Shown piece after piece: positions 1 to 64,000 of a stretch of DNA of 64,000 bases. The notes below the pieces were generated by a model. It was not told where the DNA came from. It was given only the letters and a program-made list of their open reading frames with translations, and ran no database searches. The first letter of the stretch is position 1. Each line of letters starts with the position of its first letter. The translations under genes were made by a program, and so were the position numbers. The DNA comes from Chthoniobacteraceae bacterium (lineage in GTDB: Bacteria > Verrucomicrobiota > Verrucomicrobiia > Chthoniobacterales > Chthoniobacteraceae). The stretch lies in contig JANNWY010000212.1 of the NCBI GenBank assembly GCA_031409335.1, positions 32,001 to 96,000 of the forward strand, given 5' to 3'.

Positions 1-31
1 TACTTCGTTTTGTTGTGGTTCCATATTTCGG

Positions 32-499
32 TTAAGCGATCAACGGCAATTCCGCTCCAAGCACCGCCCCATTGGGATGGTTCATTCCTGTAGTAAGGAT
101 TTTTGTGCCTTCCTTGATCTCACCCATCGCAGCCGCTAAGCGTTCATTAAACGAAGGGCCATTTATCCAAAACTCAAACTCCACACTTCCTACCGTCGCT
201 GCGTCGTCCTCGGATAGACCCGAAAGCCAAATGTCGGTGCGATCCGCAGGCGACCCGGGGACCCACTCGCCATTCACTCCGTACGGAGACGACGCTTGCA
301 CTTCGATGATATTGCCGGGTTGATCGCGGAAGATCGCCAGACAACGCCCGGTGAACCCTGCCAAAGCCTCCCGGGACCATGTGCGGATTTTAGTGATGAT
401 GGTTCGGTCCTGATTGATGGTCATGTCGCAGGACATCCAGAAGGATCGTCCAGGCGTGACGCGGGTCTCTCCGCGTCCGGTGCGTAGTGGTAGTGGCAT
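32..499 (-). CDS. hypothetical protein, divergent from ECF sigma gene
   Basis: 155-aa ATG ORF with globular-looking composition, AT-rich leader upstream; no motif recognised. Confidence 0.6.
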   Translation of the reverse strand: MPLPLRTGRGETRVTPGRSFWMSCDMTINQDRTIITKIRTWSREALAGFTGRCLAIFRDQPGNIIEVQASSPYGVNGEWVPGSPADRTDIWLSGLSEDDAATVGSVEFEFWINGPSFNERLAAAMGEIKEGTKILTTGMNHPNGAVLGAELPLIA

Positions 500-660
500 A
501 GTGATTTGTGTGTTTGGTTTTTTCCTGTTTGCTGTGAGTAGTGGCTGCCATTCGCGTCGCGATGGTTGAGTCTCTCATAGGCGTTACCGTCCCCGTTTCG
601 ATTCGTGACGGCTTTTTCACTTTGAAGCGCGACGCGGCTGCGGTTAGTTGGCGGCGCTTC

Positions 661-1407
661 ATGGAACACGCTGAAACGCCCCCCTTTTCGGAAAAATCGC
701 TGCGAGAATCGGGCGCTTTTGCTCCGACTCGCTGGTCGCTGGTGCGGCGGGCGGTGTTGCAGCCTTCGGCGCTCGGGGAATGGCTCGGGCTTTACTGGTA
801 TCCACTTTATGTCTGGGCGCGGAAGCGCGGGGCGAGCGAGGCGGATGCGGCGGATGGGGTGCAGGGGTTTTTGGAGAAATTGTGCGGGCGGTCGCTGCTG
901 GCGCAGGCCGATGAAAATCGGGGGCGTTTGCGGAGCTGGTTGCTGACGGCGTTTGGGAATCATCTGGCGAATGTGGCGGAGCGGGCGCAGCGGCTGAAGC
1001 GCGGGGGCAGCGCGGAGCATGTGTCGATCGACTGGGGGACGGTGGAGGCGACGTATCAAGTGCATGTTGGGATGGCTCCAGGGGCTTCGCCGGAGGCGCA
1101 GTATGCGCGGGCGTGGGCGCTGACGCTGATGGAGGAGGCGCTGCTGGCGGTGGAGGCGCATTATGCGAAGACGGGGCGCGCGGAGTGGTTTGCGGCGATG
1201 GCTCCGGCGCTGGATGGGCCGCTGGAGGAGGAGACTTTTGGGGAGGTGGCCGCGCGGCTGGGGACGAATGCGGTGGCGCTGCGGCAGGCGGTGCAGCGGT
1301 TGCGGCAGCGCTACCGGCGGTCGCTGCTGGAGATCGCGTCGGAGCGGCTGGGGATTCAGGGCGAGGCGCGGGTGGGGGCGGAGATTCGAGCGATGCTGGG
1401 GGCGTGA
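661..1407 (+). CDS. ECF-type RNA polymerase sigma-70 factor (PVC kinase-associated type)
   Basis: FAPTRWSLV, YWYPLYVWAR, DAADGVQGF, RGRLRSWLL and C-terminal HTH with VQRLRQRYR; ATG at 661; directly upstream of a Ser/Thr kinase. Confidence 0.88.
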   Translation: MEHAETPPFSEKSLRESGAFAPTRWSLVRRAVLQPSALGEWLGLYWYPLYVWARKRGASEADAADGVQGFLEKLCGRSLLAQADENRGRLRSWLLTAFGNHLANVAERAQRLKRGGSAEHVSIDWGTVEATYQVHVGMAPGASPEAQYARAWALTLMEEALLAVEAHYAKTGRAEWFAAMAPALDGPLEEETFGEVAARLGTNAVALRQAVQRLRQRYRRSLLEIASERLGIQGEARVGAEIRAMLGA

Positions 1408-1527
1408 CGGGCTGGGCGAAATGAAATCAGCCACGGAAAATTCACGGATGAAACAGGGAGCGGGAACCGGCAGAATGGGAAATTCAGGGAGGGAACGGCG
1501 AGGCGATCGGAGCGCCAACGGCGCGGC

Positions 1528-1670
1528 ATATCTCAGCCCAGGGCAACGCCCTGGGTGTGCATCCGTCATCGGCGTCAGCCCTGAAGGGGCGGCACAGCCG
1601 GTTGTTTCGCCCCTTCAGGGCTTGGCCGATTTTCGTCAGGTACCCAGGGCGTTGCCCTGGGCTGAGATAT
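1528..1670. repeat. REPIN-like nested inverted repeat
   Basis: Perfect 29-bp arms ATATCTCAGCCCAGGGCAACGCCCTGGGT (1528-1556 / 1642-1670) enclosing 15-bp arms AGCCCTGAAGGGGCG (1577-1591 / 1608-1622). Confidence 0.9.
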
Positions 1671-1750
1671 ATTGCACCTTCGGTGCTGCGGATTTCGCGG
1701 CGGTTCGCGTATTTAGTGGGCATCACAAATTCGGCTTTTCGCGGTAGCGC

Positions 1751-4432
1751 ATGAAGACGATGCCTTCGGAACCCGACCAACCTGCGCGGAAGACGCCGCC
1801 TTTTCTCCGGGGGCTGAATCCGGACGGGCTGGCGGAGGTGTTGGGGGCGAGGCTGGAGAGGCCGGTGGTGCCGGGGTGGCAAATCCTGGAGGTGGCGGGG
1901 GAAGGCGGGTTGGGCGTGGTTTGGCGGGCGGTGCGCGAATCGGATGGCGTGGTGGCGGCAGTGAAAATCGCGCGCGGGGAGGATCAGGATACGGTGGAGC
2001 GGATCGAGGCGGAGGCGTCGGCGCTGCGGGCGCTGGCGCATGGGAATATCGTGCCGCTGCTGGATGCGGGGGCGCTGGAAGATGGCGGGCTGTTTTTGGC
2101 GATGCGTTTCATTCCGGGACCGACGCTGGCGCAGACGATCCCGCCGGGCGGACTGCCGCCGGAGCGCGCGTATGCGCTTTTTCGCGGGATCGCGGCGGCG
2201 GTGGCGCATGCGCATGGGCGCGGGATTTTGCATCGCGATTTGAAGCCCGCGAATATCCTCCTCGCGCCGCCGTCGGCGGAAGGAGGCGAGCCGGTGCCGG
2301 CGGAATCGAGGACGAGGACGAGTTCTGCCGAGCCGGTGCCGATGGTGGCGGATTTCGGGCTGGCGCGTCCGGTGCATGAGCGGGTGGAGCATTTGTCGCT
2401 GACGCAGGCGGGCTTGATCGCGGGGACGGTGGAGTATTTGCCGCCGGAGGCTTATTTGCGCGGGTATCATCCGACGGCGGGCGGCGATGTGTATGCGCTG
2501 GGGGTGATTCTTTATGAAATGCTCGCGGGCACTCCGCCGCGCGGGGCGTGGGCTCCGGCGGCGCAGTTGCGTCGCGTGGATGTGCGCGTGGATGAAGTGC
2601 TGCGGCGCGCGATGCACCCGGAGCCGGCGCGGCGCTGGGGCAGCGTGTCGGAAATGAGCGCGGCGCTGGAGGCGATTCATAAAAGTCCGCCGCGCTTCGC
2701 AGGCTCGCCGCTGGTGACGCAGACGACGCAGACGGCGGATGCGCTTTGGACGGTGCTCGGGCTCGCGCTGGCTTTCGTGACGCTCTGCACGCTGATCCGC
2801 ATGGACAAGGCGATGATCCCGGTGCCCATCGATCTCATCGGCAAACACAGCGTGAAGACGGGCGGATTTCAGGCGCTCTTTTATCTGATGCAGGCGCTCG
2901 TGCCGCTATGCGTGTGGCAGCTCGCGCGGCTGTGGCGATTTCGTCGCGTGCCGCTGCGCGAAGGGCTGCCGAGTCCGTTTGGGTTGCGGCTGGGTGGGGG
3001 AAAGGTCGCGGCGGTGCTGGTCGCGAGCGGGCAGACTTTGTGTCTGCTGCTGCCGCTCTATTTTCTCTACGATCTGTATGTGCAGTGCGGGACGGTGTGG
3101 GTGCGGACGGGCGACGGGCCGTGGGCGCAAGGGCTGTGCGTGACGCCGCGGCTGGGGCCGAATCGCGCGGACGTGCCGAAGGAAGCGCTCTCGCCGTGGG
3201 CCAAGGCGAAGCCGGGCTACACGTATTATTTGAAACACGTCATGGGTCCACCCGAACAGCCGTCGTCGTTTTACTACGATCGCATCGGCTTCATCCCATT
3301 TTACATCCCTGCGGAAATGGTCGCGGTAGCCTCGCTCGCGGGGCTGACGCTGCTGGCGACGCTGGCCGCCGGGCTGCATGGCTGGACGATGCGGCGGCGC
3401 TGGCTGCGCGCGGCGGCGATGCTGACGCTCGCGCCGCTGAGTGCGCTAAGTTTTTCAAATCACTGGCGCTATGAACTGGCGAAGGCCGCAGAGCATCGGC
3501 TGGCGGCTCAAGACACGGCGTGGACGCGGGGTTTCATGCCGGCTCGGTCGAACGCGATGATCAAATCCTATTGGGCGGAACAGCCGGAGGGGCACACGCC
3601 GATCCCGGCCGAATTGGTGGCGCACTATGCGGCAGAGGTGGATTACCGCGACGCGGGAAAGATTGCGCGGGAGCGGATTGCGGAGTTGCACTTGCAGGAC
3701 ATCGCGCGCGGAAAGGCCGAACGGCGGACGATGTGGAATCCGGCGGTCTTTCCCACGATGCCGGGCGTGGTGCCGGGCGATCCACGACGAAAACTCACGG
3801 TGCATCTGGAATACGTGCGGCTGACCGATCCGCCGCCCGCAGACCCGGCAAAGCCGGAAGCTGGACCGTTCGCGACGGCGGCGAACTGCCACCTTTTTCA
3901 AGAGGGAGATTTCAGTCTCACGCCGGGGTTGGAGCCGTTCCGATTTCACAAAGAGGTGCTGCAAGAGGAACTGATTTACAGCGCGGCGAGCTGCCCGCTC
4001 CATGTCGGCGCGGCGGCAAATTGGCACCGGCAATTTCTCGCCGCGCTGGCCACATCACACGCGTCGTCGCCCGCTCCATACGCCGAGGTGCCCGCGACCG
4101 AGCCGCTGCTCGGGCATTTTCACACCGACCTCCTCGTGGCGCTCGACCGCAAGCACGGCGAGGGAGTTCACGACGACTCCATGGACCGTAAGCGCGGCTC
4201 AAAAAATTACCTCCGGTTCACGATCCACGACCTGCGCCGCCGCCCCGGTCTCCAGCCCGCCGGATCGCTCGATCTACGCATCGAACAACTCCCCGGCGCA
4301 CGCGGACGCATCCGCTTTCCCATGCGGGAGCGGACCACCACTGGCGCGATCACCTTCGTCGCCGACCTCGCGCACATCGACGGTGCGTGGCGCTGCGTGC
4401 AGCTCTTTTACGAACCCCCGAATATCCCATGA
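1751..4432 (+). CDS. membrane Ser/Thr protein kinase (Hanks type)
   Basis: GEGGLGVV, AVK, HRDLKPANIL, DFG, GTVEYLPPE, DVYALG; several TM segments follow the kinase domain. Confidence 0.92.
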   Translation: MKTMPSEPDQPARKTPPFLRGLNPDGLAEVLGARLERPVVPGWQILEVAGEGGLGVVWRAVRESDGVVAAVKIARGEDQDTVERIEAEASALRALAHGNIVPLLDAGALEDGGLFLAMRFIPGPTLAQTIPPGGLPPERAYALFRGIAAAVAHAHGRGILHRDLKPANILLAPPSAEGGEPVPAESRTRTSSAEPVPMVADFGLARPVHERVEHLSLTQAGLIAGTVEYLPPEAYLRGYHPTAGGDVYALGVILYEMLAGTPPRGAWAPAAQLRRVDVRVDEVLRRAMHPEPARRWGSVSEMSAALEAIHKSPPRFAGSPLVTQTTQTADALWTVLGLALAFVTLCTLIRMDKAMIPVPIDLIGKHSVKTGGFQALFYLMQALVPLCVWQLARLWRFRRVPLREGLPSPFGLRLGGGKVAAVLVASGQTLCLLLPLYFLYDLYVQCGTVWVRTGDGPWAQGLCVTPRLGPNRADVPKEALSPWAKAKPGYTYYLKHVMGPPEQPSSFYYDRIGFIPFYIPAEMVAVASLAGLTLLATLAAGLHGWTMRRRWLRAAAMLTLAPLSALSFSNHWRYELAKAAEHRLAAQDTAWTRGFMPARSNAMIKSYWAEQPEGHTPIPAELVAHYAAEVDYRDAGKIARERIAELHLQDIARGKAERRTMWNPAVFPTMPGVVPGDPRRKLTVHLEYVRLTDPPPADPAKPEAGPFATAANCHLFQEGDFSLTPGLEPFRFHKEVLQEELIYSAASCPLHVGAAANWHRQFLAALATSHASSPAPYAEVPATEPLLGHFHTDLLVALDRKHGEGVHDDSMDRKRGSKNYLRFTIHDLRRRPGLQPAGSLDLRIEQLPGARGRIRFPMRERTTTGAITFVADLAHIDGAWRCVQLFYEPPNIP

Positions 4433-5322
4433 AATCCATCCCATCCGCCGCCCTCGCCGTTTCACTCTTCATCACCACATCGCTTCCCGTCTTCGCGGAT
4501 GATGAAACCGACTTCGCCACCGCCCCCGATGCCTCGTGGCAACGGGCGAACGCCATTGGCACGGCGGCGTTCTCTTTCGCCGGTGGCGTGGCCACGATCT
4601 CCGCCGCACCACCGCCGCCGGAGCAAGCGCCCTTCATCGGGCGCGCGCGCGGCGCACTACTCGCGCCGACGGAATGGACCGACTGCGCCGTGTCGGTGGA
4701 TGTGGTCGCGTGGAGCGCGACGCGGGTTTTCACGAGTGTGATCACGCGCGTCGGCACGCCCGCCGGACTCGGCACGAGCCGCGGCTACAGCTTCACGCTC
4801 ATCCCTTCCACGGGCGCGGTGGAGATGCACCGGCTCGATGGGGAAATCCCGACAAGACTCAGCTCGACGCAATTCATCAGCATGACGCCCGGCGCGACCT
4901 TCCGCCTCGTGCTCGCGAGTGTGGGCGACCGTCACACCGCGCGCATTTACAACACCGCCGATCTCGCCACCCCGCTCGCGGAGGTTTCCGCATTCGATTC
5001 CACTTACGCCAGCGGACGCTGCGGCATCGTCGCGAGCACCGATTCCTACACGACCATCCAGGCGAGCTATGACAATTTCCTCGCCTGGCCTGGCGTGTCC
5101 GCGCTGCTCACAGTCCTACCTGAGTCGGGAAATTTTGCCGTGGAAACCGACGCCCCTCGTTCGCTTGCGTCGTTTTGGGAAAGCACGGACGATCTTCCCG
5201 GCGGCATCTGGCAGCCCGAATTCCCCTTGCTCACGCAACAGCCCAGCGGTGTGCTCCAGGCGACTTTCGGCCTCGCGGAACCCGCGCGCTTTTTCCGCCT
5301 GCGTCTGCTTGGGTCGCAGTGA
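4429..5322 (+). CDS. secreted hypothetical protein, beta-rich, C-terminal RFFRL motif
   Basis: ATGA overlap with kinase stop; signal peptide MKSIPSAALAVSLFITTSLPVFA; ends ARFFRLRLLGSQ. Confidence 0.75.
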   Translation: MKSIPSAALAVSLFITTSLPVFADDETDFATAPDASWQRANAIGTAAFSFAGGVATISAAPPPPEQAPFIGRARGALLAPTEWTDCAVSVDVVAWSATRVFTSVITRVGTPAGLGTSRGYSFTLIPSTGAVEMHRLDGEIPTRLSSTQFISMTPGATFRLVLASVGDRHTARIYNTADLATPLAEVSAFDSTYASGRCGIVASTDSYTTIQASYDNFLAWPGVSALLTVLPESGNFAVETDAPRSLASFWESTDDLPGGIWQPEFPLLTQQPSGVLQATFGLAEPARFFRLRLLGSQ

Positions 5323-5412
5323 GTGCGGGGGTGTCATGGGAGCGCCAGAACTGCCACCAATTCCACGCGCCGCCGGAGGCCATCCGGCAGTTCGAGGTGG
5401 CGGCGAAGTGAA

Positions 5413-5576
5413 TCCGGGTAGCACGCTCGTCCCGAGCGTTGGTCATGGCGTCCCGCCAGGACGAACTTCCAGCGCTGCCGCTGCGGAAGGCGTGAACGAA
5501 CTCGGACCGATACGTCATGGAAGTCCGCGAAGGCGGGACGCCTTTGCCAACGCTCGGGACGAGCGGGCTACCCGGA
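5413..5576. repeat. GTAG-type REP doublet (REPIN-like) overlapping the valS stop codon
   Basis: 30-bp arms TCCGGGTAGCACGCTCGTCCCGAGCGTTGG (5413-5442) / CCAACGCTCGGGACGAGCGGGCTACCCGGA (5547-5576), 1 mismatch; inner GGCGTCCCGCC / GGCGGGACGCC. Confidence 0.85.
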
Positions 5577-8372
5577 AAGCGCGTCGTGCATTTTTTGAAA
5601 CTGCGCGAGTTTTTCGGACCAGGCGGTTTCGCGCTGGCGGTGTTCTTCGAGCACTTTGGCGGGGACTTTGGCGGCGAAGTTTTCGTCGGCGAGTTTTGCG
5701 CGGACTTTGCCGAGTTCGTCTTCGGCTTTCGCGATCTCTTTGGAAAGGCGGGCGCGCTCCGCTTCCACGTCGATGAGACCTTCGAGGGGAAGGTAAAGCT
5801 CGCCGAGCGGCGTGAGCGCGGTGGGCGTGCCTTTCGGCGCGATCCAATCCGCGCCGACGACATCGAGCGTCTCCGCATTCAAGAGCAGGCGCAGGACGGC
5901 GGCTTCGTGCTCGGGCAGCTCGGTGGCGGGGCGGAAGACGAAACGGACGCGTTTGTTGCTGGCGATGTTGAAATCGCGGCGCAGTCCGCGACCGAGATTC
6001 ACGACTTCGTATTTCGCATTCGCGTAACGCTCGTCGCTTTCATCGAGGCAGAAATGTTCGCGCTCGTTGTGCGTCATGGCGGTGGGCCAGCGCGCGGTCA
6101 TGATCGTGAGCCCGCCTTGATCGGCAGGCAGGTCCGTGGCGTAGCCGAGGCTTTGCCACAGCTCTTCGGTGATGAATGGGAGCATCGGATGGAGCAGGCG
6201 CAGGGTGTGGCCGAGCACGAAATCCATCACGGCGAGCGTGTTTGCTTTGCGCGCGTCGGGCGCGTCCGCCGGGTTGCCGACGCGGACCTTGCTGGCCTCG
6301 AGATACCAGTCGCAATACTCGTTCCAAAAGAAGCGGTAGAGCACTTGGGTCGCCTCGGTGAAATTGTAGCCGTGCAGCGCGAGCGACGTTTCGCGGACGG
6401 CAACGTCGAGCCGCATCAGGATCCATTTGTCGTCGCTCGTGAGCAGCGCGGGGTCGATCTCGGCCTCGGTTTCGCCGCCGTGCATTTGGCGGAAACGCGT
6501 GGCGTTCCAGAGCTTCGTGCAGAAGTTGCGGCCGAGTTCGACGTTCTTTTCGTCGAAGAGAATATCCGCGCCGAGCGGCGCGCTGCGCATCACGCCGAGC
6601 CGCAGCGCGTCCGCGCCGTAGTTCGCGATGAGATCAAGCGGGTCGGGCGAATTGCCGAGCGACTTCGACATTTTGCGGCCCTGTTTGTCGCGGATGATGC
6701 CGGTGAAATAGACGTTCATGAACGGCTTTTCGCCCATCCATTCGTAGCCGGCCATGATCATGCGCGCGACCCAGAAGAAGATGATGTCCGGCCCGGTGAC
6801 GAGATCGTTCGTGGGATAAAACTGGTTCAGCGTGTCCGTGTTTTCCGGCCAGCCCATCGTGGCGAAAGGCCACAGCCAGCTCGAAAACCAGGTGTCGAGA
6901 ACGTCGGGATCTTGCGTCCAATTTTCCGCGTCGGGCGGCGGCTCGATGCCGACGTAAATCTCGCCCGCGCCGATCACGCACGCCGTGCCGGATTCCGAAA
7001 GCTGCGACGGCGAAGCATCTGTGTTTCGATACCACACGGGCACGCGATGTCCCCACCAGAGCTGCCGGGAGATGCACCAGTCTTGCAGATTGCCCATCCA
7101 GTGATCGTACACTTTCGACCAGCGATCGGGAAAAAAGCGCGTCTCGCTGCTGGCGACGACGTTCCGCGCATCCTGCTGGCTCGGGTATTTCAGGAACCAT
7201 TGCTCGCTGAGCCGCGGCTCGATCGGCACGTCGGCGCGTTCGCTGTAGCCGACGTTGTTTTGGTAAGGCTCCTCCTTTTCGAGCGCGCCGAGTTCCTTCA
7301 GAATCTCGACGGCTTTCGTGCGAGCATCGAAGCGATCAAGGCCCGCGAGATCGGCTCCGGCGGCGGTGCTCATGGTGCCGCGGGCGTCGATGACTTCGAT
7401 GGCGGGCAGGCCGTGGCGCTGGCCGATCTCGAAATCCGCCTTGTCGTGCGCGGGCGTGACTTTCAAAACGCCAGTGCCGAAATCGAACACGACGGCATCA
7501 TCGCCCACGATCGGGATGGGTGCCTGATTTTCGCGGGGCAGCGGACGGCGCACATGCTTGCCGATGAGGTGCGCATAGCGCGCGTCCTTCGGATTCACCG
7601 CGACGGCGGAATCGCCGGGAATGGTCTCGGGTCGCGTCGTGGCGATGGTAAGCCATTCCCCTCCAACTCCTGATCTTGATCCTGCTCTTGCTCTTGATCC
7701 TTCCGAATCCGACGAGGGATCAGGATCAGGATCAGGAATCACCTCGACTTTGAAATAATAGAGCGTGCCGTTCGTCGGCTTCATCGTGACCTCCTCGTCG
7801 CTCAGCGCCGTCAGCGCGGCGGGACACCAATTTACCATGCGCTTTCCGCGATAGATCATCCCCTTTTTGTAGAGATCGACGAAGACGCTCTGCACGCAGC
7901 GCGAATACTCCGGGTCCATCGTGAAACGCGTGCGCGACCAGTCGCACGATGCGCCGAGCGCGCGGAGCTGTTGTAAAATGATGCCGCCGTATTTCTCCTT
8001 CCACTCCCAGATTTTCGCGACGAGCGCCTCGCGCCCGAGATCGTCGCGATGTTTCATCTCGCCGGATTTACGCAGCGATTTTTCGACGACATTCTGCGTG
8101 GCGATGCCAGCGTGATCGGTGCCCGGAAGCCACAGCACTTCCTTCCCCATCATCCGCGCGCGGCGGGCGAGGATGTCCTGGATGGTGTTATTTAGAACAT
8201 GTCCGAGGGTGAGGACGCCGGTGACATTTGGCGGCGGGATGACGATGGAATACCCAGGCCGCATCGCTGAAACGCGCTCGGGCCGGGCGGTGAAACATTC
8301 GTGCTCCAGCCAGTACGCATACCACTTCGCTTCGACGGAAGCGGGCGTGTAGGTGGCGGCGATTTCTGGCAT
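5568..8372 (-). CDS. valS: valine--tRNA ligase
   Basis: PPPNVTGVLTLGH (HIGH region), ATTRPET, DWCISRQLWWGH, KMSKS, C-terminal coiled coil. Confidence 0.98.
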   Translation of the reverse strand: MPEIAATYTPASVEAKWYAYWLEHECFTARPERVSAMRPGYSIVIPPPNVTGVLTLGHVLNNTIQDILARRARMMGKEVLWLPGTDHAGIATQNVVEKSLRKSGEMKHRDDLGREALVAKIWEWKEKYGGIILQQLRALGASCDWSRTRFTMDPEYSRCVQSVFVDLYKKGMIYRGKRMVNWCPAALTALSDEEVTMKPTNGTLYYFKVEVIPDPDPDPSSDSEGSRARAGSRSGVGGEWLTIATTRPETIPGDSAVAVNPKDARYAHLIGKHVRRPLPRENQAPIPIVGDDAVVFDFGTGVLKVTPAHDKADFEIGQRHGLPAIEVIDARGTMSTAAGADLAGLDRFDARTKAVEILKELGALEKEEPYQNNVGYSERADVPIEPRLSEQWFLKYPSQQDARNVVASSETRFFPDRWSKVYDHWMGNLQDWCISRQLWWGHRVPVWYRNTDASPSQLSESGTACVIGAGEIYVGIEPPPDAENWTQDPDVLDTWFSSWLWPFATMGWPENTDTLNQFYPTNDLVTGPDIIFFWVARMIMAGYEWMGEKPFMNVYFTGIIRDKQGRKMSKSLGNSPDPLDLIANYGADALRLGVMRSAPLGADILFDEKNVELGRNFCTKLWNATRFRQMHGGETEAEIDPALLTSDDKWILMRLDVAVRETSLALHGYNFTEATQVLYRFFWNEYCDWYLEASKVRVGNPADAPDARKANTLAVMDFVLGHTLRLLHPMLPFITEELWQSLGYATDLPADQGGLTIMTARWPTAMTHNEREHFCLDESDERYANAKYEVVNLGRGLRRDFNIASNKRVRFVFRPATELPEHEAAVLRLLLNAETLDVVGADWIAPKGTPTALTPLGELYLPLEGLIDVEAERARLSKEIAKAEDELGKVRAKLADENFAAKVPAKVLEEHRQRETAWSEKLAQFQKMHDALSG
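7668..7737. repeat. inverted hexamer repeat inserted in frame in valS
   Basis: (TCYTGM)x5 at 7668-7697 facing (TCAGGA)x3 at 7720-7737; encodes PDPDPDPSSDSEGSRARAGSRSG. Confidence 0.8.
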
Positions 8373-8458
8373 AAAGCGCGGACGTTGAACGATGCGAAGA
8401 CGCTTGGCAACGCTGCGGTGCGCTTGCGCTGCGGGGCGCTTCTGCTTTAGTCGCGGCC

Positions 8459-8686
8459 ATGTCGCCCGATCGCATTCGTGAAAAGATTCACGCCACGCCG
8501 TTCGTTCCTTTCGTCGTGGAGATGATGGGCGGAAAGCGCGTGCGGGTGAAGGGTCACGACTATGTGATCCTGTCGCCGGCTGGGCGGACGCTGATCGTGT
8601 ATGACGACTCGGAGCGGGTGGAAATGCTGGACGTTTCGCAGATCAAGGACATCGCGGACGACGGGGCGGAAGCAGCGACGGTGTAG
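8459..8686 (+). CDS. small hypothetical protein (PFVPF...G.R..V..H type)
   Basis: 75-aa ATG ORF divergent from valS, resembling small proteins common in PVC genomes. Confidence 0.7.
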   Translation: MSPDRIREKIHATPFVPFVVEMMGGKRVRVKGHDYVILSPAGRTLIVYDDSERVEMLDVSQIKDIADDGAEAATV

Positions 8687-8719
8687 GTGCGGCGGCGCTT
8701 GGCGATAGGAACGAAATTT

Positions 8720-9247
8720 ATGCCTGACGACTCGCGCACGAACCAACCCCCGCAACGCATCGGGTGGACCACGCCGCTTTTGGGGCTCATTGTGATCGCG
8801 CTGCTGATCGCCGTGACGGGGCTGCTTTCCGACCGCGCGCTGAATAACAAGCGGGTGGAGACGCAGCGGGCGGCGGAGATGGATCGGGCGGCAACGGCGG
8901 AGGCGGGTGCGCGGCAGCAGATCGAGGATATGACGAGGGAAGCGGCGCAGCGCGAGGCGGTGTTTGCGGGGCGGGAAGGGGAGCTGCGCCAGCGCGAGGT
9001 GGCCATCGCCGGGCGCGAAAACGCGGCGACAGAGCGGACGGAGAGCAGCTTTCAGGGGCTGCTGATCCAGCAGCAGCTCACGAAGAATCTCGAAGCCTTA
9101 AAGGCCAGCTTCCCCGACCTGACGCCGGAGATGGAGCGCCTGGCACGCGAGCACGCGCAGGCTGAAGCAGAGCGGCAGCGTCTTCAAAAAGAGAACGTGG
9201 AACTGAGGCGGAAAGTGAAAGCGCCCGAACCCTTGGAAAGCCGGTGA
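8720..9247 (+). CDS. hypothetical membrane-anchored coiled-coil protein
   Basis: N-terminal hydrophobic helix LLGLIVIALLIAVTGLL followed by an E/R/Q-rich helix. Confidence 0.7.
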   Translation: MPDDSRTNQPPQRIGWTTPLLGLIVIALLIAVTGLLSDRALNNKRVETQRAAEMDRAATAEAGARQQIEDMTREAAQREAVFAGREGELRQREVAIAGRENAATERTESSFQGLLIQQQLTKNLEALKASFPDLTPEMERLAREHAQAEAERQRLQKENVELRRKVKAPEPLESR

Positions 9248-9317
9248 ATCCAGTGTTTATCGGGCTTTACGGATTAACCCTCGCGGGTGCGCATGGCGTG
9301 TGCTTGAGTCAAAACGA

Positions 9318-9629
9318 ATGAACAGTTCGGGCCAGAAAACCGGGGTCTCGATTGCGGTGATGATCTGCGTCATCATCGTCGCGGGAATCGCCGTGGACTG
9401 GTGGGACGCGCGCCAGTCGCATATGGCGTCAAAGCCGGCGTTGGAGGTGGTGAGCGGGGATGCCACTGTGAAGCGGCTGGTGGACGAGAATGAACGGCTG
9501 AAGACGGACATCGCGCTGCTCAACATGCAGAACGATTCGCTTCGCAAGCAGATCGATGAGCTGAATCAAAAGCCAGTCGAGCCGCCGAAAGTGGAAGTCG
9601 TCAAGGGTGACAAGCCAGGCGAGGACTGA
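9318..9629 (+). CDS. hypothetical membrane-anchored coiled-coil protein
   Basis: TM helix VSIAVMICVIIVAGIAV followed by heptad pattern LVDENERLKTDIALLNMQNDSLRKQIDEL. Confidence 0.65.
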   Translation: MNSSGQKTGVSIAVMICVIIVAGIAVDWWDARQSHMASKPALEVVSGDATVKRLVDENERLKTDIALLNMQNDSLRKQIDELNQKPVEPPKVEVVKGDKPGED

Positions 9630-9644
9630 GGAGCGCGCCGCTTT

Positions 9645-10664
9645 TCACCACTGAATGACGGAACTGGCCCAGGTGAGGCCGCCTCCGAAAACCACGAGCA
9701 GGACGTAATCGCCGACCTCCATCCGGCCCGTGCGATTCGCCTCATCGAGCGCGATGGCGACGGCGGCTGCGCTGGTGTTGCCGTAGCGATCCAGGTTGAT
9801 CATGAAGCGGTCCATCGGGATTTTCAGCCGGTGCGCGATGGCTTCGATGATGCGGAGATTTGCCTGATGCGGGATGATGCAGGCGAGATCCTCGGGCTTG
9901 AGATTGGCATCGGCGAGAACGCGCTGGGTTGCCTCGAGCATGGAGGTCACGGCGTGTTTGTAAGTCTCCTTGCCGTTCATTTTTATGCAGTTCAGGCGCT
10001 GGTCGGCGTTGTCCTTGTTGATCGGAAATCTGGAGCCGCCACCAGGGATGTAGAGGATGTCGCTGAGCCCGCCGTCACTGCCCATGAAGGTGCTGACGAC
10101 GCCGTGCCCGCCGCCGCGATGCCGGAGAATGGCCGCGCCCGCACCGTCGCCGAAGAGCACGCAGGTATTGCGATCGGTCCAATCGACGATGCTGGAGAGC
10201 TTCTCGGCGCCGATGACGAGGATCGTGTCGTAAGTGTGCGAAGTGATGAACTGCTGCGCGATTTCCACCGCGTAGAGAAAGCCGGAGCAGGCGGCGCTGA
10301 CGTCGAAGCACGCCGCATTGGTCGCGCCGATCTTGGTTTGCACGAAGCATGCGGTGCTGGGAAAAAACATGTCGGGCGTGACAGTCGCAACGAGGATGAG
10401 GTCGATCTCGTCCGCGGTGATGCCCGCATTTTCCATCGCGGCGAGCGCAGCCTTCGCAGCCAGGTCGCTCGTGCTTTCGTCGTCCGCCGCGATCCGCCGC
10501 TCCTTGATGCCGGTGCGCGTCACGATCCACTCGTCATTGGTATCGACCATCTTTTCGAGGTCGGCATTGGTCAGCACGCGCTCCGGCACGTAGCTGCCCG
10601 TGCCGATGATGGAGACGGTGCGCTTGGACTTAACTTTGCGGAGTTGCGGCTGCGGAGGATTCAT
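9645..10664 (-). CDS. fabH: 3-oxoacyl-ACP synthase III
   Basis: AACSGF, FGDGAGA, PHQANLRII, YGNTSAA, GGGLTW; follows plsX. Confidence 0.97.
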   Translation of the reverse strand: MNPPQPQLRKVKSKRTVSIIGTGSYVPERVLTNADLEKMVDTNDEWIVTRTGIKERRIAADDESTSDLAAKAALAAMENAGITADEIDLILVATVTPDMFFPSTACFVQTKIGATNAACFDVSAACSGFLYAVEIAQQFITSHTYDTILVIGAEKLSSIVDWTDRNTCVLFGDGAGAAILRHRGGGHGVVSTFMGSDGGLSDILYIPGGGSRFPINKDNADQRLNCIKMNGKETYKHAVTSMLEATQRVLADANLKPEDLACIIPHQANLRIIEAIAHRLKIPMDRFMINLDRYGNTSAAAVAIALDEANRTGRMEVGDYVLLVVFGGGLTWASSVIQW

Positions 10665-11655
10665 AGCGTTGCACGGCTTCGACAATGTGGGGATTGACCT
10701 GATGACGGATGGATTCGCACGCCATGCGGATGGCATTGCGGATGGCGAGCGGCGAACTGCCGCCGTGCGCGATAATGCACACGCCATTCACGCCGAGCAG
10801 CGGCATCCCGCCGTATTCGTCGGAGTTGGTTTTTTGGTGGATGCGTTTGAGCGCCGGTTTCGCGAGCAATCCGCCGAGGCTGGTGATCACGCCCTGTTTG
10901 ATCTCGTGTTTCACCCAGCGGAAAATTGCGTGGGCAATCGCCTCGCTGGTCTTGAGGACGATGTTGCCGGTGAAACCATCGGCGACGACCACCTCGACGG
11001 GGTTTTCAAAAAGATCGTGTCCCTCGACATTCCCGCGGAAATTCAGCCCGCTCGTCTTCAGCATCTCGAAAGTCTCGCGCGTGAAATCGTTGCCCTTTTC
11101 ATCCTCCGTGCCGATCGACATCAGCCCGACGCGCGGATTCGAATAACCGAGCACATGACGCGAATAAACCGTCCCCATGATGGCATTCTGGAGCATCTGC
11201 AGCGGCGTCGGATCGGTGTTGGCCCCCGCGTCGATCAGCACGAAAAGATTTGTCTCCGTCGGCATCGTCGCTGCGATACCGGGCCGGTCGATGCCGGGCA
11301 GCGTGCGCAGTTTGATGGTGCTCGCCGCCACCGCCGCGCCCGTATGCCCCGCGCTCACGATCGCCTCCGCGTCGCCCTTTTTCACCAAATCGACCGCACG
11401 ACTGACCGACGAATCCTTCTTCCGCCGCACCGCATCCACCGCGCTGTCGCCCATCTCGACGACCTGCGTGCAGTGGACGATTTCGACGCGACGATCCGTG
11501 CAGCCAATGCGCTTCAACTCCGCCTCGATCCGCGCGGTGTCGCCAGTCAGGAAGAGTTTTTCGATGTCGGGAAAGTCGCGCAACGCAAGCGCGGCACCCT
11601 CGACGAGTTTTGGCGGGCCGTCGTCGTGGCCCATCGCGTCGAGCGCAATCTTCAT
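10630..11655 (-). CDS. plsX: phosphate acyltransferase PlsX
   Basis: IALDAMG, SAGHTGA, IDRPGIA, DAGAN, DGFTGNIVLKTSE, HGGS; rpmF-plsX-fabH synteny. Confidence 0.97.
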   Translation of the reverse strand: MKIALDAMGHDDGPPKLVEGAALALRDFPDIEKLFLTGDTARIEAELKRIGCTDRRVEIVHCTQVVEMGDSAVDAVRRKKDSSVSRAVDLVKKGDAEAIVSAGHTGAAVAASTIKLRTLPGIDRPGIAATMPTETNLFVLIDAGANTDPTPLQMLQNAIMGTVYSRHVLGYSNPRVGLMSIGTEDEKGNDFTRETFEMLKTSGLNFRGNVEGHDLFENPVEVVVADGFTGNIVLKTSEAIAHAIFRWVKHEIKQGVITSLGGLLAKPALKRIHQKTNSDEYGGMPLLGVNGVCIIAHGGSSPLAIRNAIRMACESIRHQVNPHIVEAVQRYESSAAATPQS

Positions 11656-11695
11656 GGGCGCATTTCGGGCGCGGTGCGGAGGATCATCAAGCGTA

Positions 11696-11737
11696 AAAAC
11701 GAAAGCAGCCGCTCGCGCGCGAAGGCGGAGCGGCTGG
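11696..11737 (-). terminator. putative intrinsic terminator/attenuator after rpmF
   Basis: Stem CAGCCGCTC / GAGCGGCTG followed on the minus strand by CTTTCGTTTTT. Confidence 0.5.
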
Positions 11738-11754
11738 AATTCGGAATGAGCTAA

Positions 11755-11937
11755 CTAGGCGGACTCGATCGTCAGCACCTGGCGGCCCTTGTAGTAGCCG
11801 CAGGAAGGGCAGGCGATGTGCGCGGGGAGGGCGCTGCCGCACTGGCCGCACTTGTGGAGCATGGCGGCGTGCCAGCGGTTGGCGGCTTTGCGCGTGCGCA
11901 GCCGCATCTTGGATACTTTGCGTTTTGGGACACCCAT
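11755..11937 (-). CDS. rpmF: 50S ribosomal protein L32
   Basis: MGVPKRKVSKMR, CxxC...HIACPSCGYYKGR. Confidence 0.97.
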   Translation of the reverse strand: MGVPKRKVSKMRLRTRKAANRWHAAMLHKCGQCGSALPAHIACPSCGYYKGRQVLTIESA

Positions 11938-11953
11938 TTTAGTAAGTCGTAAA

Positions 11954-12409
11954 TTATTTCAGTTTCAGTTGATCCAGCGCGCCCCAGACTTCTCGGGTGT
12001 CGGAGAGCGGCTCTTCCGGTATTTCGGTTTGCTTGCGAAACGCGGCTTTGCATTCTCTCTCGCCATCCCAGTCGCAATGCGGATGGGGCGGAAGGGCGAG
12101 CAAAGTGTCCTCCCTCACCCGCTCTGTCAAGTCCACGGTTTCGCGCCCGGTCAGTTCCATCTGGCAGGCAAAATCCGGCACTTCGAGCGTGAACGGGAAG
12201 TGTTCGAGACACGCGACGCACACGAGATCGAGCGGGACGGAGAGCGATCCCGTGGCGAAAAGCCCGCCCTCGCTGAGCCCGACATCCAGCGCATACGCGA
12301 TCGGCCCGGTCGGCCGGGCGATTTCATCATTCAACTCAAGAACGCTGCTCGGCTCCTCGCCTTCGAGGTGAAGGCCTTCGGATGGGATTTGCAGGATGTG
12401 GACTTTCAT
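11954..12409 (-). CDS. yceD: YceD/DUF177 family protein
   Basis: CVACL, VDLTERVRED..LALP..PHC, WGALDQLK; immediately upstream of rpmF. Confidence 0.9.
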   Translation of the reverse strand: MKVHILQIPSEGLHLEGEEPSSVLELNDEIARPTGPIAYALDVGLSEGGLFATGSLSVPLDLVCVACLEHFPFTLEVPDFACQMELTGRETVDLTERVREDTLLALPPHPHCDWDGERECKAAFRKQTEIPEEPLSDTREVWGALDQLKLK

Positions 12410-12544
12410 AGAACTGGTTCGGTTTTAATGGGCGGCATGGCTTTCGAACGCGAAATCGGGCTTTTGGCAAACGCGAGATGCTTGCACAGACGCCGCCATT
12501 TTGCCAACGGCACGCGCAGTTTTGCCACCGTCGCAGCCGGAAGG

Positions 12545-13708
12545 TTACTTTCCGCCGCGTCCTTCCGCGATCACTTCAAGGAGTGCTTCCGCCGCGCTCG
12601 TGACTTCAAACCGCGATTGAAAACTCCGCGCCGCGTCGGCCCGCATCGCTTCCTTTTGAGCGGGTGCCAGCGCGAGCCACCGCTCCAGCAGGCGCGTGGT
12701 GCCCGCTTCGTCATCGCATTCCACCACACCGGCTTCGTCTTCCGCGATCTCGCGCCAGATGTTCACTTTGTTTGAAATGAGGACCGGCGTTCCGCACGCG
12801 AGCGCTTCGGCGACGGCGATGCCAAAATTTTCCTGATGCGAGGGAAGGACGAATGCCTCGGCGAGCCGCAACATGCCCCACTTCACGTCACCGGAAACCG
12901 TGCCAGCCCAACGGATTTGGCCGGCGACTTGCAAGCGATCGGCGAGCGCGCGGAGTTCGTTCATCCAGCCAGTTTGGTCTGGCCCGGCAAATGCGAGAAG
13001 CAGATCGGGCTTCGGTGAGTTTAGGATTTTGGCGAAGGCCTTGATGAGCAGGTCGCAGCCCTTTTTTTCGTGGATGCGACCGAGGAAAAGGAAGATGCGT
13101 TTTCCCTCAAGCTCGGGGAACCGCTCCAGCGCCGCTCGCTTTTGAGCATCGGAGTTGCCAGTCGGCGCGGCGATGCCGAAGTTCACCACCTTCTCGCGAC
13201 AGCGATAGAGCCAGAACGATTCGCGGGCCATGCGTCGTTCTTCATCGCAGGTAAAGAGCACCGCCTTTGCATCGCGCAACACGCGGTAGTCGGCCCAGGG
13301 CCAGTAGGCCCATTTTTTCAGGTGCTTGAGCGGATACGCGCGCTTGAACCACGGATCGAGCATCCCGTGCGGGAATACGAAATAGGGCGTGTCGGTGCCG
13401 CGCAGTGCGCGCCAGACGCCGAGGCCGCTGTATTGCCAGAGGCCGTTGACGATGACGGCGTCGTAGTCGCGGCGGTGCGCGGCGAGCCACGGCAGGAGCT
13501 TGGAGCTATAGCCGTAGCTGGTGCGACCGGGGCCGACGGCGTGGACTTTCACGGGGCAGGCGCGCACCCACGCCGCCTCGGGTGCGTCGAGCGAGACGAT
13601 GTCGCACTGGTGGCCTGCGGCGGCGTGGACGAGCGAGACCTGCTGGATGGCCTCGATCACTCCGCCGCCCGCGGGGTTCACGGAATGGATGGAGTGCAGG
13701 ATGCGCAC
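12545..13708 (-). CDS. glycosyltransferase family 4 (GT-B)
   Basis: PHGMLDPW, FLGRIHEKKG, LPSHQENFGIAVAEALACGTPV. Confidence 0.93.
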   Translation of the reverse strand: MRILHSIHSVNPAGGGVIEAIQQVSLVHAAAGHQCDIVSLDAPEAAWVRACPVKVHAVGPGRTSYGYSSKLLPWLAAHRRDYDAVIVNGLWQYSGLGVWRALRGTDTPYFVFPHGMLDPWFKRAYPLKHLKKWAYWPWADYRVLRDAKAVLFTCDEERRMARESFWLYRCREKVVNFGIAAPTGNSDAQKRAALERFPELEGKRIFLFLGRIHEKKGCDLLIKAFAKILNSPKPDLLLAFAGPDQTGWMNELRALADRLQVAGQIRWAGTVSGDVKWGMLRLAEAFVLPSHQENFGIAVAEALACGTPVLISNKVNIWREIAEDEAGVVECDDEAGTTRLLERWLALAPAQKEAMRADAARSFQSRFEVTSAAEALLEVIAEGRGGK

Positions 13709-13714
13709 TGCTGG

Positions 13715-14194
13715 CTAGCCGCTGAATTTTTCGCGCAACGCGCGCGCCACGGATGGCGGGACGAACGCCTCCACATTGCCGCCGAGGCGCGCGATTTCCT
13801 TCACGATACGGGAGCTGAGATACGTGTATTCCTCGCGCGGGGTGAGGAAGATCGTCTCGATGGACGAATCGAGTTTGCGGTTCATCAACGCCATCTGAAA
13901 TTCAAACTCGAAGTCCGAAATGGCGCGCAATCCGCGCACGACTGCGGCGGCGTTTTCGCTCTTCGCAAACTCCACGAGCAGGCCGTCGAAGCAGGCGACG
14001 CGGATGTTTCCCGCGCCGGCGATGCTCTCGCGAATCAAAGCCATGCGCTCTTCCACGGTGAACATGCCTTTCTTCTGATCGTTGAACGCGACGGCGACGA
14101 CGAGTTCGTCGAAGAGCTTTGCGGCGCGATGGATGACATCGAGATGGCCCGTGGTGATCGGGTCGAAGCTGCCGGGATAAATCGCGCGTCGCAT
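13715..14194 (-). CDS. coaD: pantetheine-phosphate adenylyltransferase
   Basis: IYPGSFDPITTGH, RGLRAISDFEFE, SSRIVKE. Confidence 0.98.
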   Translation of the reverse strand: MRRAIYPGSFDPITTGHLDVIHRAAKLFDELVVAVAFNDQKKGMFTVEERMALIRESIAGAGNIRVACFDGLLVEFAKSENAAAVVRGLRAISDFEFEFQMALMNRKLDSSIETIFLTPREEYTYLSSRIVKEIARLGGNVEAFVPPSVARALREKFSG

Positions 14195-14212
14195 GGCGGC
14201 CCGAAGCGTCCG

Positions 14213-15433
14213 CTAAAACGTGTGAATGAAAAGCCCGGAGCGTAACTTTGGCTCAAACCAGGTGCTTTTCGGCGGCATGATCTGGCCGGCATCCGCGATG
14301 GCCATGAGCTGCGCGACGGTGGTGGGATACATGGAAAACGCGACCGCGGCCTTTCCCGAATCGACGAGCTGGACGAGTTCGCCCGTGCCGCGGATGCCGC
14401 CGATGAAGTCGATGCGTTTGCTGGTGCGCACATCTTCGATGCCGAGCAGCGGCGCGAGCAGGCGGTCTTGCAACGCGGTGACATCGAGTTGCGAAATCGG
14501 GTCCAAATTCGCGGAAAGTCGCCACGCGAGATCGTACCACGCGCCGTCGAAATACATGCGGATTTCGCCGGGCTGCGCAGGCGTGGCGCTGCCGTTTGGC
14601 TTGAGCGAAAATGCGGCGCCGACGGCTGCAAGAAACGCTTCTTTGCTGAGTCCGTTGAGGTCTTTCACCGCGCGATTGTATGGCAAAATCTGGAGCTGGC
14701 TTGCGGGGAAAAGGACGGCGAGGAACCAGTTGTACTCCTCGCTGCCAGTGTGCGCCGGATTCGCCTCGCGACGCTCCCGCCCGACTCGCGCGGCGCTTGC
14801 CGTGCGATGGTGACCGTCGGCGACGTAGGAGCACGGCACACTTTTGAAAAGCTCCACAAACTCCGCTCCACCCGCGATTCGCCAAACCGTGTGCTGGATG
14901 CCATCCGGCGCGGTGAGATCGTAAAGTGGCGCGCTGTTCTGCGCGGCGGTCACGAGCGCGTCGATTTTTGCGTCATCGCGGTACGTGAGGAAAACCGGGC
15001 CGGTGTCGGCGCTGAGCGTGCCGATGAGCCGCGTGCGATCGTCCTCTTTGTCGGGGCGTGTCTTCTCGTGTTTTTTGATGATGTCCTGCTCGTAGTCCTC
15101 GATGTGGCAAACCGCCGCGAGGCCGGTCTGCACGTGGGAGCCCATGCGCTGCTGATAGAGATAAATGCAGGGCTCGGTTTCGCGGATGAGCGCGCCGTTT
15201 TTTTGAAGTGCGAGGAAGTTTTCGAGCGCCTTTGCATAGACTGCTTCCGAATACGGATCAGTCTCCGGCGGCAGGTCGATTTCCGCGCGATCGACGTGGA
15301 GAAGGCTGTGCGGTTTGCCCGCGGCGAGGGCGGCAGATTCCTCGCGATTGACAACGTCGTAAGGGACGCAGGCGACTTCGGAGACGAGTGCGGGCGCGGG
15401 CCGGAGCCCTTGAAAAGCCTTGAGGCGGAGCAT
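14213..15433 (-). CDS. DUF1015 family protein
   Basis: PYDVV, IKKHEKT, YVADGHHR, MPPKSTWFEPKLRSGL. Confidence 0.92.
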   Translation of the reverse strand: MLRLKAFQGLRPAPALVSEVACVPYDVVNREESAALAAGKPHSLLHVDRAEIDLPPETDPYSEAVYAKALENFLALQKNGALIRETEPCIYLYQQRMGSHVQTGLAAVCHIEDYEQDIIKKHEKTRPDKEDDRTRLIGTLSADTGPVFLTYRDDAKIDALVTAAQNSAPLYDLTAPDGIQHTVWRIAGGAEFVELFKSVPCSYVADGHHRTASAARVGRERREANPAHTGSEEYNWFLAVLFPASQLQILPYNRAVKDLNGLSKEAFLAAVGAAFSLKPNGSATPAQPGEIRMYFDGAWYDLAWRLSANLDPISQLDVTALQDRLLAPLLGIEDVRTSKRIDFIGGIRGTGELVQLVDSGKAAVAFSMYPTTVAQLMAIADAGQIMPPKSTWFEPKLRSGLFIHTF

Positions 15434-15542
15434 AGGCGGCAGAGGAAACGGGATTCGCCGCGGGTGCGCAAGCGATTCGTGGAAACAAAAACGGCGACGG
15501 TTTCGATGCCGTCGCCGCTTTCAAGAATCCGCTGGAATCGCG

Positions 15543-18500
15543 TCAGTTCACGTAGGCCGACTCATTCGAGAGCAGCAGCGCCTGCACGTAGGTCTCCCAC
15601 ATATCGAGGGGTTTGCGTTCGATCATCGTACCCTCATTTTGAATCGCGCCCATCGTGTCATTGCCGCGATTTTTGTTTCGCTCATAGCGTTCCTTGGCGA
15701 ACTTGGTGGAGCGTTCCGAAAGCGCCTTGTTGGCATCGACCATCTGAGGCTCCTGTCGCTTTTCTTCTCCCAAAAAGGCCAGCGCGATGTCCATCTCCGC
15801 CCTTTGGCCGGTGATCGGATTGGCACCTTTTGGAGTTCGCTGAAAGAGGAGTTCGTAGATTTTGTTGATCCTGCCAAGGGCAGTGTTTTGCGCTTTCCGA
15901 ACGTCTGGATTCGAGAGAAGGTTGCGCGCCGCATCGGCCGCCATCGGGCTGTTCATCAGGAAGAGCGCCTGTTGCGGGACGATCGTGGTGGATCGTTTGC
16001 TATTCGGCATGTCCGGGTCGCTGAAATCGAAATGGGACATCAACTCGGGCACATTGCCACGATCGATGTATCCATAAACGCTGCGGCGGTAGCTGTAAGG
16101 TTCGTCCGCCAGGTTGACGGGTTGTCCGCCGACCGTGCGGTCGAGTTTTCCGGCAAATTGAAGCAGCGAATCGCGCATCGCCTCGAAGTCGAGACGACGG
16201 ATATTGGCACGCCAGAGGAAGCGATTTTCCGGATCCTTGGCGATCGAAGCCTCCTGACGATGTGCGTCGCTGGTTTGCTGATACACCTTCGAGAGCATGA
16301 TCAGCTTGTGCAGCTTCTTCAGCGACCACCCTTGCTCCATGAAGTAGCTGCTCAGGTAGTCGAGCAATTCAGGATGGGTGGGCAATTCTGCCTGCGTGCC
16401 GAGGTCGTCCGGCGTCCGCACGAAACCCTCGCCGAAATGGTGCAGCCACACCCGATTCACCATCACACGGGCGGTGAGTGGATTGCTCTTGCCGGCGATG
16501 GCCTGCGCGAGTTCGAGGCGTCCGCTGCCCTGCCGGAAAGGCATGCGCTTTCCGCCCGGGGACAGCACTTCGAGGAAGCTGCGCGGGACGACATCGCCGC
16601 GCACATCCGCCTGGCCGCGAAGCATCACTGCGGAATCCATGACGCTCTTGGTGGGTTTGTCGGCGACGACCATCGCGCGCTTTGGCGCGCCGTCGTGGGT
16701 CATCAACAGATTGTTGATCTTGCCGAAAATGAATCCCGCTTTGCCACGCATCTGTTGAGGCCATGCGTTGCTCGCGTAGCGCAATCCATCGGTCGTCATT
16801 TTCCCAGCGACCTCGATTTTGAACGGCGTATTGATCAACTGCGTGATTGCTGGTTCGAAACCGGAAATCGTTTCTTCCTTAGCGGTCGCCGCCGCTTTCA
16901 GATACTCACGGCCCTTTTCACCCACCTGGCTGAACACCCGGCCGTAGATGTCCGCGATGTCATCAAAGGAGGCAGGCGCGGAGGCGGAGAATCCGGCGGC
17001 GACGAGTGAATTGTATTTGTTGCCTTTGTTTGTCGCGATTTCAGACGCGATGACCTTCCAGCTTTCGCCACCATCGACGAACCGCTTCAGCGGACCGAAC
17101 ACGGCATCGTTTCGGCCCAATTCTCCGCGAAGATCATTGATGATATCTTGCTCCAGCTTTTCGTCCTTGATCAGCTTTTCCAAAGTCAGGAGTTCCTCTG
17201 CTGTCGCGCTGCCGCGATTGCGGTGAGCGGCCCGAATATAGGGAGCGGCTTTCGCCCAAAACATGGGGGAGTATTCACCCAGCAGCTTGTAGTAGCGGTC
17301 TCGGTTCTCCTGCTCGAGCCCCGCCATTTGTTTTTCAAAATCGACCTGCAGCGCCTTTGTCTGCGGGGCGGAAATCTGTGGCTTATCCGCAGGCTCGACG
17401 ATGTTCGCGAAGATGCCGTGCATCGCATAGTAGTCCTTCGTCGGGATGGGATCGAACATGTGGTCGTGGCACCGCGCGCACGTCACCGTCATGGCGAGGA
17501 AGCCTTTTGAAACCACGTCGATCCGATCATTGATCACGTCGTTGGCGTTTCCGAAACGCTCGCCAACGGTCAGGAATCCGAGAGCGGCGAGATTCTCAGG
17601 GCTGTTCTTCGGGACTAGATCGGCGGCGAGTTGTTGCGTAATGAACCGGTCATAAGGCATGTCCGCGTTCAGTGACTTGATCACCCAATCCCGATAGGTC
17701 CATGCGTACGGGTAACGATAGTCTCCCATGTTATTGTTGCCATCGCCGCCGATCGTGTCGGCGTAACGCGCAGAATCGAGCCAGAAGCGGCCCCAGCGTT
17801 CACCGTAGTGGGGAGAAGCAAGGAGCCGGTCGATCACTGTCGCGAAGGCGGTGGGTGAAGCGTCGTCACGGAATTTTTTGAGTTCGTCGAGCGTCGGAGG
17901 AAGACCGATCAAATCATAAGTGGCCCTGCGCAATAGAGTATCCCTGTGAGCGGTCGGCGAAGGCGTCAAACCCATTCCCTCGATCTTCTGGAGAATGAAG
18001 CTATCAACCGGGTTGGTCTGCGGGCGCAATGCCTCGTTCTCCAGCCAGCCGCGATTCTTGAGGGCCGTCGGAACCGGGGGCTTCTTGACGGGTTGATAAG
18101 CCCAGTGATGGCGGGCTTTGTCGGTCAGCCCCGATAGCTTTGTGGCAACAGCCGCAGTCGCGGGTTTGCGCGGATCGGGCGCGCCCATTTTTACCCATGC
18201 AGTCAGATCCGCGATCTGCTGCGCAGTGAGCTTCTCGCCCTTCGGAGGCATCTGAAAGTCCGGATCCTTGTAGCCAACGGCGACGATGAGTGGACTCTTA
18301 TCCGGATCACCCGGCTTCACCACGGCACCACCCTCGCCACCTTTCTGCAACCCTTCACGGGTATCGAGCGTCAGACCACCCTTTGCCTTGTTCTCCTCCA
18401 AGCTATGACACTTGTAGCAGGTTTCCTTGAAGATCGGCTGGATCTTTTTCTCGAAGAATTCGACGTGCTTGGGATCGAGCTTTGCAGCCGCTCCCATCAT

Positions 18501-18587
18501 CATCGCCGGTTCTTCATCGGCCGCCCGCAGTGAAACTGCGGCAGCCAGCCCGGCAAAGCCGAGCAGCATTGCATTTCTTGTGCGCAT
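15543..18587 (-). CDS. PSD1/PSCyt (DUF1549/DUF1553) protein with planctomycete cytochrome c domain
   Basis: Signal peptide, CYKCH, LLRRATYDLIGLPP, YGERWGRFWLD, CARCHDH, NPLTARVMVNRVW, PQQALFLMN. Confidence 0.93.
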   Translation of the reverse strand: MRTRNAMLLGFAGLAAAVSLRAADEEPAMMMGAAAKLDPKHVEFFEKKIQPIFKETCYKCHSLEENKAKGGLTLDTREGLQKGGEGGAVVKPGDPDKSPLIVAVGYKDPDFQMPPKGEKLTAQQIADLTAWVKMGAPDPRKPATAAVATKLSGLTDKARHHWAYQPVKKPPVPTALKNRGWLENEALRPQTNPVDSFILQKIEGMGLTPSPTAHRDTLLRRATYDLIGLPPTLDELKKFRDDASPTAFATVIDRLLASPHYGERWGRFWLDSARYADTIGGDGNNNMGDYRYPYAWTYRDWVIKSLNADMPYDRFITQQLAADLVPKNSPENLAALGFLTVGERFGNANDVINDRIDVVSKGFLAMTVTCARCHDHMFDPIPTKDYYAMHGIFANIVEPADKPQISAPQTKALQVDFEKQMAGLEQENRDRYYKLLGEYSPMFWAKAAPYIRAAHRNRGSATAEELLTLEKLIKDEKLEQDIINDLRGELGRNDAVFGPLKRFVDGGESWKVIASEIATNKGNKYNSLVAAGFSASAPASFDDIADIYGRVFSQVGEKGREYLKAAATAKEETISGFEPAITQLINTPFKIEVAGKMTTDGLRYASNAWPQQMRGKAGFIFGKINNLLMTHDGAPKRAMVVADKPTKSVMDSAVMLRGQADVRGDVVPRSFLEVLSPGGKRMPFRQGSGRLELAQAIAGKSNPLTARVMVNRVWLHHFGEGFVRTPDDLGTQAELPTHPELLDYLSSYFMEQGWSLKKLHKLIMLSKVYQQTSDAHRQEASIAKDPENRFLWRANIRRLDFEAMRDSLLQFAGKLDRTVGGQPVNLADEPYSYRRSVYGYIDRGNVPELMSHFDFSDPDMPNSKRSTTIVPQQALFLMNSPMAADAARNLLSNPDVRKAQNTALGRINKIYELLFQRTPKGANPITGQRAEMDIALAFLGEEKRQEPQMVDANKALSERSTKFAKERYERNKNRGNDTMGAIQNEGTMIERKPLDMWETYVQALLLSNESAYVN

Positions 18588-18604
18588 AGATGGGAGCCTC
18601 GCGG

Positions 18605-20044
18605 TTAAGCGATGACGTCTTTGACTACGTTTCCGAAATTGTCCGTGAGGCGGAAATCCCGGCCATTGTACTTATAAGTCAGTTTCTTGTGATCGAAGCC
18701 CATGAGCGCAAGAATTGTCGCGTGCAAGTCATGGACGTGGACCTTGTTCTCCGTGGCGCGCGAGCCGAATTCATCGGTCGAGCCATAAGTGGTCCCGCCT
18801 TTGACGCCACCGCCGGCCATCCAGGTGCTGAATGCGCGACCATTGTGATCGCGGCCCGCCGAGGCATTCCCGTTGCGGTCTTTCACGACGGTGCGTCCGA
18901 ATTCTCCACCCCAGATAATCAGCGTCGAATCGAGCATCCCGCGCTGCTTGAGATCCTTGATGAGCGCCGCCGCAGGACCGTCGATTTCGCCCGCGCGAGC
19001 TGGCAGCGCGCGCTCGAGGTCGCCGTGGTGATCCCACCCGCCCGCGCTCACTTGCACGAAACGGACACCGCGCTCGACGAGCCGCCGCGCGACCATCATA
19101 CGGGCACCCATTTCGGTGTTTCCGTAGAGATCCTTCACCTCCTGCGGTTCCTTGGAAATGTCGAACGCATCGGTCGCTTCGGTCTGCATCTTGAATGCCA
19201 TCTCGAAGGACTCGATCCGCGACTCCAACTGCACGTCCTTCTGCAAAGCCGCCGCGTGCATTTTGTTAAGTTCTTTCACCAGATTGAGCTGCCGGCGCTG
19301 CCGTTCCATTGGTGTGAATTGATTGCGGATATTCAGGATCACGTCGTCCAGATTCATCCCGCGCGAATAGTTCACATTCACGCCCTGATACATCCCGGGA
19401 AGGAACGACGCCTGCCGCCACTCCGGCCTGCCGCTGAGGGTGATGAAGCCCGGCATGTTCTGATTCTCCGTGCCGAGGCCGTAAACCATCCACGAACCCA
19501 TCGAAGGTTTCGGCAACTGGAGCGATCCGGTATTCATGAACCGCTGCGCGACCTCGTGCGCCGGGATGTCCGTCCACATCGAGCGGATGACGGAAATGTC
19601 ATCGATCACTTCGCCGAGTTTCGGGAACACGGAGCTGACTTCGACGCCCGACTTGCCCATCTTTGTGAATTTGAACGGCGACGGATATGCGAGACCTTCG
19701 TGGCCCGGGATCGTCTTATCGGCGTACTTTGCGAAATCAGGTTTCGGATCCCACGTGTCGATCTGCGAGGGAGCGCCCTCCGCGAAAATGTGGATGATCG
19801 ACTTCGCCTTTACCGGAAAGTGCGGAGTCTTCGGGGAAAGCGGAGTCACCAGCTTTCCGGCCGTCGTTGTCGCTGCGTCCGCGTCGTAGGGATTCAGCCC
19901 GAAAAGTGATGCGAGGCTGAGCGCGCCCATGCCCATGCCGGTGCGGATGAGGAAGTCGCGCTTGGTGAAAATGATGTCGTCAAGCGAAGGGGAGTGTTCG
20001 CGAAGATACTTGTCAGTGGTGATGTGCGGTTGTTCTGGATTCAT
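18605..20044 (-). CDS. DUF1501 domain protein
   Basis: Tat-like TKRDFL, PSQIDTWDPKP, ARRLVERGVRFVQV, GGEFGRT, GRDHN, HVHDLHATIL. Confidence 0.95.
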   Translation of the reverse strand: MNPEQPHITTDKYLREHSPSLDDIIFTKRDFLIRTGMGMGALSLASLFGLNPYDADAATTTAGKLVTPLSPKTPHFPVKAKSIIHIFAEGAPSQIDTWDPKPDFAKYADKTIPGHEGLAYPSPFKFTKMGKSGVEVSSVFPKLGEVIDDISVIRSMWTDIPAHEVAQRFMNTGSLQLPKPSMGSWMVYGLGTENQNMPGFITLSGRPEWRQASFLPGMYQGVNVNYSRGMNLDDVILNIRNQFTPMERQRRQLNLVKELNKMHAAALQKDVQLESRIESFEMAFKMQTEATDAFDISKEPQEVKDLYGNTEMGARMMVARRLVERGVRFVQVSAGGWDHHGDLERALPARAGEIDGPAAALIKDLKQRGMLDSTLIIWGGEFGRTVVKDRNGNASAGRDHNGRAFSTWMAGGGVKGGTTYGSTDEFGSRATENKVHVHDLHATILALMGFDHKKLTYKYNGRDFRLTDNFGNVVKDVIA

Positions 20045-20183
20045 AGTATTGAAGCTGGAGGCTGGGTTTACTGGCCCTTAAGTGCCACAAACCACGAACA
20101 CGGGCAATCTTTGTTTGTTTCCAATTGCCAGCGCATTTTTCGCGGTCCGACGGGCAAATTCAGGAGCATCGCGCGAGCCACCG

Positions 20184-20675
20184 TCAGCCCGCAATGGCAG
20201 CGCGCAGCCTTTCGTAAAGAACGGCAAGCGCTTCGGGTAGCACCCGCGTTCCTGACAGCACGGGCATGAAGTTGTTGTCGCCTTCCCAGCGCGGAACGAT
20301 GTGCAGATGCAGATGATCGACGACCCCAGCCCCGGCGCAGCGACCGAGGTTCAAGCCGACATTGAATCCCTGCGCACGCACCGTCGCTCGCAGGATTCGC
20401 TGCCCGAGAGCGGCGAGCGCCCAAAGTTCGAGTTGCTCGGCGTCGGTGAGTTCGGCGATTTCCGCTACTTTCCGGCAGGGGACCGCCATGAGGCGGCCGA
20501 CCGCGTATGGGTAGCGGTTCATCATCAGGAAACTATGCGCCTGCCGCGCGACGACGAGGTGGGCGTGGTCATCGGTCGCGCTGGCGGCGGCGAGGAGGAA
20601 ATCGGGTTCGCTTCTTGCCGTGAAATATTCGACCCGCCACGGCGCCCAAAGTGAAGACAGCTCGTCGGCATTCAT
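20184..20675 (-). CDS. HIT family hydrolase
   Basis: LWAPWR, NRYPY, GFNVGLNLG..AGAG..DHLHLHIVPRW.GD.NFM; ATGA overlap with sufE-like stop. Confidence 0.92.
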   Translation of the reverse strand: MNADELSSLWAPWRVEYFTARSEPDFLLAAASATDDHAHLVVARQAHSFLMMNRYPYAVGRLMAVPCRKVAEIAELTDAEQLELWALAALGQRILRATVRAQGFNVGLNLGRCAGAGVVDHLHLHIVPRWEGDNNFMPVLSGTRVLPEALAVLYERLRAAIAG

Positions 20676-21127
20676 TTGGGAAAAGAGTCCGCTTTTTTGA
20701 GGAGAAGCTCGCACGCATTTTTCACCCGCTTCAAAACGTAAAACACCGTCTGCGAACGGATGCGGACGAGGTGACTGCCGACGATTTTCCCGACGAAGTC
20801 CGGCGGAAGATTTGCGATTTCTTCAGGCCGCGCACCATTCAACCCACGGCACAAGATCGTCGCCATCGCGCGCGTCAGCGTCTGGACCTGCGGCCCGAGC
20901 GTCATGCGAAATGAAGCGCGCCCTTCGGGATCGAGTCGCAGGAAAATGCCGACTGTGTCCGTGCATTCCGCATCCTTCCGCACATCCTCGAAATCGAACG
21001 CCTCTCCGCGCCGCGGCTCGTGACGTTTCGCTTGTTCCGCGCACGCGATCAGGTTTTCCCGCTTCTCCTGCTCGGTCAGTGACTCGAAAAAAGTCACGAT
21101 CTTCTGGAGTTCAGCGGGAGACTGCAT
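20672..21127 (-). CDS. SufE family Fe-S sulfur acceptor protein
   Basis: ECTDTV cysteine motif, GLNGARPEEI..P.DF; size typical of SufE/CsdE. Confidence 0.75.
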   Translation of the reverse strand: MQSPAELQKIVTFFESLTEQEKRENLIACAEQAKRHEPRRGEAFDFEDVRKDAECTDTVGIFLRLDPEGRASFRMTLGPQVQTLTRAMATILCRGLNGARPEEIANLPPDFVGKIVGSHLVRIRSQTVFYVLKRVKNACELLLKKADSFPK

Positions 21128-21135
21128 GGTAGCGG

Positions 21136-21867
21136 TCAGGGATTCGGGAAAAGCGCGGCGATTTCCGCCTGCATCGCCTCTGCCGCGGCGCGCGGATCGG
21201 GCGCGTTGCGGATCGGACGCCCGACCACGATGTGATCCGCCCCGCTGCGAAACGCCTCCGCCAAAGTCATCGTCCGCTTCTGATCATCGCTCCCGCGTTC
21301 GTCCGCCGCGCGGATTCCCGGCGTGATGATGAGCGGACCGTGACCCAGCTCCCGCCGCAGCCGCGCCGCTTCCTGGCCCGAGCAAATCAACCCGTCGATC
21401 CCCGCCGCGACCGCCTTTTTCGCGCGCAGCGAAACCAAATCCGCCACCGGCTTCGTCCACCCGATTTCCTCCAAATCACCCGCATCCATGCTCGTCAGCA
21501 CCGTCACCGCGAGCAGCTTCATCGCGCCGCGCACCTTCACCGCGTCGGGATAGACCGAGGCCACCGCGTGCAGCGTGCAACACGTCGCGCCACTCCGCGC
21601 CAGATTTTCCACCGCCCCGCGCACCGTCGCCGGGACATCGTGAAATTTCAGGTCGGCAAAGACTTTTTTGCCGGTCGCGACGAGCGTTTCGAGCACCTCG
21701 AAATATTGCCCGCTCATGCAAAATTCGAGGCCGAGCTTGTAGAAAGTCACCGCGTCACCCAGCCGCTCGATCCACGCCAGCGCATCGCTTTTCGTCGGGA
21801 CATCGAGCGCCAAAATCAGCCGGTCGCGCGGGTCGATTTGTTTGGTGGAAAGCAGTTCGTTGGACAT
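21136..21867 (-). CDS. pyrF: orotidine-5'-phosphate decarboxylase
   Basis: LILALD, DLKFHDVPATV, VTVLTS, TPGIR, DDQKR, VVGRPI. Confidence 0.97.
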   Translation of the reverse strand: MSNELLSTKQIDPRDRLILALDVPTKSDALAWIERLGDAVTFYKLGLEFCMSGQYFEVLETLVATGKKVFADLKFHDVPATVRGAVENLARSGATCCTLHAVASVYPDAVKVRGAMKLLAVTVLTSMDAGDLEEIGWTKPVADLVSLRAKKAVAAGIDGLICSGQEAARLRRELGHGPLIITPGIRAADERGSDDQKRTMTLAEAFRSGADHIVVGRPIRNAPDPRAAAEAMQAEIAALFPNP

Positions 21868-21932
21868 CGCAGGCGGAGTTTTGTCCGCCACACGGCCAAC
21901 ATTCAACTTTCAAACTCACGAGCCCCGCCGAC

Positions 21933-23333
21933 TCAGTAAGTCTTCCGCATATTGCTCGGCAAAATATTCAGCTCATTCCGATACTTCGCCACCGTCCGCC
22001 GCGCGATCGGAATGCCGCGTTTGCTCAGGATTTCCACGATTTCCTTGTCGCTCAACGGAGTCTTCGCGTTCTCCGCTTTCACCAGCTCCGCGATCGCGCC
22101 CTTCACGCTCGTGTTGCTCATCGAAACGCCGTCCGCCGTCTGATAGCCGGGCGTGAAGAAATACTTCATTTCAAAAACACCGTGCGGCGTGCGGATGTAT
22201 TTGCCGGAAATCGCCCGGCTCACGGTCGTCTCGTGGACGCCCACGATGTCCGCGATTTGCACCATCGTCATCGGCTTCAACGCGCTCGGTCCGTGCTCCA
22301 GAAATTCCTGCTGCCGACCCACGATTTCATGGGAAATATTCGAGATCGTCTGCTGGCGCTGGTGGATGGATTTGATGAGAAATTTCCCGCTGCGAATCTT
22401 GTCGCGAATGTAATCGCGCACATCCGCGCCATTGCGCTCGGACGACATCAAATCCTTGTAAGTATTGCTGATCCGCAAATGCGGAATCTGGTCGCCATTC
22501 AGCGAAATCTGCCACTGGTCGCCGATGCGCTCGACCGTCACATCCGGCAGCACATAGTTGTTCGGATCGGCAGTGAAAATCTGGCCCGGTTTTGGATCGA
22601 GCGTCCCGATGAAATTCGCCGCGCGCTGCACCTGCTCCGCCGTCGTCCCGAGCCTGCGCGCGATCTCCGGAAACCGGCGTTTTCCCAGATCGTCGATAAA
22701 GCGATCGACGATGCGAAATTCGAGGCTCTGCTCCTTGCCGATCCGCTTGAGCTGGATGAGCAAACATTCCCGCAAATCCCGCGACGCGACGCCAATCGGA
22801 TGGAACGTCTGCACCACCGCGAGCACCCTCCCGATGTCGTCGGGATCCATGCCGGTATTTTTCGCGATGTCCTCCGGCGAAGACTGGAGAAAACCCGCGT
22901 CGTCCACATTCCCGATGATCAGCTCCGCGACCTTCCGATCGCCCGGCTGCAAATCACTCGTCTCGATCTGTTCGAGCAAATGCTGCTGAAGCGTTTCCTC
23001 CTTCACCAGCGAATCGAAAAAGAACTGCCGCCGCTCCTCATCCTCCGCCGATCGGCCCGAGTAGCTCGAACTCTGCGCCATGTAATCGCGCCACTCCTCA
23101 TCCAGCTTCGCGAGCCGCTCGAATTCCTCCTGAAACTCATCGTGCTCGGCCTGCTTGTCCTCGATCGTCGGCTCGGTTTGTTCGAGCTCGATCGTCGGAT
23201 TCGTTTCGATCTCCTGCTGGATGAGATTGCGCAATTCCAGCATCGGCACCTGCAATATTTGCAGGCTTTGCTGAAGCTGCGGCGCGAGAACTTGCGATTG
23301 CGAGAGGTTTTGAGATTGAGAGAGTCCGGCCAT
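21933..23333 (-). CDS. rpoN: RNA polymerase sigma-54 factor
   Basis: PQLQQSLQILQ, HETTVSRA, RpoN box ARRTVAKYR. Confidence 0.98.
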   Translation of the reverse strand: MAGLSQSQNLSQSQVLAPQLQQSLQILQVPMLELRNLIQQEIETNPTIELEQTEPTIEDKQAEHDEFQEEFERLAKLDEEWRDYMAQSSSYSGRSAEDEERRQFFFDSLVKEETLQQHLLEQIETSDLQPGDRKVAELIIGNVDDAGFLQSSPEDIAKNTGMDPDDIGRVLAVVQTFHPIGVASRDLRECLLIQLKRIGKEQSLEFRIVDRFIDDLGKRRFPEIARRLGTTAEQVQRAANFIGTLDPKPGQIFTADPNNYVLPDVTVERIGDQWQISLNGDQIPHLRISNTYKDLMSSERNGADVRDYIRDKIRSGKFLIKSIHQRQQTISNISHEIVGRQQEFLEHGPSALKPMTMVQIADIVGVHETTVSRAISGKYIRTPHGVFEMKYFFTPGYQTADGVSMSNTSVKGAIAELVKAENAKTPLSDKEIVEILSKRGIPIARRTVAKYRNELNILPSNMRKTY

Positions 23334-23444
23334 GATTTTTTAAGAGAATATTGGGTCCGCCCGGATCGGCAAGCAGCATCCAAGCCATCGGCTGAAAATG
23401 TTTTTCAAATGGAGATCGGCACCAATCCCGCTTCACTGTGCCGC

Positions 23445-23702
23445 ATGAAACGATCACCCATGCTCTTCGCCCTCACCGGAGTGTGCGCACTCACCGGCGC
23501 ATTGCTCCTTCCCCAGCCATCCAGTGGCCAGGCGCCCGCGTCCGGCGATGACGCACTCGCACAAATGCTCACCGAAGTCGTGACTCAGCAGACCACGATT
23601 CACGAAAACCAAACCAAGATCGACGAAAAGATCGCCGTCATCGCGGAAGACATCCGCATCGCCCGCATTTTCGTCGGCCGCGGAGGCGGAAAGGCAAAGT
23701 GA
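23445..23702 (+). CDS. small secreted coiled-coil protein
   Basis: Signal peptide MKRSPMLFALTGVCALTGALLL, amphipathic helix, ends ARIFVGRGGGKAK. Confidence 0.7.
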   Translation: MKRSPMLFALTGVCALTGALLLPQPSSGQAPASGDDALAQMLTEVVTQQTTIHENQTKIDEKIAVIAEDIRIARIFVGRGGGKAK

Positions 23703-23923
23703 TGAAAACGCTCGCACTCTTCATCTGGGGCATCGCCGCCATCATCGCGCTGAACGGCCCGCTGCACTCTCAAAACGCTCCGGCGAAATCTCCGCTCGAA
23801 ATCTTGCGCGAAATGAAAATCAAAAACGCGGCCCTGCTCGAAAAGCAGGCGGCCACTTTGCTAAAACTCGACGAAGTCGCCAAGGAAGCACAGCAGATCA
23901 AATTCCTCGGCAAACGCTCGTAG
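23702..23923 (+). CDS. small secreted coiled-coil protein (resembles upstream gene)
   Basis: Signal peptide MKTLALFIWGIAAIIA, helix ending QIKFLGKRS; start overlaps previous stop. Confidence 0.7.
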   Translation: MKTLALFIWGIAAIIALNGPLHSQNAPAKSPLEILREMKIKNAALLEKQAATLLKLDEVAKEAQQIKFLGKRS

Positions 23924-23937
23924 CGCCAAAAAATAAA

Positions 23938-24036
23938 GCCGAAGGCCCTTGGACTGCGGTGATTCCTTCACCGCTTTTGCAAGGCGCGTGTTCTCCAGAG
24001 CGGTGAAGGAATCACCGCAGTCCAAGAGCCTTCGGC
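23938..24036. repeat. REPIN-like inverted repeat between convergent genes
   Basis: 38-bp arms 23938-23975 / 23999-24036, 1 mismatch, each with internal palindrome GCGGTGA-N5-TCACCGC. Confidence 0.88.
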
Positions 24037-24066
24037 GTTCTCCCGGCCACCTTTGTAGAAATCGTC

Positions 24067-25446
24067 CTACACCTTCTCCGCCGCCGCCTTTTTCACATCC
24101 AGCTTCCGGTAAAGCGTGGCCATGCTGATGCCGAGCATCTTCGCCGCCTTCTCGCGCGAGCCCGCGTTGAATCTGATCGTTTCGTCGATGTAGCGGCGCT
24201 CCACGTCGCGCGTGTATTCGTCGAGCGTTTGGCCCACGGGAAGGGTGCTGCTGCCTTCCGCCGCGGGCGCGTTGGCTTGGCGGACGACTTGCGGCGGGAG
24301 GTCGGAAACGCGGATCACTCCGTCGTCGCACAGCGCGCAGGCGCGTTCGATGGCGTTTTCGAGTTCACGCACGTTGCCCTGCCAGCGGTATTGCTGGAGC
24401 GTTTCGACGGCTTTGTTGTCGATCTTCTTCGGCTCGGTCGCGGTTTGCGCGGCGTTCTTCGCGAGGAAATGGTGGACCAGCAGCGGGATGTCATCGAGCC
24501 GCTCGCGGAGCGCCGGCATTTCGATCGGGATGACGCAGAGCCGGTAGTAAAGATCCTCGCGGAACTGCCCGGTCTTGATTTTTTCGTGCAGCGATTCGTT
24601 CGTCGCCGCGAGCACGCGCACATTGATGGACTGGCTCTTCGTGTCGCCCACCCGCCGGAGCTGGCGCTCTTGCAGCACGCGCAGGAGTTTCGTCTGGAGC
24701 GAGAGCGCCATCGAATTCACCTCATCGAGGAAAATCGTGCCCTGTTCGGCTTCCTCGAAAAGTCCGATCTTGTCGGAAGTCGCGCCGGTGAACGAACCCT
24801 TGCGATGGCCGAACAATTCGGATTCCAGCAGATTCTCGGGAAGTGCCGAGCAATTGATCGCGACGAAAGGCTGATGCTGGCGATTGGAATTGAAATGCAG
24901 CGCCCGCGCCACGAGTTCCTTGCCCGTGCCGCTCTCGCCTTGAATCAGGATGGTCGAATCCGTATCCGCGACCTTCGCGATCAGGTTGTAAATATCCTGC
25001 ATTCGCTGCGACGTGCCGATGATGTTTTCAAAGCGGAACTTCTCCTTCACCGCCCGCCGCAAATTCAAAATCTCGCGCCGATCCGCCTGATGATCGAGCG
25101 CCCGCTGGATCGTGAGCTGCAGCTCATCCACCTTGAACGGCTTCGTGATGTAATCGTACGCACCGAGCTTCATCGCCTCCAGCGCGCTTTCCACTTTTGC
25201 ATAAGCCGTGATCATGATGACCGGCGTCTGCGGCAGCACCTGCCGACTCTCGCGCAGGATGTCGAGCCCGTTCACCTTGTCCATTTTCAGGTCGGTGATG
25301 ATGAGCTGCGGATTTTGCGTCACGAGATTCTCCAGCGCCTTCTGCCCGGAGCTGTAGGATTCCGTCTGGTGGCCACGCTCGTGGCAGATTTCGGAAATTA
25401 CCGACACCATAGCGGGGTCGTCGTCGATGATGAGAATTCGGGCCAT
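24067..25446 (-). CDS. sigma-54-dependent response regulator (NtrC/AtoC family)
   Basis: Receiver IIDDD...DLKM...KPF; GESGTGKE, GSFTGA, FLDEV, FREDLYYRL, WQGNVRELEN; Fis HTH. Confidence 0.96.
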   Translation of the reverse strand: MARILIIDDDPAMVSVISEICHERGHQTESYSSGQKALENLVTQNPQLIITDLKMDKVNGLDILRESRQVLPQTPVIMITAYAKVESALEAMKLGAYDYITKPFKVDELQLTIQRALDHQADRREILNLRRAVKEKFRFENIIGTSQRMQDIYNLIAKVADTDSTILIQGESGTGKELVARALHFNSNRQHQPFVAINCSALPENLLESELFGHRKGSFTGATSDKIGLFEEAEQGTIFLDEVNSMALSLQTKLLRVLQERQLRRVGDTKSQSINVRVLAATNESLHEKIKTGQFREDLYYRLCVIPIEMPALRERLDDIPLLVHHFLAKNAAQTATEPKKIDNKAVETLQQYRWQGNVRELENAIERACALCDDGVIRVSDLPPQVVRQANAPAAEGSSTLPVGQTLDEYTRDVERRYIDETIRFNAGSREKAAKMLGISMATLYRKLDVKKAAAEKV

Positions 25447-25544
25447 AAAATTAGAGAATCGGTTTCGCGGTTTTGCGATTTATCAAGGATGAGAGCCCCA
25501 ATGTCCAGCAATAATACCGACAGCTTCGCGCTCCATTTCCCCAC

Positions 25545-26471
25545 TCAGGGCTGCGACGCCGTCTGACGCCGCGCGGGGAATTCGGCTGGCTTTCCGTCCG
25601 CCGGATGATCGAATCCATACGTCAGCAGCAGCTTGCTATCCTCCCAAATCCCCGGCTTGTCCGAGTGCATAATCACCGCGATCACCTCGCGATTTTCCCG
25701 CAGCGCCGCGCTCGCCAGCACCTGTTGCGCGGGGCGCGTGTAGCCCGTTTTCACCCCGATGCAGCCGGGGAATTGCGTCAGCAGCCGGTTGTGATTTCGC
25801 AGCGGATGCGAGGAAAAACTCGTCACCCACGGATGCTCCATCGTCGCCACGATGCGGCGGAAATACGGCTGCTGCATCGCCGCGCGCGCGATCAGCACGA
25901 GATCGCGCGGCGTGGTGAAATGATCCTTGTCGTGCAGCCCATGCGGATTGCGGAAACTCGTCCCCGTCGCGCCCAGTTCCCGCGCGCGCACCGTCATCTT
26001 TAGCCCAAATGCCTCGACGCTTCCCGCGTTATCACGACCCAGCGAATGCGCCACATCGTTCGCACTTTTCAGCATCAAACCGTAAAGCATCTGCCGCCGC
26101 GTATAACGTTCGCCGGGGCGAATGTTCAGACTGCTTTCGCCAACGTTCGCGTCCTCATCGGTGATCTCCACCTCGCGATCCAGATCGCCCGCCTCGATCA
26201 CCAGCAGCGCCGTCATGATCTTCGTCGTGCTGGCCGGATACTGCGGTTCGTCCGCGTTTTTTTCGTAAAGCGAGCGGCCCGTCAGACTGTCCATCACGAT
26301 CGCGCCCTTCGCCGCGAGCGGCAGTTCGCCAGGAGCGAGTTGGTGAAAATTGCGCGTCGGGATCGCGGGCTTCGGCGTCGCCTTCGGCACCGCTTTTTTC
26401 GGCGGAGCCGCGCCACACGTCGCCGCGCAGATCAACAGGATGGTCGCGACGCTACGAAACGACATTCCCAT
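25545..26471 (-). CDS. D-alanyl-D-alanine carboxypeptidase (peptidase S11)
   Basis: PASTTKIMT (SxxK), KSAND (SxN), NPHGL, KTGYT; signal peptide. Confidence 0.95.
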   Translation of the reverse strand: MGMSFRSVATILLICAATCGAAPPKKAVPKATPKPAIPTRNFHQLAPGELPLAAKGAIVMDSLTGRSLYEKNADEPQYPASTTKIMTALLVIEAGDLDREVEITDEDANVGESSLNIRPGERYTRRQMLYGLMLKSANDVAHSLGRDNAGSVEAFGLKMTVRARELGATGTSFRNPHGLHDKDHFTTPRDLVLIARAAMQQPYFRRIVATMEHPWVTSFSSHPLRNHNRLLTQFPGCIGVKTGYTRPAQQVLASAALRENREVIAVIMHSDKPGIWEDSKLLLTYGFDHPADGKPAEFPARRQTASQP

Positions 26472-27675
26472 CGATCATCATCCACGGCACAGGCCGCGTG
26501 TAAGAAATGATTTCCTCATGCAAGGTCGCGACGCTACCGGACACCGGAATCGCGATCAAGTCGGCCAGCGCACCCGGCGCGATTTTTCCCAGATCATTTC
26601 CCAAATGCAGCGCGCGCGCCGGATTCACCGTCACCGTCCGCAGCAATTGCTCCGGCGTCAGCCACGGATTCGTCTTTTGCAAACCGCGCAGCTCGTCCAG
26701 CAGGCTCAGCGAATTCGTGCTCGCGAGACTGTCCGTCGCCACGCAGATATTCACCCCGAGATCGTGCAGTCGGCGATATTGGAAAGGCGTGTGCTGGAAA
26801 TAGCGATGGCTGCCCGGACAATGGACGATGTGCGGCCCGCTGCCGCGCGGCAGACTCCCTAGAATGTCGAAATCCTCATCCACGAGTTCATTCATGTGGA
26901 CCAAAATCCACGACGCATCGATCGCCCCGCTGCGCCACAAATAGCTGAACGGCGAATGCCCCCCGCAATCCGCCATCGGTCGCTGCAACCCCTCCAAAAA
27001 CTCGAACAACGGCCCCGATTTATCGCTGAACATTTCAAACTCCTCGCGCGACTCCGCCACATGCGTCGTCAGCGGCATCGCCAGCTGCGCCGAGCACTCC
27101 CGCGCCAGCCGGTATAGCGTCGCCGAAGCCGTGTAAGGCGCGTGCGGACTCAGCCCAAAAAAATCCAGCGCCCGCGTCCGCGCCGCGAAAAAACTCAGCG
27201 CCCCCGCCAGCGCGCGCTCGGTCGGCAGGCGGTGGCGGATGTCGATCATCTCGTGAAACCACCACGTCCGCAGCGGCGACGGCGGCAGCCGCAGCATCAA
27301 CTCGGGAAACGATTCGATATTCCCAATCGTCGTCGTCCCCCACTTCTTCGACTCCGCAAAACCTTTCCCAATCGCCGCCAGATAATCGTCATCATCCAGA
27401 CTCCGCTTCAGCGCATTGATCCGCTTCACCCAGGCCGTGAAACTCTTCGGCGGATCAATCGCATGCCGCATCATGGAGTAGTCGAGATGGCAATGCGCAT
27501 TGATGAGCCCCGGCAGCAAAACCACCTCGCCGAGATCGGTGACCTCCCCCGGATGCTCCGCCCGGATCTCCGCCACCCCGCCTACCGCCACGATCCGATT
27601 CGCCTCCATCACGACCGCGCCATCTTCGATCGGCGGGCCTTCGATGGGCAAAACAGTGCGTGCGCGGAAAATCAT
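26452..27675 (-). CDS. amidohydrolase family protein (deaminase-like)
   Basis: PGLINAHCHLD, SPHAPY, THVAES, VHCPGS, ATDSLAS, PGALADL. Confidence 0.9.
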   Translation of the reverse strand: MIFRARTVLPIEGPPIEDGAVVMEANRIVAVGGVAEIRAEHPGEVTDLGEVVLLPGLINAHCHLDYSMMRHAIDPPKSFTAWVKRINALKRSLDDDDYLAAIGKGFAESKKWGTTTIGNIESFPELMLRLPPSPLRTWWFHEMIDIRHRLPTERALAGALSFFAARTRALDFFGLSPHAPYTASATLYRLARECSAQLAMPLTTHVAESREEFEMFSDKSGPLFEFLEGLQRPMADCGGHSPFSYLWRSGAIDASWILVHMNELVDEDFDILGSLPRGSGPHIVHCPGSHRYFQHTPFQYRRLHDLGVNICVATDSLASTNSLSLLDELRGLQKTNPWLTPEQLLRTVTVNPARALHLGNDLGKIAPGALADLIAIPVSGSVATLHEEIISYTRPVPWMMIDGNVVS

Positions 27676-27831
27676 GCCGGGGAATGAACGGGAAAGATTC
27701 GCGAATGGCCAGTGAGCAATGAACCGCGCGCCTGACGAACCTGCTTCCGAACGCGAAGACGCAAAGACGCAAGTTCCTTTCGTCAGGCAGTGGATTCCTT
27801 TCGCGAGGAGTCCGATTCCTCGTGTCTTGAG

Positions 27832-30729
27832 CTAAGGGCCGTGGATCGTCAGCCCCGGCCGCGCCGCCCGCAGCACCGCCACCCCCTCCTGGCTCACTCC
27901 CGTACAGCCGTCGAGCCAGAGCTCTTGCAGAGAAGCCAGCGCGAACAGCGGCTGAAGGTCGCTCACGCTCGTGCAGAAGCGGAGGTCGAGCCATCCCCAT
28001 CCCAGTGAAGCCAGCATACGCAGTGGGCCGAGGTCGCGCACTTCTGTGCAGCCGGCGAGGTCGAGCCCTTGCAGGGAAGCCAGGGCACTCAGCGGATGGA
28101 GGTCACTCACCCCCGTGCAGCCGGAAAGGGAAAGATCTCGCAGGGAAGCCAGCGCGTGCAACGGATGGAGATGGTTCACACCCGTGCAGCCGGTGAGGTG
28201 GATTCTCTCCGGACGGAGTGCAGCGGCGGCTTCGAGGGCGGGGGTCCGATACACGCTGCCGGCGACGATGAGGGACCGGGCGATGTTCCAGTTTCCACTA
28301 AACGCCGCGATGTGGGCCTTCCACAGGCTGCTCCAAATCTTTGCGCGCTGCGTGTCGTCGAGGGTCACTTCCTGGTCGATCGAGATGCCGGCGAGGAGTC
28401 GCGCGGCGGTGATGGGCATCCACTGCTTGCCTTTCTTCGGCTCGGTGGCGAGTTGGGGGAAGGTCCAGCGCAGGATGGTGAGGGTGTCGGGCGGGCTGTG
28501 GCGCAGCTTTTCCACGAGGAAGAGCAGCGGCTCGTGCCACACGGGCAGCGCGGCCATCGCGGCGAACATCTTCTCCTCATCCTCCTTTGCGGGGACGGCG
28601 GGCGCGCCGAAGAAGCCGTCCGCAGTCCCCTGCGCCTTGTCATTCAGGATGCGGCGGAAGTCCCGCTCGAGATGGCAGGCGGCGTAGTATTCCTGAAAGG
28701 AGAGGTGGGCGAAGCCGAAGACGCCCTCGCCGAGCGGGAGCAGCAGGCCGGTGCGGTTCGCGATGTGATCGAGGAAACGGTGCAGCTCGGCGCAGGCGGC
28801 AGCGTCCTGCGCCCCGCCGAAGCGCGGGCCGAGCCATTCCTCAAGCTCCGCGCGGGTGACGAGGATTTCGGTCTTCGCCTCCTCCTCCTGCGCGCCGCGC
28901 AGCTCCTGCATCCGCATGGCGGCGATGGCTACGAAAAGCGCCCCGGGGTTGTGCGGGTCGAGCAATACCTGACGCTGCGCGTGGGCGGCGCGCGTTTTCC
29001 CTGATCTGGCGAGCAAGTCTTTCGGCAAAATTGCCCGCTGCTCCTGCATCCGCATGGCGACGATCGAGAGCAGTTCCTCCTTTTCCTCGGGCTTCCACGC
29101 GACGACGAGGGAATCCGGCAGGCGCTTATTGATGTCGATCGCGCCAAGGTAGGCGTCGGAGATGGCGGCATAGACGAGCGCGCGTCCGTTGGGCAGATGG
29201 GCCTTGTGGCGATAGAGCAGGGCGAGGAGGTAAAGGAGATTCGGCACGCGCCCGATGACGCGCGTGTGCGCATGCCGGTGGACGGCGTTGATGAAGTCTT
29301 CCGCCCGCTGCGTGCCCGCCGCTTCGCCGAGGCGGGGGCAAAACCAGTTCCCGGCGAAGGCGCGCTGCTGCGGGTCGTCAAGGGGGGTGAGGTGGAGGAG
29401 GGTGGCTTTTTCGAAGCCGTTGTGTCTTTCCATCCGGCCGTCCACGATCTTCGTGAGAAAAATGGTGGGGCGACCTTTCTCATCGGGTTCGCGGTCGTCG
29501 CGTATGAATCTACGATGCACCTCCGCCTGCTCATACCCCACAACCCGCGAGGTGACGAGCCACCGCCCCTCGGGATACTTTTCAAACCCCTCCCAGATCG
29601 CATCCCGGATGGCGGTGCGGCGCTGCGGGTCGCCGATCTCGTCGAGGCCGTCGATGAGGAAGAAGGCGCGGCCCGAGGCGAGGGTGGCGCGGAAAAGCGC
29701 GTCGTCCGCCGTGAGCGGGGCGGCGAGGGGCGCGCCCTTGCCACGATGCCGCCAATGCCGGAAGGCGGCGACGAGGGCGTCCCAAGTCCACTCCTTCACC
29801 TCCGCCGGCATGGCGGAGACGAGGTCGCGGAGGATGAAGGGCAGCGGCACCGCCCCGCGCAGCGCCTCCGCGCCGGGCGGGACGGCTTCATCGGCGAGGG
29901 TGGCGATGAGATACTGGATGACGGTGCTCTTTCCCATGCCCGGATCGGCGAGGAGGACGACGCGGGCCTTCTCCCCGGCGAGGAGCGGGAGTAGCGGCCG
30001 CGCGGGGTTTTTCTCCCGCCACACGGCATCGAACGCCTCGGGCGTGAAGTGCGCATCGGTGCAGGCGGGCTCGACGAAGAGCTTGCGGATGAGGACGGGC
30101 CGGTCCTGCTCGCCGTCCCGCACGTCGCGATCGGGGACGGGGAGGCCGAGGTTTTCGTAGGTGGCGAACTGCTCGCGGAGGTTCGCGAAGTAGCGGTGGA
30201 GCGCGTGCGACGGATCATGTCCTCCACCCGTTCCCAGCTCCTCATCTAAAACCTTGTCCGCCGCGACGAGTGCCTTCACGTTCGGCAAGTTTTTCATCTG
30301 CTTGAGCAGATCAGCCAAGTCCCAGCACTCGATTTCCGGGCCACCCGCCGCTTGCGCGAACTTCTTCGGCATTCCGGGTTTCCGGGGAAGCAGGAAGAAG
30401 ATGATGAGCCGGTCGAAGTCGTCACCAAGGCGGTGCTCGAACGCCTTATCCTTTGTGCCGGCGATCTTCCGAGCGGTCGCTTCATTGGTGACCAGCATGG
30501 CGATGCGATGCCCGCGATCACCGAGGTCGGCGGCTGGGAAATCGGCTTGCTCCGCATTGAGGTCCACGAGGTTCCAGCCCAGCAAAGCATTGAAGAACCG
30601 CGCCATGACGAACTCGAGGGTGATATTCGAGTCAGTGAAGCTCGCGCGCGTCTGCGTCTTCAACTGGTCCGCGAGGACGTTCAGCCGGCGGGCGATGTTC
30701 TTGGCGAGAGTCTCACGCTCGAAGGGCAT
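27832..30729 (-). CDS. SMEK-NACHT-LRR protein (bacterial NLR-like, candidate anti-phage)
   Basis: N-terminal GWNLVDLNAEQADFPAADLGD..RIAMLVT (SMEK-like); Walker A ADPGMGKST, Walker B FFLIDGLDEI, LVTSR, FAHLSFQEYYAA; C-terminal ~23-aa LRRs L.PL..LASL..L.L.GCT.V.D. Confidence 0.88.
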   Translation of the reverse strand: MPFERETLAKNIARRLNVLADQLKTQTRASFTDSNITLEFVMARFFNALLGWNLVDLNAEQADFPAADLGDRGHRIAMLVTNEATARKIAGTKDKAFEHRLGDDFDRLIIFFLLPRKPGMPKKFAQAAGGPEIECWDLADLLKQMKNLPNVKALVAADKVLDEELGTGGGHDPSHALHRYFANLREQFATYENLGLPVPDRDVRDGEQDRPVLIRKLFVEPACTDAHFTPEAFDAVWREKNPARPLLPLLAGEKARVVLLADPGMGKSTVIQYLIATLADEAVPPGAEALRGAVPLPFILRDLVSAMPAEVKEWTWDALVAAFRHWRHRGKGAPLAAPLTADDALFRATLASGRAFFLIDGLDEIGDPQRRTAIRDAIWEGFEKYPEGRWLVTSRVVGYEQAEVHRRFIRDDREPDEKGRPTIFLTKIVDGRMERHNGFEKATLLHLTPLDDPQQRAFAGNWFCPRLGEAAGTQRAEDFINAVHRHAHTRVIGRVPNLLYLLALLYRHKAHLPNGRALVYAAISDAYLGAIDINKRLPDSLVVAWKPEEKEELLSIVAMRMQEQRAILPKDLLARSGKTRAAHAQRQVLLDPHNPGALFVAIAAMRMQELRGAQEEEAKTEILVTRAELEEWLGPRFGGAQDAAACAELHRFLDHIANRTGLLLPLGEGVFGFAHLSFQEYYAACHLERDFRRILNDKAQGTADGFFGAPAVPAKEDEEKMFAAMAALPVWHEPLLFLVEKLRHSPPDTLTILRWTFPQLATEPKKGKQWMPITAARLLAGISIDQEVTLDDTQRAKIWSSLWKAHIAAFSGNWNIARSLIVAGSVYRTPALEAAAALRPERIHLTGCTGVNHLHPLHALASLRDLSLSGCTGVSDLHPLSALASLQGLDLAGCTEVRDLGPLRMLASLGWGWLDLRFCTSVSDLQPLFALASLQELWLDGCTGVSQEGVAVLRAARPGLTIHGP

Positions 30730-30838
30730 GGAGAAAGGGAGGTTGGTGCGAGCTTAGCGGGCGAAGCGAAAACCGCAGCTCGCCGTCAGGTAGGCTCATC
30801 CTGCGCGCCGTCTTAACAGGCGGCGGCTGCGCGGCCAA

Positions 30839-31423
30839 TCATTCCTTGCTCGCCTCCGCCTTCACTACCTTGCGCGCCTGCGCGACGAGGAGGTTGCACG
30901 CTTCGTGGCAGAACAGGGGAATGTTGCCCGCGTCGTCTGGCGGCGTCTGCCCATCCCAGAGGCGGCACTTTAGACAACCTGCGCAGAACGAGTCGATCAT
31001 CGTTCGCGCCTGCTCGTCGGTGATCTTTTGCGTGATGCGATACATGCCGGTCTGGCGGTCCAGCGTTTCGCGGAAAGGCACGGGGCGCAGCGCGCCGAGC
31101 AACTGGCTTTGCCACACCGCGGTCATCGCCGGATAGAAATAGTCGAGCGCCCGCCGCAGCTCATCGACGTCGCGCAAAACCAGTCGCCAGCCGTGGCGCA
31201 GATTTGGCGCGGTTTTCAGCGGGCGATAGGCTTCCGCGTCGTCGAGACTTGCGAGGTGCCGCGCCGCGTTGGCATCGTCGTGGCGCGCGAGATCGGCGCG
31301 GGAAAGATCATCCGCGTGCCGCAACTCCCAGCCGTCCGCCGTTTCCAAAACCACGATCTGCCCGATCCGGGTGCGCCCGCTTTCCAGCCACGCGGCGAGC
31401 GATTGCGTCAGCGTCTGTTTCAC
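30839..31423 (-). CDS. DR2241-like protein (CbiX-associated)
   Basis: YRPLKTAPNLRHGW, LDYFYPA, RQTGMYR, C..CLKCRLW, CHEACNLLV; GTGA overlap with cbiX-like gene. Confidence 0.85.
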   Translation of the reverse strand: MKQTLTQSLAAWLESGRTRIGQIVVLETADGWELRHADDLSRADLARHDDANAARHLASLDDAEAYRPLKTAPNLRHGWRLVLRDVDELRRALDYFYPAMTAVWQSQLLGALRPVPFRETLDRQTGMYRITQKITDEQARTMIDSFCAGCLKCRLWDGQTPPDDAGNIPLFCHEACNLLVAQARKVVKAEASKE

Positions 31424-32232
31424 GCGGCGTGCAGGGCGTCAAAGGCCGCGACTTGATCAAGCACGATCTCGGCGAAGAGCGCCTCGGTGCCGATCGCGCT
31501 CGCGTAGAACAGCGTGCGCCCGCGCCGCGCATACGGATTGCCGCGAAACACTGCCGCACGATCACGACTCGCCGCACCTGGCGACTCGTCCGCGATGCCG
31601 AGCAGCACCGGGATGTCCTCATAGCTATGCAGCCCGTCGGCGATGAAGAATGGCACGACGACGACATTCGGCTGCGTGGAAAGCGCGTCCCATTTCGCGA
31701 TCAGCGGCTCCTCTTCCATGTAGGAACTCAGCACCTCGCCGTAGATGCCGCGCTCGCGAATCCGCTCCACTTCGCGCTTCGCGGCCGCGGCGGAGTTGTC
31801 GTTGAGATTCGTGCCGTGCCCGACGATGAAGAGGCTCGTCTCGCGCGGCGGAACGCCGGGAGCAATCTGCGCGGCGCGGTGCAGCAGCAGCTCCGTCATC
31901 CGCGCATGATTTCCGGCGGGCTCGCAATACTTGATGGTGCGCGCGCCGCGTCGCGTGACCGGGCCTTCCAGCTCTAGTTCGCGCGGTATGACGGTGCGCG
32001 TGAAGTAGCCTTCGCTGATGAAATTTGGCACCACATAAATGTCGTCGCGATCCACCATGTGCAGCACCTGCCGGAGACTCGGCTCCTCTTTCCAAAACGC
32101 GCAATGCACCTCGCCAAACTTCCCACGCCGCAAAATCTCTTCCGCGTGGTCGAAAGTCGGCGCGCTCGAATCGGGATTCACCGTCGAGCCGTGGCCGACG
32201 AGGATGAGCGCGCTGTCAGGTTTGGAAAACAT
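31420..32232 (-). CDS. cbiX: CbiX/SirB-family chelatase
   Basis: Two domains with LVGHGS / IVGHGT, FWKEEP, VVPNFISEGYF, VPFFIADGLH...DIP. Confidence 0.85.
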   Translation of the reverse strand: MFSKPDSALILVGHGSTVNPDSSAPTFDHAEEILRRGKFGEVHCAFWKEEPSLRQVLHMVDRDDIYVVPNFISEGYFTRTVIPRELELEGPVTRRGARTIKYCEPAGNHARMTELLLHRAAQIAPGVPPRETSLFIVGHGTNLNDNSAAAAKREVERIRERGIYGEVLSSYMEEEPLIAKWDALSTQPNVVVVPFFIADGLHSYEDIPVLLGIADESPGAASRDRAAVFRGNPYARRGRTLFYASAIGTEALFAEIVLDQVAAFDALHAA

Positions 32233-32300
32233 GTGTCTGTTGGCCTAACTCTTACGCATCACGAAGTCGAACGGTTTCCCCGGCGGGCGCAGGCGCAGCA

Positions 32301-32397
32301 TAAACACAGAGCCACAGACGACACAGAGATTCACAGAGACGGATTTTCCTGATTTTCCCCTCTGTGTATCTCCGTGTTCTTCGTGCCTCTGTGTTTA
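32301..32397. repeat. palindromic CACAGAG-unit intergenic repeat
   Basis: TAAACACAGAG..CACAGAC..ACACAGAG..CACAGAG (32301-32338) facing the inverse units CTCTGTG...CTCTGTGTTTA (32360-32397). Confidence 0.75.
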
Positions 32398-32409
32398 AGT
32401 CCGCCCGCA

Positions 32410-34230
32410 TCACCGCGCGGGCGTGCGCCGCAAGATCGCGATCCGCGCGCGCGATTCCCCGTCGTGCACATCGAGTTCCGCCGCCTCGGTGAAAGCGGCA
32501 ATCGCGCGCGGATCGTCGCGCTCCTTTGCCAGCAGATCGCCAAGCATCGCCCATGATTCGGCGCGGAAGGACTGGCGGTCGAGGAATCCGCTCAGTTCGC
32601 GGATCGCATCGACGCGGCGCTCGGCGCGATCAAGTTCGCCGATGTAACGCCGCCAGGTCGGCCAGTGATTCTGCGCGGCGACGGCCGCGTCGCGCAGCAT
32701 CGGCGTGATGTCCGCGCCGGTTTTGATCCGCGCGAGCGACGCGCGCAGCAGGCGCCAATCGCTCACGACGACGGGATGCGTCTCCGCTTTCGCCAGCAGC
32801 GATTCCGCGGCGTCGAGTTGATTTAGGCGGATGAGCACCGCCGCCGCGCCGAGCTGTGCGAAGGGCTGATCCGGCGCGAGCGCGAGCGCCTTTTTCATTT
32901 CCTCCAGCGCGAGGTCGTCGCGCTTTTCCGATGATTCCAGTTGCCCGAGATTCACCCGCATCCGCGCGCTGTCGCCGCCGTTCGCGATGTTGCGTTCGAG
33001 AAAAGTGCGCTGGTCTTTCCAGTCCGGCTGGCGCTGCCAGGTCCGCGCGCCGAGCCATGCGGCCCATGGGACGAAGGCGACCAATGCGAGCCTGGCGATG
33101 CGCGGATATTCGGAAAGCGTCGCGGCGCTCGCGATGAAGAGAAACGCCAGCGGCACATACAGCCAGTGCTCCGCCACGCTCGCGTTCAGCGCGAAAATAT
33201 TGCTCACCGGCAAATACGCCACCAGCCCTGCGATCAAGGCCAGCGCAGCTACCGGCGCGTGCCGCCGCGACCAGCGCCACCAAACGACGCAGCCCGCGAT
33301 CAGCGCCAAACCCAGCAGCGTCTGCCACTCGCGCCGCTGCGCGATCGCATCGCGCTCCGCCGGCGGACCGACGCCCGAACTCACATCCCGCTCCATCCGC
33401 AAATTCACCGGAGCCACGATCAGCCCTGCGTATTCCGCCACTGCGCGCGCCGCGAGGATCGGGCGCACACTCGCTGGCGGCACATCCTGCTTTGGCGGCG
33501 GAATGTTTTCCGCGGTAAAACGCAGCGCGCAATAAACCGCGATCACCGCCGCTCCGAGCGCGATCCATTTTCCCCAAACCGCGCGCGGCACGCGATGCCA
33601 CGCGAGCATCGCAAACCAAATCAGTAGCGCCGCCGCGCCCGCTTCCTTCGACAAAAGCGCGCCCAAAAAACAAACCGCCGCAGCAGCGCTCCACCACCGG
33701 GGACGCCGCACTTCGAGGCTTTTCAGCGCCAGCGTCAGTCCCAAAAATCCGAACAGCGCCTGCAACGGATCGGCCCGCCCGGCGATGTAAGTCACCGCCG
33801 AAGTATGCAGCGGATGAATCGCCCAGAGCACCGCGATCCCGCCCGCCCAGCCGCGATGCGCGGTCAGTTTTTCCGCAAGGAAAAACAGCGCAATCGCCGC
33901 CGCGAGATGCACGTAGATACTCGTGAGATGCCAGCCGTGTGCGCTGCGATCCCATAGCGCGTAGTCCGCCGTGAAGGACACGCGCTGGAGCGGGCGGTAG
34001 AAATTGGAAGCCGTCGCGTCGATGAACAGAAAATGCCGGAAGCCCTCGGGAATCAGCCGCCAGCTTCGGATCAGCGGATCGCGCTGCACGAGCGCGGTGT
34101 CATCCCAGACAAATCCGTTGCGCTGCGCTGGCCAGTACACGAAAAGCGTCGCCACGATGATGAACAAAATTGCCCCGGCGCGCTGGAGATTTTTCAAGGT
34201 GACGATGATGCGAAGCTCACGCCGGGCCAT
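32410..34230 (-). CDS. TMTC-like GT-C membrane glycosyltransferase with C-terminal TPRs
   Basis: FVWDD, FYRPL, HPLHTSAVTYIAGRAD, LSKE, AEHWLYVP, many TMs, TPR-like helices; start uncertain (ATG 34230 or TTG 34197). Confidence 0.85.
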   Translation of the reverse strand: MARRELRIIVTLKNLQRAGAILFIIVATLFVYWPAQRNGFVWDDTALVQRDPLIRSWRLIPEGFRHFLFIDATASNFYRPLQRVSFTADYALWDRSAHGWHLTSIYVHLAAAIALFFLAEKLTAHRGWAGGIAVLWAIHPLHTSAVTYIAGRADPLQALFGFLGLTLALKSLEVRRPRWWSAAAAVCFLGALLSKEAGAAALLIWFAMLAWHRVPRAVWGKWIALGAAVIAVYCALRFTAENIPPPKQDVPPASVRPILAARAVAEYAGLIVAPVNLRMERDVSSGVGPPAERDAIAQRREWQTLLGLALIAGCVVWWRWSRRHAPVAALALIAGLVAYLPVSNIFALNASVAEHWLYVPLAFLFIASAATLSEYPRIARLALVAFVPWAAWLGARTWQRQPDWKDQRTFLERNIANGGDSARMRVNLGQLESSEKRDDLALEEMKKALALAPDQPFAQLGAAAVLIRLNQLDAAESLLAKAETHPVVVSDWRLLRASLARIKTGADITPMLRDAAVAAQNHWPTWRRYIGELDRAERRVDAIRELSGFLDRQSFRAESWAMLGDLLAKERDDPRAIAAFTEAAELDVHDGESRARIAILRRTPAR

Positions 34231-34240
34231 CAAGTCTGCC

Positions 34241-35083
34241 GTGGTTCTTGCGGGCAAGTGGCGCAGCCGCCCCGGCTGCCGGCCAGTCCTGCGATCGACC
34301 CGACCGCAGTCGGCAGGCGAGGCGCCCGCCGGACGGCTCACAGCCGGGGCGGCTGCGCTACTCCTCGCCTTGCCCCCCGCCGCGCCCGCGGGCGAACTCG
34401 ATGGCGCGAAACAACTCATCGTCAGCATCGCGCCGACGTGGAATGCGACCACGGGCCGGCTGCAATGCTTTGAGCGGAGCGGTTCCGGCTGGAAACCCGT
34501 GACGAATGCGTGGCCCGTGCTTTACGGAAAAAGCGGCCTCGCGTGGGGTCGCGGCGTGCTCGGGCAAAGTGAGTCCGGCTTGAAAAAAACCGAGCGCGAC
34601 AAACGCGCGCCGGCAGGTGTCTTTCGCATCGGAAAAATCTACACCTACGACTCCGCGCTTCCGGGCGGGGCGGACTATCCGTTTCACACCGTCTCCACCG
34701 CCGACGCGTGGATCGACGATGCCGCGCATCCGCAATACAACCAGCATGTCGTGATCGATCCGCAAAACCCGCCGCCGTGGTTCGCGAAACAAAAGATGCG
34801 GCACGGCGATTTCGCCTACCGCTGGCTGCTGGAAATCCGGCACAACTCCGACCCGCCGCAGCCCGGCGCGGGCAGCGCGATTTTCTTCCACATCCGCCGC
34901 GGCGTGGATCGCCCGAGCGCGGGCTGCACGACGATGGCCGAGGAAAATCTGGTGAAACTGATCCGCACCCTCCGCCCCGAGGCGCGCCCACACTACGCGC
35001 TGCTCCCGCGCGGCGAATACGAGGCGAAATGGAAAGCGTGGGGACTGCCATCGCCGCCGGAAGCGGCAGCGCTTTTGCCGTAA
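34241..35083 (+). CDS. L,D-transpeptidase (YkuD-like) family protein
   Basis: G.SGLAWGRG, K.ERDKRAPAGVF, WIDD..HPQYN, GSAIFFH.....PSAGCT; start uncertain (GTG 34241). Confidence 0.85.
   Translation: MVLAGKWRSRPGCRPVLRSTRPQSAGEAPAGRLTAGAAALLLALPPAAPAGELDGAKQLIVSIAPTWNATTGRLQCFERSGSGWKPVTNAWPVLYGKSGLAWGRGVLGQSESGLKKTERDKRAPAGVFRIGKIYTYDSALPGGADYPFHTVSTADAWIDDAAHPQYNQHVVIDPQNPPPWFAKQKMRHGDFAYRWLLEIRHNSDPPQPGAGSAIFFHIRRGVDRPSAGCTTMAEENLVKLIRTLRPEARPHYALLPRGEYEAKWKAWGLPSPPEAAALLP
34257..34362. repeat. GTRG-type REP doublet at or inside the 5' end of the YkuD-like gene
   Basis: 22-bp arms AGTGGCGCAGCCGCCCCGGCTG (34257-34278) / CAGCCGGGGCGGCTGCGCTACT (34341-34362), 1 mismatch. Confidence 0.8.
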
Positions 35084-35086
35084 AAA

Positions 35087-37114
<2,028 letters not shown>

Positions 37115-37262
37115 GCTGCCTGCGCAGTCCTCTTCCTTCAGGATGGAGGAATTTGGGAGGATGATTGCTGATGAGACGCCAGCTCGCCTCTGCCGCCGTC
37201 CGTTGGATGGGTCGCGCTGACCGCTTGGCGCGGACGGCTGGGTGAGCCATGCTCACTTTCCA

Positions 37263-38027
37263 ATGCCGACTGCCCTTTCCGAAATCCCCGCGCTGCCGGG
37301 AAACGCGTCGCGTGAACCGCAACGCGAGCCGCTCTTCGTCGCGCGCGGACTCGAGAAGGTCTATCACACCGGCGAGGTCGATGTGCGCGCGCTGGATGGC
37401 GTGGACCTTGATCTTTATCCAGGCGAACTCATCGTCCTGCTCGGCGCGTCCGGCTCGGGAAAATCCACGCTGCTCAATATCCTCGGCGGACTCGATGTGC
37501 CGAGCGCGGGTTCGCTGACTTATCGAGGGCGCGACATCACAGATGCGGATGAGGATGAACTCACGCGCTTCCGCCGGGATTCGGTCGGGTTCATTTTTCA
37601 ATTTTACAACCTGATCCCGAGCCTCACCGGACGGGAAAACGTCGCACTCATCACCGAGATCGCGCGCGATCCGATGACGCCGGAGGAGGCGCTCGCGCTC
37701 GTCGAACTCACCGACCGCATGGACCATTTCCCGTCGCAGATGTCCGGCGGCCAGCAGCAGCGCGTGGCCATCGCGCGGGCGATCGCGAAGCGGCCCGAGG
37801 TCTTGCTTTGCGATGAACCGACTGGGGCGCTCGACGTGAAAACGGGGATCGCCGTGCTGGAAGCGATCGAGCATGTGAATCTCGAAATCGGTACGCTCAC
37901 CGTCGTCATCACGCACAATGCGGTGATCGCGGAAATGGCGGATCGCGTGATCCACCTGCGCGACGGACGCATCGCAAATATCACGCGCAACGAAACGCGG
38001 CGGCCCGTGCGCGAATTGGAATGGTGA
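37263..38027 (+). CDS. ABC exporter ATP-binding protein (MacB/LolD-like)
   Basis: [37 protein letters not shown]. Confidence 0.95.
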
Positions 38028-39607
38028 TGCCGCGCTCGATATTTTTCCGCGCCCTCGCCGCGTTTTTCGCCATCGCGGCGGCTCAGGCGGAAGAGCCGGC
38101 GTACGATTTCGTGCTGCGCGGCGGGCGCATCATCGATGGCTCGGGCAATCCCGCCTTTCACGGCGATCTCGCGGTGAAAGGCGGATGCATCGCCGCCATC
38201 GGGAAAATCGTGGGCGCGGGCAAACGCGAAATCGCCGTCGCCGGAATGATCGTCGCGCCTGGATTCATCGACGTCCACACCCACGCGGAGGACATCGAAG
38301 AGCAGCCGCTCGGGGAGAACTTCCTGCGCATGGGCGTCACGACCATCGTGCTGGGGAATTGCGGAAGTTCGGTGCTCAACGTCGGCGAATTTTTCCAGCG
38401 GATCGAGACGGCCGCTTTTTCACCGAACGTCGCCACGCTCGTCGGCCACGGCACGGTGCGGCGCGCGGCGATGCACGGCTCGTTCGACCGCCTGCCGACC
38501 GAGCCGGAACTCACGCAGATGCGCGCGCTCGTGCGGCGCGGGATGGAAGACGGCGCGGTAGGGCTCGCGACGGGATTGATCTATCTGCCGGGCACTTTCG
38601 CGAAGACGGAGGAACTCATCGACATGGCGAAGGTGGCCGCGGAGTTCGGCGGGATTTACGCGACACATCAGCGGAGCGAGTCGGCGGAAATTTTCCAATC
38701 GCTCGACGAAATCTTCCGCATCGGGCGGGAGGCCCGCCTGCGCGTGGAAATCTCGCACTTGAAACTCTCCGGCCCATCAAACTGGGGCAAGGCCGCGCAG
38801 GTACTCGCGGCGATCGAAAAGGCGCGCGCCGAAGGGCTCGACATCACGCAGGATCAATACGCCTACACCGCGTCGAGTACGGGCATCAGCCAGCTCGTGC
38901 CGGAGGCGATGCGCGAGGGGGGCGACGCGAAATTTCGCGAGCGGCTGGATGATGCGGAGACGAAGGCGAAATACATCGCGGAGATGAAGCGCACGCTGGA
39001 GAAGCGAGGCAGCGCGGACTACGCGTACGCCGTCATCGCAGCCTACAAAATCGACCCGACATTGAACGGGCTGAACATCGCGACGGCGGCGGGAAAAGTG
39101 CGCTCGTCGCAGACGCTGGACGAGCAGATCGAGCTGATTTTCGACATCGTGCAAAATGGCGGGGCGACGGGCGTTTTCCACGGCATGAGCGAGGCGGATC
39201 TCGCGGTCTTCATGCAGCATCCTAATACGATGTTTGCCAGCGACAGCGGGGTGCGTCGTTTCCAGGAAGACGTGCCGCATCCGCGCGGCTACGGGAACAA
39301 CGCGCGCGTGCTCGCCGAATACGTGCGGGAGAAAAAAATCCTGCGCATCGAAGACGCCGTGCGGCGGATGACTTCGCTGCCGGCGCGCACGTTTCATTTC
39401 GCGGAGCGCGGAGAATTACTGCCTGGAAACTGGGCGGACATCACCGTCTTCGATCCTGAAAAAGTCGCCGACCCATCGACTTATGCCGACCCGCACCACT
39501 ACTCGACTGGCTTCCGCTTTGTCTTCGTGAACGGGGTGCTCGTGGTGGAAAGCGACACGCACACCGGAGCGCGTTCGGGCCAAGTGCTGCGCCGGGCGAC
39601 TCCATAA
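38021..39607 (+). CDS. N-acyl-D-amino-acid deacylase (D-aminoacylase family), exported
   Basis: [38 protein letters not shown]; signal peptide. Confidence 0.92.
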
Positions 39608-39614
39608 AATTCCG

Positions 39615-41984
39615 CTGAAAATCTCACCACTCAATCTCAAACTGCTCCGCGATGCCGGGCGGATGAAAGGGCAGATGTTCGCCGTGGGCATCGTGATGGC
39701 GTGCGGGCTGGCGATGATGATCATGGCGCGCAGCCTCATTTTTTCACTCGAATCCACGCGCGACGCGTACTACGAGCGCAATCGGTTCGCCGATGTTTTC
39801 AGCAGCCTAAAACGCGCGCCGAATTCGCTGCGGTCGCGGCTCGCGGAAATCCCCGGGGTCGCCGCCGCCGAGACGCGCGTGGTGGGAAGTCTGACGCTCG
39901 ATTTACCGGGTCTCGCGGAGCCCGCGGATGGCACGATCCTCTCGCTTCCCGAAGATCGGCCACCGCAATTGAACCGGCTCTACCTGCGGCGCGGGCGTCT
40001 CCCGGAAGCGGGGAGCCAAAACGAAATCGTCGCGGGCGAAGCGTTCGCGCTCGCGCATGGATTCGAGCCGGGGAATACCATCGAGGCAACGATCTACGGT
40101 GCGCGGCAGACGTTAAAAATCGTCGGCATCGCGCTCTCGCCGGAATACGTCTTCGAGGCGCGCGCGGGCGAGACGCTGCCGGACAACCGGCGCTTCGGCG
40201 TCTTCTGGATGAACGAGCGCGAACTCGCGACCGCGCTCGATCTCGATGGCGCATTCAACAACGTGCTGCTCGATGTCGCGCCCGGCGGTGATCGCGTTGG
40301 CGTGATCAAGGAACTCGATCGACTGCTCGCGCCATACGGCGGGCTCGTCGCGTACGACCGGCGCGATCATCCATCCGCGCTCCGGCTCAATGACGAAATC
40401 GGCGTCCTCCGCGCACTCTCCGTCGTGTTCCCGATCGTCTTCCTGAGCATCGCCGCATTCATGACGAGCGCGGTGCTCACCCGGCTGATCCGGCTCCAGC
40501 GCGAGCAGATCGCGCAGCTCAAGGCGCTCGGCTATTCGTCGCGCGAAGTGGGGATGCACTACATCAAATTTGGCCTCTTCATCGTGGCGATCGGCACGGT
40601 CATCGGCGGCATCGCGGGCATGTGGCTCGGGAGTGCGGTCGTCGGCGTTTATCACCAGTTCTTCCGCTTCCCGTCGCTCACGTTTCACCCGAATTACCCC
40701 GCCGTCGGCATCGCGCTGCTCGTGAGCTGCGGCGCGGCGCTCGTGGGTGTGCTCGGCGCGGTCGGGCAGGCGATGCGGCTCCCGCCCGCGGAGGCGATGC
40801 GGCCCGAGCCGCCTGCGGATTTCAAGGAGTCGCTCGCCGAGCGCATCGGCCTGGCAAACCTGGTCTCGCCAGCATTCCGCATGGCTTTGAGAAATTTGGA
40901 GCGCAAGCCGTGGCAAGCCGTCTTCACCACGCTCGGCCTCGCGCTCGCGACCGGAATTCCCATCGTCCCCGGCGCGATGCGCGATGGCATCAATCATCTG
41001 CTCGGCTTCCAGTGGGATCAGGCGCAGCGGCAGAATGTGACCGTGAATTTCATCGAGCCCGGCTCCGCATCGTCACTCACCGATTTGGTGAATCTACCCG
41101 GTGTGATGATCGCCGAGCCTTTCCGCAATGTGCCCGCGCGGCTGCGTTTCGGCCATCGCTCGCGTCGGCTCGGCGTCACCGGGCGGCCTTTGAATGCGAC
41201 GTTGAGCCGCGTGCTCGACGCGAAAGGAAATCCGCTTTCGCTTTCACCCGGTGGCCTGCTCATCTCGGCGAAGCTTGCCGAAATCCTCGGCGCAAAACCG
41301 GGCGACCGCATTTCTCTGGAAATCCAGGAAGGCCGCCGGCCCACCGTCGAGGCCACGATCGACGGGCTCATCACCGACTACACCGGCATCATCGCCGTCA
41401 TGGAGATCGGCGCGCTGCACCGGCTGCTGCGCGAAGGCGGCAGCATCAGCGGCGCGCATCTCGCAGTCGATGCCGCGCAGTGGCCGCGCTTTCTGGGAAA
41501 GGTGAAAGAAGCCCCGCGCATCGGCAGCCTCGGCATCAAGGAAGCGTCGCGCGCGAGCTTTCGGAAAACGACGGCGGAATCCATCGGCATGATCCAGACC
41601 CTGTATTTCAGCTTCGCGACGGTCGTGGCATTTGGCGTCGTGTACAACAGCGCGCGCATCGCCCTGAGCGAACGCAGCCGCGACCTCGCCACGCTGCGCG
41701 TCATCGGCTTCACCCACCGCGAAGTCGCGTCCGTGCTCGTCGGCGAACTCGCGCTCCTCACGCTCCTCGCGCTCCCCGTCGGCCTCGCGATCGGCAGCGG
41801 CCTCGCCTACGGGATCGTCACCGCCGCCAGCACGGAAACCGTCCGCCTTCCCCTCGTGCTGAGCAGCCGCAGCTACTCGACCGCCGTGCTCATCGTGCTG
41901 CTTTCCTCCGCCGCATCGTTCGCAGTCGTGAGCCTGCGCCTGCACAAGCTCGACCTACTCGGCGTCTTGAAAGCGCACGAGTGA
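39615..41984 (+). CDS. ABC exporter permease (double FtsX/MacB-type)
   Basis: SPLNLKLLRD..RMKGQ N-terminus, QREQIAQLKALGY, ERSRDLATLRVIGF; first ATG is 39663, but the conserved-looking N-terminus extends to ~39615 without an ATG. Confidence 0.9.
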   Translation: MKISPLNLKLLRDAGRMKGQMFAVGIVMACGLAMMIMARSLIFSLESTRDAYYERNRFADVFSSLKRAPNSLRSRLAEIPGVAAAETRVVGSLTLDLPGLAEPADGTILSLPEDRPPQLNRLYLRRGRLPEAGSQNEIVAGEAFALAHGFEPGNTIEATIYGARQTLKIVGIALSPEYVFEARAGETLPDNRRFGVFWMNERELATALDLDGAFNNVLLDVAPGGDRVGVIKELDRLLAPYGGLVAYDRRDHPSALRLNDEIGVLRALSVVFPIVFLSIAAFMTSAVLTRLIRLQREQIAQLKALGYSSREVGMHYIKFGLFIVAIGTVIGGIAGMWLGSAVVGVYHQFFRFPSLTFHPNYPAVGIALLVSCGAALVGVLGAVGQAMRLPPAEAMRPEPPADFKESLAERIGLANLVSPAFRMALRNLERKPWQAVFTTLGLALATGIPIVPGAMRDGINHLLGFQWDQAQRQNVTVNFIEPGSASSLTDLVNLPGVMIAEPFRNVPARLRFGHRSRRLGVTGRPLNATLSRVLDAKGNPLSLSPGGLLISAKLAEILGAKPGDRISLEIQEGRRPTVEATIDGLITDYTGIIAVMEIGALHRLLREGGSISGAHLAVDAAQWPRFLGKVKEAPRIGSLGIKEASRASFRKTTAESIGMIQTLYFSFATVVAFGVVYNSARIALSERSRDLATLRVIGFTHREVASVLVGELALLTLLALPVGLAIGSGLAYGIVTAASTETVRLPLVLSSRSYSTAVLIVLLSSAASFAVVSLRLHKLDLLGVLKAHE

Positions 41985-42025
41985 ATCCATTTGCCGACGC
42001 GGAGCTTAAGCGGCTTACTTTTCGC

Positions 42026-42349
42026 ATGGTTTCCATGACGGACATCCAGACCTATTGCGACGCCATCGGGGCGGCGTTCAAGCCTCATCGGATCATCCTT
42101 TTCGGCTCCCATGCCTATGGAAAGCCGCACGCGGATTCCGACGTGGACGTGTTTGTAATGATGCCGAAATCGCGACAGCTTGGTCGGCGCGCTTCGCTGA
42201 AAATCCGGGAAAAAGTGAACGCTGATTTTCCGGTGGATATCGTCGTGCGCGATCCCGCGTTTGTCGCGGAGCGGCTGCGCGAGGGGGATACGTTCCTGGA
42301 AGAAATTACCGTCAAAGGCCGCGTGATGTATGAAGGCGGCGACGCGTGA
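42026..42349 (+). CDS. minimal nucleotidyltransferase (MNT) antitoxin
   Basis: IILFGSHAYG.P..DSDVD, PVDIVV; overlaps HEPN gene. Confidence 0.9.
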   Translation: MVSMTDIQTYCDAIGAAFKPHRIILFGSHAYGKPHADSDVDVFVMMPKSRQLGRRASLKIREKVNADFPVDIVVRDPAFVAERLREGDTFLEEITVKGRVMYEGGDA

Positions 42350-42710
42350 CTGGATTCGGAAGGCGGAGGGCGACTACCTCGCGGCGGTCGCGTTGTCGCG
42401 CCGGAGAAAAGTCCCGCTGCACGATCAGGTGTGTTTTCACTGCCAGCAGAGCGCGGAAAAATATCTCAAGGCGCGACTCGAAGAAGCCGGGATTCCTTCG
42501 CCAAAAACTCATGATTTGGAAAAACTGCTTATTCTTGTGACGCACGTCGAACCACTTTGGTCGGCGCTCGGATTGCATCTGAAACGTCTCACGGATTACG
42601 CGGTTAATTTCAGATATCCCGGGAGCGAAGCGACCGCCCGGGAAGCCAAAACAGCGCTGGCGGATTGCAAAGCGATGCGAAAAGAAGCGCGAATCGCCCT
42701 TCACCTGTAG
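42330..42710 (+). CDS. HEPN domain protein (MNT-HEPN pair)
   Basis: W..KAEGD, CFHCQQSAEKYLKA, PKTHDL..L, YAV.FRYP. Confidence 0.92.
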   Translation: MKAATRDWIRKAEGDYLAAVALSRRRKVPLHDQVCFHCQQSAEKYLKARLEEAGIPSPKTHDLEKLLILVTHVEPLWSALGLHLKRLTDYAVNFRYPGSEATAREAKTALADCKAMRKEARIALHL

Positions 42711-42719
42711 GATTTGAAA

Positions 42720-43976
42720 ATGCCATCCGCCGCATCGTCAGCCCGCGCCGAGTCGCAGCTTGCAAAGAGTCGCCAGCGCAAGAATGGCGCGTGGCGGAAG
42801 CTCGTGCCCTACGCGCTGGCCGCCGCGCTGCTCGCCGCGATCGTTTACGGGTTTTTGCCAAAGCCGATCGAAGTCGAGATCGCGTCCGTGACCACGGGGC
42901 CGCTCACGGTTTCCGTGCTGGAGGAAGGCAAGACGCGCATCCGGCATCGCTACACGATTTCGCCGCCGATCGCTGGATTTCTCAATCGCGTGGAGCTGCG
43001 CGCGGGCGCTCCGATTGAAAAAGGCAGGACGGTGCTCGCCACGATGCAGCCGCAACTCGCGAGCTTTCTCGATCCGCGTTCGCGGGCCGAGGCGGAGGCG
43101 CGGGTGAAAGGCGCGGAGGCGGCGAAGATGCGCGCGCAGGCGGAAGTGGAGCGCGCCCGCGATTCGCTGGGGCTGGCGGAGAAGGAGCGCGTGCGCGCGG
43201 TGGATTTGAAGAAAAAGGGGGTCGCGTCGCAAAAGGAATTCGACATCGCGGAAGCGCAGGCAGCGATGAGCGGGCGCGAATTGCGCGCGGCGGAATTTGC
43301 GCTGGAAGTCGCGGGATTCGAAAAGACCCAGGCAGATGCCGCGCTGATGCAGACGCAATCGCCGGGCGAGGTCGCCGCGAAACCGGTCGAGATCATCGCG
43401 CCGGTGAACGGTTTTGTGCTCACCGTTTTCGAGGAAAGCGCGCGCGTCGTGGCGCAGGGCACGCCGATCATGGAAGTGGGCGATCCGGCGGATCTCGAGG
43501 CGGAGATCGAACTGCTTTCCAGCGATGCCGTGGGTGTGCAGCCGGGCGCGGAAGTTTCCATCGAGCAATGGGGCGGCGGGAAACCGTTGCGCGGAACGGT
43601 GACGCTGATCGAGCCCGGCGGCTTCACGAAAATCTCCGCGCTCGGAGTCGAGGAGCAGCGCGTGAAGGTGCGCGTGAATTTTGCCGAACCCATCCCGCCC
43701 GAGCACCCGCTCGGCGATCGCTTCCGAGTCGAGGCGCGCATCGTCACTTGGAAAAGCGAGCGCGTTCTCCAAGTGCCGACTGGCGCGCTTTTCCGCCGGG
43801 GCGGTGACTGGATGGCGTTCCTCTTCGACGGTGGAAAAGCGCGCATCACGAAAGTCGAAATCGCCCACAACAACGGCGTCGCCGCCGAAGTCGTGAGCGG
43901 CCTGAGCGAAGGCCAGCGCGTCCTGCTTCATCCGCCGGATACCGTGGCCGACGGTGCGGCGGTGAAGCCGCGTTGA
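42720..43976 (+). CDS. efflux membrane-fusion (HlyD-family) periplasmic adaptor
   Basis: TM anchor, EEGKTR, ISPPIAG, helical hairpin, APVNG.V, KISALGVEEQRV, VPTGALFR. Confidence 0.92.
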   Translation: MPSAASSARAESQLAKSRQRKNGAWRKLVPYALAAALLAAIVYGFLPKPIEVEIASVTTGPLTVSVLEEGKTRIRHRYTISPPIAGFLNRVELRAGAPIEKGRTVLATMQPQLASFLDPRSRAEAEARVKGAEAAKMRAQAEVERARDSLGLAEKERVRAVDLKKKGVASQKEFDIAEAQAAMSGRELRAAEFALEVAGFEKTQADAALMQTQSPGEVAAKPVEIIAPVNGFVLTVFEESARVVAQGTPIMEVGDPADLEAEIELLSSDAVGVQPGAEVSIEQWGGGKPLRGTVTLIEPGGFTKISALGVEEQRVKVRVNFAEPIPPEHPLGDRFRVEARIVTWKSERVLQVPTGALFRRGGDWMAFLFDGGKARITKVEIAHNNGVAAEVVSGLSEGQRVLLHPPDTVADGAAVKPR

Positions 43977-44043
43977 AGACTTGTTTCGCGCCGCCGCCGT
44001 CGCTTAAGTGCCGCTCTTCAAATTTCCCAAACCGACTTTCCCA

Positions 44044-45285
44044 ATGCCCATCTACATCGAAATGCCGAAGCTCAGCGATACCATGACCGAGGGCACGCTC
44101 CTCAAGTGGATCAAACAGGTGGGCGATAAAGTGGAGAGCGGTGATGTGGTGGCCGAGGTCGAGACGGATAAGGCGACGATGGAAATGGAGGCGTTTGACG
44201 ATGGCATTTTGCACAAGCATCTTGTCGCGCCTGGCGCAAAAGTGGCGATTGGCGGAAGAATCGCGCTGCTTTTGCAAAAGGGCGAAAAGGCTCCCGCGGA
44301 AGGCGAGGCGATTCCTGAAAGCCCGCGGAACATCGCCGCGAAAGCGGACACGACTGCGCCGCCGGTGCAGGCAAAGGCTCCCGCTGCCACAGGGGCGGCT
44401 GCGAGTGGTGCGCGGGTGAAGGTCTCGCCGCTGGCGAAAAAGATCGCGGCTTCAAAAGGCGTGGAGCTTTCCAACGTCAGCGGCACAGGCCCCGGCGGGC
44501 GGATCGTGGCGAAGGATGTCGAGAGCGCGGGAACGTCCAACGTTCAACGTTCAACTTCCAACGTCCAAATCCCTGCCACGCCGGCGGGCGCGGGCGATCA
44601 GCGTTTGCCGCTCAGCGGGATGCGCCGGATCATCGCCGAACGACTCCTCACCAGCAAAACGACCATCCCGCATTTCTATCTCCACATCGAAGTCGATGCC
44701 GGGCCACTGATGAAGGCGCGCGCTGCGTTGAACGCGGTGACCGAGGCCTCTGGCGGACCGAAATTTACAGTCAACGATTTCATCCTGAAAGCGGTCGTGA
44801 GCGCGGCGGTGAAAGTGCCCGCGGTGAATGCCAGCTTTGCGGGCGACGCCATCATTCAATACGGCAGCGTGAATCTCAGCGTCGCGGTCGCGGTCGAGGA
44901 CGGACTCGTCACGCCCGTCATCCGCGATGCGCAGAAAAAATCGCTGCGCGAAATCAGCGAAGGCGTGAAAGACCTCGCGACCCGCGCGCGTGGCAAAAAG
45001 CTAAAACCCGAGGAATACGCAGGCGGCACCATCACCGTTTCGAATCTCGGCGCGTACGGCATCGAATCCTTCAGCGCGATCATCAATCCGCCGCAGGCCA
45101 TGATCCTCGCCATCGGTGCGATCGTGAAAAAGCCGGTGGTGAATGACGAAGGGCAGATCGTCGTGGGCCAGCGCATGAGCGTCGGCCTGAGCGCGGATCA
45201 CCGCGTGGTCGATGGCGCAGTCGGTGCGACCTATCTCGCGGAATTGCGGAAGCTCATCGAGCATCCGACGCTGATGCTGCTGTAG
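44044..45285 (+). CDS. pdhC: pyruvate dehydrogenase E2 (dihydrolipoamide acetyltransferase)
   Basis: Lipoyl domain MPKLSDTMTEG...ETDKA, E3-binding SPLAKK...GTGPGGRI, catalytic DHRVVDGA. Confidence 0.96.
   Translation: MPIYIEMPKLSDTMTEGTLLKWIKQVGDKVESGDVVAEVETDKATMEMEAFDDGILHKHLVAPGAKVAIGGRIALLLQKGEKAPAEGEAIPESPRNIAAKADTTAPPVQAKAPAATGAAASGARVKVSPLAKKIAASKGVELSNVSGTGPGGRIVAKDVESAGTSNVQRSTSNVQIPATPAGAGDQRLPLSGMRRIIAERLLTSKTTIPHFYLHIEVDAGPLMKARAALNAVTEASGGPKFTVNDFILKAVVSAAVKVPAVNASFAGDAIIQYGSVNLSVAVAVEDGLVTPVIRDAQKKSLREISEGVKDLATRARGKKLKPEEYAGGTITVSNLGAYGIESFSAIINPPQAMILAIGAIVKKPVVNDEGQIVVGQRMSVGLSADHRVVDGAVGATYLAELRKLIEHPTLMLL
44532..44566 (+). repeat. heptamer tandem repeat in pdhC linker
   Basis: AACGTCC AACGTTC AACGTTC AACTTCC AACGTCC, encoding TSNVQRSTSNVQ. 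Confidence 0.8.
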
Positions 45286-45327
45286 GCGTGGGTTGCCTTT
45301 CCGCGAGCGTTGCGTCATCGTCTCGGA

Positions 45328-45981
45328 ATGGTCGTTCAGACGCCAACGCCGAAACCCGCCCGCAATGGAGGGGCGTCGCGCATCACCTTCGGCCCGCTTG
45401 CCGACCGGTTCGGAGTGTCGCTGCCGCGGGCGATGTCGGAGGATGAATTTTTCAACTTCTGCCAGGCCAACGATCCCATGCGCATCGAGCGCACTCACGA
45501 AGGAGAAATCATCATGATGGCACCGACCGGCGGCGAATCCGGAAATCAAAGCGGAGAAACTTTTGGCCAACTTCGAGACTGGGCTCGCCGCGATGGCGAT
45601 GGCATAGCTTTCGACTCTTCGGCAGGCTTCGTTCTCCCGAACGGAGCCATGCGCGCGCCCGACGTGGCGTGGGTGCGCCGCAAACGGCTCGCGACATTGA
45701 CCGCGGAACAGAAGCGCAAATTTCTCCCACTCTGCCCCGACTTCGTGATCGAAGTGCGCTCCCCCACCGATCGCATCGCCAAGCTCAAGGAAAAGATGGC
45801 CGAATACCTCGCCAACGGCGCGCAACTCGGCTGGCTGATCGAGCCCGACCAGCGCCGGGTCCACGTCTATTCGCCCGACGGTCGCGTCGAGATTCTCAAA
45901 AATCCGCGAAGCATCTCGGGCGATCCGTTGCTCCCCGGTTTCACGCTCGATCTCCAGCCGATTTGGGAACCGGGCTGGTAG
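45328..45981 (+). CDS. Uma2 family (PD-(D/E)xK) endonuclease
   Basis: RIER...GEIIMMAPTG, FDSSAGF.LPNGA.RAPDVAW, CPDFVIEVRSPTD, KM.EY..NG..LGWLI.P. Confidence 0.93.
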   Translation: MVVQTPTPKPARNGGASRITFGPLADRFGVSLPRAMSEDEFFNFCQANDPMRIERTHEGEIIMMAPTGGESGNQSGETFGQLRDWARRDGDGIAFDSSAGFVLPNGAMRAPDVAWVRRKRLATLTAEQKRKFLPLCPDFVIEVRSPTDRIAKLKEKMAEYLANGAQLGWLIEPDQRRVHVYSPDGRVEILKNPRSISGDPLLPGFTLDLQPIWEPGW

Positions 45982-46004
45982 GCGGCGTGCGTCGCAGATT
46001 GACC

Positions 46005-46067
46005 GGCGCGACCTACCTCGCGGAACTGCGGAAGCTGATCGAGAATCCGACGCTGATGTTGTTGTAA
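46005..46067 (+). pseudogene. second copy of pdhC 3' end (att-like remnant)
   Basis: Encodes GATYLAELRKLIENPTLMLL-TAA; 55/63 nt identical to 45223-45285. Confidence 0.92.
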
Positions 46068-46090
46068 GTCTGTTGTCGGTTGGACGCGTT

Positions 46091-47587
46091 TTACTGTCCG
46101 TTTAGTTTCCCGCGACTGATTTTGAGAGTCGATTTCAGGTTCTTTTGAGTCGCGGGGTTGGAGGTTTCCACGGTTTTCTTGGTCAAAGCTTCATAGATAT
46201 TCACCTTTAAGTCCCCCGCCCAGCCATTGGTGTACGCGTTGCTCACGCCGATTTCCATGCCTGGCCCGCTCGGAACTTTCAGGACCACCGTTGCTTCCAC
46301 CTGACTCGGCGAGCGGTCGATGACCGTCTTTTCAAAGCCGAAAGCGCGCTCGCTTTTAACAAAGCCAATATCGTCACGATCCCAACCGCTTACAAAATGT
46401 GGCGGCACGATGAGCTTGGCGACGGCCTCGGCTGTGCTCGGAAAGGTCAGTTCGCATACTGCGGACGGACCCGAAAAGCTGATCAAAAGGGATGCGGTCA
46501 GTTCTTTGGTTGGCATCCCAGCCTTTCCTTCGCGAAAGGAAGCTTCCCAATCGTTGAGTTCGATGCACGCAATTTTCCAACGGGGGATGAGCACTGGCTG
46601 ACCCAGCCCCGACTTTAGCCGGACAGAGTATTCATCCATGCTAAGCATCCGGCCCGTCACTAACTGGTAGTCCAGGAGGAATATCCTCGCTTCCGTCGTG
46701 TCTTTCGGTGACGAGGGAGAAGGTTGGGGAGGCAAAGTCCTGACATTGGGAACGATGACCTCATTGCACGAAACACAGTCCACCTTATACGGTTGCAGGC
46801 TGGCTTTCAGCTTTGCCAGCGGCACTTCGAACCGGCTCCAAAATTCCTTGATCGGCTTTTTCAATGCCACCAACTCCTTACCATCCGTTGGATTGAGAAA
46901 GCGGATATTGAACGATCCGGCAAAACCATTTGCCCGATTGCAAAGCACTTCGCATTCGAGCAGATCGATAGCCGGGATCAGGAGCGTGACGTCCGCGGAG
47001 AGACTGGTTACTGAACGATCATTGCCTCCTTTTTCGAACCACACGCTCGTTCGATCAGTCCCGGCCTTGTCGTCCGTATCCTGTCCCGCGGTGAATTTTG
47101 GTTGCCCATCCACCTTGGAAATGATCGTGCCCCGGGTGAAGAGGATCGTCGCCGCCTCCGCCTCGCCCTCGCAGACGATCCGAACCTTTACTTCTTGTTT
47201 ATCCTGCCGCTTCTCAGGCGAAAGCCAGTCCGTTAGCTGCATCAGGCTGACCTCGGCCCTTTGAAAGGTCTGCGTCTGCCCACCCATGTCAAAACCAACG
47301 GTCGTCGCGTCGATCTTCGTCACCCGTCCGTTGATCCATCCACGATTGACGAGGAACAGGCGATCAACTCCTTCCTGTGCAGGTTCGCTCTTGAGCCCCG
47401 TTTGCCACGACATCTCCGCTGGTATGGGGTCAGCATAGCCATTGGCTGAAAGCAGTAACAGGCAGCATCCAGCCAAAGTTATCCGCTTGATTGTCTGGAT
47501 CTCGGATCCCGAAGTCGAGCGGGCGAGAACCGCCGTTTTGGTGAACGCGGCCAGGAATGGTTGCGAGCGAAGTATGTTTTGTTTCAT
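46091..47587 (-). CDS. secreted hypothetical protein with internal two-fold duplication
   Basis: Hydrophobic LAGCCLLLLSANGYA; two similar halves; visibly lower GC than the backbone; start uncertain. Confidence 0.75.
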   Translation of the reverse strand: MKQNILRSQPFLAAFTKTAVLARSTSGSEIQTIKRITLAGCCLLLLSANGYADPIPAEMSWQTGLKSEPAQEGVDRLFLVNRGWINGRVTKIDATTVGFDMGGQTQTFQRAEVSLMQLTDWLSPEKRQDKQEVKVRIVCEGEAEAATILFTRGTIISKVDGQPKFTAGQDTDDKAGTDRTSVWFEKGGNDRSVTSLSADVTLLIPAIDLLECEVLCNRANGFAGSFNIRFLNPTDGKELVALKKPIKEFWSRFEVPLAKLKASLQPYKVDCVSCNEVIVPNVRTLPPQPSPSSPKDTTEARIFLLDYQLVTGRMLSMDEYSVRLKSGLGQPVLIPRWKIACIELNDWEASFREGKAGMPTKELTASLLISFSGPSAVCELTFPSTAEAVAKLIVPPHFVSGWDRDDIGFVKSERAFGFEKTVIDRSPSQVEATVVLKVPSGPGMEIGVSNAYTNGWAGDLKVNIYEALTKKTVETSNPATQKNLKSTLKISRGKLNGQ

Positions 47588-47625
47588 AATAAGTATTTGT
47601 TGAGCACGAATAGATGGCTTGCCTT

Positions 47626-48627
47626 TCATAAACCGGGTGGATGGCGCAAAACAAAGTTGGCAGCGTAACGCGGGGACGTGCTCCACCGTGGACCGGATTC
47701 ACCAATACCGCGGTGGCCGCCGGTATCGAAGCGCAATCCGCACACGGTCATGAAGACGTGGCCCCGGCCGGCGTAGATCGTGATCCAGCGACCGGGCCCA
47801 GGTTGCCCATACGACCCGAAGCTGCTCGAGGTCAGAGCCCCGGCGAGAAGCCCGGCCTTCCGCAGCACGTAGGAAACGCTGCCGGAACAATCGTAACCTG
47901 AGTCTTCCATTTGACGATGGCCGCCACCCCACTTGTACGGCTTGTTCTGGAGCATGTTTCCCGCGGCGATGGCGCGCTGCACTTCATGGGGAGCTTCGGT
48001 CGGCACGGCGACAAAGCGCCCCAGCGGCAACCGGAACGGCGGCAGCACCTCCCGGACTGCCTCAGGCGCGCTTGGCGAAAAACCCGCGGCCACCAATTCC
48101 TCAGCCAGGACCAGCGGCCAGCGCTCGTTCTGAAAGAACCCGCGATTGATGGCAAGATGGCGCCGGACGCGGGCGATGAATTCGCCGTGAAAAGCCGAAC
48201 CCGCGCTGGCCAGGGCGGGATACCGCTGCATCGCTTCGGTCTGCGCCGGTTTGGAGGCATCCAAGAGAACAGCCGACTCCGCCGCGGAGTCGCCGGACTT
48301 GGGCGCGGAAACGTCGGAGGGCACACCCGCCGCTGCGACTTCTGCTGCCAGCAAGAGGGGCCACCGCTCATTTTGCAAGAACGCCACATTTTCCACCCGG
48401 TATTTCTCCGCGCGCGCGAGAAATTCGCGATGGAAAGGCGACCCCGCGCGGCTCAGTTGCGGATACTTTGCGATCGCCTCGGCTTGGGCGGATATCGCGG
48501 CACGCAGCGCCGCGCGCGGCGCATTCGGCGGCAGCACGACCGCCTCTTCCGCGACGAGCCTCGCGGCTACGGCGAAGAATAACGTGAGGCAGGACTTCGA
48601 GCCGTATTGTTGGTGGCTGATTTTCAT
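47626..48627 (-). CDS. secreted NlpC/P60-type peptidoglycan hydrolase with two N-terminal repeats of an unrecognised domain
   Basis: PYKWGGGH..MEDSGYDCSGSVSYVL, GHVFM, RHPPGL; repeats AQ.EA...YP.L...GS.FH.EF...WPL.LA.E. Confidence 0.85.
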   Translation of the reverse strand: MKISHQQYGSKSCLTLFFAVAARLVAEEAVVLPPNAPRAALRAAISAQAEAIAKYPQLSRAGSPFHREFLARAEKYRVENVAFLQNERWPLLLAAEVAAAGVPSDVSAPKSGDSAAESAVLLDASKPAQTEAMQRYPALASAGSAFHGEFIARVRRHLAINRGFFQNERWPLVLAEELVAAGFSPSAPEAVREVLPPFRLPLGRFVAVPTEAPHEVQRAIAAGNMLQNKPYKWGGGHRQMEDSGYDCSGSVSYVLRKAGLLAGALTSSSFGSYGQPGPGRWITIYAGRGHVFMTVCGLRFDTGGHRGIGESGPRWSTSPRYAANFVLRHPPGL

Positions 48628-48678
48628 ATTGAGTTCCTTCGATCGGATGCTTGGGATTTTAGTGCGGATGGATTCGCG

Positions 48679-49737
48679 TCAGTTTTGGGCGGTCAGCCGG
48701 CCAGCTCCGAGCAGCCGGAAGCTCACTGGAATCGCGAGTTTGTTTCTCCGGATGTCTTCCAGCGAAATGCCCAGAGCGAGACAGGCTGCGGGGGTGAGGT
48801 CGATTCCCGCAGGCACCAAATCGTTGACCGCCGGGGCCGAGGGGCCGTTGTCGATCAACTGGACCAGCACCGACCTTCCTTTGTAGGTGACCACGACCGG
48901 GGAAAACCAGGGCAGGCCCGAAATCCGCGCAAATGGAGAACCCAAGGTGGACCGGCGGGCACTGCTCACGGGTAACGCACAGCCCAGGATTCCGGGATTG
49001 TCCCGAGTGTGGCACCCGCTGGCGCACTTGCCATTGTCGTTGGGGTCGCGCACGCGCAGCTTCGGATCCCAGCCGAAGACCGTCGCGATCGCGTGGGGCA
49101 CGACGAGGTCGCTGCCCTCCCGATAGGTTCTCAGAAACCGCCATTCCGGCGCCGACGACAGCGGCGTTCCGCGAGAAGCGGTGGCTTGCGAATCCACACG
49201 GCCTGGTTTCCCCATTGACGGAAATCCCGCTGCGACGACCTCCTCAGCCAGAGCCAAGGGCCAGCGGTCATCCTTAAAAAAGGCGCTGTCCTGGGCCAAT
49301 CGGCGTTGCACTCTTGCGATGAACTCCCCGTGGAAGGCCGATCCCTGCTTTGCCAGTTCAGGATGGCGGAGCATCGCCTCAATTTGCGCCGGTTTGGAGG
49401 CGGCAAACAGTTCCCGCGGGGTGGCGGAACCGCTTCCTTCATTCGCGGAATCATACGGATTCAAGCCTGCCGCGGCGATCTCGTCCGCCAGTACCACCGG
49501 CCATTGGACGTTCTGAAACAAGGCGCTGTTCGCAACTCTGTACTGCCTGGCGCGCGCGAAAAATTCCCGATGGAAGGCCGACGCGGCGACTCCCAGAGCC
49601 GGATACCTTCTCACCGCCTCCGCCTGCGCAGCCGCACTGGCCGCGGGCAGTGGTGAGATGTCCCCGGCTTGGGCCGCAGCGATGGCGGTGGCGACGAGGG
49701 CGGCGGCGACGGAGCGGGCAAGGAGTTGGAGTTTCAT
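48679..49737 (-). CDS. secreted DPBB/RlpA-like domain protein with two N-terminal repeats of the same domain
   Basis: Signal peptide; ATVFG...GCALP...VVVTYKGRSVLVQLIDNGP...IDLTPAA...LG. Confidence 0.75.
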   Translation of the reverse strand: MKLQLLARSVAAALVATAIAAAQAGDISPLPAASAAAQAEAVRRYPALGVAASAFHREFFARARQYRVANSALFQNVQWPVVLADEIAAAGLNPYDSANEGSGSATPRELFAASKPAQIEAMLRHPELAKQGSAFHGEFIARVQRRLAQDSAFFKDDRWPLALAEEVVAAGFPSMGKPGRVDSQATASRGTPLSSAPEWRFLRTYREGSDLVVPHAIATVFGWDPKLRVRDPNDNGKCASGCHTRDNPGILGCALPVSSARRSTLGSPFARISGLPWFSPVVVTYKGRSVLVQLIDNGPSAPAVNDLVPAGIDLTPAACLALGISLEDIRRNKLAIPVSFRLLGAGRLTAQN

Positions 49738-49820
49738 GAGCGGGGTGGTGCTGCTCTGTCCTTGGGAAACTCCTGCCCGACGATTCGCGAAAAGTTCGCG
49801 AAACCAAAAAAAAACTGCCG

Positions 49821-51818
49821 CTACTTCGCTGGCGGTTCCGGCCCTGACCCGTTTTGTCGCGTCGCCGCCAACTGCGTGCGGACCGCATTCACCGCCGCGA
49901 CGTCCGCCGACTTGCCTGCGAGGCTCCCTGCCAAGGTGGCCAGCGCCGCGTCGTATTGATCGTAGATCGGCTTGAGCTGCGCCGCGCGCTGGGCTGCCGC
50001 TGCCTTCGCCCCCGCGCGATACCCGGCGCGCAACGTCGCCAGCGCCGCCACCATTCCCGCCGCATCCGCCTCTGGGATGGGCTGCCCGCTTTTCAGCAGC
50101 CGCATCTCTTCCTGGAGCGCGCCAAAACCCGCCTGATCACTCGCTCGTTGCGCCACCTCGCTCCCGCGCTGCACCGCCGCGAGATGCTTCGCCCGCACCG
50201 CCTGTATCGCCTGGACAAAAGAGGGTTCGATTTTGGCACAAGCGGCTTGGTGCCATGCTTCGAGTTGCGCGAGCTTCGCCTTCGTCTCCGCGCTCACCGG
50301 CGAGGCCAGCAGCTTCGGCTCCGCCCAGATCGAGTGATCGTCCGTCGTGTTTCCCGCATTGTCGGTTTTGAGGGTGATCATTTTCGTCCCCACCGGAAGC
50401 TCCGCCTCGATCTTCACTTCGTGGTTGGGATACGTGCCCAGATTCTCGCTGCGGAAAACTTCCCTCCCATCCGCCAGCACCTGATAGTTCCACGAAAAGT
50501 TGCGCCGACTGGCCTGTGTCGGCGCGATGCCGACCGCGGTGAACTTCGAGTACCCCGGCGGCACCTCGAAAGACACCTCGCTTGGCGCATGGGCGAAGAG
50601 AAAATGCTGGCACGTGTTTCCGCCGACGAGGATGCGTGCCCCGCGGTCTTCCGCCGCCTTGGCGTAGCGGTTCACGCGATACGATCCAAAGCCCACTCGT
50701 TGCGCCGTCGGGATGAGATCGTCCAAACGCAACTCCAACGGAAACGACGATCCGGCCACTGCCTTGGCACTCGAAAAGAGAACTTCCCACTCTAAAATGC
50801 CTGCCGATCTATCGCCGGTGAACTGTGCCGCGATTCTCAGCCCCATCGTTTTCACGGGCGTAAAGAGGGAGGTATTCCATTCGTTCAATGCCGGAGGGCC
50901 CGGCTGCGTATCCACCGGCATCCACGCCCCATCCTCCGCCAGATACAGCATCTTCCAATAGTGCGGCAGCTTCACTTGGCTATTATCTTGGTACCAATAC
51001 ACCGAGCTGCCCTCGACTGTCTGCGGGGTCGCGAATCGGTACTCCACCCACTCGAATGTTCCCTTGCGCGGACGCCACGTGAACCGCGGGATCAATGCAT
51101 CCTCCGAGGAGGAGGGTCGCTTCCCGTCGTTGAGCGCCGCCACGGTATCACTCACGCAGCAGTGCGACGCTGAGGGCGAGGCCGGGGTTGGCTTTCCGGT
51201 CGTGCCGGCTTTCGCCGGAGTCGAAGCCGTCGCGGCTGGGGCCATGGGCAAAGCGGGCGTTTTCGCGATGGCGGCGACGGGCGCGGCGGCTGGCGCGTTT
51301 TTCGGCGTGATCACGATTTTGCCGTTCGCGGTCGTGTATTGCGCACCAGCCGAATCGCAGATGCTTTTTAGAATTTCCGCTACCGTGGCTTGGTGCGGCC
51401 ACGAAGAGTACGACACGCGGACTTTGGAAAGGCTCCCCGTCGCATCTTGAATCTCGAACGGATTCGGCCAGCGCGAAGTTCGGTAGCGCACCACGAGGGA
51501 ATCCACGGCATCGACCAACTTGTAGTCCCTAAACCCACCCTCCACGGTGGCGGCCATCACCTGCTCAAGCAGATGCGCGGGCATTTTTTTCTCGATTTCC
51601 GCCTTCGCCGTTTGGGCTGCGGCATTCCCGCCGTCGATGCGGAGCGCGAGGTCGTAGCAATTCGCCGCCGCCACCAGGTCGCCGCGTTTCTCAGCGGCTG
51701 CGGCCCGGGCCAGAAAGGCCCTCGCCTGCTCCTGCGGCGTGAGCGCATGGCTGTGGGCGAGGGAAAGCAGGAGCAGCGCGGCGAAAAGGAGCGCACGTGG
51801 GATGGGGATTGTTTTCAT
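49821..51818 (-). CDS. secreted multidomain protein (TPR, discoidin/F5-8-like, NPCBM/NEW2-like)
   Basis: Signal peptide; TPR-like helices; LNDG...FTW.PRKGT.EWVEY.F...VYW; LFAHAPSEVSF...DHSIWAEPKL. Confidence 0.75.
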   Translation of the reverse strand: MKTIPIPRALLFAALLLLSLAHSHALTPQEQARAFLARAAAAEKRGDLVAAANCYDLALRIDGGNAAAQTAKAEIEKKMPAHLLEQVMAATVEGGFRDYKLVDAVDSLVVRYRTSRWPNPFEIQDATGSLSKVRVSYSSWPHQATVAEILKSICDSAGAQYTTANGKIVITPKNAPAAAPVAAIAKTPALPMAPAATASTPAKAGTTGKPTPASPSASHCCVSDTVAALNDGKRPSSSEDALIPRFTWRPRKGTFEWVEYRFATPQTVEGSSVYWYQDNSQVKLPHYWKMLYLAEDGAWMPVDTQPGPPALNEWNTSLFTPVKTMGLRIAAQFTGDRSAGILEWEVLFSSAKAVAGSSFPLELRLDDLIPTAQRVGFGSYRVNRYAKAAEDRGARILVGGNTCQHFLFAHAPSEVSFEVPPGYSKFTAVGIAPTQASRRNFSWNYQVLADGREVFRSENLGTYPNHEVKIEAELPVGTKMITLKTDNAGNTTDDHSIWAEPKLLASPVSAETKAKLAQLEAWHQAACAKIEPSFVQAIQAVRAKHLAAVQRGSEVAQRASDQAGFGALQEEMRLLKSGQPIPEADAAGMVAALATLRAGYRAGAKAAAAQRAAQLKPIYDQYDAALATLAGSLAGKSADVAAVNAVRTQLAATRQNGSGPEPPAK

Positions 51819-51837
51819 CGGTTGGCGTTCGGTGGCG

Positions 51838-54800
51838 TTATCGGTTGAGCCGTGCGTAACCCCATTTGGGAACGTCTTCGATCACGACGAGGCCGTGTTG
51901 AAAGGTGTGATTGGTTTTGAGGGTTGTGCCTCCGAAGCGCGCGATGCGCCGCTTTTCGTCGTCGCGAAAAATCCAGTCGCCTTTCGTATCGATCAAACCG
52001 CCGGACTCCTTTGTCCACACCGCGGCGACACCGGGAGCGATCCATGCGATGCGATCGAATTGTGGTGGCAGCGCCGTGGTGCCGTCCCGATGCAGCAGGC
52101 CGTATTTTTGCCGTGCATCGCGGGCGGTGATGAGACCGCCGCTGCGTGGGTCGGTCTCACGATCGCGCCACGGCTCCGCCCACACCGCCGCAGTCAACGG
52201 GCGGCCAGCCTCGTCGATGAGCAACCACGGCGCGCCCTTGCCGGCAGCCGCGTCCGCACGTCGCCATCCCCGCGTGGCGGTTGCTGCGACCGCATTGCCC
52301 CACGCGCGAGGCACCACGGCGGCACCCTCGCCTTTCCGCATCACGATCAGCGCGTCTTTCTCGACAAGCATCGCACCGACGGAGAAGTTCATCCACCGGT
52401 GCGCGGGATCGATCAACAAGGCACCGGTGCGATCGATCAGCGCGGCCTCAATGCCGATCGTCACCCGTGCGACATCCATCGACACCGGTGCACCATCGTC
52501 CGCGGGATCACCGTGCCATTCCCAAAAGTCGCGGGCCGAATCCCACACCGGCTCGATCGCCACCTTGCCCTGCGGGTCGAGGTAGCCCCATCGCCCGTCC
52601 TTTTGCACCGCCGCGAGGCCGCGGCTGAAATCCATCACTGCATCCCACACCTGCGGGACTGCGACCTTTCCATCCAACGCGATGAAGCCCCACTTCCCCT
52701 CGCGCTGCACCGCCGCGCGGCCTTCGAAAAAATCGTGCGTCGCCTGCCACTTGTCGGGCGAGATGGGCTTTACCTCAGTATCGACGACCACCCACCCATC
52801 CGGCTGGTGCAGCGCGGCGCGGCCCTCGACGAAACCCCAGCCATCCGGCTTTTCCTCCAGCGGCTGCGAGTGCTGGAAGTCGTGGCCATCGCGACCCATC
52901 AGCCGCCAGCGCGAGGTCGCCTTGTCGCGTATCCAGAGCAGGCCGTGGCTGGCCTGCTCCCAGTTCCAGCGCAGGGCGGCGGCCTCGGGAAAGCGCGTCT
53001 GCTTTCCGGTCGCCGACTCGATCAGGCTGAGGACGAAGCCGCCCTGCCCGTCCGGCTGTTTAATGACGACATGCGCCGGGCCGTAAAAATCCACGTAGGT
53101 CGCGTCGGGCAGCGTTTCGGGGATGGCCGGCTGCCCATTGATTTGCAAAATCTTTGTCGTCGCGCCGTCCTTCACGCGCACCCACGGCGAGAGGAAGCGT
53201 TTGCCGCCCCAGCCGAGGAGGATGGTCTTGCCGTCTTTGGCGAGCGTCGCCCACTCCACGAGCAGCACGTCCAGCGCATCCCACACCGGCGCGATGAGCA
53301 CCTTCCCCGTCCGATCGGCCAGCCCGATTTTCTCATCCTGGCGAAACCACACCCACTCGGGCGAAAGGATGTGCGCCTCATCCCAAGTCGGCTCGACCAG
53401 CGTCTTCCCGGTCGCGTCGATCACCCCATACTTCGGCGGCGTGGTGCGGGGAATAAAATCGTCGAGCACGGTCGATCCCGGTGCGACCGCATCGACGACT
53501 TTAGCGCCGCTGCCATCGAGAATCGCGGCGGCCCGTCCGCCGTCGTAGGAGTCCGTGCCTTGATAGCCAAACGGATGATTACCGTAGCCACCCGACAGCG
53601 GGTTCTCGGTGCGCAAACCCATGAGTCCCGGCTTGCCCTCCGGTGCCGCACTCTCCTCCCCTTTGAGATTGAGCCCCCTTCCTTGAACGACCCGATTCGT
53701 AGAATCCAATTGTTCAAGCTTCAGAAATCCATTCCGAAACTGAGGCGCTTCGTTAGCAACACCTCGCCAAAAAAGCTTCCACGTCTTGCCGCCAAATGCC
53801 GCTTTCCCGTTCTTCTCCACGAAGGAGGTCGTTAAGAATGCGTAAAGTCGTACAGGGTCAGAGGTAACTGCGGCTAAGCCTTCCGAGAAACCCCCGATCA
53901 TTGTCCAGGCAGGTTCCGCGATGTGCTCTCCATCCGGCCCGACCAATCCCCATTTGAAGCCTCGTCTGACGGACGCGACCCCATCCCGAAAATCCCGCAC
54001 CTCATCCCACTCGGGCTTCGCAACGACATTGCCGCTGCGATTGATGAAGCCCCAGAGGTTACCCCGCCGAACGGCGGCGAAACCGTCGCTAAAATCCCGC
54101 ACTTCATCCCACTCGTTCTTGATCACGATTTTCCCTGCCCGATCAATGAAGCCCCACTTCCTGCTTTTTGATAGGCAAGGAGCCAATCCCTCAGAAAATC
54201 GACGGATTGTCGTAAACTGATGAGGACGGACCACCCACTCGCCCTTGCGATCTGCCAAGCCCATGGTTTCTGCTTCCCGCAGGAGAACATGCACTAACTC
54301 ATTGGATTCCCATCGAAATTCGCCTGCCACCGTTCCTAACTTCTGTCCATTGGCACCGATCAACCGCGTCCTCTCGGGAGAGGAGCAGTAAAAGAAATCG
54401 TTCCGCATGATCGTAGACTTGCAACGCGACTCCGGGACTTCCTTGCCGTAAAGATCGAGCAACGCGCTATACCGTTCCTCCGGGCGGTCGCTTAGCCCGT
54501 AATACAGCCTCAGCAAGCCAAGATCGAATCGGCGGTCGGGCCTCCAGTTGATGCTGCAATTCGGTTCACAGAGCAATTGCCCGGCTGTATCGACAAGCCC
54601 CCAACCCGCGCCCCGCCGCACCATGCCGACTCCCTCCTTCGCAAAATTCACCGCCCCGTCCCACACCGGCTCTACGATCACTTTGCCGGCCTTGTCGATG
54701 AACCCGCGCTTTCCATCGCGCGTCACCACCGCGAAGCCTTCGGGCGAAAAGCGCCAGGCGTCGTCCCAGTCGCAGGGGATCGTCAGCTTTCCGCTGGCAT

Positions 54801-55677
54801 CCAGATAGCCCCACTTGCCGTCCTTTTGCACCGGGATGAAGCCGTTGATGAAGTGCTGCACGTCCTCCCACTCGGGCGCTGCCACCAACTTGCCGGCGCG
54901 GTCGAGCAGGCCCCACTTGCCGCCCTGGCTCACGCGCGCGGAGCCTTGCTCCCCGAAAGGCTCGATCGTGTCGAAAGTGGGCGGCTGCACGACCGCGCCC
55001 GCTTCGTCGATCACGCCCCACGCTTTCCCTGCGCGCACCCGCGCCAGTCCCCAGCGCGAGAAGGGCGTGACCTCATCGAACTGCGGCTGGATCGTCCACG
55101 ACCAGCCCTTGTTTTTCCAAGTCTCCGTGCGCGGCCAGCGGAGGAAAACCTGGCGCGGCGGTGAAGAAACCGCGTCATCGGCCTTCGTTGTCGTCACCGC
55201 GAGCACGTCCGGGCAATCGATGACTTTCGTCGCGAGATTGTCGCGCACCCAGACGGTCGAACCTTGTTGTGCAGGGTAGGTGTCGGTGAGCCAGCCGGTG
55301 AGTTCTTTCCGGCTTTTCTGCGCGGTCACGGCGATGTCGAGGATTTCCGCACCGGTGCGCTCGGCGAGTTCGCGTGCCTCGCCGAGGGTGAGTTTTTTCC
55401 GGCTCAGGCCGATGAACCCCGAGGCGTAAGGATCAATTTGCCCGATCTCTTTGATGAGCAGATCCTTGGTGGTCGCGCCGCTGGCGACGAGGCTGGTGAA
55501 GTAGGTGTTGTTGAACGTGCGCTTGCGGTCGAGCTCGCGCTTTTTGATGACATCGCCGATCTGCCGCCAGGCAATGAAGACGGCGAGCCCTCCGAGCAGC
55601 AGCAGCGCGACGGTGCCGAGGATGCGCAGGTTGCGATTGAGGCCGAGGTAGGCGGTGAGCAGTCGATTCGGTTTCAT
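51838..55677 (-). CDS. membrane-anchored WG-repeat (KWG) protein with N-terminal lectin-like module
   Basis: TM helix; many F.EG.A.V...GKWG(F/Y)ID..G......P.WD repeats. Confidence 0.9.
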   Translation of the reverse strand: MKPNRLLTAYLGLNRNLRILGTVALLLLGGLAVFIAWRQIGDVIKKRELDRKRTFNNTYFTSLVASGATTKDLLIKEIGQIDPYASGFIGLSRKKLTLGEARELAERTGAEILDIAVTAQKSRKELTGWLTDTYPAQQGSTVWVRDNLATKVIDCPDVLAVTTTKADDAVSSPPRQVFLRWPRTETWKNKGWSWTIQPQFDEVTPFSRWGLARVRAGKAWGVIDEAGAVVQPPTFDTIEPFGEQGSARVSQGGKWGLLDRAGKLVAAPEWEDVQHFINGFIPVQKDGKWGYLDASGKLTIPCDWDDAWRFSPEGFAVVTRDGKRGFIDKAGKVIVEPVWDGAVNFAKEGVGMVRRGAGWGLVDTAGQLLCEPNCSINWRPDRRFDLGLLRLYYGLSDRPEERYSALLDLYGKEVPESRCKSTIMRNDFFYCSSPERTRLIGANGQKLGTVAGEFRWESNELVHVLLREAETMGLADRKGEWVVRPHQFTTIRRFSEGLAPCLSKSRKWGFIDRAGKIVIKNEWDEVRDFSDGFAAVRRGNLWGFINRSGNVVAKPEWDEVRDFRDGVASVRRGFKWGLVGPDGEHIAEPAWTMIGGFSEGLAAVTSDPVRLYAFLTTSFVEKNGKAAFGGKTWKLFWRGVANEAPQFRNGFLKLEQLDSTNRVVQGRGLNLKGEESAAPEGKPGLMGLRTENPLSGGYGNHPFGYQGTDSYDGGRAAAILDGSGAKVVDAVAPGSTVLDDFIPRTTPPKYGVIDATGKTLVEPTWDEAHILSPEWVWFRQDEKIGLADRTGKVLIAPVWDALDVLLVEWATLAKDGKTILLGWGGKRFLSPWVRVKDGATTKILQINGQPAIPETLPDATYVDFYGPAHVVIKQPDGQGGFVLSLIESATGKQTRFPEAAALRWNWEQASHGLLWIRDKATSRWRLMGRDGHDFQHSQPLEEKPDGWGFVEGRAALHQPDGWVVVDTEVKPISPDKWQATHDFFEGRAAVQREGKWGFIALDGKVAVPQVWDAVMDFSRGLAAVQKDGRWGYLDPQGKVAIEPVWDSARDFWEWHGDPADDGAPVSMDVARVTIGIEAALIDRTGALLIDPAHRWMNFSVGAMLVEKDALIVMRKGEGAAVVPRAWGNAVAATATRGWRRADAAAGKGAPWLLIDEAGRPLTAAVWAEPWRDRETDPRSGGLITARDARQKYGLLHRDGTTALPPQFDRIAWIAPGVAAVWTKESGGLIDTKGDWIFRDDEKRRIARFGGTTLKTNHTFQHGLVVIEDVPKWGYARLNR

Positions 55678-55714
55678 GGGATCAGGGCAGAGAGGTCAAC
55701 GGAACGCGAAGCGC

Positions 55715-55851
55715 GGTGGATGGCGCGCTCCGCCGCGCCATAAGAAAACAATCCGCCGCAGGCGCACTTTCGCTGTCCGGGCGTCCGGGAAAAAGTTGGC
55801 TCGCTGCACTCGATTGGCTTTGGCATGGCGCGGCGGAGCGCGCCATCCACC
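55715..55851. repeat. GTGG-type REP doublet (REPIN-like)
   Basis: Perfect 27-bp arms GGTGGATGGCGCGCTCCGCCGCGCCAT (55715-55741 / 55825-55851). Confidence 0.88.
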
Positions 55852-55864
55852 TTGGGTTGCGTGT

Positions 55865-57514
55865 TCATCGGGCGGGAGGGTTGGCGGCGGGGGCACGGTC
55901 GCCGGCGACGATCGTGGTCGGGTAGAGCTTCAGGACTTTCGTGGCCCAGCTCTGCTTGTCGAAAAGGCCGATGTTGCTGGTGAAAGTGTATTTGCCTGGC
56001 AGGCGCGGCGCATAGGCTATGAGATCGAAAGTGATCTCGCCTGCGCCGTTCACGCTCTCGTAGCCGGGGCGCGATTCGGTGTCGAAATGCCAGGTCGCTG
56101 CGTGGTTCGCGCTCAACTCCGCGAGGAATTCCGGCGGGAGAATGTTGGCGTCTTTCATCAGGAGATTCGACGCGAGTTTCGTGGGGTCCGGTGCTTTGTA
56201 GCGGGCGGTGACGTTGAGCGTGAACTTTTCGCCCGCTTTGGCCGGGATGGTGATTTCCTTCGCCAGCGAAAGCGTCGCGGGCGGGCGGACGGAGGTGATC
56301 TCGATCTCATAACGCGGGTCCCATCCCCAAATCATCGAAATCGGCTGCATCGTTGTGGCGACCGTTTCGCCTTTGGCCGCCTCCCTCATCTCGATCTTCA
56401 ACTCGTCGGCCTCAACTGCGTCGATGCACAGAAAACTGACCTCAGCGTCGCCCTTGCCTACTGGATACGTCCTGGTGTCTCGAGTGCGAGGATGGCCCAC
56501 CACTTCCCCGTCCTTTCGCGGTGTTGCCCAGAGGCGAACATCGCTTGGGCCGGGGTTATTGTATTCGACCACAGCTTTCAGCGTGTCACCGATTACCATA
56601 GAGGTCGCAGGCTTGGGTTCGACTGCTTTGATCCTTACCCAGGCGTGATCCTTGTCGTTCCGCAGCGGGTACCAGTTGAAAAGCGCGGTCCGCCGGCGGT
56701 CGAGCGTCGTCACGGGATTAACGTCCGGCCCGTCGAGCACGCGCGGCTCGCCGGCTTCCATCGCCCACGTCGTCGTGCCGAGCAGCTCGGGGTAGGCGGC
56801 GGCGACGGCCTCGATCACCGGCTGGCGCATGGCTACTCCCGGCGGTTCGATCGTGAGGACGTGGGAGCCGGTCTTCTTCGCGAGCGCCTGCGCCTGCACC
56901 CATGTGAGTTTTTCCCGGCTCACGCCGAGGAAAGTGACGCCCATCGGCTGGATGTTTGTCACTTGCTGCAGGTCGGCCGCCGTCGTCGCGCCGGACGCGA
57001 TCAACTCTTGGAAAAACTTGTTGTTGATCACTTCGATTCTCTCGTCGCGCTTAATGTTCAATGTCGTGGGGACTTTCCGTGTCGCGAGGAAAATGCCCAG
57101 TCCGCCGAGCAAAAGCAGCGCTGTCGCGCCGAGGATCACGAGGTTGCGATTCGACTGCCGGAGGCGGGTCGCCAGCACCGTGAAAACGCCCGGCTTTTCC
57201 GCCAGAGGAGCGGCGGGAACAGCCGGTGCGGCGGCGCGGCTGCCGGGAACGGGCACGGGGCTGCCGCAGGTGGGGCAGTCGAAATGCGAACTGTCCTGGA
57301 GCGAGCGCAGGGTTTCCAAGTCGATCTCGATCGCCACCGCGCAGGCGGGACATGGGATTTGGATGCCTTTGATCCCCGGCGCGGCAACTGGCGCTGGTAC
57401 TGGGACATTCCCTTTGCATGTCGGGCACTCGAACTCCGTCGCGCCGTCGAGGGCGGCGAGCGTTTCGGCGTCCAGTTCGAGGGCTTGGGTGCAATGCGGG
57501 CAGGTCGTTTCCAT
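55865..57514 (-). CDS. membrane protein with two Zn ribbons, TM, lectin-like module and Ig-like C-terminal domains
   Basis: CPHC...CPTC and CPAC...CPTC; TM ILGATALLLLGGLGIFLA; LTWVQAQALAKKTG. Confidence 0.8.
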   Translation of the reverse strand: METTCPHCTQALELDAETLAALDGATEFECPTCKGNVPVPAPVAAPGIKGIQIPCPACAVAIEIDLETLRSLQDSSHFDCPTCGSPVPVPGSRAAAPAVPAAPLAEKPGVFTVLATRLRQSNRNLVILGATALLLLGGLGIFLATRKVPTTLNIKRDERIEVINNKFFQELIASGATTAADLQQVTNIQPMGVTFLGVSREKLTWVQAQALAKKTGSHVLTIEPPGVAMRQPVIEAVAAAYPELLGTTTWAMEAGEPRVLDGPDVNPVTTLDRRRTALFNWYPLRNDKDHAWVRIKAVEPKPATSMVIGDTLKAVVEYNNPGPSDVRLWATPRKDGEVVGHPRTRDTRTYPVGKGDAEVSFLCIDAVEADELKIEMREAAKGETVATTMQPISMIWGWDPRYEIEITSVRPPATLSLAKEITIPAKAGEKFTLNVTARYKAPDPTKLASNLLMKDANILPPEFLAELSANHAATWHFDTESRPGYESVNGAGEITFDLIAYAPRLPGKYTFTSNIGLFDKQSWATKVLKLYPTTIVAGDRAPAANPPAR

Positions 57515-57516
57515 GG

Positions 57517-59229
57517 CTATTGAGGTGGAGTTTTGGGTGCGGAGATTTCCGGGGCAGGGAGCCATTGGACGATGGCTTTCCGCGGACGATCGGGGTCGGT
57601 CGCGGGCAGTAGTTTTCTTCCGTCAAACAGCAGACCTTCGCCTTTTCGACGAACCCACACGCCTTCCGCCAAATCGGCAGGGAACGTGGGAAGCAGCCAT
57701 TCGAGCAGCCGCTGCGGTGAGACGGTGTCATCCTGCTCGATGGCAAGGATGCTGCCGCCGGTGCGCGCGGCGAGATCGCCCGCTTGGGCGAAGGTGAAAG
57801 GCTCGCGGCTGATGCCGACGTAGCTGACGCCGAAGTGGTGGATTTCCGCGAAGGATTCCAACTCTCTGGCACCGGGACCAGTGGTGAAGAGTTGGGTAAC
57901 GTAGCTGTTGTTCGTCTCGGTGCTGGTGGTGGAGGTTTCCGAGTTGTGGGTGTCGCCTGTCTTGCGATGCGCGAGGATAAAAGCGAGGCCACCGATGGTC
58001 AGCAGCGCGACCAGCCCGAGGATGAGCGTGGTCGTGTTCAGCCCGCGCGTCGTCTCGAGAATCAGTTCCGTGGATTGCGCGTCGTACTGGAGCGTTGCCG
58101 GTTTTTCCTCCCGAATCGCGGGCGTTTGTCGGCGGCGCGCGAGCGGGCCGCCCGCGAGACTCGAGGGCAGCGGCTCGGGCTCGACGCCGGCGGGCAGCGG
58201 GCAGCCGCCGGAAGTGACTTTGATCCAATCCACGTCGAGCATGAATTCGGACGCCGACTGGTAACGCTCGGCGGGATTTTCCTGGAGCGCGCGGAGGACG
58301 ACTTCATCGAGCCGCGCGTCGATCTCGACCTTCTGGCTCGGCGGCGACCACGCTCCGTGCGGCAGGGTGCCGGTGAGGAATTCGTAGAGCATCACTCCGA
58401 GCGAATAAAGGTCCGCGCGGTGGTCCACCCGCCGACCATCGCGCTGCTCAGGAGCCATGTATTCGGGCGTGCCCACGGTGCCGCCGGGGCGGGTCAGCGT
58501 CGGGTTCATCCTTGGGCGCGATTTCGTGCCGACGATCCGCGCGAGACCGAAATCGGCGACCTTCGCCCGCCCGTCGCCGGTCACGAGGATGTTCGACGGT
58601 TTGATGTCGCGGTGAACGATGCCCGCGCCGTGCGCGTAGTGCAAAGCGGAGCAAACCTGCGAGATCAGTTCGAGCGCTCCGGCCAGGGTCAACTGCCCGT
58701 TTTCGCGCAGCGCACCGATGTGGGCGCCGTCCACCAGTTCCATGACGAAGTACACGTAACCCCCGGCGGTTTTTCCAAAGTCGTGGACCTTTGCGATGTG
58801 CGGATGATCGAGCGCGGCCATCGCCCGGGCCTCCTGCTCGAAGCGAGCGAGCGCATCGGGGTGGCCGCCATTTTCGACGGGCAGGATTTTGACGGCGATC
58901 TCACGGTGCAAGCGCGTGTCCAGCCCGTGATAAACCGCGCCCATTCCGCCGCGGCCGAGGAGCGCGGTGATCCGGTAGCGGCCCTCGAAAGAGCCATCGA
59001 GTTCCTCCGGCGCGGGCGCTTCCCATTCGCCGTCCGCCGGTTGCGGGGTCTCGAAGCCGCGCATCAGCAGATGGCCGGCCTCCAGTCCATCGAGAGAATC
59101 CGCGGCAGCCGGGACCGGGACGGGCTGCGAGCACGAGGGACACTCGAAATCGGCGCGGCCTTGCAGCGACGCCTTGGCCTCCGCGTCGATGGCGATCTTC
59201 TGGGCGCAATGTGGGCAACTCACTTTCAT
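57517..59229 (-). CDS. Zn-ribbon Ser/Thr protein kinase with TM and extracytoplasmic lectin-like module
   Basis: CPHC...CPSC; LGRGGMGAVY, AVK, HRDIKPSNIL, DFG, GTPEYMAPE, DLYSLG. Confidence 0.94.
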   Translation of the reverse strand: MKVSCPHCAQKIAIDAEAKASLQGRADFECPSCSQPVPVPAAADSLDGLEAGHLLMRGFETPQPADGEWEAPAPEELDGSFEGRYRITALLGRGGMGAVYHGLDTRLHREIAVKILPVENGGHPDALARFEQEARAMAALDHPHIAKVHDFGKTAGGYVYFVMELVDGAHIGALRENGQLTLAGALELISQVCSALHYAHGAGIVHRDIKPSNILVTGDGRAKVADFGLARIVGTKSRPRMNPTLTRPGGTVGTPEYMAPEQRDGRRVDHRADLYSLGVMLYEFLTGTLPHGAWSPPSQKVEIDARLDEVVLRALQENPAERYQSASEFMLDVDWIKVTSGGCPLPAGVEPEPLPSSLAGGPLARRRQTPAIREEKPATLQYDAQSTELILETTRGLNTTTLILGLVALLTIGGLAFILAHRKTGDTHNSETSTTSTETNNSYVTQLFTTGPGARELESFAEIHHFGVSYVGISREPFTFAQAGDLAARTGGSILAIEQDDTVSPQRLLEWLLPTFPADLAEGVWVRRKGEGLLFDGRKLLPATDPDRPRKAIVQWLPAPEISAPKTPPQ

Positions 59230-60237
59230 GGAAATGATTTCTCGCTACCTCCTGCTTCGGTATTGCCGGAAAATGGTTTCGCGGGAAGCATCGAATTGTG
59301 GGAACAAAATCGCGGTGGCGTGTTCGCGCGATCCGCGGCTAACGCACGACGAACGCGAAGTCCTGCGTGGCCAGCAGGTGAAAGTGGGGACAGCCGCAGG
59401 GGTGCGCGCCGCAGCCCAGATGGGTGTAGTTCGCGCGCAGGATATTGGCGCGATGGCCCGGCGATTTCATCCACTGCGCCACGACGGCCCGCGCATAGCC
59501 CCAATAGGTGTAACCGCCGGCGCCGAGGCTCGAAATGTTTTCACCCGCCGCCATGTTTTTCGCACCCGCCGCGTCGAGCCGCAGGAAGGGACTGGCTTTG
59601 GCGGGATCGCGAGGATTTCCATGCGAGAAAAACCCGCCGAGCGCCATGTCCCGCGAATGTCCCCAAGCCGCCTCGCGCAGGGCCGGCAGCGGGATGAGCG
59701 GGCGCAGTTTTTGAGACCGCCGCGCCGCGTTGGTGGCGTGAAAAATGGCGGCGCTGAGGAAGGCATGGTCGAGCGCCTCCCGATCGAGCTTTTGCCGCGC
59801 GAGTGGGAGCTGGCTGAAGGTTTCCGCCGTGTGGCCGGAATACCAATCCGCCAGCGGGTTCGGCGTTGGCGTGTCCGCCGGCGGCAGTGCGCGGGCGATT
59901 TCATCCGCGAGAGCGAGCGGCCACGCGGGGTCGTCGAAAAGACTGGGATTCTCGGCGCGGGCTTTTTGCACCCCGGCGAGGAATTCGCGATTGAACGCGG
60001 AGCCGGCCACGCCCAGCGGCGGATATTTTTTCACCGCTTCCGCCTGCGCGACCGCGCTGGCCGGGGGTGGTGCGGGCGCCTCTTGCGCTGGCGCGAACGA
60101 TCCGGGCAGAGCCAGGCACGCGGCCAGGACGATGAAGGGGAGGGAATGCGGGCAACTCGTTTTCATAGGCATGATTTCTCGCTGCCTGCTACTTCGGTAT
60201 TGCCGGAAAATGGTTTCGCGGAAAGCATCGAATCGTG
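59208..60237. repeat. 93-bp direct repeat (promoter/leader plus first codons) flanking the CAP gene
   Basis: 59208-59300 versus 60145-60237, about 82/93 identical by manual alignment. Confidence 0.9.
59339..60166 (-). CDS. secreted CAP/SCP domain protein with one copy of the unrecognised N-terminal domain
   Basis: TNAARR, HSRDMA..GFFSH, GENI, WMKSPGHRANIL, ATQDF; AQAEAVKKYPPLGVAGSAFNREF...WPLALADE. Confidence 0.88.
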   Translation of the reverse strand: MKTSCPHSLPFIVLAACLALPGSFAPAQEAPAPPPASAVAQAEAVKKYPPLGVAGSAFNREFLAGVQKARAENPSLFDDPAWPLALADEIARALPPADTPTPNPLADWYSGHTAETFSQLPLARQKLDREALDHAFLSAAIFHATNAARRSQKLRPLIPLPALREAAWGHSRDMALGGFFSHGNPRDPAKASPFLRLDAAGAKNMAAGENISSLGAGGYTYWGYARAVVAQWMKSPGHRANILRANYTHLGCGAHPCGCPHFHLLATQDFAFVVR

Positions 60238-60966
60238 AAAAAGACCCACGAACCCGCCGCGCATGGATTTCCCGCCACGCGGTGGAGCCTTGTCCGGAAG
60301 GCGTGCGATTCCGGTGAAAGGGAGGCGGACTTGGACGCGCTCCAGCAGGTCTGCCTGGATTACTGGTTTCCACTCTATGCCTGGGCGCGGCATTCGCGCC
60401 GGTCGCAGGAGGATGCCGAGGATTTGATCCAGAGCTTTTTCGAGCAGTTGCTCGAAAAGGAATTTCTTCAACGCGCCGATCGGGAAAAGGGACGCTTGCG
60501 GACTTTCCTGCTGACGTGTCTCAAACGCCACGCCGCGGATCTCACGGACAAGGCGCACGCGGCGCGGCGCGATGCGCGGAAAACCATCTCGCTCGATTTC
60601 GAGTGGGCCGAGGGCCGCTACCACGATCACCAGCAGGATTCCAACGGCCCGGACAAACTCTACGACCAGCGCTGGGCGCACGCCCTGTTGCAATATGCGC
60701 TGGCGGCTTTGCGCGAGGAACTGGAAGCCGATGGTCGCGCGACGGAATACGCCATCTTAAAGTCGTTTCTCGGTTTCGATGCCGACGAACAAACGTCGTC
60801 GAAGGATGCTGCCGCAAGCCTGGGCATCGGTGAGGCCGCGTTGAAATCGCGAGTGTTCCGGTTGCGAAAGCGATTTCACGAAATCGTGAAGAATCACGTC
60901 GCGCAAACGGTCGGCAGCGATTTGAAGGCGAAGGACGAATTGATGGAATTGATGAGCGTCATTTGA
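60235..60966 (+). CDS. ECF-type sigma-70 factor (same family as 661-1407)
   Basis: FPATRWSLV, YWFPLYAWAR, DAEDLIQSFF, KGRLRTFLL, VFRLRKRF; divergent from the kinase cluster. Confidence 0.9.
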   Translation: MKKTHEPAAHGFPATRWSLVRKACDSGEREADLDALQQVCLDYWFPLYAWARHSRRSQEDAEDLIQSFFEQLLEKEFLQRADREKGRLRTFLLTCLKRHAADLTDKAHAARRDARKTISLDFEWAEGRYHDHQQDSNGPDKLYDQRWAHALLQYALAALREELEADGRATEYAILKSFLGFDADEQTSSKDAAASLGIGEAALKSRVFRLRKRFHEIVKNHVAQTVGSDLKAKDELMELMSVI

Positions 60967-60968
60967 CC

Positions 60969-61031
60969 CGCGCGACCTGTCTGGTGGAATTGCGGAAGCT
61001 CATCGAGAATCCGTCGCTGATGCTGCTGTGA
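60969..61031 (+). pseudogene. third, more degenerate copy of pdhC 3' end
   Basis: Encodes RATCLVELRKLIENPSLMLL-TGA; 54/63 nt identical to 45223-45285. Confidence 0.9.
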
Positions 61032-62967
61032 CGGCGCGCGGATTTTTCATCCGGTAAAAGCGGCCGTCTTCGGCGCCGCCGAGGAAGTCGGGAATGCCAT
61101 CGCCGTCGAAATCGACGACCGCCGGGCTTACGTCGTGGCCCTCGATATTCTTCGCCGCGAGGGTGCCCGCGTTCTTGAAAATCCATGCGCCGTCGCGTTC
61201 GCCGACTTGCTGGAGAAAGTCGGCGTTCGTCGAGTTGAGCAGGAAGTCGAACTTTCCATCGCCATCCCAATCGGTGACGCAAAGTTTGCGGCGCCCGCTC
61301 GCTCCCGCGGTCTTCGGGTTTAAGCGCAGCGGCGCACCGGACTCGTCGATGAAGGCGCGGCGCGGTGCTTTCAGCAGCAGGTTTCCGGCGCGTTTTTGCC
61401 GCTCGAAAAATGCGAGGTAGCCTTCGTGGTCGAGCATCGCGAGGTCGGGCAGGCCGTCTTTGTTGAAATCGAAAACGACGGGCGTCGTGCGCCATTGCGT
61501 GAGCAGCGCCGCGCCTTGCGGTTTGCGCCAGCCCCACTCCAGCACGGGTTGCGCGCCGGACCATGCGACTTCGATCGGTTGCGGAGCGGCCAGCTTCGGC
61601 GCGGTGCGCGTGCCGACATTTTGCAGCCACACCACGTCGCCGAGGATGCTGTTGAGCACGATGTCCGGCAGCGTGTCGCCGTCCCAGTCCGCGACGCTGA
61701 AAGTCGTGTAGCCCCACTTCGCTTCGGCGGGGCCTTGGATGCTGCCGTTCGGCCCGGCCATGACTCGAAAGGGTTTTTCGTTCACTTCCAGTCGGCGCGG
61801 TGCGGCCCATTTCGGCGGGTCCACATTCGGCCCGCTGAGATTCTCGAAGAACTCAATGTAGCCCGCGGTATTGCCGCTCACGATGTCGGTGTCGCCATCG
61901 CCGTCCCAGTCCGCGCCCGTCGGCGTCGCGAGCGTGCCGCATTTGAGCATGTCCGCTTCCTGTTTGAAATAGATGGGCTGCGCGAACACGGGCACCTCCC
62001 CGCCCTTCACTTCGCCGAGATTTTCCACGAAGGCCACGCGTCCGTCTTCATCGCCGACGATGAGATCCGCGTCGCCATCCCGGTCCCAGTCGAATGCGAT
62101 CGGGACGATCATTTCCAAATCCATCCGCACTTCCGCGCCCGCGCGATCCTTCACCCGCCGACCCGCGGCGTAGCGTGGCTCGGAACTCGTCCCGATGTTT
62201 TCAAAATACGTGAACCCATCGAGGAACTCGCCGCAGAGCAGATCGAGATCATCGTCGTCGTCGCAGTTCACAAAGTTCGGCGACGGGCAGCCGAAGGTGT
62301 CGAGTGGCCGGCCATCCGCCTGCACCTGGAACGGCTCGACATAATGCGGCGCGTCGGCGGTGCCGGCATTGCGGAAGACATGCACGAAGCCGTGCAGCGG
62401 ACCATTCTGCCAGACGCCGCGCGCGTCCCACGCATCGTCCCAACCGTAAAAACTCCAGTCCTCAATCCCCACGATCAGATCCTGCCGGCCGTCGCCATCG
62501 TAGTCCGCGTAGCGCCATTGATTGTGCCGCACTTTCGGACCTTTCGGCTGTTTTCCCTGCGCTTTGTAAAAGCCCGCCTTCACCGGCAGCGGCACTTTTT
62601 CCGCGAGTCCGGTGCGTTCGAAATTCGGATGCTCCGCGCCGGGCGTGAGGACGCGCAATTTTCCATCCACATAGCTCGGCATCACGTAACGCTCCGTGCT
62701 GCTGAGGCGGCGCGCCGCTTTGAAAACCGGCAGTTTATTTTTCGCAGTGTCGCCGCTCGTGTTTTCAAAAAGGTACACACCGTTCGACGGCTTGTCGGGG
62801 CACGACACGATGAGATCGAAATCGCCATCGCCATCCGCGTCACACGGCACCGGCCACGCCCACAGTCCGACACCGAGATCCACGACGAGGCCGGGATGAT
62901 TATACGGAAGCCGTTCCAGCGCCTGTGCCGTCGCGGCGGCCAGCAGGATTGCGGCGAGTATTTTCAC
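61000..62967 (-). CDS. secreted FG-GAP/VCBS repeat protein
   Basis: Signal peptide; repeated D.DGDGD.DL(I/L)VG motifs; GTGA overlap with the sialidase stop (alternative ATG 62976). Confidence 0.9.
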   Translation of the reverse strand: MKILAAILLAAATAQALERLPYNHPGLVVDLGVGLWAWPVPCDADGDGDFDLIVSCPDKPSNGVYLFENTSGDTAKNKLPVFKAARRLSSTERYVMPSYVDGKLRVLTPGAEHPNFERTGLAEKVPLPVKAGFYKAQGKQPKGPKVRHNQWRYADYDGDGRQDLIVGIEDWSFYGWDDAWDARGVWQNGPLHGFVHVFRNAGTADAPHYVEPFQVQADGRPLDTFGCPSPNFVNCDDDDDLDLLCGEFLDGFTYFENIGTSSEPRYAAGRRVKDRAGAEVRMDLEMIVPIAFDWDRDGDADLIVGDEDGRVAFVENLGEVKGGEVPVFAQPIYFKQEADMLKCGTLATPTGADWDGDGDTDIVSGNTAGYIEFFENLSGPNVDPPKWAAPRRLEVNEKPFRVMAGPNGSIQGPAEAKWGYTTFSVADWDGDTLPDIVLNSILGDVVWLQNVGTRTAPKLAAPQPIEVAWSGAQPVLEWGWRKPQGAALLTQWRTTPVVFDFNKDGLPDLAMLDHEGYLAFFERQKRAGNLLLKAPRRAFIDESGAPLRLNPKTAGASGRRKLCVTDWDGDGKFDFLLNSTNADFLQQVGERDGAWIFKNAGTLAAKNIEGHDVSPAVVDFDGDGIPDFLGGAEDGRFYRMKNPRAVTAASATDSR

Positions 62968-64000
62968 TTTGGCCATTCGCCGTTCACCATTGCGCTTGCT
63001 TCGAGTTTCGCCGGGTCCACGACGGCGTGCCGGATCTTTTTTCGCTGCCATGTGTAGGTGATGTGAACGAGCCCGTCGCCCGTCTGGATCACTGCCGGGT
63101 AGCTGTATTCGCCCGGCTCGCTTTCCAACACGAGCGCCGCCTGCCACGCGCGGCCATCGCGCGACACCGCGAGATTTAGCGGCGTCCGTTTGCCGCCCCA
63201 TTCGCGCGGGATTCCCGGCACATGATTGTACACGAGCAGGTGCCGTCCGTCCTTGAGCGTCACCGCGTCGGTGCCTGAGTTCGGATTTGGCAAAGTGCCG
63301 AGCGTCATCGCGCCCCACGTCTTCCCGCCATCGTCGGAGGCCACCTCGAAAATTTTGTGCTGCCGCGTGCGCCCCAGCGCCAGCAGTTTTTCTCCACCGA
63401 GGAAAAGGAGGCTCGGCTGGATGCCGTGGATCGCCACGCCGTCATTCACTGGCCCGATCCGCTCCCAGGTTTTTCCGAGATCACTCGTGCGCTCAAAATG
63501 CACCGCCCACTTGTCCGGGGCGTCCGATGTTTCCGTGCTCGATCCGCACAGGATGTCGCCGTTCGCGAGCTGCACCGGTTTGTTTTTCACTGGTCCGAGG
63601 ATGCCCTCGGGCAAACGCCGCGGCTCGGTCCACGTGCGTCCGTCATCCGTCGAAGTCGTGAGCATTCCCCACCAGAAATCCGGTGAAGGTCCGGCTTTGT
63701 AGAAGAGCAGCAGCGGCCCGGTCTTCGGTTGAAAAAGCACGGGATTCCAAGTCGGGTGGCGCACCACCGCGCCGTCAGGTTTTCGATATTGCACGCCGTT
63801 CGCGACTTCGACTGGTGCGATCCATTTCCCGCTTTCCACGCGTGAAATCCAGATGCCGACATCCGGCGCTTTTTCCCGCTGTCCGCCAAACCACGCGGCG
63901 ATCAGTCCCGATTTCGTCTCTGCGATCGTGGATGCGTGGCACGAGGGGAAAGGCGCGGTTTCGTAGATGAACTCGGAGAGCACGAGCGGGTCGGCGGCGT
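62964..64000 (-). CDS. exo-alpha-sialidase / BNR (Asp-box) protein, 5' truncated by window edge
   Basis: CHASTI, AWFGG.RE, Asp-boxes STDDGRTW, TSDLGKTW, SDDGGKTW, SRDGRAW, YSYP. Confidence 0.9.
   Translation of the reverse strand, partial: AADPLVLSEFIYETAPFPSCHASTIAETKSGLIAAWFGGQREKAPDVGIWISRVESGKWIAPVEVANGVQYRKPDGAVVRHPTWNPVLFQPKTGPLLLFYKAGPSPDFWWGMLTTSTDDGRTWTEPRRLPEGILGPVKNKPVQLANGDILCGSSTETSDAPDKWAVHFERTSDLGKTWERIGPVNDGVAIHGIQPSLLFLGGEKLLALGRTRQHKIFEVASDDGGKTWGAMTLGTLPNPNSGTDAVTLKDGRHLLVYNHVPGIPREWGGKRTPLNLAVSRDGRAWQAALVLESEPGEYSYPAVIQTGDGLVHITYTWQRKKIRHAVVDPAKLEASAMVNGEWPK

Follow-up and report, generated by a model that had tools for sequence, protein, structure and literature searches.

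Three ends of pdhC around two gene blocks in a Chthoniobacteraceae genome: probable scars of homology-anchored additive recombination

Introduction

How does the end of a housekeeping gene come to stand three times on one stretch of DNA? In the window that we analysed (64,000 nucleotides of contig JANNWY010000212.1, called C212 below, from the Chthoniobacteraceae bacterium assembly GCA_031409335.1), the last 21 codons of pdhC are present as three copies around two blocks of extra genes. A preliminary description had read them as serial, integrase-free insertions, each of which carried its own pdhC end to a fixed recombination point and pushed the previous end downstream. Here we show which parts of that reading hold, and we propose that the two extra ends are probably scars of homology-anchored additive recombination with the DNA of relatives.

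Results

The locus contains the following features (window coordinates, strand, description).

44008..45285, +, pdhC, dihydrolipoamide acetyltransferase (E2), the intact host gene (Pfam Biotin_lipoyl, E3_binding, 2-oxoacid_dh)
45223..45285, +, tail copy 1, the working pdhC end by sequence comparison, stop TAG
45328..45981, +, cargo 1, Uma2-family putative endonuclease (PF05685, E 1.6e-44; ORF from 45310)
45999..46004, +, junction hexamer TTGACC ahead of copy 2, 17 nt past the Uma2 stop, from the sequence
46005..46067, +, orphan tail copy 2, stop TAA, divergence nearly all silent, a probable displaced working allele
46068..60968, no strand, cargo 2, 14.9 kb with eight genes pointing leftward plus an ECF sigma gene, without a mobility gene (ORFs, Pfam)
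46091..47686, −, ORF without a Pfam family in the Pfam scan, of lower GC by composition (0.53-0.56)
47626..48627, −, protein with a weak NlpC/P60 match, below cut-off (Pfam E 1.8e-4)
48679..49737, −, protein without a Pfam family in the Pfam scan, with repeats common to its neighbours
49821..51818, −, NPCBM/NEW2-domain protein (Pfam)
51838..55677, −, WG-repeat protein (Pfam)
55865..57565, −, zinc-ribbon protein (Pfam)
57517..59229, −, Ser/Thr protein kinase (Pfam)
59339..60166, −, CAP-domain protein (Pfam)
60235..60966, +, ECF-type sigma factor, last codon and stop ATT TGA (Pfam)
60963..60968, +, junction hexamer TTGACC ahead of copy 3, from the sequence
60969..61031, +, orphan tail copy 3, stop TGA, decayed, likely the oldest resident end
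61000..62976, −, convergent FG-GAP repeat gene, overlapping copy 3 by 32 nt, with its stop codon antisense to that copy

The likely start of pdhC is the ATG at 44044. The three tails, their stops and the TTGACC ahead of both orphans are all where the preliminary description had placed them. In the 7.9-Mb genome, blastn recovered the two orphans with E-values of 6e-13 and 1e-14 and no fourth copy. The three tails align over their full length, and any two differ at 8-11 of 63 nt (83-87% identity). Direct comparison of copy 2 with copy 1 indeed gives 8 differences in 63 nt, seven of them silent (stop included) and the remaining one H>N; against host pdhC we counted 6 synonymous changes and 1 nonsynonymous change in copy 2. 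Copy 3 differs from copy 1 at 9 nt, and to the missense changes listed earlier, Y>C, A>V and T>S, which we found again, G>R and H>N have to be added; against host pdhC it has 1 synonymous and 4 nonsynonymous changes. These counts support the claim that each block arrived with its own working tail and pushed the previous one downstream, and that the distal tail is the oldest. The H of copy 1 is the derived state, since all three same-genus relatives that have pdhC carry N at that site. No mosaic step is visible in pdhC against these three relatives.

Copy 3 was probably retained since the stop codon of the convergent FG-GAP gene now sits in it. In 17 of 19 relatives of the FG-GAP gene the protein stops 0-5 residues past an NPR motif, and here it stops 11 residues past.

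The inserts measure 0.7 and 14.9 kb, both below 20 kb. Among the 19 matches listed for the Uma2 protein, identities range from 43 to 63% and all come from other phyla; a match at E<=1e-40 was found in 1 of 150 family genomes. The part of cargo 2 with the kinase, the ECF factor and a small protein is homologous (73-74% at the DNA level) to a block adjoining tex in the relative G145. The Pfam scan found no methyltransferase in either cargo, and Uma2 is an endonuclease only putatively. The window contains no tRNA, and 43-64 kb gave no match to Rfam.

Scanning the genome for further stranded tails (genes of at least 450 nt, n=4,494), we obtained 41 automatic tail-downstream matches at 37 genes, and after removal of 12 repeat, paralogue or antisense matches we retained 29 at 27 genes, with orphans of 24 to 303 nt. 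We also found seven mirror-image orphan 5' heads, separated from their genes by cargo. The pooled differences between orphans and hosts are 230 synonymous and 154 nonsynonymous (pN/pS 0.22; p 1e-47 against neutral decay), and because this divergence is mostly silent, the orphan tails appear from the sequences to be diverged working alleles rather than decayed self-copies. The lepA/argF locus has two alleles of a single intergenic stretch in head-to-tail order, with the 6-nt microhomology TCGGCG at their joint. The orphan junctions have no motif or structure in common; TTGAC is found only at pdhC in 41 junctions. Junction GC is slightly enriched (0.69 vs 0.62, p 0.02), a difference subject to alignment-start bias.

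We propose the following sequence of events. DNA of a related strain or species, consisting of its own pdhC end and the genes behind it, would have paired with resident pdhC, and the incoming far end would have been joined to a point a little within the resident gene, so that the old 63-nt end was left behind downstream. Copy 3 would then be the oldest resident end, the 15-kb block would have come in together with the allele that survives as copy 2, and Uma2 would have arrived last, with copy 1. The route may have been transformation with homology-facilitated illegitimate recombination (HFIR), or else a circle may have formed illegitimately and integrated by a single crossover; the two routes give an identical product and are indistinguishable at pdhC. 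The genome has comEC and dprA homologues. The evidence for additive recombination consists of the three tails, the silent-biased divergence, the recombinase-free cargo, the tails at 26 other genes and the seven heads, the last because an anchored mechanism predicts the mirror form. Set against it is the excess of tails over heads (27 to 7, p 0.0008), which counts against a symmetric mechanism and is explicable only by selection or detection bias. Likewise, HFIR usually deletes recipient DNA rather than duplicating it. It is also rare, at 1e-2 to 1e-3 of homologous transformation in the summary drawn from PMC6382021. Nor did a donor sequence or an empty site turn up; in relatives a single pdhC tail is followed by different genes, often lpdA, and in none does pdhC adjoin the FG-GAP gene.

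The junctions put a further demand on additive recombination. Both pdhC orphans begin at the identical base, with five identical non-host bases ahead; the host hexamer at the equivalent position is GCAGTC. For independent random joins, the chance of a coincident start and bases is about 0.024 x 0.0018 = 4e-5 per pair, so that the model needs an extra assumption. In junction 3, TTGA is the ECF gene's own Ile-stop, and it is the natural end of that gene, the G145 orthologue (68%) stopping at the same codon. On about even terms, the second TTGACC may have been copied from the first junction, where the ECF stop meets the tail, and carried forward by stacking: the orphan-tail allele would have recombined with the working tail of an island allele, which would also explain the functional appearance of copy 2. 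The 17-nt spacer before the second TTGACC shows no additional resemblance to the end of the ECF gene (P 0.65), so common descent of the two junctions, which have nothing in common beyond 6 nt, rests on 5-6 nt; we rejected the spacer as a decayed ECF end, its similarity being no better than random. The claim of a dedicated fixed recombination point at pdhC is not supported, given the same scar at 26 other genes without a common junction motif, the mirror scars at seven gene starts, an orphan start that varies at the other multi-orphan host (C280), the ECF origin of TTGA in junction 3, and the finding of an orphan pdhC tail in no relative examined. No stable hairpin is common to the three tail sites. 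By eye, TTGAC was also considered as an IS200/605-type target, an integron attC or a sigma-70 -35 box, and these were rejected for want of fitting partner elements; the pdhC contig has no Y1 transposase.

Tandem accretion of site-specific elements is the likeliest alternative, and we consider it unlikely. An integrase would have targeted the pdhC 3' end, as e14 does with icd, and the blocks would be CIME-like elements in decay, with their att sites retained and the recombinase lost or acting in trans. The crossover base and hexamer are identical twice, as a fixed crossover point would give, in two instances only; the most decayed tail lies farthest from pdhC, as in the CIME tandems treated in PMC7563491; and the genome has 18 tyrosine and 3 serine recombinase matches (and 3 IS110 matches). 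All of the tyrosine and serine matches lie off the pdhC contig, in agreement with the preliminary description of no visible integrase, and no tyrosine, serine or IS110 recombinase lies inside any of 29 cargo intervals (one contains a Y1 transposase match). Neither in the blocks nor in a related element at the site did we find a recombinase, and there is no room for att arms beyond the core: junction 3 overlaps the natural ECF stop, and only 6 nt are common. Orphan tails are absent from 29 relatives' loci of +-1.5 kb and from 20 downstream regions of 3.5-20 kb, and in 150 family genomes the tail gave no second strong match, in a search of limited sensitivity since only 81 gave any match. An exact-pattern scan for TTGACC plus tail gave 0 in genome_contigs (no other GTDB genome) and, in metagenome_contigs, 0 when strict and 1 when looser, a chance match in an unrelated reading frame (L051). 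The island homologue in G145 sits at tex, and 27 unrelated targets would require as many lost integrases.

Linkage of pdhC and Uma2 does recur in one metagenome. A 151-nt contig in run X3, a single short low-depth record, joins a pdhC end to Uma2 at 85% identity, which suggests that a diverged lineage has the same linkage; the small-share runs X5 and X7 gave only relatives' pdhC or Uma2 pieces.

A capture route would account for the tail bias differently. It is quite unlikely, in our judgement, that this lineage runs a dedicated integrase-free route that uses ordinary gene ends as handles, is 3'-biased and several-fold more active than in relatives, and through a preference for certain sequences placed two unrelated cargos after TTGACC at one pdhC base. 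As an explanation of the array, an undescribed sequence-directed pathway acting in trans, favouring gene 3' ends and joining cargo just past a stop codon, is improbable. It would fit the 27:7 bias, the several junctions that lie <=25 nt from the end of a cargo gene, and a scar rate apparently above that of relatives, where the comparison set gave 1 real tail in 1,059 genes vs 6.4 expected. However, this set is small (Fisher p 0.03-0.15) and two of its three automatic tail matches were removed (G092 as low-complexity and L041 as an internal repeat, the latter judged from its scores); the junctions lack a common motif or structure, heads exist, selection and trimming would be expected to leave junctions near cargo stops, and there is no candidate enzyme.

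It is very improbable that the tail was duplicated internally and then decayed neutrally, the cargo having come in on separate occasions. Copy 3 taken alone looks neutral, but the silent-site excess largely refutes this reading, both in the pooled ratio and in copy 2, which is nearer to the pdhC tail of the relative G002 (6 of 63 nt differ) than to copy 1.

An assembly chimera, in which co-occurring strains were fused at the 63-nt repeat, is scarcely credible: the genome is metagenome-assembled in 326 contigs, related strains co-occur in the runs and no single contig spans the whole 16 kb, but the tails differ from one another and every junction is bridged at 0 differences in two or three samples. 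One X1 contig (45076-50659, 0 differences) covers copies 1 and 2 and another (58585-62239) covers copy 3; X2 contigs bridge the three junctions separately, and X3 contigs bridge the copy-1 and copy-3 junctions. These three runs belong to one study, and X1, where depth is even at about 11 over cargo and flanks, may be the source sample. An excised circle or restored empty site was absent among the contig matches listed (15 of 54 in one search and 1 of 1 in another), and contigs drop rare variants.

Discussion

Insertion with long target duplication was reportedly described by Nobusato et al. in 2000. Integrase-free insertion with target duplication is already in print: in the sections of Furuta et al. 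2010 (PMC2853133) cited here, the inserts are below 20 kb, lack mobility genes and lie between imperfect direct repeats of more than 30 bp and variable length, mostly in naturally competent species. The pdhC array resembles these in its 63-nt direct repeat and in inserts below 20 kb without mobile-element genes. In contrast, that survey selected for restriction-modification cargo and showed empty sites, whereas the cargo at pdhC is Uma2 plus an ECF/kinase block, and an empty site did not turn up; the pdhC repeat consists of coding sequence from a gene end, diverged in the manner of alleles, and two inserts are stacked.

Other known systems share parts of the pattern, as far as the cited portions go. 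In T6SS/Rhs/CdiA 3'-end displacement arrays (Kirchberger et al. 2017, PMC5361080), as at pdhC, an upstream anchor is conserved, there is no integrase, and old 3' parts are serially displaced to the back of the array; those arrays displace a toxin or immunity module, whereas pdhC displaces a housekeeping enzyme end without apparent function of its own. Of the features of an HFIR product, a homologous anchor from a diverged donor allele fits pdhC in the silent-biased divergence and the X3 join; joint microhomology of 3-10 nt is seen as 6 nt at lepA/argF, the pdhC joints having no donor sequence. The e14 prophage in Escherichia coli icd (icdC pseudogene; PMC13626634) likewise gives a central metabolic gene a new 3' end and strands the old one downstream with mostly silent differences, but it is excised by a site-specific SOS-induced system, and the pdhC blocks have no such genes. 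In streptococci, CIMEs accrete in tandem at the 3' ends of fda, rpsI, rpmG and rplL (PMC7563491), where blocks of 1-15 kb that lack recombination genes follow a housekeeping gene and decay is greatest in the distal block; CIMEs retain att sites and come from ICE/IME families found at the same site, neither of which is seen for pdhC. Literature searches on pdhC as an island target, Chthoniobacter direct-repeat islands and displaced fragments with integrase, supplements excluded, returned nothing on the pdhC locus.

By itself the pdhC array is an ordinary scar. It gains value from belonging to a set of about 36 scars that can be counted in a single genome (29 tails, 7 heads), and this set shows that housekeeping-gene ends in this organism routinely gain genes without an integrase. 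The set is material for testing how such insertions form, and orphan tails of this sort can be mistaken for att sites left by integrative elements since lost.

Two smaller observations concern other loci. The G145 island had seemed to be trailed by another gene's orphan tail, and we rejected this, the 86-nt match being non-coding-looking DNA beside a ligase-like ORF. The scar at C83 of the pdhC-bearing genome contains methylase-like and Vsr-like ORFs, as read by eye.

The pdhC array and its assembly support

We found that the final 63 nt of pdhC (identified from Pfam) recur at 46005–46067 and 60969–61031, in agreement with the preliminary description, and that TTGACC directly precedes both orphan tails (gene 3' ends stranded apart from the intact host gene), as it had also stated.

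45223–45285: working end of pdhC (copy 1)
Between copies 1 and 2: Uma2 gene, the sole gene there
46005–46067: orphan tail (copy 2)
Between copies 2 and 3 (the island): nine genes, with secreted- or envelope-type repeat proteins, a Ser/Thr kinase and an ECF sigma factor (Pfam)
60969–61031: orphan tail (copy 3)

Copy 2 shows 8 nucleotide differences from the working end, 7 of them silent, and copy 3 shows 9; the missense changes of copy 3 include the Y>C, A>V and T>S already described, to which we add G>R and H>N. The window spans 32001–96000 of contig C212, and the whole source genome (7.9 Mb in 326 contigs) holds no further pdhC tail copy. Long reads had been called for as a check on the assembly; Logan contigs from two sequencing samples, X1 (possibly the source sample) and X2, bridge every pdhC junction with 0 differences, and those from a third sample of the same study, X3, bridge two of the junctions without differences. 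Read depth is even across the bridging contigs, and the whole array lies on no single one. The three-tail feature is real and misassembly is unlikely. Between two genes of the island (55704–55862), the X1 and X2 contigs break at an inverted repeat of 38 nt (87%), possibly a dispersed repeat.

Among the 19 matches listed, relatives of the Uma2 protein are 43–63% identical and all come from other phyla. The genome G145, from another genus, carries a homologous kinase/ECF block (73–74% DNA identity) that adjoins tex (named by eye from the translation), not pdhC. The ECF stop codon has an identical position in the G145 homologue, so the TTGA of the junction preceding copy 3 represents the ECF gene's final codon and stop. 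Downstream of copy 3, a convergent FG-GAP gene has lost the end seen in most relatives: in 17 of 19, the protein terminates 0–5 residues past an NPR motif. Here it runs 11 residues past the motif to a stop lying antisense to copy 3, which may be why copy 3 has persisted. The other two relatives likewise read on. A 119-nt repeat (59182–59300 and 60119–60237, 81% identical) takes in the starts of the kinase and CAP genes together with the DNA upstream of each; it also precedes genes of the G145 block and is possibly the ECF promoter.

The pdhC site in relatives and metagenomes

The gene downstream of pdhC differs across the family (it is often lpdA), and the site is therefore variable. The variable cassettes with pdhC tails for which relatives were to be compared did not appear: orphan tails were found in 0 of 29 short loci and 0 of 20 longer regions, and no second strong tail match occurred among 150 family genomes, 81 of which had any match. 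TTGACC followed by a degenerate tail gave 0 matches in the GTDB collection and one in metagenomes, judged to be chance. The pdhC-to-Uma2 join is matched at 85% identity by a low-depth X3 contig of 151 nt, hinting that this linkage also exists in a diverged lineage.

Orphan gene ends across the genome

For each of 4,494 genes called for this analysis, we searched the 330 nt at either end against the 45 kb on each side. Automatically, tails gave 41 downstream matches (37 genes) against 17 in the upstream control (14 genes), several of the latter being the same pairs viewed from the opposite side; heads (5' ends) gave 13 upstream matches (11 genes) against 8 in the downstream control (7 genes). 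After removal of 12 tail matches as repeats, paralogues or antisense duplicates, 29 orphan tails remained in 27 hosts, including lepA, argF, dxr, ubiD and hemN (named by eye); inspection left 7 orphan heads, including prfC and two cas1-like genes. Orphans are 24–303 nt long. Their pooled differences from the hosts number 230 at synonymous and 154 at nonsynonymous positions (pN/pS 0.22, p 1e-47): they derive from working alleles of relatives, not from self-copies.

No common motif was found across the scar junctions. By eye, cargos comprise toxin-antitoxin (TA) pairs, restriction-type genes, Uma2, ECF/kinase pairs and secreted proteins. The preliminary description saw no integrase in the array, and this holds more widely: the genome has 18 tyrosine, 3 serine and 3 IS110 recombinase matches, none within the 29 cargo intervals, one of which holds a Y1 transposase match.

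An identical scan of other family genomes (1.79 Mb, 1,059 genes) found 3 matches, 1 of them real, where 6.4 would be expected (Poisson p 0.013 for ≤1, 0.048 for ≤2; Fisher 0.03–0.15). Relatives have the scar too, perhaps less often than the source genome. The real case is a comM-like gene in G023, a genome of another genus (stretch L120–L139, joined coordinates 257964–262294), where a 136-nt orphan tail, 95% identical, encloses one cargo gene and no integrase was seen.

Proposed anchored recombination and the repeated junction

Many unrelated targets, variable lengths, allele-type divergence, mirror forms and the lack of an enzyme gene would be most simply produced by recombination that uses a conserved gene as its anchor and whose far end is joined illegitimately just inside the resident gene. 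Transformation with homology-facilitated illegitimate recombination (HFIR) or single-crossover integration of a circle would give an identical product. The genome has homologues of comEC and dprA, candidate transformation genes. At pdhC, copy 3 would be oldest, followed by the island with copy 2 and last by Uma2 with copy 1. The excess of tails over heads (27:7) is not directly predicted by this process.

Anchored recombination does not predict a repeated start point and hexamer, expected by chance at about 4e-5 per pair. We give an even chance to recombination between an allele carrying an orphan and the working tail, by which the ECF stop-to-tail junction would have been copied forward; this would account for copy 2's functional look, although the shared sequence amounts to 5–6 nt. 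Coincidence, picked from very many scanned windows, is a less probable account, and a site-specific enzyme is unlikely, with the att arm absent and no second instance. For a more directed process there is a low probability, sustained by the recurring junction and by the number of scars across the genome.

Insertion with long target duplication, as defined by Furuta et al. (2010, PMC2853133), involves repeats >30 bp and inserts <20 kb without mobile-element genes, mostly in competent species; the pdhC locus matches this structurally, save that no empty site was found and the cargo is not of the restriction-modification type. Two further sources invoke HFIR for serial 3'-part displacement at T6SS loci (Kirchberger et al. 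2017, PMC5361080) and, in overview, give its rate as low (PMC6382021). The systems e14/icdC (PMC13626634) and CIME tandems (PMC7563491) are integrase-based look-alikes; unlike integrative elements, the pdhC locus has neither recombinase nor att arm. The literature, searched exclusive of supplements, did not yield pdhC as a target. The array belongs to a known, mechanistically unsettled kind of insertion.

Individual scars

At contig C325:54520–65825, the order is lepA, cargo X, orphan argF end, orphan lepA end, cargo Y, argF, with both orphans overlapping in a 6-nt microhomology at about 61739–61744. Across 194 nt, all 13 changes in the lepA orphan are synonymous. Two alleles of one intergenic site, joined and so stacked, would produce this layout.

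ICEs are known to target the 5' end of prfC. At C170:49253–58404, where no integrase match was found, an orphan tail (52615–52718) and a prfC orphan head (54039–54145, 98% identical) lie 1.3 kb apart. Cas1-like genes (by eye) at C301:27152–29101 and C252:172–1906 are each separated from an upstream orphan head by a small toxin-antitoxin-like pair. Three serial orphan ends of one large secreted-type protein gene, with differing start points, lie at C280:14198–19623. A 38-kb block at C195:20986–60472, with many filamentous-haemagglutinin-like and CHAT-like ORFs (by eye) and no recombinase matches inside, is edged by a 40-nt gene-end repeat, 95% identical. At C216:16453–19811, C83:91596–97284 and C304:81058–93890, the orphan tail is seemingly the in-frame C-terminus of the last cargo gene, a fusion that could preserve it. 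ECF sigma and Ser/Thr kinase pairs occur in two more scar-bounded blocks (C212:24383–37383 and C235:4547–15218), and the junction of the former again lies 6 nt past a cargo stop.
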